Source of the DNA: a virus
Taxonomy: Duplodnaviria; Caudoviricetes
Reading direction: 5' to 3' (one strand)
DNA: 64,000 bases
IMG/VR virus record: IMGVR_UViG_3300037041_001930
Shown here piece by piece: positions 1 to 64,000 of this stretch. The position numbers were made by a program, and so were the translations under genes. The notes under the pieces were generated by a model. It ran no database searches. It worked only from the letters and a program-made list of their open reading frames with translations, and was not told the DNA's origin. Position 1 is the stretch's first letter; every line of letters starts with the position of its first letter.

Positions 1-441
1 ACTGATGACGTCCTTGAAGTCGCCATCCTCTTTGTAGGACTCATCGACTTCTTCGGCGTCGGCTTTACCCGAGCTCTCAGATGCCGTCTTCTTGGCACCC
101 GGCAACTTGTTCGGGGATTCGACGTCAGGGTAGTCCCCTGGTTTCGTACCATTCGCTGGCTTCTTGTCTTCAGCATCGGGTTCCGGGAATAACTCCTGGG
201 TGACTTCATCCGCATTGGTCAACGGAAAGGGATCCGCTTTGGCCTCGGCTTCTGAGTTCGCGAGATGACTGAGGGTGCGTGAGTTATTGACGGCATGGCT
301 GACCAAGGCGACCTCTTTAGCATTGAGGTCGAACTCCTGGGCTGCCTTGCGGAGTGCTGCATTGGGTGCAGCGCCATCGTTCATGCAGTCAACACAGGCC
401 TCGGCAGCTTTGATAAGAATGGCGTGACGCCGGGGTCCCAT
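1..441 (-). CDS. Partial hypothetical protein running off the left edge (K-x-A motif family, probable virion protein)
   Basis: Not in the ORF track. Manual translation from ATG 441 gives MGPRRHAILIKAAEACVDCMND...GAKKTASES... with no stop in 147 codons; the start is 12 nt after the stop of 453..1385. Confidence 0.75.
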   Translation of the reverse strand, partial: MGPRRHAILIKAAEACVDCMNDGAAPNAALRKAAQEFDLNAKEVALVSHAVNNSRTLSHLANSEAEAKADPFPLTNADEVTQELFPEPDAEDKKPANGTKPGDYPDVESPNKLPGAKKTASESSGKADAEEVDESYKEDGDFKDVIS

Positions 442-452
442 GAGTTCAAGGC

Positions 453-1385
453 TCATACAGAGGTCTCCTCGAGCACCGTGGCTTCCACGGTGCGAATCAT
501 TTCGTGAACACGAGCCTCCCGAGCCGGGAGTTGTTTGTTGGCTTCCAGTGAAGGATTCGCCACTGAGAACGGGATTTCTTGCAGGAACGTCATGACGGCG
601 TCAGCATTGGTATCCCCGGTGCCCACACCACCCAGGGCATGGATGGCACGATCCTTGATCATCATGAGCACGGATCGCATGGTCTCCAGACTGCGTTCGT
701 CTCCACGGGTCTTGCAGAAAGAGGAAATCAAGGTCTGGCGATACGCGATTTCTTCAATCTGAGAGGCCAGGGCTTCACGGAGTGCGCCACCCTTCATGGT
801 AGTCTGGAGGGCGCCCTTGGGGTCCACATAGGTCTCCAGGATCTTGGATCCCAGAAGCCAGCCGGCACGATGGTGTTCACCGAGTCGACTCGTATTACTG
901 ATGTCCCTGATAAGACCAAGGATGTCCCCAAACAACAGGGTGCAGATCCACTCAGGCTTGTTCAGGATCCCACGGACATCGAAGAAGGTTTCCGTGTACG
1001 CGTAGATGTCGCCGAGTTTAAGCCCGGCTTCATTCCCCTGCGTCCACTTGGACAGGATGTCTTCAACCTCGATGTCGGAACACAGGAGGTAGGCCTCCAG
1101 AGAGGACCTCAGCCCGGGGGCCTCAGTGAACAACGTGTACGCGTTTTTAATACAGGAGTATTCTTCGCCGACGTCGAGTTCACGATCTCTGAAAGTCTTG
1201 AACTCATACGCCGAGGTCACCCCGAGATCATTGATCTCCTCGAGGCGAACTCGTGCCGCGGTCTCCCGCATCGCACTGAGCTCACAGACCCGACCCCACC
1301 GCCAGTCCGCACGGAACAGAGAGCTACCCTGGATATCCCGGGAGCGTCCGTACTTCTTTGCGTAGATGTCGCCTACGAGCTTCAT
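453..1385 (-). CDS. Hypothetical protein, 310 aa
   Basis: ORF tightly packed in the minus-strand operon; no recognisable motif. Confidence 0.75.
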   Translation of the reverse strand: MKLVGDIYAKKYGRSRDIQGSSLFRADWRWGRVCELSAMRETAARVRLEEINDLGVTSAYEFKTFRDRELDVGEEYSCIKNAYTLFTEAPGLRSSLEAYLLCSDIEVEDILSKWTQGNEAGLKLGDIYAYTETFFDVRGILNKPEWICTLLFGDILGLIRDISNTSRLGEHHRAGWLLGSKILETYVDPKGALQTTMKGGALREALASQIEEIAYRQTLISSFCKTRGDERSLETMRSVLMMIKDRAIHALGGVGTGDTNADAVMTFLQEIPFSVANPSLEANKQLPAREARVHEMIRTVEATVLEETSV

Positions 1386-1388
1386 GGA

Positions 1389-1592
1389 TTACTTCTGGGC
1401 GGCCTGAGCAGCGGCGAAGGCATCGAGCTTGGCATGGGCAACCTTGGCGAGGCCATGGACCTGCTCATCGCTGAGGCCCATACCACGTGCGGCTTCATAG
1501 AAGCCGAGATCGACAGCATTGGCACCGTCGACTTGATCAGCGGCAGCCAACTTTTTCAAGGTGACTTCTTCAGCGGTCTTGGATAACGACAT
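1389..1592 (-). CDS. Small Ala-rich protein (67 aa) with K-x-A motifs
   Basis: Start moved from 1715 to ATG 1592 (AAGGAATCCACC-ATG; avoids overlap with 1627..3879). Sequence MSLSKTAEEVTLKKLAAAD... Confidence 0.7.
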   Translation of the reverse strand: MSLSKTAEEVTLKKLAAADQVDGANAVDLGFYEAARGMGLSDEQVHGLAKVAHAKLDAFAAAQAAQK

Positions 1593-1626
1593 GGTGGATT
1601 CCTTTTCTGGGAAATTGAAGACGGGA

Positions 1627-3879
1627 TTAGCCGTCCATGGTTGAATTGATGCCGAGACCGTAGAACTCGGGGTCTCCTGATAGCGTGCGTTTGCGCAAGA
1701 AAATGACAAGGTCACCTAAGCCCTCAAAGGACGACTTCAGGTTGTCACCGAGTTCAACACTGTCTTCCTTGCCAAACTTCTCCTGGAACTCATCGTAGTG
1801 CCAGTGCATCAGGAACAGGATGCGACCGAGGCGGTCCATTCCGGCGACAATAGTGGGCAGGAAGCGCTCAATCATTTCAATGGGGGCGTGAGCCTTGGTC
1901 AGGCTACCGAGTACAGCGGAGTCAAAGACTTCTTTTTGGCCAGTCTTCGCGGCTTGATCAATGGCATCGAAGGGGTCCCCACCACCTTCGTTTTCGGCGT
2001 CTCCATGCCCAAAGGGCGAGAAGTATTGGTATTGCTGCCGATTGTCGGGGATCTGTGCCGGTCTCGCCTGGGTCTCCCAGGGCACCTTGGTTGTATGGAA
2101 ACTCGACATCACACCACCTTCAGAGGTGTCATTGATGTCGGGGAACGCCATCATGTTTTCAGAGGCGGCTTGCTTGACTAACCAGTTCTGAGGAGCCCGG
2201 AGGGCATGCTTGAGCATGCTGCGGGTGTCGACCTCGGAGCACCCGTGCTTCTTCATGAGATAGCTGATCGCAGCTGTCTTCCCGAAGTAGTGGCTGCCGA
2301 AATCATCCTTGATGTTGATTCCGGTTTCGTCGGTCCAGACTTTAACAGCACTGGCCTGCTTCTTGAGGACTTCGATGATCGTGTTGTGGTCGCCGAAGTC
2401 AGAAGCCTCGAGATGTTTTTCCAGACGGGCCTTCTCGCGATCATCCCAGCTCACCTTGGAGTCGTCTTCACGATTACCATAGACAACGGCACTGTAATAC
2501 TTCGAGTTCACGTACAGAGTTGAATTTGTTTTCTTGAGGTCACGGTTCCCGGCAGCGGAAACGATGACTTGGTCGCAGTCGTGTTCGCCAATGTAGCCCA
2601 AGGGGCGATTGATAGCGAAGACACCACGATCCTTGTGAGCGAAGCGCTCGGGGATCGAGCGGAGATCCCATGTGGAACCCCCATGGGTCTTATAGGTCGT
2701 GATGCCGTCATCACTGACCGCGGTGAAGACATCCAGGGGAGCCGAGGTCTTCACACCATCATTGGCGACGAAGATGACTTGGTCGCCAGGGCGAACTTTA
2801 TCGGCGCCCACGCTGACCTTCTCGAGTTCCTTGGCGAAATCGGTTTCCGTGTATTGCCGCAGAGTCGCGATGACACCAGATGCTGTGATACAGGTTTTTT
2901 CATCCGAGCATCGGATCACGAAGACCCTGCCGTTGTCCTGCGACATCGGGATCACAAGTGTGGGTTCCACGGAGCCGTCTGAATACAGGACGTCGTAGAG
3001 GCCGCCACCAGTGGGACTCGTGAGCTGCTGCTTGGTCTGCGTCGAGTACACAATGGACTTCGACATCTCGGGACGCTTGTCGACAACGGCGACGTCACCC
3101 TCGAGGATCTGCTTGCGTTGGGCATCCGTGAGGTCGTCGACGCCTTCTTGGTCAATGGTCGAGATCACAGTGATGGGCTCACCCTTTTGCTCCGCGGCGA
3201 GTTTAACAACACCGGGAACCGTGAAGGCGAGATCGGGGTAGAACTTACGAACCGCATTGGCGAGTTTAACATGCCCTGCGGTCTGGGGGTTCGTGATGGT
3301 ATCCAGGAACATCGAGGCGACATCGTGACCCATGGCTTCGAGCCCACTGGGGAGATCAATGGCACCCGCGATCTTGCGGATATGGGTAATCTTGTGGACG
3401 GGGACCACGGGGCAGCCCCCTGCTGATTTCCGAGCCGCGGCGCGTTTGGACAAACTGCTGCCACCACCATCGCCGTCGTAAATACCGGCGGGGAGCGTGC
3501 GGAGACGATTGTAGTCTGGGGTGCGGACCCCACGTTGGACCCGGTTCCGCTTGTCGGCTTCACCGAGAACCGTGGGACGACGATTGATAATCGAGTTGAC
3601 CCAGTCTTCACTCAAAGGCACGAAGAGGTCTGAGTTCACGGAGTAGATGGAATCGAGCCCCTTGATCTCACCGTTAAGGAAGAACACGGGGCTGTAATGC
3701 CAGTCCCCGCCGATCTCGAACGCGAACATGCCGACCGCACGACCGCCATCTTCATCGGCATCAATGAGTTGAAACCCGACGAGATAGTCGAGGAGAACCG
3801 GTGACTTATCACGGAGTCTGGCGTTGGCGAGATCAGAGAACGTCTGTTCCAGCGCGGACTCAGAGGTATCTTGCGGCAT
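1627..3879 (-). CDS. Hypothetical protein, 750 aa, probable head/internal virion protein with several K-x-A motifs
   Basis: Long ORF with AGGAG RBS; motifs SKRAAA, RKIAGA, VKLAAE, KKQASA, GKTAAI, VKQAAS. Function is inferred from context only. Confidence 0.8.
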   Translation of the reverse strand: MPQDTSESALEQTFSDLANARLRDKSPVLLDYLVGFQLIDADEDGGRAVGMFAFEIGGDWHYSPVFFLNGEIKGLDSIYSVNSDLFVPLSEDWVNSIINRRPTVLGEADKRNRVQRGVRTPDYNRLRTLPAGIYDGDGGGSSLSKRAAARKSAGGCPVVPVHKITHIRKIAGAIDLPSGLEAMGHDVASMFLDTITNPQTAGHVKLANAVRKFYPDLAFTVPGVVKLAAEQKGEPITVISTIDQEGVDDLTDAQRKQILEGDVAVVDKRPEMSKSIVYSTQTKQQLTSPTGGGLYDVLYSDGSVEPTLVIPMSQDNGRVFVIRCSDEKTCITASGVIATLRQYTETDFAKELEKVSVGADKVRPGDQVIFVANDGVKTSAPLDVFTAVSDDGITTYKTHGGSTWDLRSIPERFAHKDRGVFAINRPLGYIGEHDCDQVIVSAAGNRDLKKTNSTLYVNSKYYSAVVYGNREDDSKVSWDDREKARLEKHLEASDFGDHNTIIEVLKKQASAVKVWTDETGINIKDDFGSHYFGKTAAISYLMKKHGCSEVDTRSMLKHALRAPQNWLVKQAASENMMAFPDINDTSEGGVMSSFHTTKVPWETQARPAQIPDNRQQYQYFSPFGHGDAENEGGGDPFDAIDQAAKTGQKEVFDSAVLGSLTKAHAPIEMIERFLPTIVAGMDRLGRILFLMHWHYDEFQEKFGKEDSVELGDNLKSSFEGLGDLVIFLRKRTLSGDPEFYGLGINSTMDG

Positions 3880-3908
3880 CTGGGGGACTCCTAGCGGTGC
3901 ATCAAAGA

Positions 3909-6900
3909 TTAGCGTGGGGATCGCGGAGGGGAAGTCGGTAGCGGCGGCGTGCCATAAGACCCCGTGGTCTTCAGGGTATCCCCGAAACCAGTGGCCTTGG
4001 CGAGAGCGGGGACATAGGACGTCGAGTTGGGATCCGAGACCCTGGAGCGATGAACACTGTCCAGGAATCCTGAGGAGGTATAGAAACCGGATAGCCTGGT
4101 CTGCCAGTCATTGTCGTTGTAGACCCCGAGGACCCCCCGCTGCATCACGGGCTGGAAATCGGGTTCGTCGTCATGGGCGTCGACATCCTTGACCCCCCAC
4201 TTCTGGAGATCCCCGGCGACCTTCTTGGTAATCCGGGTTCCCGGGGTGTAGTGGAGCACGGGTTCCTCGAGGTACTTGCCGACCCCAGAGTTCGGAGCAA
4301 CCCGCTTGGTCCCTGCTCTGGCCTTGTAGGCCCCGGCGACTGAGTTGTAAGACGCGACATCATCGACGATGTGGTCACCGACCCCGTTGGGATTCGTGAC
4401 CTTGACCCAGTTGATGAGCCCGGCGACCACGGTCTCGATGTTGCGACGATGAGTCTTGATCCCTGAGTTCGTCAGAGCCTCCTGGAGCATCTCGGCGTAT
4501 CTGCGGCGGGCTTCCCCGACTCCCTTGAGCCTGACGAGCTGCTCGGGGTGCGGGGCGCCATCGCTGATGTCATCCCCGGCTTCCAGGGCATCTCCGGGCT
4601 TCACCACGGGTTCGACACCGGGGTGGAGATAGTAGTCGCGGTCATCCACGGTGACGAACTGGCCACCCTGGGGTGCCTTGCGGATCCCCTTGACGACACC
4701 ATCGACCTCGGCGAGTGGACCTGACTCCGGGAATGTTTCAGGAGATTCTATAACACGGTTGAGGTACTCGAAACCAGTACGAAGATTCTTTTTAGCCCCG
4801 ATGGCACCAGACTGGTGCTTTGAGTTACTTACGATCATGCCATTACCCAGCACGAATAGGTGGTCGGGGTGAGCTACCTCGATATCATAGACATGAAGAT
4901 GCCCGGCATCTGTCCTGTCTTCCTGACGCCACCACTCTTCGCGAGTAACGCTCTCAACTGCTGTCTTTATTCGGTCGGCCGCTCTCTCACACTTCACGCC
5001 AAATAACCGTATGCTTCTATAAAAACGAATAACATCCCGATATTTAGTAATGCAGACGTTGTAATGTCGTCTCTTTTTCTTCGAGTTGGAGCTGCTCTTT
5101 GTCGCATAGATGCCGAACCTAATGCGCAGCAACTCCATTACGCCATCGATGAGTTTCTCACTGCTAGATGCAAATGAAAACCCCATACCATCTTTTTTCC
5201 GACTAAATACTGAGCCGTCGGTGACAAACAACCCGGCCAGGAGCTCACTCACTGCCTGGTTATCCCATTGATTCACAAACGAAGGTATTTCTTTTTCATG
5301 CGCGTATTTCCCATAAAGACCCTCATCTCTGAACCACTGCAAAATTGGATTTTCAGTGACCGTGCGCATCACACGTCCCGTGATTGTATCCCTCACGATA
5401 CGCCCGTACGACCGCTGGCTCAACCTGGTCAACGCATAATAAATGGTCTGCCCCCCGCATATATGGAACTGTAAATCATGTGGTGCTAAGTAGCCATTGA
5501 GGTGGTCAATCTGAGTCTGGTCTGCACAGGAAAGATGGATCCCGGTCACTGATTCAGTGTAGCATCCGTCCCCGAGAAGCACCCCGAGCAACTTAGCTCT
5601 CCAATCGTAGATCAGATGATTTTCGCTAGATAGCCCTCCCTCACAACGTATTCCAGATGCTTTACTCATGTCTCCAATCGCGCACACGGCATCACGGTGC
5701 ATTTCCCCATACTCAGAACTATAGTGAATGTGCGTTAAAACCTTGTGGGCAGGGGTGCATGTAATGGTATGAAACGTATGGTGGCTACAGCTCTGTCTGA
5801 AACGATAAGTAACACACGGCTGTACACCATTATCAAACGTATGGGTAACCTCCACTGGAAAGGTCTTTCCGGAGATGTCTGCCCCAAGCACGAACTCACC
5901 AGGCTTTATGGTCTCTATCTGACGTAAGCTAAAGTCAGCCATGCGAACAAGCGTACCCTTGGATAGACAATTCAGGGACCCCTGCGACAACGGGGCGCCT
6001 ATGCTCTGGGCAGCCGCGATACCTATCGCATCCCCAATGTTACTGAGTTCTGTTCTGTCTCTGCGCCCTGCTGCGATACGTGAGATCCCCCCGTCTTCAG
6101 TGGGCTCTGTCATCGGGCTGTGAACCAAGATGTCCTCAACCCCATCCTCTGACAGAGATTCCAGTATGTCTGGTGTAATTCTCTCTCCGGCTTTATGTGC
6201 GCCTGCATCCCTGGCAAGCACCGCGCCGATGTTATCAGTGTCGCTGACCTTGGATGGTAGCCCAACTGGTAGCCTGGTCATGGGAGCAGTGTCTTTATTC
6301 ACGACGATACGATGCGCTGCGTTAGCCAACTTCTTGCTTAAAAACCCTGCGTCAGCTGTCGCGAGCTTGACCTCTAGCATACCTTTTCTCTGCCCATAGG
6401 TCCCTGCCCAGTATTCCACGGGATCCAGGCCTTCACTGAGGCTGTGGAGAATCGGGATCGGAACGATTTCATTGCGGTGGTCATTGACGAGACCAGATGC
6501 CCCACGAATCGCGTTGTAGTCTGACATCTTCCCACGGGCACCAGATTTAACCTGAAACCAATATGGGTTGTTCTCGGATTCACCGGACTCCTCGAGCGCT
6601 TTCTGCATCTTCTCGACCATTGGAAACATGACATCGGTGATGGCTTGCTTCTTAGCATCGGGGTCGAGGTCAGAGGTCTCAATGGCCATGACCCTGGAGC
6701 GCGCACGCTGTATCAGCTTTTTCTCTTTGTCTGTTTTCCTGAGCCCGCTGAGACTGACGCTGACACCCTCGGTGAACGCGGCATCCCTGCCGACATCGTT
6801 CATGGTCTTGATGACGTCTTTGTAGCGATCGGGGTACTTCTCGGCGATGTGCCGCAGAATCGACATCAGCTCTTTTTTGTCGATGGCTTTACCCCGGATC

Positions 6901-6959
6901 TGGAGTTCCGGGGGAAGGCTGTCATTGAGCAAAAGGGTGCCGACCGTGGTGGGGTCCAT
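3909..6959 (-). CDS. rpoC: DNA-directed RNA polymerase beta' C-terminal subunit (rpoC2-like), intein-containing; 634 aa after splicing
   Basis: VKSGARG, bridge helix GLDPVEYWAGTYGQRKGMLEVKLATADAGFLSKKL, trigger loop AAQSIGAPLSQGSLN|SKH; N-terminus IDKKELMSIL...GVSVSL resembles the start of RpoC2. Confidence 0.93.
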   Translation of the reverse strand: MDPTTVGTLLLNDSLPPELQIRGKAIDKKELMSILRHIAEKYPDRYKDVIKTMNDVGRDAAFTEGVSVSLSGLRKTDKEKKLIQRARSRVMAIETSDLDPDAKKQAITDVMFPMVEKMQKALEESGESENNPYWFQVKSGARGKMSDYNAIRGASGLVNDHRNEIVPIPILHSLSEGLDPVEYWAGTYGQRKGMLEVKLATADAGFLSKKLANAAHRIVVNKDTAPMTRLPVGLPSKVSDTDNIGAVLARDAGAHKAGERITPDILESLSEDGVEDILVHSPMTEPTEDGGISRIAAGRRDRTELSNIGDAIGIAAAQSIGAPLSQGSLNCLSKGTLVRMADFSLRQIETIKPGEFVLGADISGKTFPVEVTHTFDNGVQPCVTYRFRQSCSHHTFHTITCTPAHKVLTHIHYSSEYGEMHRDAVCAIGDMSKASGIRCEGGLSSENHLIYDWRAKLLGVLLGDGCYTESVTGIHLSCADQTQIDHLNGYLAPHDLQFHICGGQTIYYALTRLSQRSYGRIVRDTITGRVMRTVTENPILQWFRDEGLYGKYAHEKEIPSFVNQWDNQAVSELLAGLFVTDGSVFSRKKDGMGFSFASSSEKLIDGVMELLRIRFGIYATKSSSNSKKKRRHYNVCITKYRDVIRFYRSIRLFGVKCERAADRIKTAVESVTREEWWRQEDRTDAGHLHVYDIEVAHPDHLFVLGNGMIVSNSKHQSGAIGAKKNLRTGFEYLNRVIESPETFPESGPLAEVDGVVKGIRKAPQGGQFVTVDDRDYYLHPGVEPVVKPGDALEAGDDISDGAPHPEQLVRLKGVGEARRRYAEMLQEALTNSGIKTHRRNIETVVAGLINWVKVTNPNGVGDHIVDDVASYNSVAGAYKARAGTKRVAPNSGVGKYLEEPVLHYTPGTRITKKVAGDLQKWGVKDVDAHDDEPDFQPVMQRGVLGVYNDNDWQTRLSGFYTSSGFLDSVHRSRVSDPNSTSYVPALAKATGFGDTLKTTGSYGTPPLPTSPPRSPR
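4824..5969 (-). mobile_element. Intein with LAGLIDADG homing endonuclease (382 aa) in the RNAP trigger loop
   Basis: Starts CLSKGTLVRMAD and ends GNGMIVSN with Ser+1; LLGVLLGDGCY and LLAGLFVTDGSV blocks; visibly more AT-rich than the flanks; removing it restores QGSLN-SKH. Confidence 0.93.
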
Positions 6960-7177
6960 TATCGGGATCCAGTACGGATGACCTCAACGGGGGTCGGGGT
7001 CAAACCAAGTTTGCGAACCGTGGATGAGAAATCTGACTTCGTGGCATCGGTATGCGCAACCAACCCATTTTCCTCATACGACAGCGCCAGGGGTTGTCCG
7101 AAGTCATCGGTAACGACGACTTCGGCAACGCTGATGTGGATCTGGCGTCCATCGGAGAGTCGGATGCGAGCACGCAT
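6959..7177 (-). CDS. Small hypothetical protein, 72 aa
   Basis: TAATG overlap with the RNAP beta'-C start and 1 nt from the upstream stop. Confidence 0.7.
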   Translation of the reverse strand: MRARIRLSDGRQIHISVAEVVVTDDFGQPLALSYEENGLVAHTDATKSDFSSTVRKLGLTPTPVEVIRTGSR

Positions 7178-7178
7178 G

Positions 7179-8060
7179 TTACCTCTGCGCTAAAACGGGG
7201 GCAGTTGAACTCTTTGGTGCCGTGATCGCAGCTGTCGTGGCGCTCGCCGAGGGGTCTTCGACTGGTTGATTATTGACGGACACGATGCCTGACTTGGTAC
7301 CCTTGGCGACAGGTGGAAATGAGAGTGTCTTCTTAGGAGCACTCGCCGCAGACTTGGAGAGACCAAGTCGGGACAAGATTTCCTTGGCCATCTTCACCGT
7401 GTTGCCACCGATAGCGCTGGGGTCGAGTTGGCCACCCAGTGAACCCATGGGCCCACCGCCACCTTGGGGTTGGCCAGTGATAGCACCATTGGCCGTTGCG
7501 GCGGCGTCGGCATCCGACTTCTTGCCCTTGTTCTCTTGTTCTTTCTTCTTGCCTTCTTGTTCGAGCTCGAACTCGGCTTGAGCTTGTTCTTTGGTGCGGC
7601 CTTCACCAATGGAGGCCATGGCGCGTTCAACGATGCCCATGACGACATCGGCTTGTCCACGTGTCACGGAATCATCGGGACTACCCTTGACGTCAGGAGT
7701 TCCCGGAGCCGTGGGATCCGGGGCACCAGCGCTGGGGTCACCACCTGCGGCGGGGTCACCACCACCAATAGCACTCAGCATGTCGCCTTCGGGTGGCATG
7801 CCACCTGCAGCTGCGAGGTCACCGCCCGGTGGCATCCCACCCATGGCTGCAGGATCCCCGCCTGGAGGCATCCCACCCATGGCCATGGGATCACCGCCTG
7901 GAGGCGCCGGAGGAGCTCCTGCGGCGGCGGGGTCACCACCAGGAGGTGCACCACCAGCGGCGGCGGCGGGATTGCTGCCCGGAGGAGGCGCGGCCACAAA
8001 GGCCAGCTTCTGTGCGAACTCATTGAGGCTGCGTTGAAAGAGTCTTGCGGAGATGTCCAT
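7179..8060 (-). CDS. Gly/Pro/Ala-rich low-complexity protein, 293 aa (scaffold/internal-protein-like)
   Basis: GGDP(A/M)A(M/A)GGMPP repeats; QKLAF, VKMAK and SKSAAS motifs. Confidence 0.8.
   Translation of the reverse strand: MDISARLFQRSLNEFAQKLAFVAAPPPGSNPAAAAGGAPPGGDPAAAGAPPAPPGGDPMAMGGMPPGGDPAAMGGMPPGGDLAAAGGMPPEGDMLSAIGGGDPAAGGDPSAGAPDPTAPGTPDVKGSPDDSVTRGQADVVMGIVERAMASIGEGRTKEQAQAEFELEQEGKKKEQENKGKKSDADAAATANGAITGQPQGGGGPMGSLGGQLDPSAIGGNTVKMAKEILSRLGLSKSAASAPKKTLSFPPVAKGTKSGIVSVNNQPVEDPSASATTAAITAPKSSTAPVLAQR
7794..7901 (-). repeat. Three imperfect 36-bp tandem coding repeats (GGDxxAxGGMPP)
   Basis: Units at 7794-7829, 7830-7865 and 7866-7901, each (t/a)ggcat(g/c)ccacc...ccgcc(c/t)gg. 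Confidence 0.85.
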
Positions 8061-8079
8061 GGTGACCTCTAAAGGGTGT

Positions 8080-9096
8080 TCACTTTGTGGCGGGGCCAGT
8101 CGCGGTTACCGGAGGTGTCGATTTGATTGCACCGTTTGTGGCGCTGGCCGGAGGTGCTGGGGGTGTGATCGGGACTACCGCACCGTTTGTCGCACTGCCC
8201 GGTGACTTACGTTGTAGCTGTGCCAACTCCGCTTTCAGGTCATCATTCGTCGGCAATTTAACTGGTGGAGCCCCCACGGGATCAGGTTTTAATAGCATGT
8301 TCATTGGATTTATGTTATGCGCTGCGTCGAATATCTCCGGTCCAGCTTTATTCAAGTCTACATCGTTGCCAGCCTGTGGCTGCTTTTCCGGCGCTGTCGC
8401 TGGGGTTAGTGCATCCTGCGCTTTACCAAGCCCTTCCCGAATCTGGGGGAATGCCTTGTCGACATGGGGTCCCGCGAAGTAACCCGCGGTTCCGCCGGCG
8501 AGGGCAGCGATGAGAGCATTGCGCCACTTGTTCTTCTTACTCAGGAGGGCAGCACCCCCACCGGCGAGAGCGGCACCAGTAACGGCACCGATATTGGCGG
8601 GGTCCTTGTAGAACGGGGTTGTCGGGGCGGCGTCTTGGGCAGTCTTCTTGCCAACAACCTTAGCAGGGGCCACCTTTGGTGCAGGGGCTGCTTTTGGCAA
8701 CACGGCTGGCTTCGTCGCCGAGCGCGGGGCCATCTTGGCGCCAAGTGCTTCGAGAAAATCCGGTGAAGTCCCCACTGCGTTGCCATCGAAGTCGGCACGT
8801 GATGCCGCCGCTGTTTTGGCGACATCCTTGGCACCTGCTCCAGAGAGAGCACCGAGGCCCTGGCGGATCTGGGGGACCGCTTTGTCGACATGGGGACCCG
8901 CGACATAACCAGCGGCACCCCCAGCCAAAGCAGCGATGAGGGCGTTACGCAACTTGTTCTTCTTACTCAAGAGAGCTGCGCCACCACCGGCGAGAGTGGC
9001 ACCAGCGACGGCACCGATATTGGCGGGGTCCTCATAGAAGGGGACTTCAGCAGCTGTTTTAGTCAGGCACAGGGCAAGAAGACGTGTTGGGCGCAT
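8080..9096 (-). CDS. Gly-zipper membrane protein with an internally duplicated 64-aa hairpin module
   Basis: Two copies of PFYxDPANIGAVxGAxLAGGGAALLSKKNKxRNALIAALAGGxAGYxAGPHVDKAxPQIRxGLG, each preceded by KTA. Confidence 0.85.
   Translation of the reverse strand: MRPTRLLALCLTKTAAEVPFYEDPANIGAVAGATLAGGGAALLSKKNKLRNALIAALAGGAAGYVAGPHVDKAVPQIRQGLGALSGAGAKDVAKTAAASRADFDGNAVGTSPDFLEALGAKMAPRSATKPAVLPKAAPAPKVAPAKVVGKKTAQDAAPTTPFYKDPANIGAVTGAALAGGGAALLSKKNKWRNALIAALAGGTAGYFAGPHVDKAFPQIREGLGKAQDALTPATAPEKQPQAGNDVDLNKAGPEIFDAAHNINPMNMLLKPDPVGAPPVKLPTNDDLKAELAQLQRKSPGSATNGAVVPITPPAPPASATNGAIKSTPPVTATGPATK
8425..9042 (-). repeat. 192-bp direct repeat pair (8851-9042 and 8425-8616)
   Basis: Near-identical DNA and peptide in both copies. 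Confidence 0.9.
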
Positions 9097-9126
9097 GGTG
9101 GATTCCTACTATGGGTTATGGGATGA

Positions 9127-9158
9127 CAGGATAACAACTGGATCGGAGACACCAAGAT
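9127..9158 (-). repeat. 32-bp intergenic copy of the RNAP beta::beta'-N 3' end (partner 10134-10165)
   Basis: caggataacaactggatcggagacaccaagat vs caggataaccacggggtcggcgacaccaagat, 28/32 identical; reads LGVSDPVVIL vs LGVADPVVIL. Confidence 0.85.
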
Positions 9159-9165
9159 GGTGTGT

Positions 9166-10110
9166 TCATGGGGCAGGCTGGGCTTCCCCTTGTCTGCGGA
9201 TGGTATCGAAAACTACTTGTTGGGCCTTACGCCTCGCCGCTGCCTTGATCTTAGCCAATGCGATTTCCTGGGCTTTAATGGCAGCCGCGGAGCCGACTAT
9301 GCGCTCTACAGCTTTCACTTTTACCTGGGTCTCCGGGGATTTCCAGGCAGCTTTGGCGTCATCAACGGCCTCGCCTGCGATTTCCTTGCGGTCGTTCCAG
9401 ACATCAACGAGAGTCTTAAATATGGCTGAGTTCTTGAAATCGTCTTTATTCGAGTGCATCAGTGCCGCTGCTAAACGCTTGCCAGTATCCACTCGTGTCG
9501 GAGCAAAGACATTGCCTGCTCCAGTCATCGCGGCACGTGGGATGGTGTCACCGACGACATTGGGCAGCGTGAGCGCCTTCCGGGGCTGTGTGTAATCCTT
9601 GAATACGGGTTGTTCCTTGAATGTCCGCAGGAGCTCATCGAGGTAGACACGCCCCATCGCACGATTCACGGGGTTGGTGATATTCAGGGATCGCAAAGCA
9701 AACATGGGGAGATGCTCGGCGACCCGTGCAGGGGATACCGGCAACCCGGTTTCCTTCACGATCATGGCGGCCGCGGAATCATTGGCCCTACTGGCAGCAT
9801 CCCCGGCTGCGTATAGTCCGGTTCCCGCTGCGGTGGCCCCGAGCCCTGTGGCCAGGAACTTACCAGGTCTGGTGCCCATGCCCATGACAAGTCTGGGGAT
9901 CGAGGAGGGGCCCACCTTAGTGGTCCCCGTCCATTGCTGATACGGAGTCATCTGCCCCTTGGGGGTCATCACGGGTGTGTGGAATTTCTGCACGGCATCA
10001 GTGGCCTTGTTGACCACTGGTTTCACCGCGCTGACCCCGGACTTCGCCGCGTTCCATATCCCGCTAAGACTGGCAGCTGCGGTCTTCGAGATTACACAGG
10101 GCAGCCGCAT
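9166..10110 (-). CDS. Hypothetical protein with Gly-rich hydrophobic segment and N-terminal KTAA leader, 314 aa
   Basis: MRLPCVISKTAAAS...; FLATGLGATAAGTGLYAAG; TAATG overlap with the RNAP stop. Confidence 0.8.
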   Translation of the reverse strand: MRLPCVISKTAAASLSGIWNAAKSGVSAVKPVVNKATDAVQKFHTPVMTPKGQMTPYQQWTGTTKVGPSSIPRLVMGMGTRPGKFLATGLGATAAGTGLYAAGDAASRANDSAAAMIVKETGLPVSPARVAEHLPMFALRSLNITNPVNRAMGRVYLDELLRTFKEQPVFKDYTQPRKALTLPNVVGDTIPRAAMTGAGNVFAPTRVDTGKRLAAALMHSNKDDFKNSAIFKTLVDVWNDRKEIAGEAVDDAKAAWKSPETQVKVKAVERIVGSAAAIKAQEIALAKIKAAARRKAQQVVFDTIRRQGEAQPAP

Positions 10111-13100
10111 TACTTGGACCCCTTACCAGAGTTCAGGATAACCACGGGGTCGGCGACACCAAGATCCCCCCTGAGGTAGGCCTGGTAGGCGTCCTCCTTG
10201 GAGGCAAAGGTGCGCGGAGTCTTGTTCTTCTTGATACTGGTGGCCAAGTAGAGCCCGGCGAGATAATCCTTGTCAGGCTTGAGATGGACGTCGAAATCAG
10301 CGGGGTGCCAGAGGTTCTTCGAGGGCATCATCTTCTCGATGACATCCCTGACGGCGTCGTGATGCGAGGGCACATGCAAATTGATCTTGTCGCCGTCGAA
10401 GTCCAGGTTCGCCCCGGGTTCGACGACCTGGGGGACCCCAATGTTGTTGCCTCTGGAGAGCACGGGCCAGGCCCCAACATAGTTGTAGCGTTGCAGTGCA
10501 GGGGCGCGATCCCAGTACACGGGGCGAGTCTTCATCTCGTTCTGGAGCTCACGGAGTGCAGCGGGCTTCTGTTCCCGTACAGCCATGACGGCCTCACGAG
10601 CACTCCACCCCGATCGGACGAGACGCCGGATCACATAGGGGCGATACACGGTCCACGCCATGTCCTTGGGGATCGAGACCTGGTCCATGTCGAGTTCGGG
10701 GTCCGGGGTGGCGACACCACGACCCACGGTATCCACGGCCTGGCCGAGCACCTTGCGCTGGAATCTCGCAAACTTGGGGGAGTCGCCGACACCAATGGCG
10801 TTCTGGAGAAGCCCCTTGACGCCCTGTTCGACATGCTTGGGGTTAATGGGGGCACCTAGACCCGCGACGGCTTTGGCAGCCGCGTACATGGCACCGTATT
10901 CCTCACCGGCATCCCCAAAGGTCTTCTGGGCCTCCGTGTAATTCTTCCCGGACTCCATGAGATCATGGTAGAGATAGTTGGCGTCATGGATGATATCCAT
11001 TTTACCAGCACGTATAACAGGCCTGAACTTCGGAGGTATAACAGGGATCTTGGAGATCATGAGGTCTCCGGGATCGACGCCTGCGGACTTCAGACCACTG
11101 AGATAGTTGAGGGCACGGACATGGACATCACGGGATGACTTCGATCCCGTCTTGACCCCCTGGATGTGCATGGCGATCTCGCGTTCAACATTGATCCCCT
11201 TGAGCGCAGTCTCAATGGCTTCAGGCCCAGTCTTGTCGCCAATCTTCTCCTGCCCACTGAGGACATCGAGGAACCTCTGCTTGGTGAGGCCAAGTATCCG
11301 GATGATGGGTTCCTCCATCACGGGATTCGGGATCTTCTGGGGCAACTCGATCTTGGTGAAGTGGCGGCCATCGGCACCACCTGTCTTCGCGAGATCGAAG
11401 AGGCCGCCATCCTTGGGCTGCATGGTCTCGAAGTCAAAAGTCTCCGATGTCGAGACTGAGTGCTGGGCCAGGGCATCGGTGTCCGCATCAGTCATCGGGG
11501 CGAGCTTGAGCCTGCCCTGGTTCTCACGCACGTTGACCCCGGCACCCTTGAGGAGGGTGAGGAAGTGACCGTGTGCACCCGACGCCTCGGGCATCACGGG
11601 ATCCATACCAAGTTTCACGGAGCGCCAGTAGTCATCGTTGCGTTGCCCACGAATCAGCTTGGCGTCTTTCAAAACATTTGTGGCACCGGCACTTAGGAGG
11701 CATTGCACGCCAAGCAGAGCAATTTTCTTACTACCTGAGCTGCCACCTTTGGCAGGCGAATCATCGGATGTGTAACCCCCGGTGTCCCGTGCGGCGAGGC
11801 CAGACTCCGCGGTGTGATGTAACCGCATGAGATGCTGGACCCCAGTGAAGATGCCCTTGATCTTCCGCCCCGTCCTGGGATCAGTGACATCATCGAGTTC
11901 ATCGACACCGTTGGCCTTGGCCTCGTTCAACGCGAACTCACCGAGGTCATCGTGGTCAAATGATTTTAGAACGTATGGTTTCCCGGTTTTCTGGGCCACC
12001 TTACCTAGCAGGGTCTCCGCGAGCACTGATGGGTTCGCTCGGGAGATGACCCCAAGGGCATTAACGATGACATCCAAGGGCTTGCCATCCGCACCCACTG
12101 GCATCTCACCATCGGGAACTATCTGGGAGACGACACCTTTGTTGCCATAGCGTGCTGAGAGCTTGGAGCCCTCAGTCATGGGCTCCACACTGGAGATCAT
12201 GACCTTGATGCCCTTGCGGGTTCTCACGACATCTGTGACCTGACCGGGGGTCGAGTGATCCCAGGTCTGCGAGGCATCAGAGAACGCTGATCTCGCCGAT
12301 GGGGTGACGACCCCACCAGGTCTCGGGGTCTTCTTGCGCACCGCGAGGAGCACGGGATCCCCGGGCTGCACAATGGTGCCCTCTTTGATCACACCGTCGT
12401 CATCGATACCCGAGATCTGCTCAGGTTTGTACTTACCCTGGAAGATCGAGGAGTAATCCGCTTTCTTCGTGGAATGAATGTTCTTATCGAGTTCAAGTTC
12501 ATGTTTGTAGGCGTGCTGTGAGGACAGCCGGCGAGCCGCGGATTCCGAGATGACAAAACCATCTTCATATGTTCTGCCGCTTCCAACCATATAACCAACA
12601 TTTAAGTTTGTACCCAGTGTTGCCTGGCCTTTGTCATCCGTGAAGTTCGATTTCGCGAGGACATCCCCGGGTTTGAAACTATCACCTTCGCGAACCAATG
12701 GTGTGTTGTGCAGACTTGTTTTACGCGCCAGGGGGTAGTTGTTATACAACTCATGTCGTTCCTTCTTGCCCCCAGCGTAGACGACATCGATGTGGTCTGG
12801 TGTCACGGCGACAACACGCCCGGGTGCCTTGGCCTTCACGGCGCCCATCCAGGTACCCATGGAGTCATGAATCGAGGTGCCGTCGGGATTCGCGGCTTGA
12901 ACTAAAGGGGCCTCAGGCGCTTGTAGCGGGAGGGCCTGTGACGTCATTCTTGCCCCCATCAGGGTTCTCTGTGACTTCGCACCTTGGGTCATCGGGACCA
13001 TATTGGTGAGCCTGGAGAACATCGAGGACCCATGGGGGAGTTCGTAGTCGACCTCTGCGGCGGGCTTCCACTTAATGTCTTCGCCATCGAGAACGCGTAC

Positions 13101-14657
13101 CATCGGTGGCAATGGCTTCCCGAGACCGTGCATGCCCACGGACGCCGAGAGCTCGGGATCCCTGGAGATGTCATCCATGGTGACCACGTGGTCCACATAC
13201 TTTCCATCATCACCAGGCAGGGGTACCTTGTAGAACTCGCGCTTCGCCGCTTTCGCGAACTCACCAGGAAACGCAATGGGCTTCTGGGAGGCCTGAAGTG
13301 CAGACAGCGTGACTTCCTCACCCTTGCGTGATCGCACCTTGAAATAAAGGCGACCATCGGAACCCTTGAGGGCGCCATCGGTGAGACGCATGTCGACACC
13401 GATGTTCTGGCCTTCAGGTGCCCGGATGGGATCAATGATACCGAAGTAGCTGGGCTGGACACCGCGTGCTGAACGCGGTACGGCTTGGTTGGACGAAATC
13501 CCGCCCTCGCCGAGGCGCGTTATGGTCTGACGGGCATCCATGATCTCCAGGGGATTCGTGTCTTCCACTGAGCTCATGAGTCCACTTTGAAACACGCCAT
13601 CCACTGCTGGGTTCAGGAGTCCTGGGGATACGTTTCCAAGATTGCCCTCACGGGTCGCCCGCCACAGCAATTTTCGCATGGCGTCACTGCCACGACTCAA
13701 GCGTTCCTCGAAGAAGTCCTCGGGGCCATGGAAACTCTGAAAGGCCTGAGAATCCCGGACATCGTCGGGGACCTCATCACGACTCCGCTTCAACATCTTC
13801 GTAGTCGCATTCAACATGGTGTCGAGATTGAAATTCTTGTACTTGGCTCCCAGCGTGGTCTCAGTGGTTTCCTCGTCGAGCTCGGCTCTTCCAAGGATCT
13901 CATGGAGTTTGTCTTTGAGGAGTTCGGTTGCCGTGTCTTGGTCACCTCGACGCCCCATCTTGGCCACGATCTTACGAGCCTCCTGGGCGTCGTGCCCACC
14001 AGGTGGGCGCCAGTTCGCCTTGAATAGATCATCCCCCCAGGCTTCCCTGATGGTTGCATCGGGGACCCCCATGGATCTCAGCAAGGGGTACAGCCGGGTT
14101 CCACTCTGGCCCACGTTCAACTTGAACACGCCTGTGGAGGGCTCGAGCTGGAGATCGAAGCCCCGACCACTGCCTGGCTTCGGATTCACCTGAGCCTTGA
14201 CGTCCCCGTTCTGCTGGCGGAGCACGTAGACCCCGGGGCGCAGGCGCTGCTGGTTCTTGGCGGCCCAAATGGTGCCCCCGCGAACAAAGATGCCACGTGG
14301 GGTCAAATGGGGGACATGCGCAAGGGTGGTCTCGGTTTCATCGACGACTGCACCGGATGCCTTGTCGACCAAGCGAACCCTGCCCTTGATGGCGCGCTGC
14401 ATGCTCTGACGAGACATCAGCGCTTTCTTCTCATCACTGAGGCTGGGGTTGTAGTCCTGGGCGTAATCGGAGTCTGCGATCTCAACCCTGTACTTCTCAT
14501 TCTCGACAGGCTTCAGGGCACGGACCCCGCGCAGTGCATTCGAGTAGATGGCGTCGCGTTGTCCGCTGACGTCATCAAAACTTCTATGGGTCACCGGGGC
14601 TACGGGACTCGGGCTACCCACGGGGGTATCAAAGGCGCCTTTGAGATCGCCTATCAT
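10110..14657 (-). CDS. rpoB: DNA-directed RNA polymerase beta::beta'-N fusion subunit, 1515 aa
   Basis: beta motifs RLRPGVY, NPLE..TRLGEGG, PEGQNIGV, RMTSQALPL, GSKLSARYGNKGVVS, DVIVNALGVISRAN; then beta' motifs DGGLFD, IPVIPPKFRP, RKVLGQAVDTVGRGV, RAPALQR and catalytic NLDFDGD (10389-10409). Confidence 0.95.
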   Translation of the reverse strand: MIGDLKGAFDTPVGSPSPVAPVTHRSFDDVSGQRDAIYSNALRGVRALKPVENEKYRVEIADSDYAQDYNPSLSDEKKALMSRQSMQRAIKGRVRLVDKASGAVVDETETTLAHVPHLTPRGIFVRGGTIWAAKNQQRLRPGVYVLRQQNGDVKAQVNPKPGSGRGFDLQLEPSTGVFKLNVGQSGTRLYPLLRSMGVPDATIREAWGDDLFKANWRPPGGHDAQEARKIVAKMGRRGDQDTATELLKDKLHEILGRAELDEETTETTLGAKYKNFNLDTMLNATTKMLKRSRDEVPDDVRDSQAFQSFHGPEDFFEERLSRGSDAMRKLLWRATREGNLGNVSPGLLNPAVDGVFQSGLMSSVEDTNPLEIMDARQTITRLGEGGISSNQAVPRSARGVQPSYFGIIDPIRAPEGQNIGVDMRLTDGALKGSDGRLYFKVRSRKGEEVTLSALQASQKPIAFPGEFAKAAKREFYKVPLPGDDGKYVDHVVTMDDISRDPELSASVGMHGLGKPLPPMVRVLDGEDIKWKPAAEVDYELPHGSSMFSRLTNMVPMTQGAKSQRTLMGARMTSQALPLQAPEAPLVQAANPDGTSIHDSMGTWMGAVKAKAPGRVVAVTPDHIDVVYAGGKKERHELYNNYPLARKTSLHNTPLVREGDSFKPGDVLAKSNFTDDKGQATLGTNLNVGYMVGSGRTYEDGFVISESAARRLSSQHAYKHELELDKNIHSTKKADYSSIFQGKYKPEQISGIDDDGVIKEGTIVQPGDPVLLAVRKKTPRPGGVVTPSARSAFSDASQTWDHSTPGQVTDVVRTRKGIKVMISSVEPMTEGSKLSARYGNKGVVSQIVPDGEMPVGADGKPLDVIVNALGVISRANPSVLAETLLGKVAQKTGKPYVLKSFDHDDLGEFALNEAKANGVDELDDVTDPRTGRKIKGIFTGVQHLMRLHHTAESGLAARDTGGYTSDDSPAKGGSSGSKKIALLGVQCLLSAGATNVLKDAKLIRGQRNDDYWRSVKLGMDPVMPEASGAHGHFLTLLKGAGVNVRENQGRLKLAPMTDADTDALAQHSVSTSETFDFETMQPKDGGLFDLAKTGGADGRHFTKIELPQKIPNPVMEEPIIRILGLTKQRFLDVLSGQEKIGDKTGPEAIETALKGINVEREIAMHIQGVKTGSKSSRDVHVRALNYLSGLKSAGVDPGDLMISKIPVIPPKFRPVIRAGKMDIIHDANYLYHDLMESGKNYTEAQKTFGDAGEEYGAMYAAAKAVAGLGAPINPKHVEQGVKGLLQNAIGVGDSPKFARFQRKVLGQAVDTVGRGVATPDPELDMDQVSIPKDMAWTVYRPYVIRRLVRSGWSAREAVMAVREQKPAALRELQNEMKTRPVYWDRAPALQRYNYVGAWPVLSRGNNIGVPQVVEPGANLDFDGDKINLHVPSHHDAVRDVIEKMMPSKNLWHPADFDVHLKPDKDYLAGLYLATSIKKNKTPRTFASKEDAYQAYLRGDLGVADPVVILNSGKGSK

Positions 14658-14659
14658 GG

Positions 14660-15427
14660 TTACCCCGTGATCTCAGTAGCCGGATCACGTTTCTTGAGAG
14701 TTGGAACCATAACAGCCATCGGGGTACTCGCCCCCACGTTGTTGAGGTAGTCGCGCATCGCCTTGGCTTTGGCGCGATACTTATTCTCGTCTTTGTTCTT
14801 GTTATACGCGTTCATGGCCACGATGGTTCCCGCGATACCCAGAGGGATCCCAATGGGGGCCAGGACTTCACCGACACCGGCGGCACCACGCATCCCGAGG
14901 TCCGCGATGAAGCCTGCGGTCTTCGGTAACTCAGCGGTATGACTACCGACTTCCGAGGTACCCAGGTTTTCCACATAGACGTCTTCGGCAACCTTCATGG
15001 CGCGGGAGAGCCCGGCATCCGCGGGGTCGGGTTCACCATTGATCAAGGCCTGGACACGTTTTCTGCTGCGCTCCAGTGAGCTCATCGCTTTGGCTTTTCG
15101 CTTCTTGTCCAGGAAACTATCGAGGGCAGACCAGCCACCAACTGCGGACAGGGTGCCAATGCTGCCTTGCACCGCTGTATCCAGAATGTTGTCGGCTGCT
15201 GTTTTAACTTTGATGCCCTGCTTCTTGAGCTCCTTGGCCTCTTCCTCACTGACATCCACGGGGACCTCAACCGCTGAGCTCTCCCCCGGGGGCAACTTGA
15301 CAGGAGCACGGGTGCCCGACTTATTGGCGATGTCGTAACCCCATCGGGCCAGACGAGCACCAACACCGAGTCCGAGACCGGCGATAGCTGGGAACGCGAC
15401 ATCACTGTAAGTAAGATTGAGTGCCAT
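14660..15427 (-). CDS. Membrane protein with three Gly-rich hydrophobic segments separated by KTA motifs, 255 aa
   Basis: FPAIAGLGLGVGA / KTAA...GSIGTLSAVGGWSAL / KTAG...LAPIGIPLGIAGTIVAM. Confidence 0.8.
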   Translation of the reverse strand: MALNLTYSDVAFPAIAGLGLGVGARLARWGYDIANKSGTRAPVKLPPGESSAVEVPVDVSEEEAKELKKQGIKVKTAADNILDTAVQGSIGTLSAVGGWSALDSFLDKKRKAKAMSSLERSRKRVQALINGEPDPADAGLSRAMKVAEDVYVENLGTSEVGSHTAELPKTAGFIADLGMRGAAGVGEVLAPIGIPLGIAGTIVAMNAYNKNKDENKYRAKAKAMRDYLNNVGASTPMAVMVPTLKKRDPATEITG

Positions 15428-15436
15428 GACGGGATC

Positions 15437-15859
15437 CTATTGTTCCGGGGACGCCTGTAGAGGGGCGAATCGGCGCGGGGGTCGAGGTGATCCAGGAAGT
15501 CCGTAATCGAGTGCAGACCATCGCATGAATGCTTTATACTTTCCGGTCTTCTCGGAGAAATCCACCCGATTCTCAGATAACACTGCACGGGCCTCAGCGA
15601 TGTCCTGCCAAACCCTACGATAGGCTTCCAGGTGGTCTGGGTTATCGAGATCGAATACGGCGACCTCAGGAGTATAGAACTCCTGGACTTGTTTGGAGTC
15701 GGGATCCTTGGGATGGATCAGTGGGACTTCCCCAGTGATCGGGACTTCACGTGGTGCCGTGTGGCGTACCACCCGCATGCCCTGAGGCAGGGGTACCCGG
15801 GTGCCCTGGAGGACCTGGTTGGCGTTAATGGTTCCTGGAGGCAGGGGGTTAGAGCTCAT
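15437..15859 (-). CDS. Hypothetical protein, 140 aa
   Basis: Operon-packed ORF with 3-9 nt gaps. Confidence 0.75.
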   Translation of the reverse strand: MSSNPLPPGTINANQVLQGTRVPLPQGMRVVRHTAPREVPITGEVPLIHPKDPDSKQVQEFYTPEVAVFDLDNPDHLEAYRRVWQDIAEARAVLSENRVDFSEKTGKYKAFMRWSALDYGLPGSPRPPRRFAPLQASPEQ

Positions 15860-15862
15860 CTC

Positions 15863-16591
15863 TCAGAACCTCATGGATTGTTTGGGGGCCGTGCGCTTGG
15901 CAAGAATAGATGACAAAATCTTATTCGTGCGCTGTGACTTCAACTGATCCGCTTTCTGCTCTAGGAGTCGCTTCTCAACCATGACACGCTCGATGTCTTC
16001 ATCAGTGGCGTCTTCCCCAAAGATATGCCCCATTGTGGTCCCCGCGGTACCATAGAGCCCAGCGGACGCCGAGGTCACACCTTTGATCGGTGCGGTGACC
16101 AGAGTGGGGTCCACGAGAAACGAGGCGGCTTCCTTGACGTGACCAGTCTTACAGAACCCGGGGTGATCGATGAGCCCAGAGGCCCGGGCACCCTCGAGGT
16201 ACCCAAGTCTGACCGCGTTGCGGACGTCCCGCTCAATCGCGAGTTTAATGAGTTCTGCCGGCTTCATTTTTGCTGTCTCCATTCCAGTTTTCATATTGAG
16301 TAGCGTCCCCAACCCAGCCCCAATGGTCTTCATTGTCGACGCCGTGGAATCGCTGACCCCCAGCCACTTCGCCGCGAGGGCACCGATGCCGAGGCCGACG
16401 CCGGCGCCCAGGGCACCCTGGACGACCTGAGTAGGCGTGATCCAGGGTTTGGCTGCCGGCTGCTGAGCTGCGGCACGATCAATGATCTCAATGCTCTTCA
16501 CCTTGTCCCAAAGATTCAAGGATGGGTCAGTGAAGACCCTGTCCTTGGCATCGCTCACCGCGATCATAGCCGCTGCGGATTCCATAGTCAT
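15863..16591 (-). CDS. Gly-zipper membrane protein, 242 aa
   Basis: VVQGALGAGVGLGIGALAAKWLG; HVKEAASF motif; ATGA overlap. Confidence 0.8.
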   Translation of the reverse strand: MTMESAAAMIAVSDAKDRVFTDPSLNLWDKVKSIEIIDRAAAQQPAAKPWITPTQVVQGALGAGVGLGIGALAAKWLGVSDSTASTMKTIGAGLGTLLNMKTGMETAKMKPAELIKLAIERDVRNAVRLGYLEGARASGLIDHPGFCKTGHVKEAASFLVDPTLVTAPIKGVTSASAGLYGTAGTTMGHIFGEDATDEDIERVMVEKRLLEQKADQLKSQRTNKILSSILAKRTAPKQSMRF

Positions 16592-19500
16592 GGTTTCTTA
16601 CCTCCCGCCAAGCCCCAAGAACGCAGTTTTAGATCAGTATTGTTGGCTAAGCCAGTCAGGCTCCATCTGCTCGCCTTTGGTTTACCAATGCGGTTTCCAG
16701 TCAGATATGCCAGCAGGGCCTCAAACTGGTCATCGTTGATGCCTTTGAAATAGGGGTCCGAGGCCTCGACACGAGATTTCAAAAAACTGGGCATGAAGTC
16801 ATGTGCGAGTTCAAGGCTGTTAAAGAATCTGGCGTTATCAGGGGACTTCATCCACTGCTGCCATTTCCCCTCGTCTGCCGAAGCCTGCCGCATGACTTCC
16901 AAGCGCTCCTTGACCACCTTGGCACGATAATCATCCATCTTCTTGGGATCCGCCTTGATCTGTGCGAGAAGATCTGGATCCGTGGGTGGTGGGATCTCAC
17001 CACCTGCGTTGTTCAAGGACTGATATCTCTGGTATGCCCCATAAGCGCCACCACCTAGGACAAGTGCCCCCATGATGGCGCCGGCCTTACCACCCATGAG
17101 CATGAGCACGAGACCCACGGGGATCGCGGCGAGGTCGAGGTTGTACTTTTGCGCCCAGTCCATGCCCTCTTGGGCCTTCGCCTTGGCCTGATCCCATACC
17201 GAGGGGGCCTGAGGAGGCTTCGTGGCATCGGGGCTGGTGGGTGTGGCCTGCGTCGTCGCTGAGACAGTCGTGCTGGTAGCCGTGGTCTGCGGTGCCTGTG
17301 TCGACTTCCGCTTGGCAGCCTGTGATTTCGCCACCGCATCTGACTTTTCCTGCTGGGTCAACGCAGGGGTCCCCGTGTTGCCACCAGTCCCAGGAGGGGG
17401 CTGGGGAGCCGACGGGGGTGTCTTGATCGAGTTTGTGTACGTCTTCCCCATGTCGCCGGCGTCAGGAGTTGCCGGAGGGGGCTGTGACGTGGGCTGTTTC
17501 TGCATCCCCATCATATTCTTCGCCCAGTCTATGGCGCCCTCAGCCAGAGGCCTCATCGGCTTCACGACGTTTTCGAGAGGGGTCCCACCATCAGCGGATT
17601 CCGCGGCGAGCTTGCACCCACGCCCCCACACCTTTGCGAAAGCCTTCTTTGGGTTGCCAATTACAGGCGGAGTATTCGAGACAACAGGTTTCACGGGTTG
17701 GATCTCCGTAGGCTTGACCTTAGCGGGTTCTTGGGGTAGGGGAACCACTGGGGCTTTCGGTGCCTCGACTTTAGTAAGATTTTTCCGGTAAGCCTCGTAA
17801 TCCTTTATGGCCTGTGCTCGGTTTCCACCTGCTCTCTTGTCCCAGTACGCCGAACTCCAGCTCTGCTCAGCGGGATCCCCTGGTGGCGTCTGTGGTGTCG
17901 AGTGACCCCTGAAGCCGCCTGGGAACATGTCACGGTACACCTTGGGGTTCTCGTGCATGTGAGTGATGACATCCTCCCGGGTCACCGGGCGTGCATTAGC
18001 ACCCTCACCAATGCTCTGAGTGGGTTTTCCATCAGCACCCATGATGTATTCAGGTGCGGGTTGAAAGGGGTCAGGGGCTTCGCCTGCTTTGGCCTGGTGC
18101 TGCCGCCAGTACGCATCCATGTTCTTGAATGTCTCCGGGGACTTCGCAGCCCAGAACTCGGGGTGCGCGGTCTGATACCTGGATACCCCGGTGAGGTAGA
18201 GGCCTGGGTTGGTAAGCGGGGAGTCGACTTGGTACCCACGACGGATGGCCTCGGGGCTCACCTGCATGATGCGGCCAGTGGTCTTATTGAAAGTCCACGC
18301 CGGCGCATTGTCGCCCTGGGGATCCCACTTCGAGGAGTCAAACCCATAGGCTTGTTCCTTGAACCCCTTGGGGGCCTCCTGGCCCTCGGCGAGGTCATGT
18401 GAGTTACCCTTGGCATCGACGTAGTACCTGCCCTGCACAGCCGGGGGTTCTACTTTATCAAAGCCATACTTCTCTCCAAGTTCCTGTAACAGTTTATTGG
18501 TTGCCTCTGGGTTTACGAAAGTGTTATCTTTGAATCTCTCAAATCCAGCAGCGCCTCCCAGGGTATGGCCGCCTTGAGACCGGACATCCTGGTTCAGGGC
18601 GTGCAGGGAAGCATTGGCACGTGTAAATGGCGCCAGGACTGCCTTGGCCGTGGTCTCCGGGAGTCTGGACAACTTGGCCTGGAAAATGGACTCAGCGTTG
18701 GGATCCTTGGGGTCGATGTCCAGGCGCTGATACGCCGCGGCTTTCGCGGCCTCCCTGCGGTCCTCGAGTACGATGCGTTGGTTCTTCAGGGAGTCACCCC
18801 CCATGGAATCAAACCCGTATCTGGAGTTCATGGGGTTACCGGGTCCCCCGAATGTCTTCCCGCCCCATGAATACTTGTCACTGGTGCGATCGCTGCCCCG
18901 GTACTCGACGAGGAGATCCCCGAGTCCGTTCTTCTTGAGATCATCTACGATCTCTTGTTTTCTCAGCGCACCTCGCTGGAGCATCTTGGGCTTCATGACA
19001 TCCGTGTAATCCGTGGTCTTCACCCTGGCCTTGGCCATGATCTGCTCAGGTGTGAGCCCCGTGGAATCCGTGATCAGCTTCGTGGTCTCCGGGGCCCCCA
19101 GTGCCTGGATGTCCTGGGGGTCCATTAGGGTGTCCAGGATACCCTGGACCCCGCGGTGGATGGCATGTGGGGAGTTCCGGGAGATATCGAACCGAGGCTT
19201 CTCGCCAAACCCTGCCCCAGTGGAGAAATCGTTAATCTGCTGTGTCGCCGGCGCAATCGCCGTGGAGGCCTGCGATAGCACTGAGGCGAGTTCGTCGTGG
19301 GTCTTCACGGACTCCAGGTTATTGACGATGCCATCAGTCTTGGACTGCCAGTGGGCCTGAGCACGTTGCGCCAACTGGTCCTTGTACGCCGCGGGGAGGT
19401 GCATGTATAACGGACTGGTGTCCAGGGCATCCCGCACCGTTGTCCTCACGCGATCATGAGTCGCCGCAACTGAGGTCCTCGCGATGTCCCTGAGATCACG

Positions 19501-22293
19501 ATCCCCGAGGACATTGAAGAGCCCCCTGAGCTGCCCCGCAGATTTATTCTGTTGTTCCCATGTCGAGGCATCGAGTCCAGGGGGTGCATTACCCCTGGGC
19601 TTCGAGGCCCCCGTGATCCTGGAGATCAAGGAGTCGTAGGGATTCCCGGCGCCTTTACCCAGGGTGTCGATGTCGATGACACCTGTGTTAAACGGCTCGG
19701 CTTCCTGCTTCATGATGTTGAATGCACGGTCCCCAATCGTGCTCGCCAACATCAATCTGAGATCTGGGGGGAGCCCAGCGAACAATGGGCTGTCTTTAAC
19801 AGTCCCATTCGCGAACTCAATGGCCCCCTGCATCAACTTGGCATCCACCAGCATCTTGGCGCCGCGTTTGTACCCGGCACCTAGCATGTTTAACTTGGAT
19901 TCATCACCAAGATTGTTGATATAGTTCTGTTTTCCCTGTCTTACATTAAAGGCTTGGAGAGGGGACAATGCAGTACCCCAGAAACCCATACCATGGCCAC
20001 CGTTTGCGAATGTGTTCTGGGCAACCTGAGCAATCTTCTCGTCTTCGTACCCCGTGGTATCCGTGAGCAGCCCATACGCCCATCTCCCGATATCCAGTGT
20101 GGACGAGACACCCTCCATGATTACGGCGCCAGCTGCAGTGTTCGCACTCAGAGCACGGATTCCCTTGAGGACAGAAGCTAGTCTAACAGCGGAGGATGCC
20201 CCAGCGGCGGCCCCACTACTCGGAGATCCCGTGAGGACTCTAGCAGTGGATTTCATGCGATCGAGAGCACCAGTGTAAGCCTTCCCTGCAGTAGCCGCGG
20301 GGTTCAGCACTGCGCCTGCAACGGACTTCGTGGCATCAATGGGGTGCCTGACGGTTTGATAAACCTTGTTCAGGATTCCCGTGGGGCTGGCCCCTGGGGG
20401 CGCACTGGCCTTCACGGCATCCTGGGTGGCCTTGTCGAGTCCACGCCACCAGAGCTGCTGGGCACCGAAATGTGCGGACATGTCCAGGGTCTGCTGGCCA
20501 ATGTTGAGAGCTGAACTCTTGATCCATTCAGATGTCGGGACATCTACGTTCGTGGGGTTGTTCCACCTGTTATAGATTGCCCCGCCAACGCCGGCTAGGG
20601 TGCCCCATAAAGGCATACCAATAAGGCTACCATTCCTGGACATCAGCGCTGACGCCATTATCCCAGCGTTCTGAGTCACGTTTCCGAAATTATCACGATC
20701 ACGAAGTTCTCGATAGAGATCAGACCCGGGTGGAATCTTTTTGTCCAGGATGGAGTTCACCCTGGCCTGGGCTTCCTGCACAGGTAACCCACGAACCTCG
20801 TGGAGTGCATCCTGCATCGCATTGAAGTGGTTGTGATAATTGATGACATTGGGGTCCCCCCCAACAATCCTAGCCCCCTTCTTATCGATCCGGTTTATGT
20901 TGAGATCAGTCGGCATGAATGGGGCTGCTACAGGAGTGCATGCCCCGAGTCTCGGCAAGAATAGTTCAACTGGTACGTCGAGAAAGTTGGAAAGCGAACT
21001 AGCGACTTCAGCGACGGGGCGTGTCCCCGAACTCACCATGTTATGGTGATCTTTGATTGCGCGTAAGGTGTGGTCAACTTGGAGTTGAGCCCGGATCCCA
21101 GACTCAGATTTTACCCTCTCATAAACTCGAGTCGCGGCTGCAACAGCATTATCCAGGAACTCTGGGTTCTTCTCACTCCACTGCTGGATCTCAGCCGGAG
21201 TCTCCGGGATCCCCATCTTGAGGAACTCAGTGGCCATGGTATGCGCGGGGTTCAGGGGATCCCCAGCCGCAGCCTTCATCCCAGTGGTGACATCGGCGAT
21301 GTAGCCAGCACGCAGCTTGGCCCCGAGATTCCGAGATTCCGGGTGATCTGGGTTATCTACGAACGCAGACAACATACCCTCGGGGTTCAGCCCCTTATTC
21401 GCGGTGTCCACGCGGTACGCCTTCAAGGCGTCGGCAAGATTTGATGGTTTCCCTGTCCTCTCGGATTCAATGATCGCTGCCTGCGCTGACTTCAGGAGCA
21501 TGTAATCATCGGTGTTGGGTTCACCATTCTCTAGGTGTAATAAAACTGGAAGTCCAGTTTTCCTATGAGTGTGGTAGTCCACTGCGGTATCAATGATGTC
21601 TCTGGCAGTCTTGTCCGCAGAAGCACGGTTCCAGATGTCACCAGTGGCACCAGTATCGGCTTTCCAGAATCTAATGATTTTATCAGTGGGTGCCCCAGAC
21701 GCCTTTCCGACTTCCCAGGCCTGGGCAGCAAAGTATCTCTTGGCCATCCAGGCCTTCGCGGCCTCGTCAGGATTCGGCCCATCCAGTTTCGGAGGCGGTG
21801 CCCATCTGGAATCAAACTTGAACTCGCCATCCTTGGCCTGGGCATCACTGGCCAACATGTCGACGTATTGGTCGCGAACCCCAGGTGACAGTGTCTTTGG
21901 TATCGCGGCGAGATCAGGGGTCATCGTGGCGGCACCATCGTTGACCTGCTTGGTGAGCTCCTTCGAGGGAGTCTTGCCGCCTGCGATGGTATCGACGAGA
22001 TCACTGACCCCTGGGATCCTCATGGCTCCAATAGAAGTCAGGGCCGCTCGAGCCTTATCTGGGTAATTCTTGATCCAGATGTAACCCGCGGCGCCAAGAC
22101 CACCGATGGCAGCCAACCAGATCCATGTATCGGACTTTTCTTCATCCTCGTCGTCATCCGGGGTCCGGGAGTTCGCGGCGAGTTTACGTGTCTTACCATG
22201 CCCAAAGAAATTGGGCGTGTTATTGCGGAGTTCATCAATAGGAAAATGAGCGCGTCGATTCTTGACGCGCTTGATCTCCGACTTTGGTTTCAT
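16588..22293 (-). CDS. Very large (1901 aa) protein with N- and C-proximal hydrophobic helices; possible ejection/internal or tape-measure-like protein
   Basis: WIWLAAIGGLGAAGYIWI near the N-terminus, LAAIPVGLVLMLMGGKAGAIMGALVLGGGAYGAY near the C-terminus, two KLAA motifs; adjacent to the portal-like gene. Function is inferred. Confidence 0.7.
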   Translation of the reverse strand: MKPKSEIKRVKNRRAHFPIDELRNNTPNFFGHGKTRKLAANSRTPDDDEDEEKSDTWIWLAAIGGLGAAGYIWIKNYPDKARAALTSIGAMRIPGVSDLVDTIAGGKTPSKELTKQVNDGAATMTPDLAAIPKTLSPGVRDQYVDMLASDAQAKDGEFKFDSRWAPPPKLDGPNPDEAAKAWMAKRYFAAQAWEVGKASGAPTDKIIRFWKADTGATGDIWNRASADKTARDIIDTAVDYHTHRKTGLPVLLHLENGEPNTDDYMLLKSAQAAIIESERTGKPSNLADALKAYRVDTANKGLNPEGMLSAFVDNPDHPESRNLGAKLRAGYIADVTTGMKAAAGDPLNPAHTMATEFLKMGIPETPAEIQQWSEKNPEFLDNAVAAATRVYERVKSESGIRAQLQVDHTLRAIKDHHNMVSSGTRPVAEVASSLSNFLDVPVELFLPRLGACTPVAAPFMPTDLNINRIDKKGARIVGGDPNVINYHNHFNAMQDALHEVRGLPVQEAQARVNSILDKKIPPGSDLYRELRDRDNFGNVTQNAGIMASALMSRNGSLIGMPLWGTLAGVGGAIYNRWNNPTNVDVPTSEWIKSSALNIGQQTLDMSAHFGAQQLWWRGLDKATQDAVKASAPPGASPTGILNKVYQTVRHPIDATKSVAGAVLNPAATAGKAYTGALDRMKSTARVLTGSPSSGAAAGASSAVRLASVLKGIRALSANTAAGAVIMEGVSSTLDIGRWAYGLLTDTTGYEDEKIAQVAQNTFANGGHGMGFWGTALSPLQAFNVRQGKQNYINNLGDESKLNMLGAGYKRGAKMLVDAKLMQGAIEFANGTVKDSPLFAGLPPDLRLMLASTIGDRAFNIMKQEAEPFNTGVIDIDTLGKGAGNPYDSLISRITGASKPRGNAPPGLDASTWEQQNKSAGQLRGLFNVLGDRDLRDIARTSVAATHDRVRTTVRDALDTSPLYMHLPAAYKDQLAQRAQAHWQSKTDGIVNNLESVKTHDELASVLSQASTAIAPATQQINDFSTGAGFGEKPRFDISRNSPHAIHRGVQGILDTLMDPQDIQALGAPETTKLITDSTGLTPEQIMAKARVKTTDYTDVMKPKMLQRGALRKQEIVDDLKKNGLGDLLVEYRGSDRTSDKYSWGGKTFGGPGNPMNSRYGFDSMGGDSLKNQRIVLEDRREAAKAAAYQRLDIDPKDPNAESIFQAKLSRLPETTAKAVLAPFTRANASLHALNQDVRSQGGHTLGGAAGFERFKDNTFVNPEATNKLLQELGEKYGFDKVEPPAVQGRYYVDAKGNSHDLAEGQEAPKGFKEQAYGFDSSKWDPQGDNAPAWTFNKTTGRIMQVSPEAIRRGYQVDSPLTNPGLYLTGVSRYQTAHPEFWAAKSPETFKNMDAYWRQHQAKAGEAPDPFQPAPEYIMGADGKPTQSIGEGANARPVTREDVITHMHENPKVYRDMFPGGFRGHSTPQTPPGDPAEQSWSSAYWDKRAGGNRAQAIKDYEAYRKNLTKVEAPKAPVVPLPQEPAKVKPTEIQPVKPVVSNTPPVIGNPKKAFAKVWGRGCKLAAESADGGTPLENVVKPMRPLAEGAIDWAKNMMGMQKQPTSQPPPATPDAGDMGKTYTNSIKTPPSAPQPPPGTGGNTGTPALTQQEKSDAVAKSQAAKRKSTQAPQTTATSTTVSATTQATPTSPDATKPPQAPSVWDQAKAKAQEGMDWAQKYNLDLAAIPVGLVLMLMGGKAGAIMGALVLGGGAYGAYQRYQSLNNAGGEIPPPTDPDLLAQIKADPKKMDDYRAKVVKERLEVMRQASADEGKWQQWMKSPDNARFFNSLELAHDFMPSFLKSRVEASDPYFKGINDDQFEALLAYLTGNRIGKPKASRWSLTGLANNTDLKLRSWGLAGGKKP

Positions 22294-24161
22294 TGGGGAG
22301 CTCCGCCACCAGGGGCCTGACCTCCCTGCCCACCCTGGAGAAGCATTTGCTGGCCCTGTGACGAGGCCTGCTGACGTATTTCATCCAGCTTGGCCTTGAC
22401 GAGGCCATGGAGATCTTTGTTGCCTTCGCGAAGCGCCTTGAGCTGCTGCTTGCGGTCGTACTCGGGCATCCCGGCTAATTGACCCGCGATCTGCTCGGCC
22501 TGGGAAGCCATGCCGCCCAGGGTACTCGCATTTGCGCCGCCACCTGCGGGGAGTCCCCCCATAGGAGATCCACCCATGGGCATACCAGGAGGTGGAGGTG
22601 CACCGGCACCGCCTTGCTGCTGGGCCTGCTGTTGCTGCAGCATCGCCGAGGGGCTCTGGGCTCCGGCGAGGGCACTGACAGCTCCCATCTCCTGATCCTT
22701 GACCGCCTTGTCGTCCTGCTCCTTCTGGAGCTCCTGGATAAACTCTTGATGCTTGAAGACTTTCCTGGCCTCGTCGCCGGCGAGGACACCCAGGGGTTCC
22801 AGCGCGGTCTGAGGACTGATCTGATTCGCAGCCATGAGCTGCATGAGAATGTTCTTGCGTTCCTGGTCGTCAGCAATGGTACTCCGCTGAATCCGGACAT
22901 CGGTTTCCTCGAGACCAAAGTTGCGTGCGGCAACTTTAACGATCCATTGCAGGATCGAGGTGTACATCGCGGGCACCGCAGACCACGCGGACTCAAACAG
23001 ACGCAGGGCCATCGGAGCCGCCTGTGCTGTCAGTGTCATCTGGTGGTACTCAAGTGGGACATTGCACTGGTTCAAGGATTCCTGCTGACGGAACTTCAAC
23101 TTGTCCGCGGGGAGGAGATCCTTGCCCTCACCACCCAGGAACTGGTAGTTCACGGGGTACGGTGCGGTGTGGTAAGACATGGGTTCAGCGCGATGTGCAT
23201 TGATGATACGATTCATACCACCAACGAAGTTGTCCATGCCATGCTGGATCATGGGGTCGTTCTGATTCGCCATTGCTGGAGAAATCAAACGGAGGCCCAG
23301 GGTGTAGTCCGATGCAATGGCTTGGTCGGCACGGTTCAGGATCTGCTGCAACCAGAATGTCCGGAAGTTGGAGATCGAGGCGGGGACACCCCAGCCACGA
23401 GTCCGCATCCCCGAGATCACGGGTTCATCGACGTGGTAAATCATGTCCTCGTCGAAGAGGAGACGACCATTAACCGCGACGGCCTCGAGGACCTCGATGG
23501 GAGTGTCATCAATGAAGATGCGGGCCTTCGACATGATGTCTTGACGGAAGTCGTTGGGGATCCTCCACCAAATGTTCTTGCGCTGGGACCAGAAGTTCTG
23601 GGCGAGCTCGATCTCGAAGGGGGAGTACCGGAGGACACGGATCCGGGAGATATCGGGATCCTTGCGATCCCGGAGCACGAAGTCCTGGGTATTCCCACAG
23701 GAAGGGCATGGCTTCTTGCGGAGCCAGCGGACCCCTCGCTGAGAAGTCAGATCAATGGTGTAATCGACATGCTTGATGGGCTGCTCGAAGTAGCAGTGTG
23801 GGCATGACAGGTTACGCTTGAATGGTAAGTATATGGACAGGAAGCAGTTACCATAACATAGGAAATCGGATCCTGCCGCCTTTAGCTCGCGGCTATAGTT
23901 GAGATGCTTCTGGAAGAGATCCTTGAACTCGGACTCCTCATTCTCGGAGAGTGCCGGGAATTGAACATTGGTAATGAAATGTGCGATGACACGCCCGAAA
24001 GCAGAACGATAGTTGCCATCGGTGAGCCAGAGGTACTGGGCCCACCACATGATGAGCTCATGGTTAGTGGGCATCACCGTGGAGGCATAGTCGAGCCAGG
24101 GGACATGGAGTTGACGTACGGCCTGGCCGCGATCCCCACCATTGACATTGAGATTCGCCAT
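22290..24161 (-). CDS. Putative portal protein with zinc-ribbon insertion, 623 aa
   Basis: Portal-like segments DFLCYGNCFLSIY, RVLRYSPFEIEL, RGWGVP, then a helical region; CPHC...CPSC insert; Q/G/P-rich tail. Resemblance judged by eye only. Confidence 0.55.
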   Translation of the reverse strand: MANLNVNGGDRGQAVRQLHVPWLDYASTVMPTNHELIMWWAQYLWLTDGNYRSAFGRVIAHFITNVQFPALSENEESEFKDLFQKHLNYSRELKAAGSDFLCYGNCFLSIYLPFKRNLSCPHCYFEQPIKHVDYTIDLTSQRGVRWLRKKPCPSCGNTQDFVLRDRKDPDISRIRVLRYSPFEIELAQNFWSQRKNIWWRIPNDFRQDIMSKARIFIDDTPIEVLEAVAVNGRLLFDEDMIYHVDEPVISGMRTRGWGVPASISNFRTFWLQQILNRADQAIASDYTLGLRLISPAMANQNDPMIQHGMDNFVGGMNRIINAHRAEPMSYHTAPYPVNYQFLGGEGKDLLPADKLKFRQQESLNQCNVPLEYHQMTLTAQAAPMALRLFESAWSAVPAMYTSILQWIVKVAARNFGLEETDVRIQRSTIADDQERKNILMQLMAANQISPQTALEPLGVLAGDEARKVFKHQEFIQELQKEQDDKAVKDQEMGAVSALAGAQSPSAMLQQQQAQQQGGAGAPPPPGMPMGGSPMGGLPAGGGANASTLGGMASQAEQIAGQLAGMPEYDRKQQLKALREGNKDLHGLVKAKLDEIRQQASSQGQQMLLQGGQGGQAPGGGAPQ

Positions 24162-24173
24162 GGGGTCAGCGCC

Positions 24174-24371
24174 TTATCGGGGGCTCGGGTGGTAGTCGCG
24201 TAACAGAGTGGCCTGAGCACATGAGCGCTGGATGTCTTCGGCGGCGACTTCATCACTTATCCCGACAACAGCGAAAACACGGGAGTTCATACGAATCGCG
24301 GTTTCGGCCCCGGCGTCTTCAGCGATCGCGGCGAGCACGGGTTCCGTCGAGGCATTAGCGCAGTGTGGCAT
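24174..24371 (-). CDS. Small hypothetical protein (~65 aa)
   Basis: Fills the gap between the portal-like gene and an upstream promoter-like element; ATG 24371 preferred to TTG 24383. Confidence 0.55.
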   Translation of the reverse strand: MPHCANASTEPVLAAIAEDAGAETAIRMNSRVFAVVGISDEVAAEDIQRSCAQATLLRDYHPSPR

Positions 24372-24404
24372 AGGAGTTCCCAATCTAGGTAGCAGCGGTG
24401 TCCC

Positions 24405-24432
24405 AGCGTACCCCGGGGGGCAAATCGGACAA
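24405..24432 (-). promoter_or_regulatory. Sigma70-like promoter TTGTCC-N16-TACGCT
   Basis: Intergenic, just after the stop of 24435..; same TTGTC(C/G)GAT start and 16-nt spacer as the element at 37142-37169. Confidence 0.45.
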
Positions 24433-24434
24433 GG

Positions 24435-25316
24435 CTACTGGGCGACGGGAACAATCACGAAGACGAAATACAGCTTGTTGTCCTTCTCAGCTGACCACCC
24501 CCCATAGATGCACTGATACGAGTTCGCATCGATCTGGAGTTGTAGAGGTGCCTTGGCACCCGCGGGGTTGGGTTCGTAGATGGTCTCGGCGTCGGCATCA
24601 TAGATCAGGATGATGATGCTGGGACTCAGGATGATGTCGTCGACCTGGGAGCGCACCTTGCTGCCATCTGCGGGCATGAAGACGACACGGCGGCGTGGGG
24701 GCTTCGGAGGCGGCACGTGAACCGCTGGGGTCACCGGGGCTCCACGGGGCACCCGCTCCGCCATCACAGGGGTCTCCTCGGCAATCTTGACCGTAGGGGT
24801 CACTGCGCGGACTTCACCTGCGTCTCCAACAGTTACCGACTTTGTGGCATTGATGCGACTGCCCCCTGCTGCGGTGCCATCTGAAGCGAACACCTTGGGC
24901 TTGAAACCCTCGGGGTCACTGGGTATCCCAAACTTGTCGACATCGGCATTAGACTGAATCAGGATCGGGCGTTCGGAGAGCCCGAGATCACGGGAGCTCA
25001 TCACGGCACCCTTGCCACGTTTCGCGGGGCCATCACCACGTTGGACCTCGACTGCCCTTGGCTTCATGACCACGGTGGCACCATCGGGGAGACCATCCTG
25101 GTTCGCGGCGAGGAGGACTTCCTGTGCGGTTCCCTGAGGATTCGGGGACTGCAGGGTCACGATGCCATCGGCATCTGCACTCTCGGCCACCGATGGCGTC
25201 GAGGCCTGGCGGCGATCAATGTGCTGGTCGAGATGGTACTCGACACGCTCCAGGGGTTCACGTGTTTTGGGAGTAGGGCTCAGCGAGTCCACGGCTGCGT
25301 CGAATTCACCTGGCAT
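24435..25316 (-). CDS. Hypothetical protein (~293 aa)
   Basis: ORF 24435..25364 with the start moved to ATG 25316 (MPGEF) to avoid overlapping 25351..26214. Confidence 0.75.
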   Translation of the reverse strand: MPGEFDAAVDSLSPTPKTREPLERVEYHLDQHIDRRQASTPSVAESADADGIVTLQSPNPQGTAQEVLLAANQDGLPDGATVVMKPRAVEVQRGDGPAKRGKGAVMSSRDLGLSERPILIQSNADVDKFGIPSDPEGFKPKVFASDGTAAGGSRINATKSVTVGDAGEVRAVTPTVKIAEETPVMAERVPRGAPVTPAVHVPPPKPPRRRVVFMPADGSKVRSQVDDIILSPSIIILIYDADAETIYEPNPAGAKAPLQLQIDANSYQCIYGGWSAEKDNKLYFVFVIVPVAQ

Positions 25317-25350
25317 CTTGTATTCCTTGTACGACAAGGCTAGATGGGGT

Positions 25351-26214
25351 TCACTGAGCGTCAAGCCCTGCTATGTAGCCGTCGAGGTCGCTGCCATTGA
25401 TCTCGGTGAGTAAAACACGCTCCCAGAGCACACGGACTCCATTGAGATTCCGCTTGGCTTCTGGGGTGTCACCCTCGAGGTCGGCATAGGGAACGAAGGC
25501 ATCAAGGGTGCCCGGATCAGTCTCCTGTGTCGAGACTATCCAGTTGTGGTTCCCTGCCGTATTGGTGTCGAAAGGATGCAACAGTGTGAAGTCCGCGAAG
25601 AGGAGGCTGCGAGGTGCCACCCCAGCGGCGACGAGATCCTGGAGCATGGTCTTCATGGGGTCAATGTTGGGGCGACCAATGATATTGATCCAGATGTTCC
25701 GAGTAATCGCGGCACAGGCCTTGAAGAAGGCGACCTGATCCCCGGTGATCAGAGACTTGCCATCATAGGCGTCGTGGAGGATAAAATCGTAGGGGTAATT
25801 GTCACGCGGGCTCCCCGCGATGAGGGGGATCATGGCGAGGGCATCAGCGGTGAATACCCGAAGACGGCCGGACTCGATGGCAGCATTGACCTCAGGGAAT
25901 CCTTGCTTGCACAAATGGACTGCCACGGGGTCAATTTCGATGACATCGATGCGGACCCCAGGGAAGTTGGTGAGCACGGCGACGGCACCGGCACCACTGC
26001 CGAGACCAATCATGAGACCTCTCCCCCTTGGGTTCATCGCTGCGGCGGCAAGCCACCCCAGGGTGTACGGGGATGCCGAGACGACACCGGGGCCGCCGTG
26101 CTTAGACGGGGGATCCAGGAACGCGGCACCCTGGACCTGCCCATTGATTCGGAGCTGGCGTGCGCCATTGACGTCGATGACATCGACGACGCCGAACATA
26201 CCCGGGGCCATCAT
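25351..26214 (-). CDS. Spermidine-synthase-like class I SAM-dependent transferase
   Basis: LMIGLGSGAG (motif I), IDVIEIDPVAV, FTADAL, YDFILHDAYDG. Confidence 0.8.
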   Translation of the reverse strand: MMAPGMFGVVDVIDVNGARQLRINGQVQGAAFLDPPSKHGGPGVVSASPYTLGWLAAAAMNPRGRGLMIGLGSGAGAVAVLTNFPGVRIDVIEIDPVAVHLCKQGFPEVNAAIESGRLRVFTADALAMIPLIAGSPRDNYPYDFILHDAYDGKSLITGDQVAFFKACAAITRNIWINIIGRPNIDPMKTMLQDLVAAGVAPRSLLFADFTLLHPFDTNTAGNHNWIVSTQETDPGTLDAFVPYADLEGDTPEAKRNLNGVRVLWERVLLTEINGSDLDGYIAGLDAQ

Positions 26215-27158
26215 GCCGACTGCAACTCAGGATGGGTATGGTCAGCAGGGGCGTACTTCCGACGTAGTTTAGTGGGTCTGACATCCCCACTGTAGGGGTC
26301 ATCAGATGACCGACGTTTCTTTGTAGACTCCACAGGACGATTAGACATTTTGTATAAGAGATACAATAGTCCAGCAGTGGCTACACCAGCAGTACCCAGG
26401 ACAAGAGGTGATGTCAAAGTTTTAACAGCATCGCCCATGTTTTCGACACCACGTGATGTCCGCTCACCAGTGGCGGCTACATCTTTAGAAAGTTGTTCAA
26501 CATTCTTCGCCGTATTTGCCGTACTTGTCAAGCCTTCAACAACTGGTTTATTTGATTCCTCGATGAGTTTCTTGGAGGCTCCAGCTGCCCCCTCGAAAGC
26601 ATTGGCTGCACTACTAATTGACTTCGCAGATCTAGCGGCTTCCAACCCAAGACCAATTCCAGCTTTAACACCGATATTCTTCATGATTGCGTCAGTTCCA
26701 GCCCTTGATTTCAAGGGGTCAAGAATGGCAAGCGCACGCTGGGGATTCGCAGATGAAATCTCGAGCTGTCCCCCCTTCGTAGTGGGGTGATCAATCCGCA
26801 TCGTAAATGCCCCTGGATTTTTGGGGTCTGGTGACCAGATATTAGATTTAGATAGATCGGGTTGTCCTTTACCTGCTTTTAAGGCATCTTGGAGTTCGCT
26901 GTGTCCAGCGTGTAAGTGGCCCCCACGCATTGCGTGTCGCTGCCCCTTCGTAGTCGCCAGTGCCCCTATCGCAGAGAAAGTTGCGGCTTGCAGTGGATCG
27001 ATGGGTTGTCCACGAATCTTATCAATGGCAATGGGAATGGTGCCACCAGCTACACCTGTGGCCACTGGCCAAATGATGTCACGGAGTGCCGCCGCCGCCT
27101 CCTTTTGCATGGCCACTTTACGAGTGAGATAAAACAACATGATCTGTGCTGGGCTCAT
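26211..27158 (-). CDS. Membrane-anchored hypothetical protein, 315 aa, AT-richer than neighbours
   Basis: Leader ...LTRKVAMQKEAAAA; hydrophobic IIWPVATGVAGG and LVLGTAGVATAGLLYLLY; ATGA overlaps at both ends. Confidence 0.75.
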   Translation of the reverse strand: MSPAQIMLFYLTRKVAMQKEAAAALRDIIWPVATGVAGGTIPIAIDKIRGQPIDPLQAATFSAIGALATTKGQRHAMRGGHLHAGHSELQDALKAGKGQPDLSKSNIWSPDPKNPGAFTMRIDHPTTKGGQLEISSANPQRALAILDPLKSRAGTDAIMKNIGVKAGIGLGLEAARSAKSISSAANAFEGAAGASKKLIEESNKPVVEGLTSTANTAKNVEQLSKDVAATGERTSRGVENMGDAVKTLTSPLVLGTAGVATAGLLYLLYKMSNRPVESTKKRRSSDDPYSGDVRPTKLRRKYAPADHTHPELQSA

Positions 27159-29245
27159 ATCTGGGGCTCCTGTGCAGACGTTTGTAGCGGTGCTTCGGCT
27201 ACTGCCTCTGGGTTCTGGATCTCGGGGGTCTCCGGCTTCACCGCCTTCGACCTCCGAATCGCACGGTGGATCACCCTCGCCCTGGCACGATCAAGATTAC
27301 GGAATGGCTTATTGATGGCTAGACCCATGGACCCGTAGACCTGCTTGAGGACCTGGTCATGGGGGATCCACTCACCGGGGAAATCCGCGGGTGCCTCGCC
27401 TTCACCGAGATGAAAGGCGTAGTCGTAGCCGTGGTACCCAGGCTCCGGCGCCCCTTCATCAGGGATCACGCGGACGTTGGACGAGTAGGGGGCTGGGGCC
27501 CCCTTACCCTCAGTCGGGAAATGAAATCGACGGTTGCTGTCACGTCGAACCAATACTTTACCTTCGGGATCCAAATAGACGTACTCAGTTTTAGGAAGCA
27601 GCGCGGCAGCATCTGCCTGCTTCTTCAGTGGCATCTCGGTGTGCGTGGCCAGGACGTCCTCACCGACCCCGCCTGTGAAAAACTCTTTCTCATCGAAGTA
27701 GGTGACCCCAGCGGTCTCTGCGGCGTCATGATCGTCATCGGTGTTGCCAACCATGCAGATCACGGGATCCAAGGAGAACGCTTCCTCGGCGTATTCGAGC
27801 ATCGCCGGCGAGGGTTTCCTACCCGCATCGTCTTCATCGGTGCAGAACACGATGTCGTCGATCTCAGGCAGGAGCTCAAGGGTCTCGTCATTGAAGTCGA
27901 GGACATCAGCTAGGGTGCTCGTCCCCATGACACTGCGATTCGTGACCCCGATGATGCGGACCCCCGCTGCCTTAAACTTCTTCAGGAGTTCCTTGACCCC
28001 AGGCTGTATCTTCTGAGTAGCATCGATGCCGGCGTCGTCATCCCATTCGGCGACCACGGTGCCATCGAGATCAACGAGGAGCCCAGGCGCCGTCGATGGT
28101 GTCTTGTCCTGGAACTTCTGGGTGCGCATGGATCCCGAGATCTCAGCGGCATGCTTCTCGGCGAGAGTATTGGTGTGCTTGGCCATCGTGAAATCCCCGT
28201 TGGTCGGGGAGTCCCCGCTGCGGAGGACAAGGAGAACCCGGCCATCCGGGAATCTCCGGACTTCATCGAAGTAGTGGCCATGGGCGGCCTCGAGGTCCTG
28301 GAGGGCCTTCACGAAGACCTTGGGGTCCTTGGGCGCATAGATACGGCGAAGACTATTGCGGTACAGTGCCCAGCCGTGGTGCTGACGCGGAACACTGGCC
28401 AGCTTCTTGCCCTTGAGTTCGGGATCCTTCTTCGCCATGCCCCTGGCGGCCTCGACGAGTTCGAGGCGGACCTCGTTGGCCCTCTTGGCCCAGTCGTTCT
28501 TGGCTACGAGTTCTTTGAGACGGGAGATCAGCGTGGCGAAGGGGATCACATCGAAGTCCTCCCGATCCGGGTGTGTGGTCCCCAGCTTGCCGTCATGGAC
28601 TCCAGTGAAGAAGTAGGTTCGTTCACCGTCGAATGCGGAGTCGTCCCAGAAGTCGTTGACCCCCTGGGGCCAAATCGACTCCACGATCTCACGGGTCTCC
28701 GGGGAGATGATCTTGAGATCGGCTTCCTCAATGGCCTCCCGAATCGCGGCGAGCAATGGGGGTTCGCCATCGTCGATGCCACCCCCGGGGAACAGGATGT
28801 AGTCTCCCTTGTCGATGCCGACGACTCCATCCTTGTCGAACGCGACGATCTCGGATCTCGGCCTCAGGAGCTGGCTCGGGGAGCCCTCGTGTTTATCCGG
28901 TGTGGGTTCATTCTCGGCGGCACGCTTGCCCAGCCCTCTGGCGAAGCTGTGATCCCTGCGTTGTCTTGCCAAGGCGGCCTCATCGGGCGCGACATCCTTG
29001 GGCTTCGCCGGCATCATCTTTGTCGCATTGGTCCAGATCTTCGCTGCTGGAGACGGCAGGCTGTGGTCCTCGGATGTCCCCCTGCAGTCACCGCCACTGA
29101 AGAGTTCAAGAAAGGTTTTGCCCTCGACCATGTGGGCATTCGTGGCTTTAACAGGATTCCCACCCGTTGGCGTCGCCACAGGTGTGTTGGTTACGGGGCG
29201 ATCACTGCCCCGGCCTGGAGATGGAATCTTGGTCTCCGCACGCAT
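27155..29245 (-). CDS. Multidomain protein: Nudix hydrolase + PCD-like domain + HAD phosphatase + degenerate Nudix-like C-terminal domain
   Basis: Nudix box GGGIDDGEPPLLAAIREAIEEADL; HAD motifs LVDLDGTV, GVTN, RKPSPAM, MVGNTDDD; the middle domain GWALYRNSLRRIY..HGHY..GDFTMAK resembles pterin carbinolamine dehydratase. Confidence 0.85.
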   Translation of the reverse strand: MRAETKIPSPGRGSDRPVTNTPVATPTGGNPVKATNAHMVEGKTFLELFSGGDCRGTSEDHSLPSPAAKIWTNATKMMPAKPKDVAPDEAALARQRRDHSFARGLGKRAAENEPTPDKHEGSPSQLLRPRSEIVAFDKDGVVGIDKGDYILFPGGGIDDGEPPLLAAIREAIEEADLKIISPETREIVESIWPQGVNDFWDDSAFDGERTYFFTGVHDGKLGTTHPDREDFDVIPFATLISRLKELVAKNDWAKRANEVRLELVEAARGMAKKDPELKGKKLASVPRQHHGWALYRNSLRRIYAPKDPKVFVKALQDLEAAHGHYFDEVRRFPDGRVLLVLRSGDSPTNGDFTMAKHTNTLAEKHAAEISGSMRTQKFQDKTPSTAPGLLVDLDGTVVAEWDDDAGIDATQKIQPGVKELLKKFKAAGVRIIGVTNRSVMGTSTLADVLDFNDETLELLPEIDDIVFCTDEDDAGRKPSPAMLEYAEEAFSLDPVICMVGNTDDDHDAAETAGVTYFDEKEFFTGGVGEDVLATHTEMPLKKQADAAALLPKTEYVYLDPEGKVLVRRDSNRRFHFPTEGKGAPAPYSSNVRVIPDEGAPEPGYHGYDYAFHLGEGEAPADFPGEWIPHDQVLKQVYGSMGLAINKPFRNLDRARARVIHRAIRRSKAVKPETPEIQNPEAVAEAPLQTSAQEPQI

Positions 29246-29988
29246 CAGATACCCCCGAGATACCGGATCGCATAGGCGCCGAGACGCCGGAGTTCCACTG
29301 CTGTCTTGGGGAGATTGGGGCCCATGCCATAGCTGGCGCCCGTGGACTGTGTTGGCGGGCTCCCGGGCTGCCCACTCGCCGTGGAGGTCATGGGTTGGGC
29401 TTGGGCGACACCACCGGAACCGATACCAGGAGTGGACCCCTGGGCTCCACTGACCTGACCACCTCCAGCGGGGATGATGGTCTTTGAGCGATGCTGGGGG
29501 TCCACGGCGAGATCGCCGGGACCCTGGTTCTTCTGGATCCCCACGCCACCCGGTGCGGGCATCCTGCTCACATTGGGGGTCGAGGATGCCGTATTGGAGA
29601 CTGACATCGATGTGTTCGGCAGCCTGCCACCAGCCATCGCCTTCTTTTCCAACTTCTCGGATTCCGTATAATACTTTGGATTCTTGGCGAGGTGGTCGAT
29701 GGAGATTTCTTTACGTGCCTCGAGGTTGGGGGTGTGCTCACCCTCTTCCTTGATCCCCTTGATGAGTTCCTTGACACTGAGCTTGCCATGCCTTGGTGTC
29801 TGCCCCCCGAGGATGGCAGCTGCGACCTTGCCAACACCTAACCCCAGGAATGCCGCCTCTTTCTTCCAGTTCTCCGGTTTACGCCCCTGCTTGTTGGCAG
29901 TAGCGTAGAACACACGCTCAGCCTTTTCCTTACTGTAGGTGTCTCGCATGGAATTAAGAACTTTCTTGGCATCCCCGACGATAGGCAT
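29245..29988 (-). CDS. Modular protein: small basic N-domain + DUF5661-like domain + low-complexity tail
   Basis: ELIKGIKEEGEHT...EISIDHLAKNPKYYT resembles DUF5661; modules are separated by KEAA/KVAA, KKAMA and KTAV. Confidence 0.75.
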   Translation of the reverse strand: MPIVGDAKKVLNSMRDTYSKEKAERVFYATANKQGRKPENWKKEAAFLGLGVGKVAAAILGGQTPRHGKLSVKELIKGIKEEGEHTPNLEARKEISIDHLAKNPKYYTESEKLEKKAMAGGRLPNTSMSVSNTASSTPNVSRMPAPGGVGIQKNQGPGDLAVDPQHRSKTIIPAGGGQVSGAQGSTPGIGSGGVAQAQPMTSTASGQPGSPPTQSTGASYGMGPNLPKTAVELRRLGAYAIRYLGGI

Positions 29989-30004
29989 AGCTGCTTCCTT
30001 TCGC

Positions 30005-30406
30005 TTACATCAGGGCCTGTAGACTGGCGAGAACGGTTACCGGGATCTCGTTGGTGTCCAACTGTAGGTCGGATTCAACGATCTTCTCCGCGTTAATCTC
30101 GACTTCCTGATCTAAGATCTTTTCGAGTTCCGCGCTAAACTCGACCACGCGGTCAGCCGGGATATGGTTTCTCACCGCGAACTGTTGCTCGAGCCCAGCA
30201 CGCGCCTTGTCAAATACTTCGGCGGCGTTGCGGATCTCGTGAAACAGCTTGCTGAGACGAAAACGGAATGTGCCAGTGAAGTTGTAGGGCTTCACGTAGA
30301 CGCCGCCACGCTCCCCATCAGCTCCGGGAGTGGTAGGTACGGCGCGACCGTCTAGCGCTGCCATGTGCTGGCGAAGTTCGGCGATACGGCGGTTGGTCAA
30401 TTTCAT
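30005..30406 (-). CDS. Tail-fibre-associated protein (DUF1617-like), 133 aa
   Basis: Start moved to ATG 30406 (GAGGAGGAG RBS); MKLTNRRIAEL...FRLSKL...ELEKILDQEVEI; downstream of the fibre genes. Confidence 0.55.
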   Translation of the reverse strand: MKLTNRRIAELRQHMAALDGRAVPTTPGADGERGGVYVKPYNFTGTFRFRLSKLFHEIRNAAEVFDKARAGLEQQFAVRNHIPADRVVEFSAELEKILDQEVEINAEKIVESDLQLDTNEIPVTVLASLQALM

Positions 30407-30511
30407 AGTAACTCCTCCTCTCGCTACGGAGAGATTGGGGTGGGTGCACTGCGTGAAATACGCGGATGGGCACAAGTATGGCAGCAAGGCGTCACCTGCA
30501 ACCCGCCGCTA

Positions 30512-31270
30512 CTAGGGGGTCACTGGCACCTCACTCAGAGCCTCTAGCTCTGCAACTCTAGCGATTTCTCGTGTGTCACGTATGCCCTGCAGATGCCTCC
30601 CCAGGGAGTAAATCATGGTGTGAATACTGCCAAGCGTTGTGAGACCGATCTCAACGTCATCCACGCTCCGACGTAAGATTACAACCTCGTCTGGGTTAGT
30701 CGGATAATGAATAAGTTGTGGAAACTGGCGTGACACCGAACGCTCGACTAGCTCCCCATCAAGCAGAAACAACCCTACGCACTCCTCATACATTATCGCA
30801 TAGGGTGAAGCGCCCAGGGGGTTGTTGTTTTCATTGCGCCAGATGCGCCGCCTCGTGGTCCCCAACACCGTCAATGGCGCGTAGTTAGGTGCACTGTAAT
30901 TCCCGAGACCATCTCGAGCATAACGGGCAGCTTCGGCGGCATCCCGCAAGGACTGCATGTGCCGCCCCAGGGAGTAGATCATGGTGTGGACCACGCCTAA
31001 AGTTGTCAGCTGTATCAACTCATCGGTGATGACGTGGCGGAGCTCAACTACCTCTTCAGGACGTACAGGGCAGTGAATCAGGGCGACACTGTGAGTTCGT
31101 ACAGGAACCTCGCGCTGGGTGCCGTCAATAAGCCCCAGCCCGACATCCTCCTCGTGCATCGTCGCGAATGGAGCGTGGTCTACCGGGTTGTCATTCTCAT
31201 TCCTCCATATCCGACGCCGCGTACTGCCGAGCGAAGACAATGGGGAATAATTGGGTATAAAGTAGGGCAT
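30512..31270 (-). CDS. Tail-fibre-associated protein made of two tandem ~120-aa homologous domains
   Basis: Both halves: PNYxPLxxLGxTRRRIWRNENxNP...EExVGL...LTTLGxxHTMIYSLGRH. Confidence 0.8.
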   Translation of the reverse strand: MPYFIPNYSPLSSLGSTRRRIWRNENDNPVDHAPFATMHEEDVGLGLIDGTQREVPVRTHSVALIHCPVRPEEVVELRHVITDELIQLTTLGVVHTMIYSLGRHMQSLRDAAEAARYARDGLGNYSAPNYAPLTVLGTTRRRIWRNENNNPLGASPYAIMYEECVGLFLLDGELVERSVSRQFPQLIHYPTNPDEVVILRRSVDDVEIGLTTLGSIHTMIYSLGRHLQGIRDTREIARVAELEALSEVPVTP

Positions 31271-31405
31271 GGTATACTCCTCTCCCCTGGGTGGTTAGTG
31301 AACTTCGCGAAACCCTATGCTCCCCTGATAAGTCTGGTCTGAGCCGTTTACCGTAGAGACTGGCAGGGGGAGGATATCGCTCGTCTGATAGTCATTTCAA
31401 ATCCC

Positions 31406-34072
31406 TTAGAATATGGTCCAATCAGTACCAATCGCAGTGAGCGAGAATGCCTCACCTGGGGAGATGGTGAAATTAGCAGTTGACCCCTCAATTGTATCAG
31501 CCCCTGCACGCGACACTGTGATAGCCACAGTGCCGGAATTACGAATCCAGACATCCCGCCCATTCCCTGCCGCGGGGAGCTCGAAGACCTGCCCAGCAAT
31601 AGACCCCGTGAATCTGACGCGTGAAGCCGTGATCACCGAAGTGGTCGTGACCGACTGAGTGCTGTTCTTCAGAAAACCGCCAATGCCGACATCTCCATTT
31701 ACTGTCACGCTGCCACCAACACCAACTCCTCCGGCCACCTGTAACGCGCCAGTCGCCGGGCTAATTGAATCAGTGGTGTATTTGATTTGCAGGGCCCCGG
31801 TCCCCAGGTTACCGCCGGTAAACTGAGCGACTTCACTTGTGTTAATACCTATAATTATAGGCTTGTTCGTGTTGTATATCCCAAATAACAATCTATCTGG
31901 CGCAAAGCTACCCGACGACAAAATAATTGATGACGACGACCTGGTGGAATAGCCGAACAACGACGAGGGTAGTGGGCCTGGCTGTGGAGACGCCCCAACC
32001 GAAGTCAAAATCAGATCAAACTTTTCGACAGACGAACCACCGCGAACAAGTATAGTCCCCCAGTAGTCATTCCCACCACCATCAATTAAGATGTGCTTGC
32101 TCTTCGAGTAGCCTGTGAGGCTTATACTTGTGTACGTCCATATAGGTCCCTGTACGTTAAGCGCCTCGGATATCCCCACACCACCTGCGACTTTTAGCGC
32201 CCCAGTGGTAGACGATGTCGACGATGTGGTGTTTGCAATCGCGAGTCCACCACTCGCAAGCGTGGAGTTATATGTCAGTAGCGTACTGCCCGCCTGGACG
32301 TTAGCCCCTCCCCAGTAAGCTACCTGCCCGGTTACCCCATTACCAGATACGACAGATGTTGGTAGATCTGCCAGAACTAGAGATCGAAATGTAGGGATAC
32401 CGTTGCCACTGCTTGGAGCGGCGTAGACAGTGTTGGCGGCCTGGGGACCTGTCAGCGCGACATATGCGGCGCTCGACAAATGGTAAGCCTCCCCTGATAC
32501 CCCACCCTGTATACCAGCGGTGTCATTGTGATTGACGATCCCTGAAGAAGAAAAAGCGACTGCGAACGCAGAATCAATCTGTGTCGCCGTCTCCGATGAC
32601 TTCATGACAATAATGCGCCCAACAAGTATCCCCTGCTTGGAAATAACAGCAGGTAAACTCGCAGGTGGCTGCGAGGCCTGTGCCTGCGCTAGCGTGTACG
32701 ACGCGGTCCCGAGAACCACGAATAGTCCACTGTCTGAAACAGAGCGGTACACCCAAGAAACGCTGTAATGGTTATTCCCTATCGTCTGTAGTCCGGTACC
32801 GTTGTCGTACTCACTATTACTGTACTGTGTGCGCGATACCGCAGTCCACACCCCAGGTGAGGCATGATAGTACAGATGATACGACGTCGTCCCGGAGCTA
32901 ACTACACCAAGCGGAATCTCGCTCCCATCATACCACACCGTACCCGCAGAGACCTCGATCTGTCTTGACCCCGGGTCAGATAGCGATAACCCATCCTGCC
33001 ATCCAAAGCGCTCAGTGTGAATGAGTCGGTGGGCGATTTTATTCGATAGCCCATAACCATAGGCGCCAACGCAGAAGACATGACCCTCATTGATAAGCCC
33101 GGTGTTCTCCCAGAATAGGTTGCATACAGCGATGCGATTAGCATGGTTGATCAGAGTGTTGTCGGTAATGACCTCGTAAACTGGTGTGCCCGCGTTATAG
33201 AAGACAGTGAGGTAGTAATACGTGTTCGCTGAGAGCTGATAATTAGTCAGCTCAGGTATCACGAAGGACGTTGTATCCCCACTGAAGTCAGCGTTTGGAT
33301 TCAAATTAGCACTGATGCTCGACACATTGAGTAGGCCCGTGACGCCGATTGTAACTACAGGGACCGAGGTTCCCCCGCTACTGAGAAGGGAGCTTCGACC
33401 AATAATCTTGGTAATCGGCAATAGCGGGATGTCCGTGAAAACCAGAGAACGGAAGGCGGGGGCTGCTGGGTCTGCCACGGGATCCGCGGGGCCAGCGAAC
33501 ACGAGGCCTGGAATCTGAGGTGCCCACGCAGCAGTGAGCTCGCCCACCCCAGTAACAGGAGATCCTGTTACGGAAAACTCAGGGGGGAGTGCGAGACCAA
33601 CAGAGGTCACCGTCCCCACCCCAATCATACCGGACCATCCGCTACCGTTAAAGTGGAGATACGCCCCCGTGGCCTTGTTAAATGATATAGTCCCGAGGAC
33701 TGCAGGTACGAAGAACCATGCGCCATCCCGCCAGCTCGCATAGGCGTGGGCATGCCCGTCCCAGGCCCCGGTCGGGAGTGGTCCCACGATCCAGCGCTGC
33801 CCCGGCAAAGGGGCTACCGGCGGGGTGTTCGTGATGGTCTGAACAGGGTCACCCCAGAACCCATCAGCGATTCTGCGGTCAACGGTTCGCCGTGTGGTCA
33901 AATGGGCATCTGCGGTGGCGTCTACGCCGGCCACAGCGGCCACGAATGGATGGAGACCATCCGTGGTGACGACATCGGGCTCCAGGGTATCCGTGTCGAT
34001 AGGATTCGTAGGGGAAACCCTGCGAAGCTGGCGACCATCGAAGAACACTGGCTTCTGAGGAGTGCTTGGCAT
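31406..34072 (-). CDS. Tail fibre protein with N-terminal DUF2793-like domain, 888 aa
   Basis: PPVAPLPGQRWIVGPLPTGAWDGH...WRDGAWFFVP (DUF2793-like); GTVTSV and PxFRSLVxxDxP repeats; TGALxVAGGVG fibre repeats. Confidence 0.8.
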   Translation of the reverse strand: MPSTPQKPVFFDGRQLRRVSPTNPIDTDTLEPDVVTTDGLHPFVAAVAGVDATADAHLTTRRTVDRRIADGFWGDPVQTITNTPPVAPLPGQRWIVGPLPTGAWDGHAHAYASWRDGAWFFVPAVLGTISFNKATGAYLHFNGSGWSGMIGVGTVTSVGLALPPEFSVTGSPVTGVGELTAAWAPQIPGLVFAGPADPVADPAAPAFRSLVFTDIPLLPITKIIGRSSLLSSGGTSVPVVTIGVTGLLNVSSISANLNPNADFSGDTTSFVIPELTNYQLSANTYYYLTVFYNAGTPVYEVITDNTLINHANRIAVCNLFWENTGLINEGHVFCVGAYGYGLSNKIAHRLIHTERFGWQDGLSLSDPGSRQIEVSAGTVWYDGSEIPLGVVSSGTTSYHLYYHASPGVWTAVSRTQYSNSEYDNGTGLQTIGNNHYSVSWVYRSVSDSGLFVVLGTASYTLAQAQASQPPASLPAVISKQGILVGRIIVMKSSETATQIDSAFAVAFSSSGIVNHNDTAGIQGGVSGEAYHLSSAAYVALTGPQAANTVYAAPSSGNGIPTFRSLVLADLPTSVVSGNGVTGQVAYWGGANVQAGSTLLTYNSTLASGGLAIANTTSSTSSTTGALKVAGGVGISEALNVQGPIWTYTSISLTGYSKSKHILIDGGGNDYWGTILVRGGSSVEKFDLILTSVGASPQPGPLPSSLFGYSTRSSSSIILSSGSFAPDRLLFGIYNTNKPIIIGINTSEVAQFTGGNLGTGALQIKYTTDSISPATGALQVAGGVGVGGSVTVNGDVGIGGFLKNSTQSVTTTSVITASRVRFTGSIAGQVFELPAAGNGRDVWIRNSGTVAITVSRAGADTIEGSTANFTISPGEAFSLTAIGTDWTIF

Positions 34073-34539
34073 TATTCATCCTCGCCATCACGGCTCAAAA
34101 ACTTGTTGAGAAGATATGCGGAACCCAGGCCGAGGCCGGCGCCAGCAGCGGTGCCCCCTGCGGCGATACCAGTGGTCGCCATGGGACCCCCGTCGCCGTA
34201 ACGCGCATGCCGTCTGGCGACCTCACCACCGAGGCCAGCGCCGAGTTCGGTACCCGCGCCACCCAGGGCGCCAGTGATGGCCCCCTTCATGGTATCCCGG
34301 AGTTTGTCGCCCTTCTTCGCCGTGAGGTACTTGTAGGCGCCGAGACCGAGTCCACCGAGGAGAGCCCCCTTCCAGGGGACACTCATGCCCAGGGATTCCG
34401 CGAGACCAACCCCAGGTGTGGGATTCGGAGTCGGGAGATCGTAAACTGGAACAGGGGCACGCTCGGGCTGCGCGAGCAATGGAGTCGCCTCAGCGGCGAC
34501 TTTAACAAGACTGGAAGCCAAGAAGACGTCGAGTGTCAT
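34072..34539 (-). CDS. Gly-zipper membrane protein with KVAA leader, 155 aa
   Basis: MTLDVFLASSLVKVAAE; GALLGGLGLGAY-KK-GAITGALGGAGTELGAGLGG. Confidence 0.8.
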   Translation of the reverse strand: MTLDVFLASSLVKVAAEATPLLAQPERAPVPVYDLPTPNPTPGVGLAESLGMSVPWKGALLGGLGLGAYKYLTAKKGDKLRDTMKGAITGALGGAGTELGAGLGGEVARRHARYGDGGPMATTGIAAGGTAAGAGLGLGSAYLLNKFLSRDGEDE

Positions 34540-35273
34540 AGAATTACCGCCATGCTGAAATCAACGAGGGCTTTGGTAGTCGTCAGCGCCCTGCACAGGG
34601 GGACCGCGGCTTCAGCGGCAACACCGACGGCGTCGGGGTTGAGTACCCATTTGCCCGAGACATTGGAGAGATAGTAAACCCGGTTCGGAATCAGAGCTGA
34701 GGACCCCGTGAGATAGTTGATCTCACCTGAGGTGAGTTCGATGACGTGCCCGGGGAGTATGATGCCGAAGTCATCAACCGGTGGGTTCGGAGACGCGGGT
34801 ACCGTGGCGCTCAGGAGCCCCAGGGGTTCATAGATCCCGGCGGCAACTGAACCCGCGCCGGCGCTGGCGAGACCAACCTTCCCCGGACTCGATGTCCGCA
34901 CGGCGGCACCCTTGCGAAGGGATACCATGTTAGGGATTCCTGCGAACTGGGAGCCCGCTGAACTCCCGCTACCCCCGGTGTAGTTATAGGTGACCCCGCC
35001 ACTGCGATACCGTAAGGAGACCGCACCGCCGTCATCAAGGATCCAGAAGTCGCCTTCTTGAGGCGACACTGGATCACTCAGAAACCTGGGGATGATTATT
35101 CTGCCATCCCCACGGACACCGTGTTTAACGACGCCTTGGTTTTCCCATTGATCCAGGACAGCACCAGCGGCAACCTCGGCCTCCGTGTTCGCGGAGGCCA
35201 CGGGGCCCACACCGGGGCGCAGAATCCTGCGCTCTCCATTAGCGGGGTTATTGACTGAGCGGATGATCCCCAT
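34536..35273 (-). CDS. Putative virion structural (decoration/fibre-like) protein, 245 aa
   Basis: C-terminal beta-domain LRKGAAV..GKVGLASA..LGL..NRVYYLSNVSGKW resembles a segment of 59734..61788. Confidence 0.55.
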   Translation of the reverse strand: MGIIRSVNNPANGERRILRPGVGPVASANTEAEVAAGAVLDQWENQGVVKHGVRGDGRIIIPRFLSDPVSPQEGDFWILDDGGAVSLRYRSGGVTYNYTGGSGSSAGSQFAGIPNMVSLRKGAAVRTSSPGKVGLASAGAGSVAAGIYEPLGLLSATVPASPNPPVDDFGIILPGHVIELTSGEINYLTGSSALIPNRVYYLSNVSGKWVLNPDAVGVAAEAAVPLCRALTTTKALVDFSMAVIL

Positions 35274-35344
35274 GTGCGCAGCCTAAGGCTTCAAGCCGAC
35301 GAGGAAAGCCTATGCCCTCGCCCTGAACAGTCTCGGCGTCGAGA

Positions 35345-35602
35345 CTATTCAGGTTCCTCAACTGAAACCGCGGACAAGGGATCAGGCGACAGGGCTTCCA
35401 TGGTCCACCCGGTGAGCCCAGACATCTTGCGGAGCAAGTCGATCGTGGGGGTTCTCCGGTTCGCCTCGATGAGACTGAGGTAGGAGTCACTGACCCCCAG
35501 AGCTGCTGCCATCTTGTCCTGGGCGAGCCCGCATTCATGGCGGGCCTGCTTCCAGGCCTCACCGAGATTTCGGGGCTGGGGAGGCTTGGGCTTGTTAGTC
35601 AT
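35345..35602 (-). CDS. XRE/Cro-family helix-turn-helix transcriptional regulator
   Basis: LGEAWKQARHECGLAQDKMAAALGVSDSYLSLIEANRRTPTIDLLRKMS, a canonical HTH_3 pattern. Confidence 0.92.
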   Translation of the reverse strand: MTNKPKPPQPRNLGEAWKQARHECGLAQDKMAAALGVSDSYLSLIEANRRTPTIDLLRKMSGLTGWTMEALSPDPLSAVSVEEPE

Positions 35603-36345
35603 GATATCTTTCCTGCGGCGAAGTCCCGGAGGACCTGTTTCGCCATGGGGATGAAGTCCTGTACTGGGGTTCCCTCGGCGATGTCCATGATGGCCGCGGC
35701 GAGTTGCACCACACTTGTCGAGCCTCTAAGAGGACCCATGTCCTGCTTGGGTATCGAGGCTGGATCCCCGTATGCCACACCCACCGTGGTTTCCACAGGG
35801 GGCTCACTCAGGGGTCCATTGGTGTTGACCTGGTTGGGTGCCAGGGCTGCGCTGGCCCTGCAGGGGTCGGTAACACTGGGGCCAGGGGAGGTCATGCCGT
35901 GGACAACCCCGGGGCCACCATCGACGACATGGGCCTGATCTGGTGGGTTCATGAAGCCATGCTTGTTGGTCCCCGCGGCTTCCGCGGTCGCCAGGGTCTC
36001 CGCAACCGTTGGAGCCGCCATAGGCGGTTTCGCCACGTTCTGGTGTGTAGGGCTCGACTGGACCACGGACTCCCCGACAGCGGCACGTACCGCGGCCTGG
36101 ATCTCAGAGATCCGATTAGGATTGGCTTCAAGGGTGGTCGCAGGCATGAAGTCGGGACCATAGGCATTGGTGAGCATGTAATCCCTGCGCTCACCGATGA
36201 TGCCAGGGATCCACCGTCTGGCCTGCCCGAACATCGGGATGCCCTTGGTGCACTTCATGACCACCAGCATCCCGAAGGGATCAATGGCGGCGTGTGTGCA
36301 CCCCGGAAAGAATCGTTCGAGCTGTTCCCAGTTATAGGACGACAT
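35599..36345 (-). CDS. Hypothetical protein, 248 aa
   Basis: ATGA-coupled to the XRE gene; preceded by a dyad site. Confidence 0.75.
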   Translation of the reverse strand: MSSYNWEQLERFFPGCTHAAIDPFGMLVVMKCTKGIPMFGQARRWIPGIIGERRDYMLTNAYGPDFMPATTLEANPNRISEIQAAVRAAVGESVVQSSPTHQNVAKPPMAAPTVAETLATAEAAGTNKHGFMNPPDQAHVVDGGPGVVHGMTSPGPSVTDPCRASAALAPNQVNTNGPLSEPPVETTVGVAYGDPASIPKQDMGPLRGSTSVVQLAAAIMDIAEGTPVQDFIPMAKQVLRDFAAGKIS

Positions 36346-36376
36346 CGCAGCACCTCATGCCGCACAGCCTATGAGG

Positions 36377-36393
36377 GTTGACTCCCTGTAAAG
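36377..36393. promoter_or_regulatory. Dyad operator-like site 1 (TTTACWGNNNGTCAA)
   Basis: Plus strand GTTGACTCCCTGTAAAG; the minus strand reads TTTACA-N15-TAGGCT upstream of 36345. Confidence 0.55.
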
Positions 36394-36396
36394 AGA

Positions 36397-36439
36397 CAAA
36401 ACGAGTCGAGGTCACGTCCCCGGGGAGACGTGACCTCGA
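36397..36439 (-). terminator. Intrinsic terminator after 36459..36938
   Basis: 13-bp inverted repeat tcgaggtcacgtc (36406-36418) / gacgtgacctcga (36427-36439) followed on the minus strand by CTCGTTTTGT. Confidence 0.85.
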
Positions 36440-36458
36440 TTCCTAGAATCACTTGAGA

Positions 36459-36938
36459 TTAGGGAATGAAGGCGATGGCTTCGACGGCGACATCCCAACC
36501 CACGGTTTCAGCGGCGGCGCCGGTGACCTTGAGCTTGAGGACATTGGTGTCGTTGATCAAGGCGACGACATAGGCGGCTTCACCGATGTGATCAACCACA
36601 GTGGGGGAGCCGGATTCCAACAGGGTGACTGTTGAACCCACGACCTTGACGAGGTAGCGACGGATCTCGGCGGCGACTTTGGCACCATCGGATTTGCGAG
36701 CCACGGCTTTGACTTCGATCAGGCTGACGCTGCCATCGGCGAAGATGCCTGCGGGGAGGCGTTGGTCACCGTTCTGAAAGAGTTCAGTGGCGGTGGCGTT
36801 GGTTGTGGTGCCGAGGAAGTTGAATTTCTCGACATTACGGTTTTCCAGGGCACGCTTGGTCTTGGCGCGGCCTGTACTGCGTTCGCGGGAATCCACGGGA
36901 AGGCGGAGAGCGCCGGCTTCATTGATACCTTTGGTCAT
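36459..36938 (-). CDS. Hypothetical beta-rich protein, 159 aa (possibly structural)
   Basis: CCAGGAG RBS; flanked by terminators on both sides. Confidence 0.8.
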   Translation of the reverse strand: MTKGINEAGALRLPVDSRERSTGRAKTKRALENRNVEKFNFLGTTTNATATELFQNGDQRLPAGIFADGSVSLIEVKAVARKSDGAKVAAEIRRYLVKVVGSTVTLLESGSPTVVDHIGEAAYVVALINDTNVLKLKVTGAAAETVGWDVAVEAIAFIP

Positions 36939-37032
36939 GGGAAATCTCCTGGAAGAGTTGACGAGGACGTCGGTGAAGTCCCTAGAGTAAGTGGGATCTC
37001 AGGTTGTGGAAGAGGGGTTCGGCGTCGCCAGC

Positions 37033-37064
37033 AATAAAAGGGCCCTCAGGTTTCCCTGAGGGCC
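37033..37064 (-). terminator. Intrinsic terminator
   Basis: Minus strand GGCCCTCAGG-GAAA-CCTGAGGGCC-CTTTTATT (10-bp stem, GNRA loop, U tract). Confidence 0.9.
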
Positions 37065-37136
37065 GCTCCGACACCGAAGTGTCCACCAATCTATCACTGT
37101 CGCCCAATTCACCCACCCCTGAGGACCTGGGCGACC
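37033..37136 (-). ncRNA. Candidate ~100-nt structured small RNA or attenuator leader
   Basis: Own promoter at 37142-37169; hairpin GTCGCCCA/TGGGCGAC, C(UUCG)G hairpin 37070-37083, terminator 37041-37064. Confidence 0.5.
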
Positions 37137-37141
37137 CCAGA

Positions 37142-37169
37142 AATCTACCATGGCTTGGGGATCCGACAA
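37142..37169 (-). promoter_or_regulatory. Sigma70-like promoter TTGTCG-N16-TAGATT with extended -10 (TGn)
   Basis: Directly after the nrdJ stop; predicted +1 near 37135-37136 coincides with the first hairpin. Confidence 0.55.
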
Positions 37170-37178
37170 GGCCTACTA

Positions 37179-40100
37179 TCAGGCGTGTTGTAAGGTGCAG
37201 GCTCCACCCGCACATGCCATCTCAGGTTGGGTACCCTTGGTGCCATCGTGTTCCTCGACCATCAGGGAGTAGTCGACATCACGCCAGCTCCGGGTCAAAC
37301 GTTCCCAGAGGTGGAGGTTGTTGACTTCCTTGAGGCAATAGGTCATCTGCTTCAGCGCAGCGTCACGGTCAGCCTTGCGCTCATAAGTCATCTCTACTGG
37401 GCACTGGAAGTAATTCTCTGCGAACTTCCTGGCCCTACGTATCCAATCCTTCTTGAGTTCATGGACGTGCTCATAGGCCTCGCGGATGGCATCAGGGAGT
37501 GCATCGGGATCCCCAGGATATGGAACACCATTGGCGAGAACGGCGGCTTCACCAAGCCCCATCACGGTATCACATGCCAACCAGAGATTGTTACCAAAGG
37601 CGTGGAGTCCATCTACGATGAGACCAGATGCAAAGAAGGCGCCGCGACCATAGCGCTCCAGGATCTCACTTTCCGTGCGGACCTCGCAGAACGGGGCCTG
37701 GGGGTAATCGAGATCCCCTGATGTCCCCAGGATGCTGACCCCCGTGAAGGACTCACGGTTATCGTAGATGTACCGTGCCGCGGCCTCCTCTTGGGTCTGC
37801 CGGATCGTGATCGTGTTGGAGACATTGTGGTGCAGCCAGGGCTTCACTGCTCTCGCGGGGACACTGCCAGCGGCGACCCAGTTGTCCTGGGTGAGTTTGA
37901 CGTACTCGAGCTGCTTGAGCCCATTGACCTCGCGCCGCGTCAGGGCCTCATCGGAGGCCTCGATGCAGAACGTGATCACCGCGGTGTTACCATTGGGCTC
38001 CCACACCGAGCGTTCAATGGCATCGGGATTGTGGACCTTGAAGTATTGGAAGGGGGCCTCGTTGATGTTGGCCTGGGCCCTACGGAAGTATCTCTTGGCG
38101 TGCTGGGCATGAATACCGCTAGAGGTCCCGAGCAGGCAAGACGTCGAACCCGCGGGTTTAACACATGTCGCCCGTGCAGTTGGCCGGATACCCAGACGAG
38201 GTGCGAGATGCGCGTTGACATCGAGGATGAGCTGGGCCAGGGCGCGTTGCTTCTGGGGATCAAAAGACTGTGTGGGGTTGTCCATCATCCCGGTCATGGA
38301 GACCCCGAGCAGGGCCTCACGCTTCGCAATGCACTCGCTGACATTGCCGAGGTAGTCGAACTTGGTGTACCCGGCCTGGAGTGTGCCCAGGATCGCCGCA
38401 GCGGTACACGCGAGACCCCAGTCCTTATCGGTGCGGCACGCCTTCGCGTTGACTTCACAGAGGTTGCATTGCTTGGTGAGTACGTTGTTGAACACACAAC
38501 AATGTGTGTCCGGTTCCTCTAAGCAGTAGGTATCACCTTTTCCTAAGAAATTTACTGACCGGATTATCTGGTGCTTGCCCTTGCAGCGTGGGGTGTACCC
38601 CTTAGATGTATCCAAGCGATGACACGGTATCTTCTGGCACTCAGTAATCTGGATATACCATGATGCCTCAGTCCGTTCCCCAAAGTTGGTGGCGGCATCA
38701 TTATGAAGATTGACGGAGCACAGGATTCCAACTCGGCTTAATAGAAGCTGGGCGTCGCGACAACGTGACTCGGTACCGTAAATCCGGATACCATTGCCAG
38801 CCTGGGAACCATCGGCATCAGCCCACCCCGCGATGAATGATAAGATGCTATCCGATGACCACGCGTGTAGATCACGCAAGGCGTTCGGATCTCTTTTCAA
38901 TCGTGTAGCAAAACCAACGTCGATATCAAAAACGATATCAACTGAGTCGACCCCGTATCCTGGTTTCCTGACACGCGGGCCCCGCTTGCCATCTAGTGGT
39001 AGATCAATTTTAGGACCATATAGAGTTGCCTTCGCACGCCCTTTACCGTGAAGAGGTTCCGTGTGACCATCCCCAAGTAGGAAACCCATCTCATAGGCAC
39101 AGGGTTCATCGAGCCCTGGCTGCTCCTGAAAACCACTACGGGGAACATGGATGGGGTGATCCGAGAATTGTAATAGTTTACCAGTGGGCACCTCAGAGTA
39201 TCCCTTGCCAAATCTATCTTTTACCAACCAGACATGATCCTCAGTGCAGTCGAGAAAACTGCCATCGCTGAGCTCAACTCGATAGAGCTTCCGATTACTG
39301 CCAGTGGAAAACGGTTTAGCCACGCACCACCTGGTGCCATTCCATATCTTTATCTGCTTACCGACTACATCCTTGATAGCGTGGATGCCGTCCTCAGTCA
39401 TCAGAAGCGTATCCCCGCCGACGCAGAATGCCCAACCACTGAGCTCATCGTCTTGGTTGACTATTGCGGCGTGGGTGGATCCATCATTGAAATCGACGTC
39501 AACGAGCCGACGCCCATCCTGCAGTAACTGGGTACGTGATGCGGGGTCGTTCAGGATCTCCTTGAGATCCTTCCGAGAAATCGCGGGGTACATCCCAGTT
39601 TCCACGCAGGGGTTCACCATGAGCTCCGTGCTATCCGACCACACGAACCCGGGCTCCCCGTACTGGCGACGCGCCAACATGAAGATGTCATGGAAGGCTT
39701 CCCAGGAGGTCTCACCACGGATCAGCATCGCCGAGTTATTAGAACGCGCGCGCTGTGGGTTGTCCTGCATCCAGTTCCCAGTCTTCGCATTCATCATCTC
39801 GTGGTCGTCGACACTGAACAAGCAGATCGTGGCACTGCGGCGAACCCCGCCGGCGAGGACGGCATCCGAGGCGTGCATGATGATGTCATAGACGTCGATG
39901 GGGCGGAGACGGCAGTCCTCACCATGGCAGCGAGTCAGCGCGGCATCGAGGACCCCTCTGATCTTCTCTAGGGATGCTGACAGCGGCCCAGGCCCCGGGG
40001 CCTTGCCGGCACCCGTGCTCAGACTCGAGCCCTGGTTACGGATCCGGGAGTAATCGAAGCTGACATGACTGCCCATGTAATCAGAGAAGCATCCGGGGTG

Positions 40101-40649
40101 TTGGAAGGACACCTGGGAATCATTGCCTGGTGCGGTTTCTTCCGCGAACTCGTTCATACCACTGCCAAGACATCCATAGGACGCCAGGAGGACACCAAGG
40201 GCATCCGCCCAGCCTTCAACAGAGTCGGCAACCGTGAACACCTTGATCTGATGTTTATCCACGGCGATTAACTTGGGCAGCTTGGCGACGTGGTGGAGTT
40301 GAACCGAGAACCCGGTGCCGCAGCCACAGAGCAGGAGATACAAGCACTCCTGGAAGAAGCGGGGGCGATCCGCGTAGGACCCCGAGCAGTTGAACGCACG
40401 GGCTTCCTTCCTCAGGATAGGGGAACCTCCGAACTGAAGAGCTCTCTGGGAGCCTAGAACCAAACCAGCCTTCATGGCTTCCAGACAGGTCTTCAACTCA
40501 GCTTCGATATCAAACCCTTTGTACTTCGTGCGGTGCATGTCGATGACGCGTTCAAAACTCTCACTTGGTATCTCTCGGCGATTCAGTTCAGGGATAAAGC
40601 ATCCATAAGACGCTGCGAACTTATAGGCTGCTAGGGATTGCGTTGTCAT
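37179..40649 (-). CDS. nrdJ: Class II (adenosylcobalamin-dependent, RTPR-like) ribonucleotide reductase with intein; ~837 aa after splicing
   Basis: GSQRALQFGG, FNCS, LLCGCGTGFSV, GGVRRSA, NPCVE, CNLCE, TCVKPAGSTS, C-terminal CAGGAC; start moved to ATG 40649 (GGAG RBS). Confidence 0.93.
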   Translation of the reverse strand: MTTQSLAAYKFAASYGCFIPELNRREIPSESFERVIDMHRTKYKGFDIEAELKTCLEAMKAGLVLGSQRALQFGGSPILRKEARAFNCSGSYADRPRFFQECLYLLLCGCGTGFSVQLHHVAKLPKLIAVDKHQIKVFTVADSVEGWADALGVLLASYGCLGSGMNEFAEETAPGNDSQVSFQHPGCFSDYMGSHVSFDYSRIRNQGSSLSTGAGKAPGPGPLSASLEKIRGVLDAALTRCHGEDCRLRPIDVYDIIMHASDAVLAGGVRRSATICLFSVDDHEMMNAKTGNWMQDNPQRARSNNSAMLIRGETSWEAFHDIFMLARRQYGEPGFVWSDSTELMVNPCVETGMYPAISRKDLKEILNDPASRTQLLQDGRRLVDVDFNDGSTHAAIVNQDDELSGWAFCVGGDTLLMTEDGIHAIKDVVGKQIKIWNGTRWCVAKPFSTGSNRKLYRVELSDGSFLDCTEDHVWLVKDRFGKGYSEVPTGKLLQFSDHPIHVPRSGFQEQPGLDEPCAYEMGFLLGDGHTEPLHGKGRAKATLYGPKIDLPLDGKRGPRVRKPGYGVDSVDIVFDIDVGFATRLKRDPNALRDLHAWSSDSILSFIAGWADADGSQAGNGIRIYGTESRCRDAQLLLSRVGILCSVNLHNDAATNFGERTEASWYIQITECQKIPCHRLDTSKGYTPRCKGKHQIIRSVNFLGKGDTYCLEEPDTHCCVFNNVLTKQCNLCEVNAKACRTDKDWGLACTAAAILGTLQAGYTKFDYLGNVSECIAKREALLGVSMTGMMDNPTQSFDPQKQRALAQLILDVNAHLAPRLGIRPTARATCVKPAGSTSCLLGTSSGIHAQHAKRYFRRAQANINEAPFQYFKVHNPDAIERSVWEPNGNTAVITFCIEASDEALTRREVNGLKQLEYVKLTQDNWVAAGSVPARAVKPWLHHNVSNTITIRQTQEEAAARYIYDNRESFTGVSILGTSGDLDYPQAPFCEVRTESEILERYGRGAFFASGLIVDGLHAFGNNLWLACDTVMGLGEAAVLANGVPYPGDPDALPDAIREAYEHVHELKKDWIRRARKFAENYFQCPVEMTYERKADRDAALKQMTYCLKEVNNLHLWERLTRSWRDVDYSLMVEEHDGTKGTQPEMACAGGACTLQHA
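38469..39425 (-). mobile_element. Intein with LAGLIDADG endonuclease (319 aa), C-terminal Gln
   Basis: Starts CVGGDTLLMT and ends VFNNVLTKQ before Cys+1 of CNLCE; EMGFLLGDG and FIAGWADADGS blocks; AT-richer than the flanks. Confidence 0.92.
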
Positions 40650-40704
40650 ATGACACTCCATGTAGTCGTTGGTTTTTTCGTCACAGGTGCTACATCCTGT
40701 GGGG

Positions 40705-40721
40705 GTTTACTGTCAGTCAAG
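40705..40721. promoter_or_regulatory. Dyad operator-like site 2, upstream of nrdJ
   Basis: GTTTACTGTCAGTCAAG; supplies a TTGACT -35-like hexamer on the minus strand. Confidence 0.7.
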
Positions 40722-40736
40722 TCTGGTTGTGTTGGC

Positions 40737-41021
40737 CTAAGTGCGACGTCGGGTGGGTTGTGTTGCCACGCGTTCTGTTTCCAGAATGGTTACGCGTGTT
40801 TTCAAGTCTTCCACTGAATTCAGGAGATCAACACAGAGGTCAAGGAAGGGTGCGGACTCCTTGAGTTTCTTTTTAATCGGGGTAGATGTCGAGGGGGCCC
40901 CGGGCGCGCGGACCACTGGAGTCTTCCTGTAGCCGACACCATCGCCAGCGAGCATGCGGTCGGTGGTGGGCGCGTACTCCACCGGCGTACACCGTGGAGC
41001 CGGTTTCGTTTTCTTTTTCAT
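40737..41021 (-). CDS. Hypothetical basic protein, 94 aa
   Basis: Operon-packed; C-terminal coiled coil LLNSVEDLKTRVTILE. Confidence 0.7.
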   Translation of the reverse strand: MKKKTKPAPRCTPVEYAPTTDRMLAGDGVGYRKTPVVRAPGAPSTSTPIKKKLKESAPFLDLCVDLLNSVEDLKTRVTILETERVATQPTRRRT

Positions 41022-41024
41022 GAA

Positions 41025-41219
41025 TCACCCGACGGCTGCCATTGCAGCGGCGAAAGCGGCTTGCGGGAATCTCACCGTGGCGGCGTCGAGTCCCCGAAAT
41101 CTCACGTTCACAAAATTGGGATCATCGTCGGGAGCATACCAAGTGATCTTGGTAAGATCATAGGCAGGACCATCGGCCCCATTCGGATACCAGATCTGTG
41201 GGGATGTCACAAGTGCCAT
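41025..41219 (-). CDS. 64-aa protein, free-standing copy of a repeated module
   Basis: WYPNG..AYDLTKITW..VNVRF..VRFPQAAFAAAM; homologous to 41291..41485 and to the C-terminus of 41485..44853. Confidence 0.75.
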   Translation of the reverse strand: MALVTSPQIWYPNGADGPAYDLTKITWYAPDDDPNFVNVRFRGLDAATVRFPQAAFAAAMAAVG

Positions 41220-41290
41220 ACGATTCCCTTACTCTATCGAGGTCAAAGATGGCTGGATTCTGGCAGGTCAAGTCGAGGCGCAAGTCGGGG

Positions 41291-41485
41291 TCAGAACCCA
41301 GACCCCTCAGCGGCGTCCAGCGCAGCCGCCCATGCCACGGCATCAAAGGTGACAAGCACGTTGGGCTGCGAGGCAAAGCGGACAACAACCTTGTCGGTGC
41401 CGTAGGGCTGCCACATCACGGCTTCACGCACATTGTATGTGGCACCGCCGACAACAGGAGTAAAGAAGTTATCTGTGACAGCCAT
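41291..41485 (-). CDS. 64-aa protein, free-standing copy of the same module
   Basis: FFTPVVGGATYNVREAVMW..VVVRFASQPNVLVTFDAVAWAAAL. Confidence 0.75.
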   Translation of the reverse strand: MAVTDNFFTPVVGGATYNVREAVMWQPYGTDKVVVRFASQPNVLVTFDAVAWAAALDAAEGSGF

Positions 41486-44400
41486 TATGACCTCGACTTC
41501 GACGCCTGCATGGCGGTCTCAAAAGCATTGAGATCAAAACTCACGTTGACATCAGGGGAATCAGCGAAACGTACAAGTGAAGGCGTGCTACGGTTCCAAG
41601 TCGCCACCCAATCCAGGTTATAGTACACGCTACCCCCATAGGGGTTCCACCACTGGAGACTCGAGGGCAGCGCTGCCAGGAACGTGGCGCGGGGGATGCG
41701 AAGCGGGGGATTCACTGGCATCTGGGAATCCTCGGCCATCGCCGAGTACGCCATCCAGACATCCACGTACCCCAGGGCCGGGTAATCCACATACCTCTGA
41801 ACGAAGAGCACGTTGAGCGTGGTCTGCCCAATGATGAGGTCAGGCAACGCCGAAGCTATAACAGGGCTGCCGAGGAGAGTCGGACTACTTGAACGCGAGA
41901 GGTCCCACTGGGTCAGGAACCAGGCACGACTGAAATGGATCGGGGAGTATGGGTTGCCAAAGAAGATCGCCGATATCGACTGGGTGTCGTCCTTAAACGA
42001 GACCAGCCAACGGAGATCATAGATAGCGCCATTACTGGATTCATAGAAATGTGAGCTACCAAAGATAACGTTGTGGTTGTCCCCGCGATCCTTGATACCC
42101 CCGCGCGCATACACCGGGCTCCCCGCACTGGCGTTACACCATGCTATGCCCTGAGAAGAGTTTCCTTTGATGTAGCTGCTCGAGCTCGCACCAGACCGGC
42201 TCACGAGATTCCAGGCCCCGGCGGCCTGGAGATCGAGACCCTCGATCTTGATCTGGCCACCACGCAGGGTTGCCCCGACATAGTTCAACAGTGCCGCTGA
42301 AGTCAGCGTGAGTGCACCAAAGGCGTCGAGCACCCTGGCGTGGAGATCCACACTGGACCCCGCGAGAGCCGTGAAGGCACCAGTGGTGAGTACGACATCA
42401 TTAGAAAGATCGAGAATCGTGCCGGCACCAGAGACCAGGATGGAAGGGAATGCTGCGGGGAGCCCACCGTTGATCTGGAACTGCTGACGCACCCCACCAA
42501 CGAAGTCAACTCTGGGGACTCCATTAGAGACCACGTTGACCCCGGCCCCGATGACCAGCTTCCCGGTAAACTTGGCAAGAGATGCACCTGCACCTGAATG
42601 CGGCATCGCCGCGATACCCCATCGAGTCGTACCCCCGGATCTACCGAGGGTGACATCACCATACGTGATGTCGACGACATCTGCGTTTCCAACGGGGTAA
42701 TCGAAAAAGTAATCGCTGCCGCCACCGGCGACATAGGTGTACGTGAAACTCGAGATATTCGCGATGACTCCGTCACGTGCCTGAATCTGCATGACCTTGT
42801 TACCAGATGTGCGCTTCGCGAGGAGACCCGCGATATTCACGTTTCCTGGCCCCTCGAATCGACATTCGAGATTTGCGGACGCACCAGTGGCCTCCATGGT
42901 GAAGCCACCTTGGAGGTCAACACTACCGTTGAATATGAGCCTACACAGGTTGCCCCAGAGACCCTTGAGAGTCACGGGAGACGTGAAGACGTGACCAGTG
43001 GGCACCGAGTAGATCGTGTTGCCACTGGGACCCTCACGGAACTCAATGGGGCACGTGAAGACCACACTGGCAGGGGCCGGCAGAGGAGTCGACTTCAGGG
43101 TGTCCAGGATGAGCGTGGGGGTTCCAGCAATCGTACTCCCCGACCCCGTGATCAGAGTGGGGTAGCTGGCCACACCCCCAGCTAACCGCAGATTCCCAGA
43201 CACAAGGGTGAGAACAACCCCGGTTCCAAGTGTGATCCCGAGGAGATTCGCACCAGGTCCGACAACAGTGATATTCATCAACTTCTCGGTACCACCCATG
43301 TCTAACACTGCGGAGTAGTTAAATGCGAGACGAGACGGTATCTTCTGAGAAGGCGTGGAACTGAATACCACTGAGGCCCCTGCGCAATCCACGGCCAGGA
43401 CACCGCCCCAACTATTGTTGGCATCAGTGATCGTAAACTTGGAGAAATCGAACACGTAGTTGTCGCGTCGAAGCGTGACATTGTTGTTCGCGTAATTTAT
43501 AGTTAAACCAGTTTCGACCACAGTAAGCGCGAAAGTCCATGTGAGCGCAGAGTCAATGGCAAGCCCGAAGACTTTGGAGCCCAGGGTAAGATTGCCGGTG
43601 CCCGCAGGGGAGTCACCCCCGATGAAAAAGTAATGGTTGGTGTTCAGCCCACTCGCGGTGAGCCCACCTGCGAAGGTGTTCGCCCCGGTGACATGGAAAC
43701 CGTTGTCATTCTCCATGGTGTTCTTAGTGGTCTGGGACACACAGGACAGCCCGGCCGAATAGCCGATCTCACTGCCGATGGCCCCTGACAAGTTGACCCG
43801 GCACCCCGCACTGGTCGGCATGATTATGAATGTGCGTGTCCCGGCACCATTGAGCAGCGTAATCGCACCTGTGAAATTCACAGGGCTCTGCGCTCTCACA
43901 TGGAGCTTTACAGTGCCCCCGACTTCGATGGCACCACTAAACGTGTAATTGGCACTCAAGCCCGCAGGCATCGAGATCGTAGAAGTCGTGTTGCCGATCC
44001 CCAGTGCCATGTTGGTCGCAAAGGTTCGGGTAGCTCCTGCATCGACATACCACTCGAAGTAGGAGCCCTCGTAGAGGGAGATCTTTCCGGTTCCAAAGGA
44101 GTGAGTAGTCGTGGCGCCAGAGTAACTCAAGGAGAGTTGAACCCCAGCGGCGACTACTGTATTCCGGTGAGCCGGGAATGTCGTCGAACTCGAGTGCGCG
44201 TAAGCCCCACCATTGACCAGGATGTCATGTGCACCGGTCACAGAACCCGTGGTGAGCAGGAATCCCGAGCTCGTGTTGTCGATCGTGAAATCCGTCTTCA
44301 GCAGAAGCGGAGCCGAGATCGTAACAGTGTTGGATCCCGAGACCTGGTAGTACCGGGAGATCGAGAGGTTGCCACCATTCGATGCCGCCAGGGTCTTTTC

Positions 44401-44853
44401 ACCACTGGAGTCACTGGTGATGGTCAATATCGTGGTGTCCCCGTAGAAGGTGAATACCTTGGTCCCCGAGTTCGTGAGATGTAACTTGGTGATGACTTTA
44501 CCAGCGAAGTCGTAAGTAGCCGTGGATTCAATGACCCATCTACCCGTGGCATCGCTTACAGTCACCCCACTGGATAACGCGAGAGCGGTGACCCCAGCAG
44601 CCATAACTGCGAAATCAAAGGTGCCTAAGCTGAGGGTGCCCGTGTAACCCGTGAAGACCGCAGTGTTGACCGTGAGATTCGCACTCAGGGTACACGCATC
44701 ATTGTTCCCCGCACCACTGCCATCAAAACGGATGTCATCGGCGGCAAGAGAGCCCGCGGCGGCCGCAGTGGTGCCCCCGATGTCCGTGGTGTAGTTCTGA
44801 CGCTTATTCGCGTCGGAGTCGCCGACTTTGTTGTGCCAATAAAGGGTGGCCAT
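41485..44853 (-). CDS. Beta-helix tailspike/adhesin-like protein, 1122 aa, with C-terminal repeated modules
   Basis: N-terminal MATLYW..DDIRFDG..GYTGTL; G/T/S-rich beta-helix repeats such as VTGANTFAGGLT and LSGAIG (autotransporter-passenger-like). Confidence 0.7.
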   Translation of the reverse strand: MATLYWHNKVGDSDANKRQNYTTDIGGTTAAAAGSLAADDIRFDGSGAGNNDACTLSANLTVNTAVFTGYTGTLSLGTFDFAVMAAGVTALALSSGVTVSDATGRWVIESTATYDFAGKVITKLHLTNSGTKVFTFYGDTTILTITSDSSGEKTLAASNGGNLSISRYYQVSGSNTVTISAPLLLKTDFTIDNTSSGFLLTTGSVTGAHDILVNGGAYAHSSSTTFPAHRNTVVAAGVQLSLSYSGATTTHSFGTGKISLYEGSYFEWYVDAGATRTFATNMALGIGNTTSTISMPAGLSANYTFSGAIEVGGTVKLHVRAQSPVNFTGAITLLNGAGTRTFIIMPTSAGCRVNLSGAIGSEIGYSAGLSCVSQTTKNTMENDNGFHVTGANTFAGGLTASGLNTNHYFFIGGDSPAGTGNLTLGSKVFGLAIDSALTWTFALTVVETGLTINYANNNVTLRRDNYVFDFSKFTITDANNSWGGVLAVDCAGASVVFSSTPSQKIPSRLAFNYSAVLDMGGTEKLMNITVVGPGANLLGITLGTGVVLTLVSGNLRLAGGVASYPTLITGSGSTIAGTPTLILDTLKSTPLPAPASVVFTCPIEFREGPSGNTIYSVPTGHVFTSPVTLKGLWGNLCRLIFNGSVDLQGGFTMEATGASANLECRFEGPGNVNIAGLLAKRTSGNKVMQIQARDGVIANISSFTYTYVAGGGSDYFFDYPVGNADVVDITYGDVTLGRSGGTTRWGIAAMPHSGAGASLAKFTGKLVIGAGVNVVSNGVPRVDFVGGVRQQFQINGGLPAAFPSILVSGAGTILDLSNDVVLTTGAFTALAGSSVDLHARVLDAFGALTLTSAALLNYVGATLRGGQIKIEGLDLQAAGAWNLVSRSGASSSSYIKGNSSQGIAWCNASAGSPVYARGGIKDRGDNHNVIFGSSHFYESSNGAIYDLRWLVSFKDDTQSISAIFFGNPYSPIHFSRAWFLTQWDLSRSSSPTLLGSPVIASALPDLIIGQTTLNVLFVQRYVDYPALGYVDVWMAYSAMAEDSQMPVNPPLRIPRATFLAALPSSLQWWNPYGGSVYYNLDWVATWNRSTPSLVRFADSPDVNVSFDLNAFETAMQASKSRS

Positions 44854-44863
44854 TGTGCTGGCC

Positions 44864-45490
44864 TCAGAACTTGATCAGGCCGGTATGGTACCCAAATGAC
44901 TTCGAGGTGTAGTCTCCAAAGCAGCAGAGATGGAAGGCGGTGAGACTGTCGAGGGCATCCGTCCAATCTGACTTCAGGCGGCCCGTGACGTCTTCGACAC
45001 CACCACTGGGGATCGCTTGGATCCAGGACAGCAGCTTGATGTTGATCTCCGACGTCAGGTAGTAGGCGTCCTGACTCAAGGTGACCACGGCGCGTGCAAT
45101 CGAGAGGGCCTGAGCATTGATCTCATTGGCAGGGGTCGAGTTCCCGGCGTCCATCCAGACCGCGCAGGTCGTGGCCACCGCAGACTTCGTGGTCTTGGGG
45201 TCCACGGCTGCCAGCGTTGGCGCGGAATCATTGTTGACCGAGTAGAGGCGCCAGAGATCGGATCCCAGGGCGTACCATTTATCGACGGTGCGGCCATCAC
45301 CACGCCAGTTCTCGAAACGTGCAGCACGTGTTCCCGGGGCAACCCCCAGCGCAGGGATCATGTCGGCAAGCCAGACATCACGGAAGACTCGCCCGATCTG
45401 GGCAAGCTCTTTCTGGAGACGCATGATGTTGCGTGCGGTGTCCTGAATGCGGGTTTCGGTTTCACGTACCCGTGTTTCGATGATTGACAT
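44864..45490 (-). CDS. Hypothetical protein (~208 aa)
   Basis: Start moved to ATG 45490 (MSIIETRVRE) to avoid overlap with 45547.. Confidence 0.7.
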   Translation of the reverse strand: MSIIETRVRETETRIQDTARNIMRLQKELAQIGRVFRDVWLADMIPALGVAPGTRAARFENWRGDGRTVDKWYALGSDLWRLYSVNNDSAPTLAAVDPKTTKSAVATTCAVWMDAGNSTPANEINAQALSIARAVVTLSQDAYYLTSEINIKLLSWIQAIPSGGVEDVTGRLKSDWTDALDSLTAFHLCCFGDYTSKSFGYHTGLIKF

Positions 45491-45546
45491 GTTGGCACCC
45501 CTATCGATTCGAGAGCTTATGTACGCCCCGGCGTCAGCAAGACCGC

Positions 45547-46056
45547 CTACTTGGTCACCGCGGTGTCGACAAGGGTATCCATCAGGGTATCCCAATCCGG
45601 GTACTTGATACGGCTGGGATCAATGCTGGGGCCCCCTGCAGTCAACGCAGTCGCGGGATCCAGGGAGGCCATGAGATCGAGGCGGACCCCACGGACGTAC
45701 TCGGCAAGGAAGGCATACTGGTCGACGAGCTCGGCCTCGGCCTGGGCGAGCTCCCCGACGGCATACCAGGCGTGCCGGGCGTAACCCAGCCTGGCCTCTA
45801 CGAGGAGGGCTCTGGCACTGCCCACATGCTTGCGCGCACAATCCAGGCATGTCGGCCGATTCGCGAGCTCGGCATTGATCTCGGTGAGGTCGACCCCACG
45901 CTCCTGGGCTTCCACGGCGTTCATGATAACCGTAGGGGGCACCCTTCGATCCTCGAGCCCTTCCATCATGGCGCGTACCCTTGGGAACGTATCCCTGGTG
46001 ATGCCCTCTGGGGCCGCATCAGGCTTGACGTAGCGGGTGTCGAATTCATGTGGCAT
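45547..46056 (-). CDS. Hypothetical protein with CxxCxxKH motif, 169 aa
   Basis: CLDCARKHVGSA; follows the glycan-modification genes. Confidence 0.75.
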   Translation of the reverse strand: MPHEFDTRYVKPDAAPEGITRDTFPRVRAMMEGLEDRRVPPTVIMNAVEAQERGVDLTEINAELANRPTCLDCARKHVGSARALLVEARLGYARHAWYAVGELAQAEAELVDQYAFLAEYVRGVRLDLMASLDPATALTAGGPSIDPSRIKYPDWDTLMDTLVDTAVTK

Positions 46057-46066
46057 GGGTGGGCTC

Positions 46067-48544
46067 CTATTTGATCACGGTGAGATAATTGGTAAGCCTG
46101 TTGAACTCCAACTCAGCAAGAATCTGGTTGTGATGAAGCGGCTTCAGAAGGGCTGCTAGGGCGTCTGAAGCCGGGTGCGTACGACTCACGAGAACCCCGA
46201 GCCCAAACACCGCTGGGATCAGATATAGATCAAAATCCCCTGACCACATCTTGATGAAGTCCTCGATGGCAGTCAGGACTCCATTGCGCTCGCCCCCCGC
46301 GCGTAACGCGATGAAAAACTTTCCATTGCTCCGGAAACCAGATCCGGAGTGCACCATATCATTCAAGTCGACCCCAACGGAAGACGAGTTCGGTAGCAGG
46401 AACTCATCGGGGATACTGCTGGGGTCGTAATACTGGTCACGCCGCCCCCAGGGCCACCCTACATCGTAGATGACTGCTAAAAGCGGTTTCTTGTGGCGAT
46501 CACAGCTGACCTTAATAGCAGTCAACTCGTTATAGACGGTAAACCAGTTGTGATCGCCATCCAGCGACCACATATCGATGGCACCCGCACGGGGGATGGC
46601 GTCCAAACTGCGCCCACAGAACTTAGACAGCCTTTCTCCCTCGTTGAATTGCTGTAGCGAGTTGGGGTCGGTGTCCACCATTAACACTTTGCCGATGGCG
46701 CGCCCCGCACAGTAGTCCACCCATCGGCGCGTCATCCCACCGCCCTCAACACCGATCTCACAAACCGTGTTCACGCCGGCGGTCTCCGCGATATCCAGCA
46801 AGAGATTTGAGAACGTGCTCAAGGAGTGAAGCAGCGGGGGGCGTGAGAATCCATGCTTGGGGTTCACGTTAAAAAGAGCGTTGGCGAGATCGTACGCCTT
46901 AGGGGCTTCTGTGATCCTGGTGGCCTGGGCGACCTCAGGGGGCACATCAACCTGGGGGTGTCGCCACATGATATCGATCTCGCGGTACGTGATCGTGGAT
47001 GAATGCCGTGTAATCGTGGCGGCGACTCCACCGGGGGTAATCCCACTGAGATCTGGTTTATACAGGGGCCATAGGGCGACCGCGGCGTCCACAGCCTTAT
47101 GAGCGACATCAATGAGATCGGGATGATTCTCATGGGGAGCCCGAACAGGGGTGTCCCCTCTATACGTGATCAGAGAACCCACGACATCTTGATTGAAACT
47201 CTCGATACTCCACTTGGCACGCGTGAGTTCAGGTGGCATCATGACTGGAATGCAGTTCACGTTCGTATTGATACCTGCGAGGGCAACCATGCTGAACTGA
47301 TCCATGGGGCCTAACCCGAGGCGCGCCCATGCCCCCTTGAGAGATCTCCCACTCGCACGGATGTCGACCACTGTACGATCACGCAAGCACCCACGTAGAT
47401 AGGCGGCATAGGCGCCATCTGCGCTGGCCTCCGCCAAAGCGTTTCGGGATATGTTGACGATCTCAGCCTTCTTGCCCGTGATGCACTCGTACAGCTTGGT
47501 GAGTAAACAACAGTCCCGATAAATGAAAACTGGCTCGCGTTTCAAGGTCTCCTGCAGCCACTTCACGCCCATGCACAAGAACGGGATGTTCATGAGGACC
47601 TGCTCGGTCCACAACTGAGATCTCACACAATCCTTGGAGATGTGATATGGGTTGCTCCGCACGACATGACGCAACCAGGGGTACAAGGAGGGTACGTGTT
47701 TCGCGTACTCCCAGATATTACTGTCCCTGAAGAATAGCGCCTCGAGCCCGGCGGCGCGTGGGTTCGCGACATCACCATGGACGGCATCCCCGTAATGGCA
47801 CTGCGTGGTGCGCGCCAGGGGATCCCGCCACGTCGCCCCCGATGACTTGCCACCATAGGTAACCAGGATCTCGACACTCGCGGTGAGTCCGCACTTCACG
47901 AGAATCCGTCTGATGGCCTCAGCGGGGAGATACATGTCGGAGATGATGAGATCACCGTCTCGCACGAGACCCATGTTGGCCACGATTGGGTAAGCCTGGT
48001 TGACCTCCTCATCGATCTCCCGTGCCTTGGCAGCTGCGGTCTCGGATTCCGACCACTTGAACACCCCTGCAAGGCTGGCATAGATGGCATCAAGGGTGGA
48101 GCGCGTCGCCCCCTCGGCGGCGCGCCGTGCAGCCGTGAATCCAGGGATCCCGGTGGCCTTCTCGATGATCTCGAACACGGCAACGGGGTGTACACAGCGC
48201 CGGCCCACCAAGGTGTCAAAGCAATCCCAGCTCTGACGCCCCGTGAGATGCTCGGGCTCATGAATGGGTAACAGGTAGTGATATAAATTGGTGGTGTGGT
48301 AGTGACCTAGGAAACAATCCCACTTCATATCCTGGATATTGAAAGTTGAGGTCACCCCACCGGTCTGGTTCAGGAGAACCAAGGAGCCCTCGCGCAACTC
48401 CCATGACGACTCATTGGCGTGCGCGTACTCCCCGATCTTACCCCCTGGCAATAATCGCATGGGGCCGTAGGGCTGATACACCCCGTCCTTCCAGACCCTG
48501 CCAAACATGTAACGTCGCTGGAGAAACTCGGGGCTCGCTGCCAT
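46067..48544 (-). CDS. Fusion of a HAD-like hydrolase and a class I SAM methyltransferase (Methyltransf_24-like), 825 aa
   Basis: SWDCFDTLVGRR, IISDMYLP, HYGDAVHGD (HAD-like); CEIGVEGGG, SLDGDHNWFTVYNEL, YDVGWPWGRRD (MTase). Confidence 0.8.
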   Translation of the reverse strand: MAASPEFLQRRYMFGRVWKDGVYQPYGPMRLLPGGKIGEYAHANESSWELREGSLVLLNQTGGVTSTFNIQDMKWDCFLGHYHTTNLYHYLLPIHEPEHLTGRQSWDCFDTLVGRRCVHPVAVFEIIEKATGIPGFTAARRAAEGATRSTLDAIYASLAGVFKWSESETAAAKAREIDEEVNQAYPIVANMGLVRDGDLIISDMYLPAEAIRRILVKCGLTASVEILVTYGGKSSGATWRDPLARTTQCHYGDAVHGDVANPRAAGLEALFFRDSNIWEYAKHVPSLYPWLRHVVRSNPYHISKDCVRSQLWTEQVLMNIPFLCMGVKWLQETLKREPVFIYRDCCLLTKLYECITGKKAEIVNISRNALAEASADGAYAAYLRGCLRDRTVVDIRASGRSLKGAWARLGLGPMDQFSMVALAGINTNVNCIPVMMPPELTRAKWSIESFNQDVVGSLITYRGDTPVRAPHENHPDLIDVAHKAVDAAVALWPLYKPDLSGITPGGVAATITRHSSTITYREIDIMWRHPQVDVPPEVAQATRITEAPKAYDLANALFNVNPKHGFSRPPLLHSLSTFSNLLLDIAETAGVNTVCEIGVEGGGMTRRWVDYCAGRAIGKVLMVDTDPNSLQQFNEGERLSKFCGRSLDAIPRAGAIDMWSLDGDHNWFTVYNELTAIKVSCDRHKKPLLAVIYDVGWPWGRRDQYYDPSSIPDEFLLPNSSSVGVDLNDMVHSGSGFRSNGKFFIALRAGGERNGVLTAIEDFIKMWSGDFDLYLIPAVFGLGVLVSRTHPASDALAALLKPLHHNQILAELEFNRLTNYLTVIK

Positions 48545-48550
48545 ATCAGA

Positions 48551-50995
48551 TCACCTCGTCATGAAAGTGTAGGGGCCGACACCATCCCGGAAGTACCAGG
48601 CCGCGCCGACTAATGACCATGTTGGTTCCCCTGCGTTCGGGACCCCACGCGCCTTCGCCACGGGGTCAAAGTACCACCAGGGGAGTTCAACGAAATCAGT
48701 GGCCCTGATGTTGTCTGAGAGCACGGAGTCAAGCGACTGCATGGGAACCTGATTCATCCTAACCCTGGCCTTGCAGGCATCCCCCCAGGCCTCAACAGTG
48801 ACTGATGTGGCCGCAGCTCCGACTACCCTGGTCTGCACCTTGCCCTGGAGATCCTTGTAGCCAAAGGCCCCGGCACCAAGAGCACGGAGAGCGCTGGGGT
48901 CCCGGAGGACTTCGACATCAGCGTCGATGCAGATGCCACCGCTGGACGCGCTGAGTACCGCTGGCTTCGCGATCTCATTCAGGAGATCACGGGGGAGATC
49001 GGAGATCTTGGCCGCGAGGTCGTCTATGGCATCAGAGTCAAGACTATCGCCGGCGGCATAGAAACTAACAATGACAGCGTTGGTCTCAGGGGTGCTCTGC
49101 CACAAATTGACATCCCAGCCCAGGGCCGACAGCTTCTTGATGTTGTTGGCCACAGTGGCGGCAACCTCGCCCTCGATGGCGATGCCAATGCTCATGATGT
49201 GGATAACCTTGGGGATCGTGGGCTCATCAGCAGTCGGGGGATCCAGGGGATCCAAGCCGAATCCTTCGAGGTCGGTGAAGACGCCGGCCTGTTTGAGGAA
49301 CCTGAGGTACAGGCGTTCCTGTGGGGTATAGGCGCCCGCAGGGGGCTCCCCCCAGTACCGCATGTGCTTGGATTCAATGTGAGTGTCGATACCAGCGGTT
49401 ACAATAGTCTCCGCCCAGGTCTGTGCCCATCGAATCGCTTCGGCACCCGTGGAGAGCCCCCATGTCTCATGAATCAAGGGTGACTGTAGGAGGCGCTGGG
49501 CATACGCGGGATCCCAGACATCTGGCTTGGTCGCACTGATGTGCCGCAGTCTCGCGAGCACCTCGGCATACCGGGCACCCTGCACGGGATGGTCAAGCAC
49601 TCGAGGCCGGATTACAACTACACGCCAGGGCCTCAGTAGGGCCAGCCCGATCTCGAGGTCGTCGAGTGCACGGGGATGCAAGGGGTTCAACACCCAGTAA
49701 TCCGTGCGGGTACCCACGGGGTAACCGTCAAGACGCGGGAAGTTGACCCGTATAACGATGTCATCACTTTCGATGCCATCGACGCTTTCATCCCCGAGCA
49801 CCTTGGCAGTGGACCCATTGCCCACGATGACGGCCCTGCGGCTCCCATCGAGCTTATCGTTGTGCACCTTGATGGGCTTCGTGGACCCCGGGATATTCCA
49901 GGCACCATTGCGCGGTGGCATCCCCGCAGCGGCGAGAGCCTTGTCCTCGAGTTCGGCGAGGCGTTCAGTGGGCTTCCCGGGAGGTGTAGCCACGATCTCA
50001 GCAGTGTAGGCTGCCCATGCCGCCCTGACCCCGTCAACACTGAGTCCAGCCGAGTACCCCCAGGCGAGATCACGCAACGAATCCGTTACTATAGGGGGTG
50101 CGATTCGAGGCCTCGCTGAATCCACGGGATCCTTGAAGTGGCCGTCGTAGAGACCAGCCGAGGACTCCCTGGGGTTCACCTTGGAGTCATTGGTGGCCTG
50201 AGCCCTGGCATCAATGAAGGACTTGTAGGGGAAAGCAGTGAGCCCAGAGATCTGGGTGGTATTGAATACCTCGAATCCATGGTGGAGAAACTCGACCTGG
50301 AGCTGGGTGAACAATCCATTGAGGTACTCGAAGAGAGTATTGTTCTTAGCAGCGACTGCGGCGTCGACGACCTGATCATGGTTGTAGGCCCTCTTGGGAT
50401 CCATCTTGAAGTCGGCACCAACGAGGTAGACCCGCTTGAAACCCAGGATGTAGAGGATGCGGAGTGCAGCGACCATGGTGCTGCGACCACCTCTTACGGT
50501 ATCACTACCCTCCTGCCCCCAGTTGATGGTGTCCTCGTTCAGCCAGGTCTTGGCATCGAACTTGTCATTGCGCCGGATGAACCAGGTGTTCGGGCAATCC
50601 CGTGGGGTCTTCGCGAGGTGCTCACGAAGTGGCATGTCCTGGTAGGCCAGGGGATAGAACTTCGTGATCCCGGGATCCAGCCAGATCGAGTTCAGGAAGC
50701 GATGGGGTTCATCGAGGCCACACCAGAGCTGGGGACGCCAGCCCTGGGCGGCATTGTTGACCGCCATCGTGACGACCCCAGGAGTCGCTGAGAGCGCTTT
50801 GAGGTCGATGTCCCCTGCGCTGGGGCCCCCGCAGACCAGGAACGCCGTGGCGCCCTGGTAAGCGTGCCCCAGCCACGCGTTCTCCATCTGTGATGTAAAG
50901 AACACGGCGGGCTGGGAGCGCAGCACCCTCCCAGCCCGGGCCTCAGTTGAAGTCGTGATCTTGAAGACATCGTGACGCCCGGGGTGGGTGGTCAT
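48551..50995 (-). CDS. Three-domain glycosyltransferase (MAF/DUF115-like + GT29-like + GT32 DXD), 814 aa
   Basis: AFLVCGGPS..GRSTMVAAL..GFKRVYLVGADF; AVIVGNG..IVIRVN..GTRTD..GLSTG; IPKVIH..GGICIDADV. Confidence 0.75.
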   Translation of the reverse strand: MTTHPGRHDVFKITTSTEARAGRVLRSQPAVFFTSQMENAWLGHAYQGATAFLVCGGPSAGDIDLKALSATPGVVTMAVNNAAQGWRPQLWCGLDEPHRFLNSIWLDPGITKFYPLAYQDMPLREHLAKTPRDCPNTWFIRRNDKFDAKTWLNEDTINWGQEGSDTVRGGRSTMVAALRILYILGFKRVYLVGADFKMDPKRAYNHDQVVDAAVAAKNNTLFEYLNGLFTQLQVEFLHHGFEVFNTTQISGLTAFPYKSFIDARAQATNDSKVNPRESSAGLYDGHFKDPVDSARPRIAPPIVTDSLRDLAWGYSAGLSVDGVRAAWAAYTAEIVATPPGKPTERLAELEDKALAAAGMPPRNGAWNIPGSTKPIKVHNDKLDGSRRAVIVGNGSTAKVLGDESVDGIESDDIVIRVNFPRLDGYPVGTRTDYWVLNPLHPRALDDLEIGLALLRPWRVVVIRPRVLDHPVQGARYAEVLARLRHISATKPDVWDPAYAQRLLQSPLIHETWGLSTGAEAIRWAQTWAETIVTAGIDTHIESKHMRYWGEPPAGAYTPQERLYLRFLKQAGVFTDLEGFGLDPLDPPTADEPTIPKVIHIMSIGIAIEGEVAATVANNIKKLSALGWDVNLWQSTPETNAVIVSFYAAGDSLDSDAIDDLAAKISDLPRDLLNEIAKPAVLSASSGGICIDADVEVLRDPSALRALGAGAFGYKDLQGKVQTRVVGAAATSVTVEAWGDACKARVRMNQVPMQSLDSVLSDNIRATDFVELPWWYFDPVAKARGVPNAGEPTWSLVGAAWYFRDGVGPYTFMTR

Positions 50996-50996
50996 A

Positions 50997-51305
50997 TCAA
51001 CTCCTTCGAGTCTTTTTCTTCTTGGCGTGCTCGCGGCGTGCGCGTGCCTTGATAACGCTGCTACGCTCTCTCAGGATCTTGAGCTGGCGGGCCTTCTCGG
51101 CCTCACGTGCCTCCAGGATTCGCTTGCGCCTGAGCGCACGGGCTTTCTCCAAGTGGTCATCACGGCTACCGGGGTGATCCCCGGTGGCCTTCTCATAGGC
51201 CGCACGTTCCTCGGGGGTCAGGATTCCCGGGGCTGCCTTGGGTTTCTCGGTCTCCTCGAGAACTGATGCCGTCGCGGCATCGATGACAGCGCTGAGGTCC
51301 TTCAT
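50997..51305 (-). CDS. Basic coiled-coil hypothetical protein, 102 aa
   Basis: ATGA-coupled; R/K/E-rich. Confidence 0.7.
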   Translation of the reverse strand: MKDLSAVIDAATASVLEETEKPKAAPGILTPEERAAYEKATGDHPGSRDDHLEKARALRRKRILEAREAEKARQLKILRERSSVIKARARREHAKKKKTRRS

Positions 51306-51796
51306 GACTTCACCTTCTTAGCCTTCGCCTTCTTCGACTTCGCAGTCTCGACACTGGAGACTTTCTTTTTCTTACTGGCTGCGGGCTGCTGAGATTTCAC
51401 TGTCTTCAACTTTTCCAGGACCTCCTTGGTAGCCATTGTCAGAGTTTTGACGATATCCTGGGTACCCTTGAATGTCGCCACCGCGGTACTCTTCAGGGCA
51501 TCGATGTGGGCCTGGGCAACCATGTTGTCCCCTTTGCGCGTGACCACCCATTGTATCCCCGCGATGGTGAGGCGCTGGGCTTCAGTCTCCACAGAACTGG
51601 CATTACCAGGGATCAGGCTCATGAGGCGTGACTGGGCCTTCAAGTAGAGCTCGCCCACGCCGCGTGGGGTCCTGATGGGGTTGATGGCTATGACTTTAGC
51701 GGTCTGGACGACGACGTTTAACATCGCGTCGATCTCCTTCATACGCTCGTAATGAGCCTGGCTGGCCGGGCTGGGGCATGCGGATTCCGATGACAT
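51302..51796 (-). CDS. Hypothetical protein (~164 aa) with Lys-rich tail
   Basis: Start moved to ATG 51796 (GAGGAG RBS), leaving 51797-51864 intergenic. Confidence 0.75.
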   Translation of the reverse strand: MSSESACPSPASQAHYERMKEIDAMLNVVVQTAKVIAINPIRTPRGVGELYLKAQSRLMSLIPGNASSVETEAQRLTIAGIQWVVTRKGDNMVAQAHIDALKSTAVATFKGTQDIVKTLTMATKEVLEKLKTVKSQQPAASKKKKVSSVETAKSKKAKAKKVKS

Positions 51797-51830
51797 ATAG
51801 TCTCCTCTGGGCGTGAGCCCATGTGGGTGG

Positions 51831-51868
51831 GTTGACTGACAGTAAACCATGACTCCGTGCGGTGTCAA
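51831..51868 (-). promoter_or_regulatory. Sigma70-like promoter TTGACA-N16-TTTACT (TGn) overlapped by dyad site 3 (51831-51847)
   Basis: -35 at 51863-51868, -10 at 51841-51846; plus strand GTTGACTGACAGTAAAC is 16/17 identical to the reverse complement of site 2. Confidence 0.7.
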
Positions 51869-52146
51869 GTCGGTGGGGTGTCCGGGATATCCTTGATGGC
51901 CTGACGGGTGCGCGCGATTCCACCGGTAGCCGCGATAAACAAGTTCTGGATGTAATCCGTGCTCGCGCGTTCCTTGAACTCCTGTGCAGTTATTCCAGGG
52001 GTCCCCCCGAGCTGGGCAAGCGAGTTCCGCAAAGTCAGGGAGACCTGGTGGAGCTCAGCTGCACAGTTGATCACATTCTGAATCTCCGGTGGCAACTTGG
52101 TTGCCTGTGCCGGCTTCGAGGAGTTCAGCATTATCGTGTCCATCAT
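51865..52146 (-). CDS. Hypothetical helical protein, 93 aa
   Basis: AAGGGA RBS, operon-packed. Confidence 0.65.
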   Translation of the reverse strand: MMDTIMLNSSKPAQATKLPPEIQNVINCAAELHQVSLTLRNSLAQLGGTPGITAQEFKERASTDYIQNLFIAATGGIARTRQAIKDIPDTPPT

Positions 52147-52154
52147 ATAGTCCC

Positions 52155-53900
52155 TTAATCAATTGGTTTGAGCCCGAAGCGTTGGAGAACATCCCCAATG
52201 CTCGATGTACGCTGAACTCTAAGTGCCCAGTACCCGGCGAGAAGACGCTCGCGGTGGCGCCAGGGGTGGACCTGCAGGGGGCACTTCCCCAAGGCGACCA
52301 CGGGCACCCCAATCATGGCGGCCTCGATCAACGAGGTCGAATTGATTCCGACGACGACCTCGCTGACACGGGCGGCGTCATAGAAGTCCTTGACGACCTC
52401 GCGGCCCTCAATGCTGGCCCGTGCTGACCTCCAGGGCCGCTGGGACCCCGACTTGGGATGCGGGCGCACCACGATGTCATGACTCGGGTACATCGCGGCG
52501 ACGTGTTCAACAAACTCGCCCATGTTGCGGTAGGCACAGTGATACAAGATCTGGGAGTCATTCTCGATCTGGAGGGGGACGAGGACTCGCGATTTCTTGG
52601 GTTCCAGGGGATACTTGGCGCGGAGTTCAGAGACCCCCTCGCGGTATGCCTTGAGGTCGGCGTCGGTAACCCAGCCCAGGGGGCGCATGAGCATCGAATC
52701 CCCAGCGAAGCCATCGAGGTCGACGAGGAATGTTGAAGCCTGCGGGGCCACCCCCCACTCGAAGAAGGCATAGGGGATCTTCATGGCCTCACAGAGCGCC
52801 TTGGCGTTGCGACCATTGTGCTGGGCGCCATTCCAGATCACGACGAAGGCGGCCCTCTTGAGATCCCCGGCGACCTTGAAGAACTCGGTGTCGATGCCAA
52901 TGAAGGCGTAGGGGCGCCCCAGGGACTCCGCCCAGCGCTTCACGAAGCCCTGGCACTCGCTGCCATTCCAGCCAATGTAAACAATGGCGCCGTCATCGGC
53001 ACGGCGACCCGGGGCCTCCTCGGGCTCACATTCGCCCTGGGGGACCTCGTGGAGGCTCTCCTTGCCCGGCCAGGGATCAATGGGGGCCAAGACGGCATCG
53101 GAGGCCCTGACCTCGTAACCCATGGTGGCCCTGGTGTACACCGAGGTGAGCTCGCGTTCCAAGCGATCCGCCCACTTCGAGGGGGTCACAATCATGGTGG
53201 CACGGGTGACCCGGGCATGAAGCACGGCGACCCCGGCGTGGTGGAGGTAGAACCTCTGCGGCGACATCCAGGGACTCAGGGGTTCCTCGACGAACCCTGT
53301 GGGATTCCTGCCGAGCTCACGGTTGAGATGGTTGACCTGAAAGGGGAACTCGGCGATGACGCGCTGGGCAAAAATGACGTCATGGTTACGCATGACACCC
53401 TGGGGATACGTGATGCCCGCGTCTACAATGGCGGCGCGGCGGAAGAACGCGGCGTTATACCTCAGCGGGAACTTGCCCTCCAGGGACTGCCGGGTCACCG
53501 AATAATCGCCCCAGACCACGGAGTTGCGGACCACGGCTTCACTCGCCTTGAGCTCATGGGTCCACAACACGATGTCAGGAGACTTCTCGGCTTCCTGTTC
53601 GAGGACTGCGATACGGACTTCTTCGGAGAAATCCCTGTCGCCGTGGACCAAGATGAAGTCAGCTCTTGAGCGTGCGATGAGGAAGTTGAGGGCGGCACCG
53701 GGGCCAATGCGGTACGCACTCGTGAAGACCTCAATCCTGGAGTCAATCCCGCGTTCCTCCTCGATGAGCTCAGCGGTCTCCGCTGTGGCGGCATCACTGA
53801 ACACTAGGACGCGGTTGACCCCGCGAATCTTGAGGATGTTCTGGAGGGTGGCCTCGATGTGGGAGTTGTCATGGGTGACTAAGACGACGTCAGTGGTCAT
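52155..53900 (-). CDS. GT2-like glycosyltransferase fused to a capsule-polysaccharide-modification (KpsS/Capsule_synth-like) domain, 581 aa
   Basis: DVVLVTHD..VLVFSDA..ADFILVHGD; VLVPLQIENDSQI, VVRPHP, VVGINSTSLIEAAMIGVPVVALG. Confidence 0.8.
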   Translation of the reverse strand: MTTDVVLVTHDNSHIEATLQNILKIRGVNRVLVFSDAATAETAELIEEERGIDSRIEVFTSAYRIGPGAALNFLIARSRADFILVHGDRDFSEEVRIAVLEQEAEKSPDIVLWTHELKASEAVVRNSVVWGDYSVTRQSLEGKFPLRYNAAFFRRAAIVDAGITYPQGVMRNHDVIFAQRVIAEFPFQVNHLNRELGRNPTGFVEEPLSPWMSPQRFYLHHAGVAVLHARVTRATMIVTPSKWADRLERELTSVYTRATMGYEVRASDAVLAPIDPWPGKESLHEVPQGECEPEEAPGRRADDGAIVYIGWNGSECQGFVKRWAESLGRPYAFIGIDTEFFKVAGDLKRAAFVVIWNGAQHNGRNAKALCEAMKIPYAFFEWGVAPQASTFLVDLDGFAGDSMLMRPLGWVTDADLKAYREGVSELRAKYPLEPKKSRVLVPLQIENDSQILYHCAYRNMGEFVEHVAAMYPSHDIVVRPHPKSGSQRPWRSARASIEGREVVKDFYDAARVSEVVVGINSTSLIEAAMIGVPVVALGKCPLQVHPWRHRERLLAGYWALRVQRTSSIGDVLQRFGLKPID

Positions 53901-54742
53901 ATCAGGCCTCCGACACCGTAGTCGATGGCAGCGAAGTTAATCTCCCCTCGTGGCGCCGTGGTATCGATGCCGAGGCCATGCCAGATCTCAGTGGTGACCT
54001 CGAAGGTGCCCTTGTCACCCATGGTGATCCGTGGCCATACCGCATCAGCGATGACGACGTGGTGACCACAGAAGCCCCCGCGGAGCACACATGTCTTATG
54101 GGGCAACGCGGAGGCCTTAGGAGCCCCGACGACAACCCTGGCGCCGACGTCACGCGCCAGCAGGGGATTCGCGGACAGCCTGGCCTTAATGGCAGCGCTG
54201 AGCAGCCATGCCTCGGGGTACACGACGAGATCACATGCGGAGACCATCACCGAGGTGACCTGCTCACCTGGCTTACTGGCATCGAGAAGGGTGGCACGCG
54301 AGATCACGGAGTCGAGAACCCCGAGCACCCTGGTGTCCACTGCGAATGCAAGAGGAGTGAGGATATCACGGGTGTACCAGTCCCAGAAGGATTCACCTGT
54401 CTTCAGGAGATCCGCGATTGATGACTTCGCGGTCACCGGGGTGCGCAGGATCGAGAACTTTACATCTCCCTTTACACCGGGTTCGACGACATTGGCGACG
54501 AGGACGTCCTTGGGGTTCGCGGCGAAGTGTGCCCTGGCAGCGTCGACATTGGCAGCAGGGGCATCCAGGGCGACACCGAAGACCTCGGCGAGGCTGCGGC
54601 GTGTCGGGGGCCACCACTTCATCGTGGTCGCCACGTTCTCCAACCACTCCAGGGTCCAGACCCCGAGGATGGCGTTGAATGCCACGGGGTCGGACTTCAC
54701 GGAGTCCAGGAGACCAACAGGGGATCCAGTGAATGGAGTCAT
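53897..54742 (-). CDS. Hypothetical protein, possible diverged HK97-fold capsid paralogue, 281 aa
   Basis: SSIADLLKTGESFWDWYTRDILTPLAFAVDTRVLG resembles the HK97 spine helix; paralogous to 54739..56106. The CDS is solid; the fold call is weak. Confidence 0.45.
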   Translation of the reverse strand: MTPFTGSPVGLLDSVKSDPVAFNAILGVWTLEWLENVATTMKWWPPTRRSLAEVFGVALDAPAANVDAARAHFAANPKDVLVANVVEPGVKGDVKFSILRTPVTAKSSIADLLKTGESFWDWYTRDILTPLAFAVDTRVLGVLDSVISRATLLDASKPGEQVTSVMVSACDLVVYPEAWLLSAAIKARLSANPLLARDVGARVVVGAPKASALPHKTCVLRGGFCGHHVVIADAVWPRITMGDKGTFEVTTEIWHGLGIDTTAPRGEINFAAIDYGVGGLI

Positions 54743-56106
54743 GAGTTCCTCGTCAAACGGAGACCACGGAAGGCGTCAGCGAAATCGATGACGCATGTAT
54801 AACTCAGGGTGACTTCAAGAATGCCGGATTTCGCTGCCTTTGTCTTCTCAGCCTTGGCTACCTTGAGTTCCTTTTCCTCAGCGCAGGCACGAACAAGGGC
54901 CTCCTCGAGCTCAAGAGACTTGTCACTCCTGGCCTGGGCGACCTCAGTGGCGAACTCGGGAAGCACGGGTTCCTGAGGTGTCTTCAAGAAGTCCTCAAGG
55001 GCCTGCTTGGCTGTTGCCGCCTTGATCACGGCGGCGCTATGGGCTTTCGTGGCCTCGTCGGCCGCAATCTTCCCGATGTCCTTGATGCGGATGCCATAGG
55101 CCCAGTGGTCTTCCTTGAACACACCGCCAGGACGCTTGAACACCGCGATGCCATGTGGCAGCGGTGTCGGGTCTTCCACGGCGACCTGGGCTGCCTTGAG
55201 ATCTCCGATGACTTCACCATTGGCGAGACCAATGGCAGCGTACATCTTGGAGTCCATGAGCACGGCATCGTTATCCAGGGTCAGCCTGACGAGAACATCG
55301 TGCTCGGGCCTCGTGGTGTCCACAAAGATGGTGTGGCCATCCAACGCGATATCCAGGTAATCCGCGATGCCCCTGCAGAGATGGTTGGCGAACCATTGCC
55401 GGAATGTCACACCTTGATTCGCGATATCACCGAGATCGACGACAGCCTTGACCACGAATATCTTGGCAGTCCCGTTCTCAGCGATGCCCTCGTGGCCATC
55501 GATGAAGTCGTGACGGAGCCCGGAGAGCTCAGGGATCACGGTGCCCTGGATCTCGGGTTTCCAGAGGCGTTGAAGACAAGAGTTCTCGAGCATCCACCAC
55601 GCCGCGAACTCCCTGCAGGTCTGGAACCCCATGAGGGCGTCCTCGAGGACCGCGGCGTAGAACGCAGCATTGAGCTCCCGGGCACGCTCGGGCCCCGGAC
55701 TCGCGAGTTCCACTGGTGGTACGTACCTCGGGGGTGCCGAGAGCGAATCGATATGAGCACCAATGGTCTTCCAATCCGGGGCTGCCACGATGCCGTCGAG
55801 CTCGGGATCCTTGATGTAATTCACTGAGTTGTTTAATACGAGGTTGCCATTGGGGAGCCGAGTCATCAGGATCTTGCCGGCATTGGCACGCGCCGCCGCA
55901 ATGGCCTGCCTGAGCTCCATGGTCATCGGGAGACCATCGGGCAACGAAGCCGGGTCAACGATCTGGGCCTTGTCGACGACATGAAGCCCTTTGGCCGCGA
56001 TGTGATTCTGTCGCCATTGCCCCAGGATCTCATCCCGTTTGTGGGCAAACGAGGATCCCAAGTTGATCTCAAAACCGCCTGAGACCATGTCGCCTTCGCG
56101 CAGCAT
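54739..56106 (-). CDS. Hypothetical protein, possible diverged HK97-fold capsid paralogue with C-terminal coiled coil, 455 aa
   Basis: VDLGDIANQGVTFRQWFANHLCRGIADYLDIAL aligns with 53897..54742; CCAGGAG RBS. Confidence 0.45.
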   Translation of the reverse strand: MLREGDMVSGGFEINLGSSFAHKRDEILGQWRQNHIAAKGLHVVDKAQIVDPASLPDGLPMTMELRQAIAAARANAGKILMTRLPNGNLVLNNSVNYIKDPELDGIVAAPDWKTIGAHIDSLSAPPRYVPPVELASPGPERARELNAAFYAAVLEDALMGFQTCREFAAWWMLENSCLQRLWKPEIQGTVIPELSGLRHDFIDGHEGIAENGTAKIFVVKAVVDLGDIANQGVTFRQWFANHLCRGIADYLDIALDGHTIFVDTTRPEHDVLVRLTLDNDAVLMDSKMYAAIGLANGEVIGDLKAAQVAVEDPTPLPHGIAVFKRPGGVFKEDHWAYGIRIKDIGKIAADEATKAHSAAVIKAATAKQALEDFLKTPQEPVLPEFATEVAQARSDKSLELEEALVRACAEEKELKVAKAEKTKAAKSGILEVTLSYTCVIDFADAFRGLRLTRNS

Positions 56107-56145
56107 AAACTCTCCTGGTTGGGGTGTGCCCTTACTGTGACCAGG

Positions 56146-56162
56146 GTTTACTGTGCGTCAAG
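56146..56162. promoter_or_regulatory. Dyad operator-like site 4
   Basis: GTTTACTGTGCGTCAAG, intergenic, upstream of 56106. Confidence 0.7.
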
Positions 56163-56173
56163 TCTGCTGGGGG

Positions 56174-57115
56174 TCAGCCTTCTTCATCGGAGTCTTCGGA
56201 TTCGCCCTTACCCATCGTCTTGTATAACAAGGCGGCGAGGAGAGCTGCGGCGCCGCCACCAATGGCGATCTTGCCCCAGGGCAGCCCGGGTTCATCTGGC
56301 TTCGGTTTCCCGATGACATTGGAGACCCCGGTGATCGCGGCATCGCGGACACCACGATACGGGGCGCCACCCCATGAGGGTGCATTGGGATCCCCTGGCT
56401 TCGATGACAACTTGTCGCCAGTGGTCTGCAGAGCATTGAGAGCTGGAGTCGACGCGAGACCTGCGGCACCTGCGATGACTGCATTGCGATCCGCGGAGCG
56501 TTCTTTGCCAGGGGCCTGGTTGGCCTTGATGGCATCCACGGTCTGCTGACCAGTGTCCACTAGGGACTGGGCCTGTTCGATGGGGGCTGTCTTCGCTTTA
56601 AGCGCGGCCTCATTGGCGGCGTGATCCGCGACTGCCTTGGCATCGATCATGGGATCCTTGCCCTGGGCCTTCCCGGCGTCCCATACCAAGTCGTGCTGCT
56701 GTTTGTTTCTTTGTGCCACCGGGGTCGCCAGGGCTGCGGCGTATTCAGGACTGTACTTGATGCCGTTGGCATCAAGGGCAGCCAGAGATTTGTCGTGGAC
56801 ATCTTGCTCGGGGAGAACATCCTTGGGGGACTTGATGCCTGCCCTGCCGAGTTCGACTTTAAGATTGTCTTTGGCACCCCGGAGGAACCTCTGGGGCTGC
56901 TTGAGTGCGCGACCTCGGTTGAACGCACTTGCGGCCCCCATGACACCCTGAGTACCCAGGGCAGTGATCGCCGCTGAGTTGGCTTCGTCATTGGTGGCCC
57001 CGGCGACCTGATTGGCGCCATAGGCGAGCCCCGTAGGAGCCAAGGTGCGGAGAGCCTTGCCGCCAAGGCTAGGAAACTGGGCTTGGGTCCACCACTTCGG
57101 TACTGGGTTTGGCAT
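56174..57115 (-). CDS. Membrane-anchored hypothetical protein (~313 aa)
   Basis: Start moved to ATG 57115 (AGGAGG RBS); C-terminal GKIAIGGGAAALLAALLY followed by an acidic tail. Confidence 0.75.
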   Translation of the reverse strand: MPNPVPKWWTQAQFPSLGGKALRTLAPTGLAYGANQVAGATNDEANSAAITALGTQGVMGAASAFNRGRALKQPQRFLRGAKDNLKVELGRAGIKSPKDVLPEQDVHDKSLAALDANGIKYSPEYAAALATPVAQRNKQQHDLVWDAGKAQGKDPMIDAKAVADHAANEAALKAKTAPIEQAQSLVDTGQQTVDAIKANQAPGKERSADRNAVIAGAAGLASTPALNALQTTGDKLSSKPGDPNAPSWGGAPYRGVRDAAITGVSNVIGKPKPDEPGLPWGKIAIGGGAAALLAALLYKTMGKGESEDSDEEG

Positions 57116-57749
57116 GACGTGTCCTCCTGCTCCTGAGTCGGCGACCATCGGGTCGGTAAAATCTCAGGATATGATAGACGCGCCCCGAGGATAGCCCTGA
57201 GGCCTGGGCGACCTTCCTGAGACTCTTGAGATCCGCGTAGAGGGTGTGCACTGCTTTGATGTCCTCGGCTTCACCAGGAAGCAGCGCCGGCCTCTTGAGG
57301 CCAAACTTCTGGGCGACATAGAAGATGGTCGCGGGTGCCTTCCCCAGCTTCTCGGCGATGTCAGACAAACGGTCTCCAGCGTCGAGACGTTCTTGCATCC
57401 ACTTCAGGATCCCGGGATCCATGTTCCGTTTCGTGAACGCATACTTGGCGTGGAACCCAGGACCATGCTTGTAATACGCGGCGCGAACACTGGAGAGCTT
57501 GTGAGCCGTGCGCACCGAGATGACCTCGAGGTCCTGAGTCTTCGCGAACTCGGCTGCCCATTCATCTGGGGACATCGGCTTGGGGCGCGGACGCTTGGGT
57601 TTCGAGGGCTTCGATCTCCGGAGATCGCTGGGCAACGGCGCCGGCTTCGAGAGGTCAATGAACCCCTTGGGGATCTCTGAGAAGGCAACCACAGGGGCGT
57701 ATCGGATCCTGTCGCCCTGCGGACTCGGTCTTCCGATATCAATGGTCAT
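57069..57749 (-). CDS. Multi-HTH DNA-binding protein, 226 aa
   Basis: RLSDIAEKLGKAPATIFYVAQKFGL and SLRKVAQASGLSSGRVYHIL. Confidence 0.7.
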   Translation of the reverse strand: MTIDIGRPSPQGDRIRYAPVVAFSEIPKGFIDLSKPAPLPSDLRRSKPSKPKRPRPKPMSPDEWAAEFAKTQDLEVISVRTAHKLSSVRAAYYKHGPGFHAKYAFTKRNMDPGILKWMQERLDAGDRLSDIAEKLGKAPATIFYVAQKFGLKRPALLPGEAEDIKAVHTLYADLKSLRKVAQASGLSSGRVYHILRFYRPDGRRLRSRRTRHAKPSTEVVDPSPVS

Positions 57750-57750
57750 C

Positions 57751-58059
57751 TCACCACTTCCCCAGTGGGCACTTGGATTCCGGGATCATGGTGAACTTGC
57801 TGACAAAGCAGTTGCACTTGGCACAGCGGCGGGCCCTGACTGGCGCTGCCACCGGTGATGACTCCACGCACTCCGAGCATTTGGCTAGGCGGATCAAGAT
57901 GGTGCCTTGATCCGCGTGTCCTGGCCGCGGGGGTAGCGACTGCTGCTGCTGCTGGGGTAGTGGAGGTGCCACCACAGAACTCACGGCGAGGACCGCCTTG
58001 GTGATCGGACCCGCGTTAGACGGATTCTGGCCCCACGGGGGCTGTGTTGTCGCCGGCAT
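57751..58059 (-). CDS. Cys-rich small protein (DUF6171-like, ...CPLGKW)
   Basis: RLAKCSEC...CAKCNCFV...KCPLGKW. Confidence 0.7.
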   Translation of the reverse strand: MPATTQPPWGQNPSNAGPITKAVLAVSSVVAPPLPQQQQQSLPPRPGHADQGTILIRLAKCSECVESSPVAAPVRARRCAKCNCFVSKFTMIPESKCPLGKW

Positions 58060-58082
58060 TAGTGTTACCTCGTAATGGGGGT

Positions 58083-58478
58083 TTAATCTTTTGGATGCGC
58101 GCCTGTGAGCTCAGGAGGCCTTGGATTCTTGATGTCGTTATCTGCGATGACATCTGGGTTCTGGGGTTTCTGCAGGACTCGCGAGCAGAGTCCCGGCGGT
58201 GTCGGCAGTATGCTCTTCTGCGTTTCCCGGAGAACCCGAGATTCTTCCTCAGATAGTGTGCGCGGTTTTGTCTTCTCCGCGCTCTCGAGATACCGCGTGT
58301 AGTCCTCAGTGGTCTCGATAGCCCTGAGCATGGGGTACACGACGCCGATCTCACGCCCGGACTTGATGCCATCTCCAATGGCCTGCCTGGCCAGGATCAG
58401 AAGCATCTGGAGCTCCTTGAACGTCGGGGCACGAGGAGGGGTCATCTTTGGCATCTCAGGGGGAGGTGTGGGTGTCAT
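58083..58478 (-). CDS. Hypothetical protein, 131 aa
   Basis: Preceded by a dyad site; fills the minus-strand gap. Confidence 0.65.
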   Translation of the reverse strand: MTPTPPPEMPKMTPPRAPTFKELQMLLILARQAIGDGIKSGREIGVVYPMLRAIETTEDYTRYLESAEKTKPRTLSEEESRVLRETQKSILPTPPGLCSRVLQKPQNPDVIADNDIKNPRPPELTGAHPKD

Positions 58479-58496
58479 GGCTGCAAGGATGCCGGG

Positions 58497-58513
58497 GTTT
58501 ACTGGGGGTCAAG
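58497..58513. promoter_or_regulatory. Dyad operator-like site 5
   Basis: GTTTACTGGGGGTCAAG, intergenic, upstream of 58478. Confidence 0.7.
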
Positions 58514-58541
58514 ATGCGGGTGGTGCGTGAAACGTGTACAT

Positions 58542-58841
58542 CTACCACTTACCAAGTGGACACTTAAAAACTCTAACTCCGACGAACTTAGCAATAAAGT
58601 CACCAGCGGACTCAGCGCACTGCCTCTCCCGTGCAGGGGAATTGCTTGGGGACGACTGCATGCAGTCATGACAGATTTCCAGCCTACTCTGCACAGTTAT
58701 GCGGTCAGCCACATTGCTGACATGGAGGGGGCCATCGACACCGACAGAGGGGTCGTCTGGGGAGTTGGGGGGTGGTGCCCCCAAGACCACCAGTGCATGC
58801 CAAATCGTACCGAAGTTACTCTGTGGCTGATGTGGTGTCAT
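58542..58841 (-). CDS. Second ...CPLGKW Cys-rich protein (99 aa), paralogue of 57751..58059
   Basis: Start moved to ATG 58841 (ATGA overlap); RLEICHDC...CAESAGDF...KCPLGKW. Confidence 0.65.
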   Translation of the reverse strand: MTPHQPQSNFGTIWHALVVLGAPPPNSPDDPSVGVDGPLHVSNVADRITVQSRLEICHDCMQSSPSNSPARERQCAESAGDFIAKFVGVRVFKCPLGKW

Positions 58842-59737
58842 GGTGGAATACATGTCGACGTAAAGTTCCATGCGGTCCCCGAACCACCCTCGCAGTTCGG
58901 TATTACGATTATGCGAATTACACGTGATCCCGTGGGCACCAACGCATTAAAGGTGACACCAGTGATACCCACGCACCCGGTATCAAATAGGACCGTGCCT
59001 GTGGCAGCGGCTACAGTGGGTGAGCGTGGATTCGTTGGGTTCGAGGTCACGATAATACGATCCTTTTGCGTATATGTCGTGATCACGAATCTGATGGTTG
59101 TGCCTGCTGCGGGGGCACCCCAGTCTCTGCAGTAGCCTTCATCACCACCAGCGGCACTCAAGACGAGATCGCACAGCGGAGACACGCAGACACCACATGC
59201 AATCGTGTTGATATCAAATGGAATAGTTGTCTCGGGCCCACCCCCAAACGCGGAATCGCCCATAATTCTATTCATAATGGGGTGCCCGTCTCCCTGGGCC
59301 TCGCAGACCTGAAACAACGTCATAGACCCTATGTTACCAACATTACTCCAATTGATGCTATCTAGGATAATATGGTAAGCAGAGAACTCAGCGATTACAG
59401 GAATGTTCGGCGAGAAATGAAGCTGAGTATTAACTCCTCCAGCGATGAAGTCTGTCATCGCTGGAGTCGGTGGCAGCGCCGCTGGGAACTCACATTGCGC
59501 CTTCGTGAATGAGGAGAACCTCTCGGGGATAATGAGCTGCCCTGCGTAACCACCACCACTACCTAGCGTCAGCCATACCGGGTTCCCCAGGTTATTCTTG
59601 ATCAGTCTGCCGTTTACCTTGATTACGAAGGAGTGCGTTAGAAGACCAAGATCATCTGCGATCCAGATGCCGAGATCCCCTGTAGGGCAGGGTACCAGGG
59701 GGTTACAACACGAACACGTCGTAGGCCACTTGATCAT
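58838..59737 (-). CDS. Cys-rich putative virion/tail-tip protein, 299 aa
   Basis: N-terminal CSCC; C-terminal TYTQKDRIIV..FDTGCVG..VIPNCEGGSGTAWNFTSTC; ATGA overlaps. Confidence 0.65.
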   Translation of the reverse strand: MIKWPTTCSCCNPLVPCPTGDLGIWIADDLGLLTHSFVIKVNGRLIKNNLGNPVWLTLGSGGGYAGQLIIPERFSSFTKAQCEFPAALPPTPAMTDFIAGGVNTQLHFSPNIPVIAEFSAYHIILDSINWSNVGNIGSMTLFQVCEAQGDGHPIMNRIMGDSAFGGGPETTIPFDINTIACGVCVSPLCDLVLSAAGGDEGYCRDWGAPAAGTTIRFVITTYTQKDRIIVTSNPTNPRSPTVAAATGTVLFDTGCVGITGVTFNALVPTGSRVIRIIVIPNCEGGSGTAWNFTSTCIPP

Positions 59738-61788
59738 GAGTACATCTCAGAGCACAGCACGATGATCTTCTTCACGGAGTCATCACTGGAATCACAGATC
59801 TCGATCTCCCGGAACTTCAAGGGCAACGCGGCCTCCGCATTGGGGTTGCCATTCAGAATCGGGATGAGGTCCTGGTCATGATTGAGGATCAGGGCGTCAT
59901 CGAAGGTGCCCCCACTATCCGTGGTGTATCTCCAGGCCCAATCATGGGCCTGGTACTCCGTGGCGATGTCCCAGACGACCTTGCGGTAACGCTTGTCGTA
60001 GTCACCCACCCCCGCAGGTGAATGCGTACCAAACTCAGGGCACGTGTACCACTTCATCACCGTATAGTAGCCGTCTTGGACGTTGACGAGACCACCAATC
60101 ACGGTGTTTCCGGGGCCGAAGTCGTTCCCCTTGCTAACCGGTGTCCAGGACAGGCAGTAATCTTGGAGTTCAGCGAAATCGTAGGCATCACCAATACGGG
60201 CGTCATCCTCGTAATCCATGTAGAACACGAGTTGCCCCGGACGGGTGGGTGCCGTGAAATCCAATTCAGGTATCGTGGTCTGATCTGGGTTCCCCGCGAT
60301 GACGAGGTCGAGGCGCTTCATCACGAAGGCCCTGCGTTCATAGAGCTCAGAGGTGAACCAGGACATGACATCCCAGGATTCCGGGGCCTGGCCCAATGGG
60401 GCCTCTGGTGATGTCCCCTTCTCACCATCGGGGAGATCATCGGGATCCGGCATCACCGAGGGGCGATCACGGAACCTGAGCAGAGCAGTCGCCGTGGTGG
60501 GGTCATTGTAGTAGAACCAATCGAATGCGATCTCAGCGATGTTGAAGACCTCGGGGGACACCCCGGAATCGACACCGTACCGCCACGCCATGGCATGGTC
60601 GATTACGGGCTCCACGATCATGCACCACCCCTTGGTGTAGTGGCGGAAGATGGGCCGAGTCATCACGGCGTTGCCAGGGGGCTCCGAGGTCCACATCCCC
60701 GGGCTGTGGTCATCCGTGGGAGAGTTCTCGTAATTCGCCGCGGGGTCCAAGTAATACGTGGTGTGGCCTCTCAGGGGATGTGAGGCCGGGTTAATCCAGA
60801 AGCGACCCGAGACCACGACGGCGACGTTGCCATCGGCGTCCTGATCCGACCACAGGGCGACCCCGACTTCCTGCTGGGGATCCCTGACATTGACATTGGC
60901 GAACGTGGAGGCATCGCAGCTCGCGAGTTCCCATATCGCGGGGACGACATCGGTGCGGCGTGTCATAATCGCGGGCTGCACGATGTGTGCTGGGTTCTCG
61001 ACATTGTTGGGGGTATCTGGCTTCAACTTCAGGATCTTGGCATCCGGGGATCCCGAGGGCTTAATAGCCCAGACCGCGATGTGATCCGTGGACCCCGTGT
61101 CGACGTGGTGGATCATGGCGACCACGGGGCTCCAGACCTGAAGCGGTGGGGCATGGTAGTCATTCCAGCCATCCACGATTACGGGGTCACCCTCGGGGAA
61201 ATCTGTGCTGTCTGGCGTGAAGACATCGGGGTAGTACCCAAGGGGGATCCTGATGCCATCGGTCTCCTCCCCCTTGTCGCCATACATGGAGCCATCGGGG
61301 GCTATGAAAGCAAGACGGGCATAACGCCCCGGGAAGACGACCCCAGGACCGGCCTTGTTGGCTACTGCGAAACTCTGATCGGGGACCACGGCACCGGGGC
61401 CACCACCACTGAGTCCGAGGACGACGGCGTTGAACACCGCTGAGGTCGGGATCTCGACACAGGTGACCCCAGTGAACTCCCGGTACAACCGGATAACCAG
61501 GGCACCGGGTTCCCGGGCATGGGTGACATCTATCTCATAGGTCCGGCGGCCCTCGCCATCAATGGACACCGTGGCATCCAGGGTTCCAAAGAAGTAGATC
61601 GCGGCGGCGTACCAGGGCATCGGGGAGCCCGTTGATGATGTCACATGCGCGGGGATCCGGGTCGCCGTGAACTCACCGCTGAGGACCTCGACTTCGACTT
61701 CGCACGGGGGGTCGATGCCACCGGCGCCCCCAGGGGCCACGGAATCACGAATCTTACCGGTGAGCCGGCCCAGGTAGACATCAGCCAT
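59734..61788 (-). CDS. Putative tail/structural protein, 684 aa
   Basis: Acidic and beta-rich; segment GVAL..VVVSGRF..TTYYLDP..GMWT similar to 34536..35273; C-terminal FREIEIC..KKIIVLCS. Confidence 0.6.
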   Translation of the reverse strand: MADVYLGRLTGKIRDSVAPGGAGGIDPPCEVEVEVLSGEFTATRIPAHVTSSTGSPMPWYAAAIYFFGTLDATVSIDGEGRRTYEIDVTHAREPGALVIRLYREFTGVTCVEIPTSAVFNAVVLGLSGGGPGAVVPDQSFAVANKAGPGVVFPGRYARLAFIAPDGSMYGDKGEETDGIRIPLGYYPDVFTPDSTDFPEGDPVIVDGWNDYHAPPLQVWSPVVAMIHHVDTGSTDHIAVWAIKPSGSPDAKILKLKPDTPNNVENPAHIVQPAIMTRRTDVVPAIWELASCDASTFANVNVRDPQQEVGVALWSDQDADGNVAVVVSGRFWINPASHPLRGHTTYYLDPAANYENSPTDDHSPGMWTSEPPGNAVMTRPIFRHYTKGWCMIVEPVIDHAMAWRYGVDSGVSPEVFNIAEIAFDWFYYNDPTTATALLRFRDRPSVMPDPDDLPDGEKGTSPEAPLGQAPESWDVMSWFTSELYERRAFVMKRLDLVIAGNPDQTTIPELDFTAPTRPGQLVFYMDYEDDARIGDAYDFAELQDYCLSWTPVSKGNDFGPGNTVIGGLVNVQDGYYTVMKWYTCPEFGTHSPAGVGDYDKRYRKVVWDIATEYQAHDWAWRYTTDSGGTFDDALILNHDQDLIPILNGNPNAEAALPLKFREIEICDSSDDSVKKIIVLCSEMYS

Positions 61789-61806
61789 GGTGACCTCGTG
61801 AGGGCA

Positions 61807-62703
61807 TCATGGCTGAGTTGGCACCGGGGACAACTCGGCAAGGGCAGCGGTGATCTCCGATTTGTTGATCTCGATGATGTACGTGGCCTGGTCCTGGATC
61901 CCCGCGATGACCTCATAGTTCCCTGTCCGCGCACTCTCCCGGATCCCCATGGGGAACACAACAGACTTGATCTTCCGGGTCTCCCATGACGGCGGCGTCA
62001 GCCCACATGTCGCGATGAGTTCATCGGTGTCCAAGAACATGGGTTCGTAGGCGATGCCAGAGTTGTCCACGAAGCCCAGCCAGCCCTCGTAGACGTAGCC
62101 CTGCATGGTCAGCGTCGTGGTATGGAATGCTGCCAGCGACCACTCCGGAGTGATCCTAAGTGGTACGGAGCCCCCGCGGATATCAATCTCCAGGGGGCGC
62201 AGATTCTTGATGACTTCAAGCTCCCACCAGCACATGGTCTCCCGGCGTCCGGGGTGATAGATGATGACGTCGTCATGGGGGATCACGTTCTTGTGGCTGA
62301 CCCCTGGTGGTCTCGGGATCTCACGGATATCATAGACCTTCAGTTTGACGAGATCGAGGGGGGCATAGCGCTGCCCCCAGACCACACCACCTCGAGGGCC
62401 TCTCCCCGTCGCATACGCCCAGATCACGGCGGGCCCGAGATGGGGATGCCAGAACGGACGGACATCATGGGGTGCCATGCCCCCGGCTTCACCGAGTTCT
62501 ATCAAGTGGGTGTGAAAGCGAGTTGACTTCGTGGGCCTGGCGTCCAGGGGGCCCGAGATCAGCATGAAGGCCCGGGGACCGGCTTCATCCCGGATCCGCG
62601 CCGTCATGACTTCACCGGTGCGGAAATTACCATACCCCATGTTGTACGCCGAGATCTTCTCGATGCCGAACTCGCGCCAAGACTTTGGTTTGATGATCCT
62701 CAT
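61807..62703 (-). CDS. GH130/DUF377-like five-bladed beta-propeller glycosidase or phosphorylase
   Basis: AYNMG, HDVRPF (EDxR position), HKNVIP, IRGGS, FHT, VVFPMG, GIQD, in the expected order. Confidence 0.6.
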   Translation of the reverse strand: MRIIKPKSWREFGIEKISAYNMGYGNFRTGEVMTARIRDEAGPRAFMLISGPLDARPTKSTRFHTHLIELGEAGGMAPHDVRPFWHPHLGPAVIWAYATGRGPRGGVVWGQRYAPLDLVKLKVYDIREIPRPPGVSHKNVIPHDDVIIYHPGRRETMCWWELEVIKNLRPLEIDIRGGSVPLRITPEWSLAAFHTTTLTMQGYVYEGWLGFVDNSGIAYEPMFLDTDELIATCGLTPPSWETRKIKSVVFPMGIRESARTGNYEVIAGIQDQATYIIEINKSEITAALAELSPVPTQP

Positions 62704-62709
62704 GCGTGG

Positions 62710-62898
62710 CTACAGCGGGGTGCCGTCATCATTGAGGATCTCGATAGCGGTGACCACACAGGTCATGCCGTCATGCCAGCGCTCGGTGAGCAGGCAGTCC
62801 GCGGACACCCCCTCCTCGAAGATCGTGCGCTTAATGGGGAGACACTTGCACGTACTGAAGTCCTGCTGATTGGACAACACAGTGATCTTGGTCTTCAT
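62710..62898 (-). CDS. Small hypothetical protein, 62 aa
   Basis: AAGGA RBS, operon-packed. Confidence 0.65.
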   Translation of the reverse strand: MKTKITVLSNQQDFSTCKCLPIKRTIFEEGVSADCLLTERWHDGMTCVVTAIEILNDDGTPL

Positions 62899-62956
62899 GG
62901 TTGATCCTTTGGTGGCGTATAAGTCATCCAGGCCCGGTACTTGTCGCAGCAGGACT

Positions 62957-63268
62957 TCAGGGAGTCTCGCAGCGCACGGGCTGTGTTGACGACGTAGGCA
63001 TAGACTGCGTAGGCGTAGAACATGGTTTATCTCGCTTGTTCAGAGTGATGAGGGTAATTATGAGGGCAGCCATCGCGAGTGAGAGGCCGGCGAGGGCGAT
63101 GCCCTTGGATACCTCGGAGTTCACATTGAACCAGTGGCCTCGGATCCCCGAGATCTCAAACCAGTGGTCTCGACGCCCACAGCGCTGGCAATCCCTGTGC
63201 TTGATGCTGATTGTCGTGGGTTGGAACACGATCCAGTCGTGACCTCTAAAGAAACATTTTAGGTTCAT
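62957..63268 (-). CDS. Small CxxxGHxW...CxRC (DUF1660-like) protein with transmembrane helix
   Basis: LKCFFRGHDW..DCQRCGRR; IALAGLSLAMAALIITLITL. Confidence 0.7.
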   Translation of the reverse strand: MNLKCFFRGHDWIVFQPTTISIKHRDCQRCGRRDHWFEISGIRGHWFNVNSEVSKGIALAGLSLAMAALIITLITLNKRDKPCSTPTQSMPTSSTQPVRCETP

Positions 63269-63271
63269 GGG

Positions 63272-63571
63272 CTACCCCACTATGGATTCAATGACGTCTC
63301 TGCCGGCACGAGGCCCCCAGATGACGAGGTGGAAGAAACCGAAGCCCAGGGCCCCAGCACACGCCAGGGCGGCGCCGAGGTGCCACAGCGGCGACATCAG
63401 GATCTCGGACGTGGTTGTCGTACCCAGGTAGTCCGCGTGGGAGGGCGGCCCCGTGAGAACCATGATGACGTGGCCGAAGAACACCGCAGGGACCGCGAGG
63501 GCGAGCACGGGGCACAGCAGGGTGCCCAGGATGCCCCGGGTGATCGCTAAGACGAGCTGATGTGTGGTCAT
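63272..63571 (-). CDS. Small two-helix membrane protein (99 aa)
   Basis: Start moved to ATG 63571 (ATGA overlap); two hydrophobic segments. Confidence 0.65.
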   Translation of the reverse strand: MTTHQLVLAITRGILGTLLCPVLALAVPAVFFGHVIMVLTGPPSHADYLGTTTTSEILMSPLWHLGAALACAGALGFGFFHLVIWGPRAGRDVIESIVG

Positions 63572-63891
63572 GGCTTCTCTGCCTGAACTGGTGGTGGTGG
63601 GTTCGGGGTCTTGAAGCACAGAATAGGTGCAATGCACAGGAAGACGAAGAAGGCGAGGACAAACAGGAGGATCAGGATCACCTTCCATTTCGGGGGCTCG
63701 TAATCCGTGTTCTCCCAGGACCCCCGGGAAGAACCTCCCCACCCCGGCAACCAATACTGGGCGCGCCCGCATCTCATGCAGACCCTTACCGGGGGGTCAT
63801 AGGGTACCATGGGGTACGGAAAGATGTCCGCTGTGGTACGTGGGCGTGACTGTTCCCATTTATGGATGCCGAAGCAGCACAGTAAGCTCAT
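63568..63891 (-). CDS. Second DUF1660-like protein with transmembrane helix (107 aa)
   Basis: MSLLCCFGIHKW..RVCMRCGRA; VILILLFVLAFFVFLCIAPILC; start moved to ATG 63891. Confidence 0.7.
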   Translation of the reverse strand: MSLLCCFGIHKWEQSRPRTTADIFPYPMVPYDPPVRVCMRCGRAQYWLPGWGGSSRGSWENTDYEPPKWKVILILLFVLAFFVFLCIAPILCFKTPNPPPPVQAEKP

Positions 63892-64000
63892 GACTCGACT
63901 CCCTCGGATAACGTGGCCGCCAGGGCCCACTCATTCGTTTTACCAGATTTGATCAGGAGCACGAGCTGGTGGATGTGGTGGACCCCCTGCTTACCCATGG
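63888..64000 (-). CDS. 3' end of a CDS entering from the right edge
   Basis: Manual frame ...MGKQGVHHIHQLVLLIKSGKTNEWALAATLSEGVES-TGA overlaps the ATG at 63891. Confidence 0.45.
   Translation of the reverse strand, partial: MGKQGVHHIHQLVLLIKSGKTNEWALAATLSEGVES

Follow-up and report, generated by a model that had tools for sequence, protein, structure and literature searches.

A phage RNA polymerase in which beta is fused to the N-terminal part of beta' and the remainder of beta' forms a separate, intein-bearing chain

How is the multisubunit RNA polymerase of IMGVR_UViG_3300037041_001930, a large uncultured freshwater phage, built, is the unusual layout of its genes real, and what might such an enzyme do for the phage? 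We addressed these questions in a window of 64,000 nucleotides, the whole stretch of DNA analysed. Taken as a whole, the explanation that we favour, and hold with reasonable confidence, is that the locus encodes a bacterial-type catalytic core made of two polypeptides, that the beta'C chain carries an intein, that the two-chain form derives from a fission, and that the enzyme is likely packaged in the virion.

The first chain (P0001, 1515 aa; 10110..14657, minus strand), defined by ORF call, Pfam and alignments, comprises a complete beta followed by the first ~540 E. coli-equivalent residues of beta', which include the clamp, the NLDFDGD loop and the dock. Pfam matches to Rpb2_3 (364-426, E 2e-7) and Rpb2_6 (648-963, E 2e-40) are followed in the beta' part by matches to Rpb1_1 (1186-1239) and Rpb1_2 (1305-1369). 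The family HMM alignment pairs E. coli beta, as far as residue 1339 of its 1342, with P0001 up to ~1045, while structural alignment of an AF2 model of P0001 residues 985-1515 equates E. coli beta' 17-557 with P0001 1047-1515 (Z 22.2-22.5, ~463 residues aligned). Because the two alignments meet there, we place the joint at nt ~11517-11525 (minus strand), inside the interval of 11500-11530 named in the initial annotation, with the beta module at aa 1 to ~1045 (nt 14657-11523, minus strand) and the beta'N module at aa ~1047-1515 on the same strand. Beta passes into beta' without a linker, and in the AF2 model a beta-hairpin spans the joint. The catalytic Mg-binding loop NLDFDGD (aa 1417-1423; 10389..10409, minus strand) aligns with E. 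coli beta' 458-464 and its D.DGD triad is found family-wide, as is the GNKG of the beta Lys motif, which reads YGNKG at aa 837 and HGNKG in E. coli. The chain stops 92 aa past NLDFDGD, near E. coli beta' 557, and this stop is genuine, since the C-terminal tail AY.RGE....P..IL is kept across more than 100 homologues. Pfam, HMM and AF2 alignment thus agree with the first reading of this ORF, which had it run from beta into beta' and end shortly past the catalytic loop.

The second chain (P0002; 3909..6959, minus strand; ORF call, Pfam and alignments) is a precursor of 1016 aa, 634 of them in the exteins, with Pfam matches to Rpb1_5 (177-331) and LAGLIDADG_3 (571-650, E 4e-15). It opens with the conserved TTVG motif (E. 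coli beta' 572-575; Mtb 665), and its residues 123-335 align with E. coli beta' 713-938, bearing out the earlier assignment of the bridge helix (aa ~195-215) and trigger loop to this ORF, which also carries the jaw and C-terminal modules. Across the two chains, all motifs of a two-barrel, cellular-type catalytic core are present. P0002 had been placed four genes downstream of the fusion; it is in fact the fifth gene, since four ORFs of 314, 338, 293 and 72 aa lie between the polymerase genes.

The 1016-aa ORF also holds an intein, which the polymerase observation in the initial annotation did not mention. The insert (382 aa, P0002 aa 331-712; 4824..5969, minus strand) has the motifs of a class 1 LAGLIDADG intein apart from the penultimate His: its blocks are C331 (Cys1), TPAH at 402 and the N712|S713 end, and its two LAGLIDADG motifs are LLGDG at 461 and LFVTDG at 577. 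The penultimate residue is Ser (end VSN) and not the usual His; homologues of the intein that occupy this site elsewhere in the family also end IVSN|SKH, so the Ser is a family trait and not a lesion. The insertion site, SLN|SKH, maps to R933|T934 of E. coli beta', two residues ahead of the trigger-loop His, and is filled in at least 15 clusters. Presence of the intein is polymorphic, as near-identical strains lack it. An intein-less homologue (P0123, 634 aa, 90% identity) has the empty site LN|EKH, and intein-less alleles occur in metagenome runs X3 and X5, whose contigs pass directly from 4802/4810 to 6004/6043; run X4 has the intein. Its GC content is 48.3%, versus 55-61% in the exteins. 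We infer that the intein splices from P0002, so that the chain would be made as a 1016-aa precursor and would have to lose the intein to yield the 634-aa active subunit. Once the intein is removed, the trigger loop reads SLNSKH versus the bacterial consensus TMRTFH, and its K332 and H333 are invariant in 30 aligned beta'C homologues.

The fused-and-split layout recurs in over 100 protein clusters and on 194 IMG/VR contigs, and is also present in Salmonella phage Arash (Gp206 and Gp216; OQ632216; PMC10585845) and Vibrio phages D69, D148 and D181. By sequence, the phage studied here belongs to this Arash-type family, whose members have genomes of ~180-226 kb. Family beta::beta'N chains are ~1440-1545 aa long and stop ~85-92 aa past DFDGD in the conserved tail. 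The portal gene is found upstream of them; downstream, in the same orientation, come the gene for beta'C (~600-650 aa) and then one like that for Arash Gp218. Among 80 IMG/VR loci, beta::beta'N is upstream of beta'C on the same strand in 73, and the Gp218-like gene is kept downstream of beta'C in 77. The Arash and Vibrio chains (1525/1527-aa beta::beta'N and 606/609-aa beta'C) fall in the same split clade and have the same flanking genes, with the portal gene upstream and a Gp218-like gene downstream; their beta::beta'N is 29-30% identical to P0001 over 97-98% of its length. They differ in that Arash Gp216 lacks an intein and in that a SNF2 helicase gene adjoins beta'C in Arash.

In the window, the polymerase genes sit inside a tightly coupled, co-directional block that runs from the portal gene (22290..24161, minus strand) at its head to the gene for a 750-aa Gp218 homologue directly after beta'C (1627..3879, minus strand). 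The portal gene matches that of Arash (gp204; tblastn E 1.5e-56), with weak matches to SPP1_portal and phrog_64. Three of the four intervening ORFs (314, 338 and 293 aa; 7179..10110, minus strand) have no Pfam or PHROG family match, and homologues occur in 0/80, 2/80 and 2/80 related loci, respectively; the region is swapped for other sequence in related strains. By this pattern they are accessory genes and not polymerase subunits. The fourth, a conserved 72-aa ORF (6959..7177, minus strand), overlaps the beta'C start with its stop (TAATG). A positional homologue immediately precedes beta'C at most related loci, although none was detected in the Arash and Vibrio relatives. Its AF2 model has a pLDDT of 91, with no Pfam family and no fold match, and we regard the protein as a candidate accessory factor.

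Judging from Arash, the phage most likely produces the enzyme together with its head proteins, carries it inside the particle and injects it for early-gene transcription, a role suggested by Arash proteomics and the portal-linked synteny. In Arash virion preparations, Gp206 gave the most spectra of any protein, at 100% coverage and ahead of the major capsid protein, and Gp216, the sigma factor Gp10 and Gp218 were also detected (PMC10585845). The packaging case draws on this one proteomic study, and on a relative that is 29% identical. RNA-library contigs cover parts of the polymerase genes in our phage, from which transcription is not provable. The strongest competing explanation, which we judge unlikely but worth serious weight, is a non-virion polymerase for middle or late genes, like the phiKZ nvRNAP, with early genes left to the host polymerase, which sigma-like factors of the phage might redirect, and with the Arash particle signal reflecting carry-over. 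The Arash authors themselves allow carry-over of abundant protein (PMC10585845), and the sigma70-like proteins encoded by Arash and D69 could act on the host polymerase. In addition, a search for a second polymerase, suggested at the outset, returned a single set per genome (one Rpb2_6 match each), so there is no separate virion and non-virion pair. This explanation must nevertheless contend with the rank of Gp206 above the major capsid protein, and with a gene order in which, at 70-plus loci, the portal-to-capsid block encloses the polymerase genes and is translationally coupled to them. Such a placement argues for late expression alongside the head proteins, too late for an enzyme needed to switch on middle transcription.

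Much less probable is a degenerating or catalytically inactive polymerase, retained as a relic with a structural function in the capsid. The loss of both Zn sites could be read in this way: the beta' N-terminal Zn finger (E. coli Cys70/72/85/88) is absent, with P0001 1046-1140 devoid of Cys and E. coli beta' 65-159 matched by only ~38 P0001 residues, and the second Cys4 site (E. coli Cys814/888/895/898) is absent from P0002 and the clade consensus, being retained in Arash, D69 and the single-chain relative P0115 described below. The divergence of the trigger loop from the bacterial consensus and the interruption of the active centre by the intein point the same way. However, the Asp triad and GNKG motif persist family-wide, the trigger-loop Lys and His do so throughout the aligned beta'C set, and reading frames are intact across a large family whose identity falls to ~30% at its extremes.

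The layout itself is very unlikely to be an artefact of assembly or gene calling, whether a chimeric contig or a single gene that is frameshifted or interrupted by an intron. Although the source is a metagenomic contig and relatives carry introns and inteins in their polymerase genes, misassembly is countered by independent metagenome contigs of other studies, from other lake and sediment samples, that bridge the joint (X3 record 15, X4, X5), and by cultured phages with an identical layout. Moreover, ~3.1 kb with four ORFs separates the two genes, no Rfam intron was found, and the ends at the break are conserved, the beta'N tail in over 100 clusters whose chains have the same length and the beta'C N-terminus family-wide. 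It is just as improbable that protein trans-splicing at the break reunites the two chains once they are translated, as might be imagined in a family heavily colonised by inteins and with single-chain relatives, given that neither the C-terminus of P0001 nor the N-terminus of P0002 has intein blocks, that both ends align directly to contiguous P0115 and bacterial beta' sequence, and that the Arash virion proteome table has separate entries for Gp206 and Gp216 (PMC10585845).

How the two-chain form arose is suggested by single-chain relatives in uncultured phages. P0115, a beta-beta' chain of 2145 aa on a 189-kb contig (L007), has the same linker-less joint and also lacks the Zn finger, but its beta' is continuous and its trigger loop, TLRVFH, is nearer the bacterial one. 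P0001 and the P0002 exteins (1515 + 634 aa) are colinear with it at 27-30% identity, and the break between chains falls at P0115 ~1490-1495. The phylogeny that had been proposed as a check places 109 split forms, including those of Arash and D69, in one clade (support 1.0), with single-chain forms basal. As the split forms are one clade and single-chain relatives exist, a single fission likely produced them; the ancestral form would have been a single beta-beta' chain, cut once after the beta' barrel to give two genes. The direction, fission and not fusion, leans on the state of the outgroup, since the tree is rooted on E. coli alone, a long branch, and supports at the base of the family are low (0.38-0.66).

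Neither fusion nor split is without parallel on its own. In Helicobacter and Wolbachia, a single reading frame runs from the end of beta into the start of beta', and these are cellular enzymes with full-length beta', alpha, omega and sigma. The phage fusion differs from them in that beta is joined to no more than an N-terminal portion of beta', from which ~16 residues are trimmed at the joint. In cyanobacteria and plastids, beta' is cut into RpoC1 (gamma) and RpoC2 in the same linker after the catalytic barrel; rpoB is separate, alpha, omega and sigma are present, and the phage trigger loop lacks their SI3. The description of the phage split as cyanobacterial-like holds for this inter-domain linker but not for the residue. 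In a structural alignment of the P0001 model with Synechococcus gamma 7-564 (Z 22.6), the phage beta'N ends at gamma 564 of ~624, so gamma runs ~60 residues further, and RpoC2 residue 3 corresponds to P0002 residue 21, which puts the RpoC2 start ~18 residues inside the phage beta'C. Gamma keeps the TTxGR segment, whereas in the phage that segment opens beta'C.

The multisubunit polymerases of the jumbo phages phiKZ and AR9 are phage-encoded, lack alpha, omega and sigma, and include one enzyme that is packaged in the virion (PMC7598289, PMC7824862). Contrary to the view that they are split differently, their beta' is cut just past the double-psi barrel, in about the same place as here (PMC7598289). 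Their beta, however, is also in two to three pieces and never fused to beta' (PMC7598289, PMC7824862), their sequences are far more diverged from the bacterial polymerase, and each genome carries two paralogous sets versus one in the Arash-type family. The mReC phages, large uncultured tailed phages, encode bacterial-type beta and beta' (Weinheimer and Aylward 2020, PMC7481178); rows of the supplement list separate genes for beta (1004-1364 aa) and beta' (904-1004 aa), and the paper mentions no fusion or split of this kind (PMC7481178).

In agreement with the initial annotation, searches detected no alpha, omega or sigma. Profiles for alpha and omega (PF01193, PF01000, PF01192), whose controls were positive in 14/14 genomes, matched neither this record nor any of four complete relatives; no sigma was detectable in the 171.5-kb record, a search limited in that this record holds only ~79% of the ~217-kb genome. 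The covalent beta-beta' link probably replaces the assembly platform of alpha dimer and omega that phages of the family lack. It is conceivable, and we advance this tentatively, that these enzymes form a third, independent lineage of phage multisubunit polymerases, with a minimal core of one or two chains that would assemble without alpha or omega, initiate without a canonical sigma through an unrecognised factor, and be delivered by the virion. Candidates for the initiation factor would be the 72-aa protein coupled to beta'C or a 354-aa protein, sigma-like but diverged, that the closest complete relative encodes. If so, the single- and two-chain forms would be a natural experiment on fusing and cutting the large subunits.

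The layout is shared by hundreds of phages, yet we found it described in no paper, in line with the first impression that the combination was not one to be recognised. That impression of novelty survives in part: the layout is standard in a large clade that includes isolates, but the fusion has gone unremarked there. The Arash and Vibrio genes carry no annotation beyond 'beta' and 'beta-prime' or 'hypothetical', and in Vibrio D181 the polymerase gene is cut by a group I intron.

The window encodes beta and beta' of a multisubunit RNA polymerase in a layout that is both fused and split: P0001 (1515 aa; 10110-14657, minus strand; Rpb2_3, Rpb2_6, Rpb1_1 and Rpb1_2) runs from beta into the N-terminal part of beta' (beta::beta'N), and P0002 (1016 aa; 3909-6959, minus strand; Rpb1_5 and LAGLIDADG_3) carries the remainder (beta'C). 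A misassembled junction, which the initial annotation had named as a possible undoing of this reading, is contradicted by independent sequencing runs of lake water and sediment, in which contigs cross the joint (X3 record 15, 10676-11582, with 7 mismatches, and longer X4 and X5 contigs); the layout is no artefact. It is also widespread. In a search for homologous proteins, more than 100 clusters had this fused chain (1440-1545 aa without inserts, with a conserved C-terminal tail in common) and approximately 110 had a stand-alone beta'C; a beta'C relative is encoded on 194 IMG/VR contigs. The beta::beta'N gene lies upstream of beta'C on the same strand in 73 of 80 fetched loci, and a 750-aa gene resembling Gp218 of Salmonella phage Arash lies downstream of beta'C in 77. 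Arash itself (Gp206, 1525 aa, and Gp216, 606 aa) and Vibrio phages D69, D148 and D181 have this layout too, and these cultured members make both the biochemistry and virion delivery directly testable.

Literature searches for fused phage rpoBC gave no description, in keeping with the earlier impression that the combination of fusion and split was an unrecognised one, and a beta::beta'N plus beta'C enzyme is not described in the reviews and surveys PMC7598289, PMC7824862 and PMC13282480. The Arash paper labels Gp206 and Gp216 as beta and beta' and passes over the fusion (PMC10585845). Membership of the mReC group of large-phage polymerases was rejected; in the portions of that paper available, the queried contigs are not in its tables and beta and beta' come from separate genes (PMC7481178). 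By megablast, the region matched none of 50,697 phage records.

E. coli beta 51-1339 (of 1342) matches P0001 up to residue ~1045, and P0001 1133-1506 matches E. coli beta' 160-550 (phmmer and a family HMM). An AlphaFold2 model of P0001 residues 985-1515, made with 53 homologues as input (mean pLDDT 85.6), superposes on E. coli beta' 17-557 (Z 22.2-22.5, ~463 aligned residues), starting at model residue 63, or P0001 residue 1047, and on Synechococcus gamma 7-564 (Z 22.6). Together, the alignments and the superposition show that beta is joined to beta' without a linker, at a joint that trims ~3 residues of beta and ~16 of beta' and is spanned by a confident beta-hairpin in the model. Its nucleotide position, ~11517-11525, falls within the initial estimate of near 11500-11530. 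The counterpart of E. coli beta' 65-159, the Zn finger region, comprises only ~38 residues and contains no Cys.

At the other end, P0001 terminates at the equivalent of E. coli beta' ~557, 92 aa past NLDFDGD, and the N-terminus of P0002, MDPTTVGTLLL, corresponds to the conserved TT(V/L)GR segment (E. coli 572-576, M. tuberculosis 665). Cyanobacterial gamma extends ~60 residues beyond the phage break, and residue 3 of cyanobacterial RpoC2 aligns with residue 21 of P0002. These alignments place the phage break in the linker after the beta' barrel that is also broken in cyanobacteria, but the cyanobacterial break lies ~20 alignable residues further downstream; the description of the split as cyanobacterial-like is accurate for the linker and inaccurate for the residue. 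The accompanying statement that phiKZ-type enzymes are split differently is true for beta only, since the beta' subunits of their virion and non-virion polymerases are both split at a point matching that of cyanobacteria (PMC7598289). That beta' is broken in one linker in cyanobacteria and plastids, in phiKZ-type phages and in the fused-and-split phage family indicates that this linker is a permissive seam of the enzyme. Protein trans-splicing at the break was rejected, as both termini lack intein blocks.

Eight clusters, of 1963-2586 aa, hold all of beta and beta' in one chain. One such protein is P0115, a chain of 2145 aa encoded on a 189-kb phage contig. It is colinear with P0001 followed by the P0002 exteins; the break corresponds to P0115 ~1490-1495, and no sequence is missing there. 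In a FastTree phylogeny of 915 conserved columns, with E. coli beta plus beta' as the root, the 109 split forms (those of Arash and D69 among them) all group in a single clade with support of 1.0, and the single-chain forms branch basally. The root is one distant outgroup, and branches at the base of the family are weakly supported. Given that bacterial beta' is continuous, the simplest history on this single-outgroup root would be one fission of a single-chain ancestor.

We predict that the enzyme is a working polymerase because its catalytic residues are intact and are conserved across a family that diverges to ~30% identity. Contigs from the X16 metatranscriptome span parts of both polymerase genes, which we do not count as expression since such libraries can hold DNA. 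In purified Arash virions, Gp206 had the top spectra count of all proteins (3516 spectra, 100% coverage), and Gp216, the sigma factor Gp10 and Gp218 were identified as well; packaging and carry-over are both considered possible by the authors (PMC10585845). These proteomic data, and the conserved position of the genes inside the portal-to-capsid block, incline us towards an enzyme that would be delivered with the virion for early transcription. A search for a second RNAP set, proposed in the initial annotation, found exactly one Rpb2_6 match per complete relative, and therefore no virion/non-virion polymerase pair.

The window is bases 18590-82589 of a 171,559-base IMG/VR source record, which CheckV estimates to be 79% complete. 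A 217,040-base contig encodes a beta'C identical to P0002, so the genome is probably ~217 kb, with ~45 kb of it outside the record. Pfam models for alpha (PF01193, PF01000) and omega (PF01192), positive in 14 of 14 control genomes, had no matches in the 171.5-kb record or in four complete relatives (216-226 kb). Models of sigma70 regions 2, 3 and 4 (PF04542, PF04545, PF04539, TIGR02937) likewise had none in the 171.5-kb, 79%-complete record, extending to that record what had been said of the window, that no alpha, omega or sigma gene is seen. The sigma proteins of Arash and D69, and the SNF2 helicase of Arash, also gave no tblastn matches. Arash and D69 encode sigma70-family proteins, whereas the source record has no sigma match. 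The closest complete relative genome (G001; 216,043 bp, with terminal repeats) contains a 354-aa ORF (L094:1483-2547, minus strand) with weak, colinear matches to Sigma70 regions 3 and 4 and RpoS as its top PDB match; its product is possibly a diverged sigma. Synteny puts this ORF ~28 kb before the start of the source record, in the missing part, and its counterpart may therefore be absent just because the record is incomplete. The second beta' Zn site, of four Cys, is kept in Arash, D69 and P0115 but is gone in P0002 and in the consensus of its clade. An alpha dimer is thought to be required as the assembly platform of multisubunit polymerases; a tethered beta-beta' without alpha, omega and both Zn sites, occurring in one- and two-chain versions, offers a compact system for the minimal-core question.

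P0002 contains a class 1 LAGLIDADG intein (aa 331-712; 4824-5969, minus strand) with Cys1, TPAH, two LAGLIDADG motifs and a ...VSN|S end. It is inserted between N and S of SLN|SKH, equivalent to E. coli R933|T934 and two residues upstream of trigger-loop His936 (E. coli numbering), and its removal leaves 634 aa, matching intein-less homologues in size. Several observations show that the element is mobile: the closest homologue, P0123 (634 aa, 90% identity, on a complete 216,043-bp genome), is intein-free, contigs from other samples join 4802/4810 to 6004/6043 (X3, X5) while X4 retains the intein, and its GC content is 48.3% vs 55-61% in the exteins. The spliced trigger loop (P0002 aa 326-335) reads S-L-N-S-K-H, with Leu-Asn in place of bacterial Met-Arg, and resembles in this the TLNTFH of eukaryotic Rpb1; single-chain relatives have a bacterial-like TLRVFH.

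The polymerase family (P0003-P0120, P0124-P0232) is an intein hot spot, of which only 4824-5969 is occupied in the window. Inserts were positioned by pairwise BLAST mapping because their placement by hmmalign was unreliable. The beta::beta'N chain has at least 13 sites (examples are before YGNKG, at DPIRAPE|, LGEGGI| and AKGG..G|, and directly after DFDGD|), and beta'C has at least four, with two each in the bridge helix and the trigger loop; all fall at active-centre motifs. The window's beta::beta'N is intein-free; relatives 96-97% identical to it hold one or two. In D181 and D148 the beta::beta'N gene is interrupted by a group I intron with a homing endonuclease ORF (D181, OZ196140, L089:4988-5268; Rfam RF00028, 100.7 bits), and in D69 it is uninterrupted. 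An Rfam search of window 1-25000 gave no matches. Its intein sites, at least 17 in number, and its group I intron, every one at an active-centre motif, make this family a rich natural collection in which to study intein homing.

From the portal (22290-24161) to position 1, every gene is on the minus strand, with stops and starts that overlap or lie 1-2 nt apart (TAATG, TAACCATG). The N-terminus of P0001 is MIGDLKGA, where relatives have QGL or KGL, and leader length varies among them. Between the polymerase genes, ORFs of 314, 338 and 293 aa have homologues in 0, 2 and 2 of 80 loci, respectively, and no Pfam or PHROG family matches, and their region is replaced in related strains; they are accessory genes and not polymerase subunits. 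The 293-aa ORF (7179-8060, minus strand) is of low complexity, with GGMPPGGDP and AAAGG repeats and a charged centre, and is confined to the nearest relatives. A beta-rich 72-aa ORF (6959-7177, minus strand) overlaps the beta'C start and is translationally coupled to beta'C across the clade; most of the clade's loci have a positional homologue immediately upstream of beta'C. Its predicted fold comprises five strands and one helix (pLDDT 91), with no Pfam family, no PDB match by Foldseek (E <= 0.001) and a best VIA-align Z of 2.4; its HMM had no matches in the Arash, D69 and P0115 loci. Comparison of window 6961/6969 and 8061-9113 with X4/X5 contigs and the related locus L009 identified, in related strains, a 1062-nt insert between the 72-aa gene and beta'C (a 351-aa ORF in L009) and, within the group of intervening ORFs, segments that have been replaced. 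The interval separating beta::beta'N from beta'C is a variable cargo site. A 1901-aa ORF between the portal and the polymerase genes (16588-22293, minus strand), without a Pfam or PHROG match and not found at the corresponding place in Arash and D69, might encode an ejected or internal head protein.

Follow-up and report, generated by a model that had tools for sequence, protein, structure and literature searches.

Why should so many genes around the RNA polymerase and portal genes of a tailed phage encode Gly/Ala-rich hydrophobic helices? The question is raised by positions 7179-34539 of the window, that is, the whole stretch of 64,000 nt analysed here; the candidate genes, like the portal and polymerase genes, are on its minus strand. 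The initial annotation took them for a family of Gly-zipper membrane proteins that may be matured and ejected with the polymerase, forming a channel or an early membrane compartment. We see about an even chance that the candidates encode protease-processed, head-packaged ejection proteins, as gp51 and gp52 of phage N4 are with its virion RNA polymerase.

Hydrophobic segments are concentrated in the head module

A segment was counted when a 19-residue window had a Kyte-Doolittle mean of at least 1.0, at most one charged residue, at least 37% G+A and at least 4 Gly. By this rule the 19 genes of 7179-34539 have 16 segments and the remaining 143 minus-strand genes of the genome have 7 (Fisher p = 4e-6), and the density of Gly/Ala-rich, charge-free hydrophobic segments in the block is about 10 times that in the rest of the genome. 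When the block was shuffled with its composition preserved, 1.9±1.3 segments were obtained, and never more than 7. Two of the 16 are false positives, in the Rossmann G-loop of 25351-26214 and in the fibre gene 31406-34072. All eight genes originally named for such helices are intact ORFs with at least one charge-free segment each, while the product of 7179-8060 is a Pro/Gly/Ala repeat protein that has no hydrophobic helix. In the head module the candidate genes occupy the interval from the portal gene to the protease and capsid genes; all have the same orientation, and their spacing is tight. Co-orientation and spacing are consistent with the single operon first proposed, but promoter-like and terminator-like sites occur at chance level only.

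The polymerase genes and the upstream cassette

The gene 10110-14657 encodes a fusion of RNA polymerase beta and beta'N of 1515 aa (Pfam RNA_pol_Rpb2_6, 2e-40; Rpb1_1/Rpb1_2), and 3909-6959 encodes beta'C with a LAGLIDADG intein (Pfam RNA_pol_Rpb1_5, LAGLIDADG_3). Hydrophobic-helix genes do flank the fusion gene, but the two RNAP genes that they were said to flank make up one polymerase, each encoding a half of it. In all long contigs examined, the gene immediately upstream of the fused gene is of the type of 14660-15427. Its product (255 aa, with no Pfam or PDB match) has three Gly/Ala-rich hydrophobic segments, aa 6-24, 84-102 and 181-209. As the initial annotation had noticed, a KTA site precedes each new segment: K75-T-A-A stands 9 residues before 84-102 and K169-T-A-G 12 residues before 181-209. 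The family has 1207 cluster representatives, and the three-peak hydropathy is conserved family-wide, with short peaks of 12-17 residues. Among 56 divergent homologues, 52 have K-x-A in the linker ahead of segment 2 (15.2±3.3 with shuffled linkers), and in 50 it is aligned before segment 3.

The 14660 gene belongs to a conserved three-gene cassette. Its middle gene, 15437-15859, encodes a soluble protein of 140 aa, with homologues at the same position in seven relatives (L004, L006, L008, L012, L020, L010 and L049). Its first gene, 15863-16591, encodes 242 aa with one glycine-zipper helix, aa 54-80; this segment is conserved, yet some homologues carry a mid-helix Arg or Lys. Further upstream, 16588-22293 encodes a hypervariable protein of 1901 aa. 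After K-L-A-A at aa 37-40 come hydrophobic helices at aa 56-76 and aa 555-575, followed by a Gly-rich helical hairpin in residues 1721-1753 (window 17035-17133). This protein shares 35% identity with its copy in the relative L002, against 92% for the RNAPs, and out to the clade at 48% identity its conservation is confined to the hairpin region (45% identity over 38 aa). In L004 four leader-bearing genes stand in its place. The upstream boundary of the cassette is the portal gene 22290-24161 (623 aa), which is homologous to portal gp204 of Salmonella phage Arash (E 8e-56) and weakly matches SPP1_portal.

Several unrelated families share one feature

The remaining candidates differ widely in architecture. 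In the 338-aa product of 8080-9096 the first 16 residues are a leader ending L-T-K-T-A-A; two glycine-zipper helix-hairpin modules follow in tandem (helices aa 24-45/49-71 and 166-187/194-212), and the tail is rich in Pro and Ala. K151-T-A-Q lies just before the second module; module count differs among close relatives, and an invariant K-T-A site stands ahead of every module. The accessory gene 9166-10110, whose start overlaps the RNAP stop, encodes 314 aa, among them a leader of 12 residues (I-S-K-T-A-A) and a single Gly/Ala-rich helix at aa 85-103; it is absent from the relatives L002-L004 and from the complete relative G001. The product of 26211-27158 (315 aa) has an invariant 16-aa leader, a hypervariable middle, a C-terminal TM-like helix (aa 247-272) with a Tyr/Lys belt, and a conserved tail; its body is just 25-37% identical among homologues. 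The gene 34072-34539, found in close relatives only (5 clusters), encodes 155 aa; the product has a leader (L-V-K-V-A-A), and its residues 50-68 and 120-144 make up glycine-zipper segments. In 29245-29988, which was not among the genes first named (247 aa; a weak, sub-threshold DUF5661-like stretch), one Gly-rich segment, aa 45-65, overlaps a K-V-A-A site. Finally, 56174-57148 encodes 324 aa with a variable middle, a C-terminal TM-like helix at aa 287-313 and, after it, an acidic tail.

Do these genes form a family? In the sense of homology they do not. All-against-all BLASTP found no significant similarity among them, and when the family profiles of 8080, 14660 and 15863 were compared by hhalign the probability was about 1%. 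Judged from the sequences, the candidates are several unrelated families with a common feature, not paralogues. The glycine zipper also applies to a part of them: the strict pattern (G/A/S)xxxGxxxG is present inside segments of 8080, 15863, 34072, 14660, 16588 and 29245 and absent from those of 9166, 26211 and 56174. Pfam glycine-zipper models are matched by the 8080 family only, the other seven genes having no match to the clan. PF13488 is matched by 9 of 9 members (best E 4e-8), PF13441 by 8 and PF05433 ('Glycine zipper 2TM') by 7; the window's own copy scores below the cut-off against PF13488 (E 0.016; 15.5 vs 25 bits). The 8080 hairpins resemble these models (Gly-zipper_Omp, Gly-zipper_YMGG and the SlyB/Pcp-type bacterial lipoproteins of PF05433) in the order helix, basic turn, helix and in their GxxxG repeats, and one homologue carries the JGI annotation 'outer membrane lipoprotein SlyB'. 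Unlike the clan, the 8080 protein has no lipobox or Sec signal, its tandem modules are split by K-T-A sites and its setting is a phage head module.

Leaders and K-x-A sites suggest processing

Four genes have conserved N-terminal leaders of 9-19 residues ending K-x-A-A. Genome-wide, leaders ending phi-x-K-x-A-[AGS] are found only in 8080, 9166, 26211, 34072 and one fibre gene; such leaders are also seen on genes without homology to these in relatives whose RNAP is 48% identical. The K-x-A-[AGS] motif occurs 52 times in the head block against 22.7±4.9 in shuffles, and 23 times outside it against 39.7±6.2. It is present at the N-terminus of the capsid protein (K25; K27 in the Arash capsid protein) and in scaffold-like proteins, and one product of the module matches phrog_18299, 'head maturation protease' (E 2e-8). 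A search for a characterised protease with K-x-A specificity found none. The motif does not typically precede the helices, as had been thought, since K-x-A-[AGS] stands within 40 residues of just 5 of the 14 true segments. Segments and sites keep their positions across homologues that are less than 30% identical.

Are the helices hydrophobic enough for a membrane? The charge-free segments are there, but their hydrophobicity is marginal: summed Hessa-scale values are +1.7 to +7 kcal/mol for the candidates and -5.6 to +1.5 for classical membrane proteins of the same genome. Known ejection proteins served for calibration. Segments of T7 gp14/gp16 and P22 gp7/gp16 have KD19 of 1.0-1.44 and 30-52% G+A, and the candidates, with KD19 of 1.0-1.97, are the same or stronger. 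Although TM regions are predicted in T7 gp16, the protein is soluble, and it inserts into liposomes (PMC8954989). Several candidate segments end in the basic and aromatic belt typical of membrane anchors, as at the C-termini of 26211 and 56174 and in L004 proteins ending KKKR.

A possible role in ejection

We infer packaging, cleavage, ejection and membrane insertion of the candidate proteins from these features. They would be synthesised late, along with the portal, RNA polymerase and capsid proteins, and brought into the prohead by their short leaders, where the head maturation protease may trim them or cut them into modules at phi-x-K-x-A-(A/S/G). In the capsid the Gly/Ala-rich, marginally hydrophobic helices could be soluble or packed against themselves; after expulsion through the tail together with the DNA and virion RNA polymerase, they would insert into the host envelope. 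There they might either help to open or line a passage for the DNA and a polymerase of very large size, or hold the entering complex at the inner membrane. Maturation and ejection with the polymerase, as first suggested, have good indirect support in the head module, the capsid-like leaders and K-x-A sites, the nearby protease and virion analogues in Arash, and channel building is plausible by analogy with N4 gp51/gp52 and the T7 and P22 ejection proteins. It should be noted that the relatives whose morphology is known are myoviruses; their tail tube by itself spans most of the envelope, which makes it less clear why an ejectosome would be needed.

The closest parallel is N4 (Schitoviridae), whose virion RNAP gene gp50 adjoins the genes for gp51 and gp52. 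These hydrophobic-helix proteins are kept in the capsid, leave it together with the polymerase and integrate into membranes as channels, or pores, through which the polymerase passes (PMC13434306). The differences are considerable. N4 is a podovirus with a single-subunit RNAP of 3500 residues and two ejection proteins, whereas the present phage has a multisubunit-type RNAP (beta+beta'N fusion plus beta'C), at least eight hydrophobic-helix proteins, leaders and K-x-A sites that imply proteolytic processing, and myovirus relatives. No sequence similarity of the candidates to N4 proteins was detected. P22 gp7/gp20/gp16 and T7 gp14/gp15/gp16 are likewise head-internal, encoded in structural operons and endowed with marginally hydrophobic Gly/Ala-rich segments; P22 gp7 has a C-terminal 41-residue segment with 13 Gly and loses a 20-residue N-terminal leader. 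That leader, however, is cut off by a protease of the host (as the note in its record has it), and in both phages there is no homology to the candidates, the components are three defined ones instead of a variable set, and no phage RNAP accompanies them. The internal proteins of T4 (IPI-III, Alt) have short capsid-targeting leaders ending in the motif that the head protease cuts in capsid and scaffold proteins, and they resemble the candidates in these leaders, in their hypervariable repertoire and in injection with the DNA. The T4 and phiKZ head proteases cut after Glu, at L/I-x-E and S/A/G-x-E, unlike the K-x-A motif here, and the cargo proteins of both phages are soluble and have no glycine-rich hydrophobic helices. 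The phiKZ inner-body proteins share the propeptides, hypervariability and injection (10.1101/2024.03.24.586471), but no candidate matches their model, PF12699.

Arash, a distant relative, offers a comparison at the level of the virion, by mass spectrometry. Its gp206, a homologue of the RNAP fusion, is the top virion protein by spectral count (3516 spectra), and two glycine-zipper proteins, gp213 with 143 spectra and gp224 with 222, were detected as well; the list is very permissive, with 116 of 272 proteins termed 'structural' (PMC10585845), and detection is therefore weak evidence. The genes for these two proteins, and gene 0262 of Vibrio phage D69 for a further glycine-zipper protein, belong to the same module of head and RNAP genes, and gp213 and the 59-residue 0262 lie between the two RNAP genes, as 8080 does. 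The RNAP of these phages is just 29-30% identical to the one here. Arash gp213 and gp224 are analogues; no homology can be detected (hhalign 5%, gp213 versus the 8080 family).

Alternative explanations

There is a further question, whether the same features can be read otherwise. One explanation is that the proteins are packaged and processed but never enter a membrane, their helices packing together in the particle as an inner core or scaffold for RNAP and DNA, or as a plug of the portal or tail channel. The marginal hydrophobicity, the short peaks and the mid-helix charges in some 15863 homologues would suit it. There are precedents in the tail plug gp53 of N4, two stretches of which form a 'hydrophobic knot' corking the tail tube (PMC13434306), and in the phiKZ inner-body proteins, which are head-internal, proteolysed and soluble (10.1101/2024.03.24.586471). 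We nevertheless regard this as unlikely in view of the anchor-like belts, the match of the 8080 family to 2TM models and the fact that most candidates have no globular domain able to bury two to four fully apolar helices. It is quite improbable, in our judgement, that the proteins stay unpackaged in the host membrane as morphogenesis or late factors that might tether the portal or prohead to the inner membrane, exclude superinfecting phages or control lysis. T4 prohead initiation does occur at the inner membrane, the position here suggests co-expression with the portal, and 26211 and 56174 have TM-like C-terminal anchors. However, the leaders are too short and weakly hydrophobic for Sec signals (h-regions of 5-7 residues), homologues have no lipobox, the K-x-A motif is common to capsid and scaffold-like proteins, the 14660 type is linked to the RNAP gene and not to the portal, and the Arash analogues were found in virions.

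What of an early membrane compartment, a Chimalliviridae-like vesicle built by virion-delivered proteins around the injected genome and RNAP? The virion probably carries an RNAP, many membrane-active-looking proteins are encoded alongside it, and injected head proteins of phiKZ colocalise with recruited lipid (10.1101/2024.03.24.586471). Yet homologues of tubulin and of phiKZ gp54 (chimallin) were not found in the genome or in the complete 216-kb relative, in agreement with the initial annotation; both have a single RNAP set, no similarity to PF12699 or to a known vesicle-forming protein was seen, and the sequences give no pointer to a vesicle over a channel or an anchor. We therefore find the compartment unsupported and very doubtful. 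Compositional coincidence is hardly credible. The genome has 56-61% GC, several of the proteins contain 23-34% Gly+Ala, and low-complexity linkers might yield Gly/Ala stretches and K-x-A triplets by chance; but this is already largely refuted by the shuffles, which fall far below the observed numbers of segments and motifs, and by the conserved positions of segments and sites in distant homologues.

Organization of the head and RNA polymerase module

Almost all genes of the window are carried by its minus strand. The parent record (G000) has 171.6 kb and is 79% complete, and the nearest complete relative (G001) has 216 kb. On the minus strand the gene order runs from 24161 down to about 1600. 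It starts with the portal gene (22290-24161), followed by the gene of a 1901-aa protein (16588-22293), three small genes (15863-16591, 15437-15859 and 14660-15427) and the gene of a fused beta+beta'N RNA polymerase (RNAP; 10110-14657). Genes 9166-10110, 8080-9096, 7179-8060 and 6959-7177 then stand between the fusion and the beta'C RNAP gene, which holds a LAGLIDADG intein (3909-6959), and the last of the order encodes a 750-aa protein (1627-3879). Just outside the window start, one gene matches phrog_18299, annotated 'head maturation protease' (E 2e-8). Another gene there, of 312 aa, is regarded as that of the capsid protein, judging by size and position and by an N-terminus like that of Salmonella phage Arash. 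The genes under study, named here by start coordinate, sit between the portal and capsid genes, and the whole block with the RNAP genes is a head-morphogenesis module. The initial annotation spoke of two RNAP genes in this block; both are present, but they are halves of one polymerase, and G001 has a single beta-type gene. Promoter- and terminator-like sites were in no excess over the chance level, and the tail sheath family PF04984 had no match in G000 or G001.

Some further observations were made on this module. Inteins or homing-endonuclease insertions occupy different positions in the RNAP genes of relatives (3909-6959 in the window; 9929-15856 in locus L003; also in L049, L052, L007, L009 and L010). 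The window has its insertion in beta'C. Several relatives have theirs in the beta-beta'N fusion, and this is 1817-2146 aa long there versus 1515. The putative head maturation protease corresponds to 14894-16438 of locus L033 and has relatives in Arash and in Vibrio phages D69/D148/D181, and distant ones (28% identity) in many large Mycobacterium myophages, e.g. Catera, Alice and ScottMcG.

Hydrophobic segments and the question of a family

Are the Gly/Ala-rich hydrophobic helices real? As had been noticed from the sequence, 8080, 9166, 14660, 15863, 16588, 26211, 34072 and 56174 each have at least one charge-free Gly/Ala-rich hydrophobic stretch. With a fixed rule (19-residue window, Kyte-Doolittle mean >=1.0, at most one charged residue, G+A >=37%, at least four glycines), 16 segments were counted in the 19 genes of 7179-34539 versus 7 in 143 other minus-strand genes (Fisher p=4e-6), while composition-preserving shuffles of the block gave 1.9±1.3. 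Two of the 16 are false positives, one being a Rossmann loop and the other a fibre. An additional gene with a qualifying segment is 29245-29988, and 7179-8060 has no hydrophobic helix. The feature is real and statistically solid. The claim that these genes form one family did not hold. No similarity between candidates was found by all-vs-all BLASTP, and profile-profile comparison (hhalign) of the 8080, 14660 and 15863 families gave about 1% probability. PHROGs and Pfam gave no match for nine of ten candidates.

Then how many of them are glycine-zipper proteins? The window's 8080 (8080..9096) reaches only E 0.016 and 15.5 bits against the Pfam glycine-zipper clan, where the cut-off is 25. Its family (n=9) matches PF13488 in all nine members (best 4.4e-8), PF13441 in eight (best 1.8e-6) and PF05433 'Glycine zipper 2TM' in seven (best 2.5e-4). 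The other seven candidates had no match to these three Pfam entries at E<=1, so that, judged by profile matches, Pfam's definition of a glycine-zipper protein fits the 8080 family alone. (G/A/S)xxxGxxxG repeats occur in adjacent helices of 8080 (both hairpins), 34072 and 15863, and in one helix each of 14660, 16588 and 29245. The strict pattern is therefore present within the hydrophobic segments of 6/9 proteins and does not occur in those of 9166, 26211 and 56174. An invariant K-T-A stands before every hairpin module of the 8080 family, and the number of modules differs among close relatives. SlyB/Pcp-type lipoproteins have a lipobox Cys, whereas the single Cys of the 8080 leader is preceded by Leu and is not conserved, the homologues having no Cys. 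Look-alikes of 8080 and 15863 in the ESM Atlas are viral hypotheticals and Gly-zipper_YMGG clusters, with scores <=0.81 that make them leads only. Complex prediction with four copies of 8080 residues 14-95 scored 0.02 (partner pLDDT ~33), which speaks neither for nor against self-association.

Local resemblances were also seen. A stretch of ~35 residues (L-K-K-L-A-A ... N-A-V-x-L-G-x-x-E-A-A-R-G-M) is common to three otherwise unrelated head-block proteins, namely 1389-1715, 15863-16591 (aa 114-153) and 27155-29245 (aa 243-279), and pairwise BLAST gives 45% identity with E values from 1e-5 to 2e-4. The copy in 15863 is an insertion confined to the window's subclade. A DUF5661-like stretch in 29245-29988 (aa 75-116) is weak, with a Pfam E of 4.5e-4 below the cut-off. 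It is fused to a 14660-type domain in locus L009 (4309-5487), L051 is named with the same observation, and DUF5661 is also recorded on P0164, a representative from the 14660 search. Fusion of 29245-like and 14660-like domains was considered for L009, L010, L013 and L027 and rejected as a general feature: the DUF5661-like stretch is only in L009, and the rest is iterated-HMM drift.

Leaders and the K-x-A signature

What the candidates have in common is a processing signature. The proteins 8080, 9166, 26211 and 34072 begin with leaders of 9-19 residues ending in phi-x-K-x-A-(A/S/G). Elsewhere in the 171.6-kb record such leaders occur in one fibre gene only. In a relative with 48% RNAP identity, the same leader type is on non-homologous genes at the same place, and its leader-bearing genes often continue with a Gly-rich helix and then KKKR. 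The motif K-x-A-[AGS] is found 52 times in the head block against 22.7±4.9 in shuffles. The capsid protein carries it at K25 (K27 in Arash and in Vibrio phage D69), and the scaffold-like proteins of Arash and D69 have it 6-10 times. K-x-A is a candidate maturation code and a putative cleavage site of the head protease. Reading the leaders as Sec or lipoprotein signals was rejected: their h-regions are short, and the motif is also internal and on the capsid protein.

Outside the head block of G000 the motif is under-represented (23 observed versus 39.7±6.2 in shuffles), and non-head proteins may avoid it. In 26211 the leader, the C-terminal anchor and the last ten residues are conserved, and the remainder is 25-37% identical where the RNAPs are 92-94% identical. 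Alignment of 26211-27158 with its homologues in L036 and L039 gives an invariant leader, a TM-like anchor, a C-terminal Y-A-P-A-D-H-(T/S)-H-P-E tail and a middle with large indels; judged from these alignments, it is a hypervariable protein with conserved ends. With its listed GTG start, 1389-1715 shares 88 nt with the upstream gene. The true start is probably the ATG at residue 42, which would give a 67-aa protein beginning M-S-L-S-K-T-A-E, a minimal K-x-A leader. The 750-aa product of 1627-3879 is homologous to Arash gp218, for which virions gave 1149 spectra. It lacks a hydrophobic helix, its six phi-x-K-x-A-[AGS] sites are conserved in position, and it may belong to the head and be processed.

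The 14660-type family

The most useful product of the analysis is the family of 14660-15427, which is linked to the RNAP and has conserved hydrophobic modules delimited by K-x-A. A profile of twelve homologues matched 1207 cluster representatives at E<=1e-3 and 545 at <=1e-10. Pfam scans of members gave scattered single matches, and a profile search of the PDB with a 56-member alignment gave nothing below E 0.5. In every sufficiently long locus, including two distant representatives, a 14660-type gene immediately precedes the fused RNAP gene, and 15863- and 15437-type genes usually stand ahead of the 14660-type gene. In the hydropathy profile of 84 representatives, reference residues 14-25, 86-98 and 191-207 stand out as three charge-free peaks rich in Gly and Ala, and the stretches between them are 40-55% charged. 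Of 56 divergent members, 52 have K-x-A within the variable linker that leads to the second peak (15.2±3.3, maximum 26, for shuffled linkers), and 50 have it aligned immediately ahead of the third. What was initially noticed in one gene, a new hydrophobic segment after each K-T-A, is thus a conserved property of a large family. AlphaFold2 models from 8-sequence alignments of 14660 and 15863 had mean pLDDT of 41 and 45, from which only helix content can be read. This large unannotated family is a practical handle on the system.

Membrane insertion, ejection and rival explanations

Could the helices insert into a membrane? By simple scales they are marginal. The maximum 19-residue Kyte-Doolittle means are 1.0-1.97, and the values summed on the Hessa scale range from +1.7 to +7 kcal/mol, versus -5.6 to +1.5 for classical membrane proteins of the same genome. 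The same computation on segments of T7 gp14/gp16 and P22 gp7/gp16 gave means of 1.0-1.44 with 30-52% Gly+Ala, and P22 gp7 has at its C-terminal end a 41-residue stretch with 13 glycines. These ejection proteins are proven to insert into membranes, and their segments are equally or less hydrophobic than those of the candidates. Therefore marginal hydrophobicity is normal for proteins that are soluble in the capsid and insert later. T7 gp16, for example, is purified as a soluble monomer, yet it inserts into liposomes (PMC8954989). Several candidate segments end in Tyr plus a Lys/Arg belt, typical of membrane anchors. On the other side, the family-wide peaks of 14660 span just 12-17 residues, and in some homologues of 15863 a charge sits in mid-helix, both of which count against insertion. 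The candidates and podovirus ejection proteins are alike in their marginal Gly/Ala-rich segments and in having genes in the structural module, and Pfam and PHROG gave no homology of any candidate to P22 gp7/20/16, T7 gp14/15/16 or N4 gp51/52.

Indirect evidence on location comes from virions of a relative. Arash is a myovirus by EM, with an RNAP 29% identical to that of the window. In its virions the fused RNAP is the most abundant protein (3516 spectra), with 1210 spectra for beta'C, 143 for gp213 and 222 for gp224 (PMC10585845). The last two are glycine-zipper proteins of the same module, and gp213 is between the two RNAP genes, like 8080. Since 116 of 272 proteins were called structural in that study, detection is weak evidence (PMC10585845). 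The 14660 and 15863 family profiles matched nothing in Arash, and an hhalign comparison of gp213 with the 8080 family was likewise negative; gp213 and gp224 are analogues of the candidates, not detectable homologues. In D69 a 59-residue glycine-zipper gene comes immediately after the RNAP gene. It was also observed that these two RNAP-bearing phages encode their own sigma factors (gp10 and gp196 in Arash, 0246 in D69), and gp10 is in virions with 467 spectra (PMC10585845).

The most likely reading, to which we give about an even chance, is that the candidates are processed, packaged and ejected with the RNAP. Head-internal proteins would be loaded into the head through their leaders, cut at K-x-A by the head protease and expelled together with DNA and polymerase, and would turn membrane-active afterwards. 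T4 internal proteins have a similar loading and trimming logic, and that proposed for the candidates resembles both them and the inner-body proteins of phiKZ. The latter are proteolysed and injected (10.1101/2024.03.24.586471). As regards T4 IP/CTS-type and phiKZ-type processing, conserved leaders, the same motif at capsid K25 and a nearby protease gene were found, and the candidates may be cut in that manner. Pfam gave no match to PF12699 (phiKZ internal head proteins) among the candidates. The closest working model is N4, whose virion RNAP gp50 is expelled with the products of adjacent genes, gp51 and gp52; these two contain hydrophobic helices and insert into bilayers, and the polymerase exits through the pores that they form (PMC13434306). 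No homology of the candidates to N4, T4 or phiKZ proteins was found, so the candidates resemble these systems in how they would work and are not counted among their members. The chief alternative keeps the helices within the particle, where they would pack into a core or form a plug resembling the hydrophobic knot of N4 gp53 (PMC13434306). Should the proteins prove to be internal packing proteins of this kind, the signal by which this phage group loads its cargo is still defined here. An early membrane compartment or vesicle, as initially suggested, is without support: no chimallin or tubulin homologue was found, and there is only one RNAP set. The initial annotation had already recognised no chimallin or PhuZ. 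This agrees with a single-sequence search of G000 and G001 with phiKZ gp54, which gave nothing at E<=1 (a very distant homologue could escape it), and with the unmatched tubulin PF00091. Two RNAP sets, virion and non-virion, as in Chimalliviridae, were not found, with one PF00562 match per genome.

A bolder form of ejection with the RNAP, which we consider unlikely, is that cutting conserved proteins at K-x-A during capsid maturation would release peptides of ~70-90 residues with one glycine-rich hydrophobic helix each, and that after ejection these would assemble in the inner membrane into a conduit or docking platform for the megadalton multisubunit polymerase. Such release would be comparable to the maturation cleavage that arms lytic or fusion peptides of animal viruses. 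It would amount to an ejectosome in contractile-tailed phages, across a large, mostly uncultured clade with fused beta-beta' RNAP; we know of no ejectosome in contractile-tailed phages. The passage of a very large polymerase through tail and inner membrane is, to our knowledge, understood only for podovirus N4. The proteins of the locus are testable candidates for assisting an unrelated virion polymerase of multisubunit type, and cultured members of the clade are Salmonella phage Arash and Vibrio phages D69, D148 and D181.

Gene variability

Gene 9166 is absent from the complete relative G001, and in loci L002 and L003 a different leader-bearing gene stands before beta'C. The 1901-aa protein (16588-22293) has 35% identity between near-identical phages, only its hairpin region being conserved, and L004 has four leader-bearing genes in its place. 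Cargo that other phages inject shows a similar turnover. The hairpin module of the 1901-aa protein (aa ~1702-1792) also resembles its own aa 533-628 (E 3e-5 through the L008 homologue), which points to an internal duplication.

Follow-up and report, generated by a model that had tools for sequence, protein, structure and literature searches.

Does a large tailed phage deliver several enzymes from one precursor protein? The question is raised by a gene that joins unrelated enzyme domains in a single chain and carries a K-x-A motif at each domain boundary. The gene lies in a window of 64,000 nucleotides (the whole stretch of DNA that was analysed) from an uncultured, large, tailed phage that carries RNA polymerase genes and has a genome of about 215 kb (completeness estimate). 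An initial annotation of this DNA had proposed a polyprotein of four domains, with four of four boundaries marked by the motif. The open reading frame is real and encodes 696 amino acids, and the four motifs are present: KRAA at residues 107-110 (28916-28927), KLAS at 281-284 (28394-28405), KHAA at 364-367 (28145-28156), and KQAD at 542-545 (27611-27622). The features of the gene are:

27155..29245, minus strand: whole open reading frame (P0001), 696 aa; its start ATG overlaps the TGA of the upstream gene
28928..29245, minus strand: N-terminal leader, residues 1-106, predicted disordered
28919..28927, minus strand: junction site 1, K107-R-A109, then A-E-N-E-P, at the end of the disordered leader
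28409..28885, minus strand: module 1, Nudix hydrolase, residues 121-279 (Pfam NUDIX), with a C-terminal helical extension
28397..28405, minus strand: junction site 2, K281-L-A283, in the disordered linker 280-293
28157..28366, minus strand: module 2, PCD/DCoH-like, residues 294-363, with beta-alpha-beta-beta-alpha topology in the AlphaFold2 model
28148..28156, minus strand: junction site 3, K364-H-A366, at the end of helix 349-364 and next to a lower-confidence stretch
27635..28129, minus strand: module 3, capless HAD-IIIA phosphatase, residues 373-537 (Pfam and NCBIfam)
27611..27622, minus strand: junction site 4, K542-Q-A-D545, in the disordered linker 538-546
27242..27610, minus strand: module 4, Nudix-fold, residues 546-668 (structure model)

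A disordered leader and four predicted modules

As modeled, the protein is four independently folded modules after a disordered 109-residue leader, in the order Nudix domain, PCD/DCoH-like module, HAD-IIIA phosphatase, and Nudix-fold domain without a Nudix box. The AlphaFold2 segments with pLDDT<50 are 1-110, 280-293, and 538-546, and sites 107, 281, and 542 fall inside them. Checking the domain limits with HMMs and structure prediction could have separated the motifs from the boundaries; instead, the predicted limits coincide with all four motifs.

The leader carries a short family-wide motif, N-x-P ... T-G-G-x-P ... S/T-N, at about residues 20-37. Within it, P22, G28, G29, P31, and N36 are invariant in alignment A1, and P22 is at least 90% conserved in the 72 family members. 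The leader is a candidate capsid-targeting propeptide.

The domain identities in the initial annotation (Nudix, PCD-like, HAD, and degenerate Nudix-like) were right, on differing evidence. Module 1 matches Pfam NUDIX (PF00293) over residues 151-239 (E = 2e-8; 34.7 bits versus a cut-off of 21.1). Judged by the consensus G-x5-E-x7-R-E-U-x-E-E-x-G-U, with catalytic R-E ... E-E, its Nudix box is intact: G155 ... E161 ... R169-E170 ... E173-E174 are all invariant in homologues, and the deviations are an Ala at the U after R-E and an Asp at the last Gly. Its best structural matches, which share the box and the C-terminal helical extension, are E. coli RppH (by Foldseek), yeast DDP1 (DIPP; Z = 12.5), and NudC (Z = 12.3; both by VIA-align with the model of residues 110-276). 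Sequence identity to these proteins is just 15-19%, and the NCBIfam RppH models score far below their cut-offs.

Module 2 of this protein has no Pfam match itself, and its PCD-like identity is supported only through homologues. Pterin_4a (PF01329) matches homologues P0004, P0005, P0007, and P0014 slightly below the Pfam cut-off (E = 2e-5 to 9e-4; 19.8-25.2 bits versus 26), covering profile positions 12-91, and module 2 has the same size and order of secondary structure as PCD/DCoH. The catalytic motif of the pterin-4a-carbinolamine dehydratase family is His-His-Pro. As had been noticed earlier (HYF), module 2 lacks it: where H-H-P is expected, it reads G-H-Y-F-D-E (GHYF at 325-328), and the second His is variable among relatives.

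For module 3, Pfam HAD/Hydrolase matches residues 396-513 (E = 3e-9; 38.1 bits), and the NCBIfam model HAD-SF-IIIA (TIGR01662) passes its cut-off (47.3 versus 44.6 bits). HAD motifs I-IV (DxDxT, S/T, K, and a GDxxxD-like motif) are all found, as DLDGT at 392-396, T436, K478, and G500 ... D505, with D394, G500, and D505 at least 90% conserved. PNK3P (PF08645) scores 22.0 bits, which equals its cut-off of 22, and matches 4 of 72 relatives. The module resembles GmhB, HisB-N, and the 3'-phosphatase domains of PNKP and T4 Pnkp; VIA-align gave Z = 15.1 for GmhB, 14.4 for the mammalian PNKP phosphatase, 13.2 for HisB-N, and 13.0 for the T4 Pnkp phosphatase. Unlike PNKP and T4 Pnkp, it has no kinase partner domain.

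Module 4 was modeled at a pLDDT of 94.8, and its leading structural matches are all Nudix-fold proteins. Foldseek matched RppH at E = 2e-4 (TM about 0.5), and all 50 of the 50 rows listed by VIA-align are Nudix proteins, from Z = 8.6 (rmsd 3.4, 104 aligned residues) down to 5.8. The Nudix box is absent, with a Pro- and Gly-rich loop modeled where the box helix belongs, and the module ends with an Arg-rich helix, L-D-R-A-R-A-R. In the five family members examined, module 4 has no Pfam match; a library of viral structures gave generic Nudix matches only, none at E<=1e-3. A complex prediction of modules 1 and 4 as a Nudix pseudo-dimer scored 0.00, which speaks neither for nor against binding.

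Conservation of K-x-A at the junctions

The simplest explanation of the four junction motifs would be chance in linkers that are rich in Lys and Ala. The number of K-x-A copies in the protein is unremarkable, since there are seven and 4.5 are expected from composition; this is not significant, and we rejected the count by itself as evidence. Whole-protein shuffles placed K-x-A in every one of the four model-defined linkers at a frequency of 5e-5, and within-linker shuffles did so at 0.013, so 1.3% of the latter reproduce the arrangement. What is beyond chance is the position and conservation of the motif.

We compared each site with close homologues and with a wider library, which for sites 1, 2, and 4 was clustered at 50%. 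At site 1, K-x-A is found in 10 of 13 close homologues (one other has R-x-A and one K-x-C) and, in the wider library, 60 of 84 clusters have it ahead of module 1, in the range -35..-9 relative to R130 as anchor. At site 2, K and A are invariant (13/13) and form an isolated island of conservation; the site is exact in 20/22, and K-x-A lies just C-terminal of the Nudix domain in 69 of 73 clusters. Site 3 is the weakest of the four: all seven close homologues that have module 2 carry K-[HT]-A with the register shifted by one residue, and in the wider set, 8 of 16 have the motif within +-3. At site 4, K-x-A-D is present in 13 of 13 close homologues, with K, A, and D invariant in alignment A1; across 77 sequences, K and D are invariant and A is at least 90% conserved. 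K-x-A stands immediately ahead of module 4 in 76 of 81 clusters (one match is off-register), with the full K-x-A-D in about 75 of the 81, two clusters have K-x-G-D instead, and P1' is D in 74/75. Sites 281 and 542, together with M1, E113, and R130, are the sole isolated conservation islands of the protein. The residue right after a junction K-x-A may be G, A, S, D, or another. The three copies within domains are rarely conserved (residue 254 in 2/73, 425 in 7/67, and 581 in 1/80). Because of this position-specific conservation over 70-80 sequence clusters, chance is effectively refuted, and we consider it extremely improbable.

Modules that have a gene of their own retain the motif, which there closes a short N-terminal leader. 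In homologue P0099, a stretch of 15 residues comes before K-T-A, D, and module 4; P0078 has nine residues, then K-R-A, G, and the Nudix domain; and P0054 begins M-A-K-I-A, followed by the HAD domain.

The family and the gene neighborhood

The same architecture is found in homologues, and the junction motif is kept across hundreds of metagenomic relatives. What stays constant in the family is the leader motif together with the Nudix and pseudo-Nudix domains, and module 4 is among the two most widespread modules; the PCD-like module is confined to the closest relatives in the family of 72. We found no homologue of the 696-aa protein in cultured phages, including Salmonella phage Arash and the Vibrio phages searched, and the HAD part alone matches two uncultured huge phages. 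Within the phage genome, the leader, module 2, and module 4 have no paralogues.

The gene lies between a tail-fibre gene on one side and a portal-like gene on the other, and the RNA polymerase genes are on the far side of the portal-like gene. The neighbors that bear on the family are:

29245..29988, minus strand: upstream, translationally coupled gene, 247 aa, with a weak DUF5661 match and four K-x-A
25351..26214, minus strand: spermidine-synthase-like syntenic neighbor, 287 aa
22290..24161, minus strand: portal-like gene, 623 aa (phrog_64 at 3e-4 and SPP1_portal at 1.4e-3, both weak)

DUF5661 is fused to the Nudix domain or module 4 in 12 of 72 family members. We considered whether the 247-aa protein is a split-off N-terminal extension of longer homologues and rejected this, as there is no similarity. 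One family member contains a spermidine-synthase-like domain as a fusion, and in locus L003 the homologue is followed by a gene with 35% identity to the 287-aa neighbor. The portal-like gene is four genes downstream of the 696-aa gene, past genes of 315, 287, and 309 aa, and is 59% identical to a gene of L003; on three other contigs, a portal-sized gene (615-617 aa) lies two to four genes downstream of the homologue. The synteny of this block of virion genes is retained on other contigs.

This setting bears on the idea that the protein is a cytoplasmic, non-virion enzyme of pterin or nucleotide metabolism, whose junction motifs are conserved as linkers for reasons that have nothing to do with capsid maturation. 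A pterin pathway could be assembled from the phosphatase, the PCD-like module, and a Nudix domain acting as a NudB-like pyrophosphatase, one homologue weakly matches a dihydroneopterin-triphosphate diphosphatase model (8e-5), and auxiliary metabolic genes are common in phages. However, the catalytic His pair is missing from the PCD-like module, which is confined to the closest relatives, the constant parts of the family are others, the gene is within a conserved virion-gene block, and K-x-A is also common in head proteins (below). We therefore consider a metabolic role improbable.

K-x-A in head proteins and a predicted protease

The major capsid protein of this phage has K-A-A at residue 25, and in Arash gp226 the aligned site is K-E-A at residue 27; the major capsid protein of Vibrio phage D181 likewise has K-E-A at residue 27. 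Four head-module proteins of this phage contain 8-12 K-x-A each versus 2.7-5.2 expected, and head proteins contain 7-10 versus 1.8-3.0 in Arash and 10-11 versus 2.9-3.9 in D181. In all three phages, the enriched proteins include scaffold-like proteins and a predicted head-maturation protease:

L001:14897-16438, minus strand: predicted head-maturation protease, 514 aa (phrog_18299, 1.9e-8)

Its function is predicted from one PHROG match. Homologues are present in Arash and D181, and a K-V-A of the 514-aa protein aligns with the Arash homologue. No match was found in Pfam or among the sequences of solved structures. An HK97-like identity was set aside because Peptidase_S78 (PF04586) has no match in the record, which is estimated to be 79% complete.

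Proposed processing inside the capsid

The polyprotein idea of the initial annotation is well supported by these comparisons, given the agreement between motifs and predicted domain limits and the retention of the motifs throughout a large metagenomic family. We infer cleavage, presence in the virion, and delivery at infection from the gene context, from the K-x-A shared with capsid, scaffold-like, and protease proteins, and from the virion proteomics of a distant relative, which itself lacks a homologue of the 696-aa protein. Virion preparations of Arash are rich in the homologous RNA polymerase and portal (PMC10585845). The Arash capsid protein was covered to 86.6%, a figure that does not decide N-terminal processing (PMC10585845).

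Since each junction tag also marks capsid, scaffold-like, and protease proteins, the 696-aa protein is probably cut inside the capsid. We lean, with modest confidence, towards a capsid-packaged precursor that is cut after K-x-A by the prohead protease, in processing of the T4/phiKZ type with a new motif and an enzyme cargo. The precursor would be taken into the prohead, perhaps via the conserved leader motif. The prohead protease would cut after the Ala, with the three residues of K-x-A as P3-P2-P1 by analogy with L/I-x-E (T4) and A-x-E (SPN3US). The released fragments, of roughly 9-20 kDa, would be too large to exit the shell, would stay with the DNA, and would enter the cell at infection.

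The alternative that deserves most attention is an intact multidomain ("polyvalent") enzyme, in which K-x-A is conserved as a domain cap or as a tag for docking or packaging, and is recognised without being cut, for example a repeated capsid-targeting or scaffold-binding signal; a single 77-kDa chain would then be found in the virion or the cell. Uncut multidomain effectors of phages are known, such as the N4 virion RNA polymerase (discussed in PMC5512222). The K-x-A-D at site 4 is nearly invariant and, with a deep alignment, is modeled with fair confidence (pLDDT about 84) as the start of module 4, so it could be a structural N-terminal element of that module. Site 364 is less conserved than the other three, which also counts against cleavage. 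On the other hand, the leaders of single-domain homologues that end in K-x-A look like removable propeptides, as does the capsid-protein K-x-A at residue 25-27 in three lineages, and K-x-A is most abundant in the predicted protease and in the scaffold-like proteins, which recalls the proteases that process themselves and the scaffolds that are degraded in other systems. We regard the intact enzyme as unlikely, though well short of negligible.

Comparison with known systems

The prohead proteases of T4 (gp21) and SPN3US (gp245) recognize L/I-x-E and A-x-E, respectively (PMC10052503, PMC5694885). As in T4 and phiKZ-like phages, the motif here has three residues with a free middle position, ends short N-terminal leaders, and occurs in the capsid N-terminus, in scaffold or internal proteins, in the protease, and in proteins that appear to be packaged, in a phage that also seems to package an RNA polymerase. 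Unlike in those systems, the motif is K-x-A rather than x-x-E, cleavage is predicted from sequence, and the predicted protease matches a PHROG family only and not the Pfam T4 or HK97 models that were tested or scanned. In SPN3US, most cuts by the prohead protease remove N-terminal propeptides rather than separating retained enzymes (PMC10052503). Here, the sites lie between folded enzyme domains, so the product would be several retained enzymes and not one mature protein plus a discarded propeptide.

The protein also resembles the polyvalent proteins of Iyer et al. 2017 (PMC5512222) in that it joins several unrelated enzymatic or binding domains in one chain encoded among virion genes; relatives differ by domain shuffling, and packaging and delivery together with the DNA are predicted. 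Unlike many of that class, where an embedded processing peptidase is frequent but not obligatory, the 696-aa protein has no peptidase domain by Pfam scan (Peptidase_C39 occurs in 2-3 of 72 family members); release is proposed to occur in trans, by the capsid protease at a short motif coded in the chain. Of the defining domains that were looked for in the study, Nudix has a single mention and HAD phosphatase none (PMC5512222). Our searches of the open-access literature found nothing relevant on Nudix in virion proteomes or on K-x-A with prohead, and the motif may yet be described somewhere.

A broader proposal is that the RNA-polymerase-packaging clade of this phage, Arash, D181, and many uncultured relatives has an undescribed K-x-A prohead-protease specificity that serves as a general "cut here" code, with host-takeover enzymes encoded as code-preceded cassettes that can be fused or split while packaging and release are kept. 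We put this at a little short of an even bet, and the protein studied here would be its clearest four-cassette example (Nudix, PCD-like, HAD, and pseudo-Nudix). Should the sites be cut, tailed phages would have in common with RNA viruses the delivery of several enzymes from one precursor, by means of a capsid-maturation protease and a three-residue code. Virion-packaged, injected proteins would then be predictable from sequence across the clade, which includes two cultured phages (Arash and D181) that are open to direct testing, and the rampant domain shuffling in the family would be explained. A defined pair of protease and motif would, in addition, be a tool for filling phage capsids with cargo.

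Possible activities of the proposed products

If the precursor is cut as proposed, the first product would be a catalytically intact Nudix pyrophosphohydrolase in the structural neighborhood of RppH, DIPP, and NudC. The second would be a PCD/DCoH-fold module without the catalytic His pair, probably for binding or oligomerisation; the third, an HAD-IIIA phosphomonoesterase of the GmhB/PNKP type; and the fourth, a pseudoenzyme of Nudix fold that bears an Arg-rich helix and probably serves in binding. An RppH/DIPP-like Nudix enzyme with a PNKP/GmhB-like phosphatase would be a new injected enzyme set, whose targets in the opening minutes of infection may be signalling nucleotides or the ends of nucleic acids.

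The structural neighbors of the models (RppH, DIPP, and NudC; GmhB and PNKP) are the only hint as to substrates, and they suggest 5' or 3' nucleic-acid ends or nucleotide-sugar phosphates. Because module 3 reaches no equivalog cut-off, its structural ties do not decide between a sugar-phosphate and a polynucleotide 3'-phosphate. The likeliest task, which we offer with considerable doubt, is that early in infection the enzymes trim RNA or DNA at 5' ends that carry a polyphosphate or cap and at 3' ends that carry a phosphate. RNA_ligase (PF09414) has no match in the phage's own record (estimated to be 79% complete). One relative carries a LigD phosphoesterase and a ligase.

A four-module enzyme protein encoded near a portal-like gene

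The source record of the window is a single linear IMG/VR virus entry of 171,559 bp (completeness estimate, 79%), with nearly all of its genes on the minus strand. The ORF at 27155..29245 (-) encodes a protein of 696 amino acids, and its start codon overlaps the stop codon of the upstream gene. This long start is supported because an N-terminal motif is conserved in the homologues. The motif, which may be a capsid-targeting signal, lies in a leader that is otherwise disordered, and in longer homologues it is preceded by a Gly-zipper-rich extension and an additional K-x-A. A portal-like gene (615-623 amino acids) is found two to four genes away from the family gene, and three other large contigs show this placement too.

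Features at and beside the 696-aa gene
Window 28928-29245, minus strand: leader motif N-x-P ... T-G-G-x-P ... S/T-N ... G at about residues 20-37, conserved family-wide
Window 25351-26214, minus strand: spermidine-synthase-like neighbor gene (weak match, 1.6e-4)
Window 29245-29988, minus strand: DUF5661 neighbor gene (weak match, 4.5e-4)

The initial annotation divided the protein into a leader and four modules (Nudix, PCD-like, HAD phosphatase, and degenerate Nudix-like) with a K-x-A at every boundary. The four motifs and the other strings that it quoted all lie where it placed them, and each of its domain calls was upheld by Pfam, NCBIfam, AlphaFold2, structure matches, and, for the PCD-like part, homologues. 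Pfam places NUDIX at residues 151-239 and HAD at 396-513. The full-length AlphaFold2 model (13-sequence alignment, mean pLDDT of 70) contains four folded units, at residues 121-279, 294-364, 373-537, and 547-668. pLDDT falls under 50 at residues 1-110, 280-293, and 538-546, and there is a lower-confidence stretch past the helix at 349-364.

In module 1, the Nudix box is complete and is invariant among homologues; the nearest structures are RppH, DDP1, and NudC. Module 2 has the order beta-alpha-beta-beta-alpha. In four homologues, this module falls just short of the Pterin_4a cutoff while spanning almost the whole profile; the window protein itself has no match to Pterin_4a. As had been noticed from the sequence, it has H-Y-F in place of the family's H-H-P. 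Module 3 belongs to HAD subfamily IIIA (NCBIfam, above the curated cutoff) and has the full set of HAD motifs. Its structure matches are effectively tied: GmhB (Z = 15.1), PNKP phosphatase (14.4), HisB-N (13.2), and T4 Pnkp phosphatase (13.0). Module 4, remodeled with 77 sequences (pLDDT of 94.8), matches only Nudix-fold proteins, and both the Nudix box and the box helix are absent from its sequence and model. Judging by sequence, the catalytic residues of modules 1 and 3 are intact.

The junction motifs exceed chance by position and conservation

The protein contains seven copies of K-x-A, and 4.5 are expected, so the number by itself is within chance. It is the position and conservation of the copies that exceed chance. 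The four junction copies (residues 107, 281, 364, and 542) sit in linkers defined by the model, which is reproduced by shuffles at a rate of 5e-5 (whole-protein) or 0.013 (within-linker). K281/A283 and K542/A544/D545 are unchanged in all 13 homologues examined; the only other isolated islands of conservation along the protein are M1, E113, and R130. Ten of the 13 have K-x-A at site 107. Site 364, which is weaker than the other three, is K-[HT]-A in all seven homologues that have module 2. The intradomain copies at residues 254, 425, and 581 are not conserved among the 13.

An exhaustive profile-free search gave 269 related clusters, including 59 at E ≤ 1e-30. K-x-A lies ahead of module 1 in 60 of 84 clusters and behind it in 69 of 73, and about 75 of 81 clusters have K-x-A-D immediately in front of module 4; the control sites at 254, 425, and 581 are conserved in 1-10% of clusters. 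The near-invariant K-x-A-D could instead be a structural element that opens module 4, rather than a cleavage signal. Across junctions, the consensus is K, a free second position, and A, followed by G/A, by a mixture led by A and S, or by D, depending on the junction.

Gene fusion and fission bear on the meaning of the motif. Family members are built on the leader motif plus a Nudix domain and module 4, and their inserts vary: among 72 members, HAD occurs in 22, DUF5661 in 12, PNK3P-type matches in four, Peptidase_C39 in two or three, and Pterin_4a in two. One member is fused to a spermidine-synthase-like domain. The spermidine-synthase-like and DUF5661 domains, which here are carried by separate neighboring genes, are fused to Nudix/module 4 in other members. 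In single-module genes, a short N-terminal leader ends in K-x-A, exactly at the junction position of the fused proteins. This is what a signal for a removable propeptide predicts, and linker composition alone would hardly account for it.

K-x-A in head proteins and a predicted protease

Outside the family, K-x-A is enriched in proteins of the head module, several of which are encoded before the window (coordinates in brackets are those of locus L001).

Head-module proteins with K-x-A
Genome 14894-16438 (L001:14897-16438), minus strand, 2.1-3.7 kb before the window: predicted head-maturation protease, 514 aa (phrog_18299, 1.9e-8)
Genome 11260-12198 (L001:11263-12198), minus strand, before the window: major-capsid-protein candidate, 312 aa (Arash gp226, 27% identity, E = 1e-24)
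Window 1627-3879, minus strand: no family match, nine K-x-A
Window 1-456, extending past the window start (499 aa): no family match, 12 K-x-A
Genome 10800-11174: no family match, eight K-x-A

The 514-aa protein is predicted to be the head maturation protease from a single PHROG match. It has 10 K-x-A versus 3.3 expected and a Cys-rich insert (C-S-V-C-G-H-K ... C-E-H). Its homologues include Arash gp222, a protein of Vibrio phage D181, and proteins of about 200 cluster-C-type mycobacteriophages, and a K-V-A is aligned between homologues. The three proteins without family matches are similarly enriched (2.3- to 3-fold) and may be scaffold or internal head proteins. K-x-A occurs within the first 30 or so residues of 10 of 28 head-module proteins versus 17 of 118 proteins in the remaining genome (p = 0.014).

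By RNA polymerase gene, the closest cultured relatives are Salmonella phage Arash and Vibrio phages D181, D148, and D69 (about 30% identity). Neither Arash nor D181 has a homologue of the 696-aa protein. K-A-A at residue 25 of the capsid-protein candidate aligns with K-E-A at residue 27 of Arash gp226; the D181 capsid protein likewise has K-E-A at residue 27, and scaffold-like neighbors in Arash and D181 are enriched three- to four-fold. The motif is therefore a clade-wide property of head-assembly proteins. In virion preparations of Arash, the dominant proteins are the subunits of RNA polymerase, the capsid protein, and the portal protein (PMC10585845), a finding that supports packaging for the products of the gene block around portal and RNA polymerase.

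Proposed processing and function

By analogy with T4 and phiKZ-like phages, we infer that the 696-aa precursor would be taken up into the prohead, where the prohead protease would cleave it after K-x-A. Being too large to escape, the folded modules would remain inside the capsid and would leave with the DNA at ejection, and so be delivered at infection.

The nearest known systems are this motif-coded head proteolysis and the "polyvalent proteins" of Iyer and colleagues. The present case differs in its motif (K-x-A), in lacking an embedded peptidase, and in having its sites between folded enzymes. In the phiKZ-like phage SPN3US, the processing motif is A-x-E and most cleavages strip propeptides (PMC10052503), which counts against the release of separate, retained enzymes proposed here. 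In the open-access literature that we searched, we found no link between K-x-A and prohead processing.

As for substrates, our weak guess is that the cargo acts on nucleic acid ends, because the modules' structural neighbors include RppH, DIPP, and NudC (5' ends) and PNKP-type enzymes (3' phosphates). Relatives with an extra RppH-like Nudix domain aid this guess, as does P0021, a family member of 1,323 amino acids from a 164-kb Logan contig. P0021 combines a LigD 3'-phosphoesterase, an ATP-dependent ligase domain, Nudix, DUF5661, and module 4, a make-up that suggests a theme of end healing and sealing. We keep this reading weak because GmhB and HisB-N are equally close to module 3.

Other genes of the window

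An RNA polymerase beta'-C-like protein (1,016 amino acids; window 3909-6959, minus strand) matches LAGLIDADG_3 and Hom_end at residues 558-650, C-terminal to its match to Rpb1 domain 5, which may mark an intein or the insertion of a homing endonuclease. A ribonucleotide reductase (window 37179-40661, minus strand) is unusually long at 1,160 amino acids, with a weak primase-like match at residues 388-533, and may also carry an insertion.
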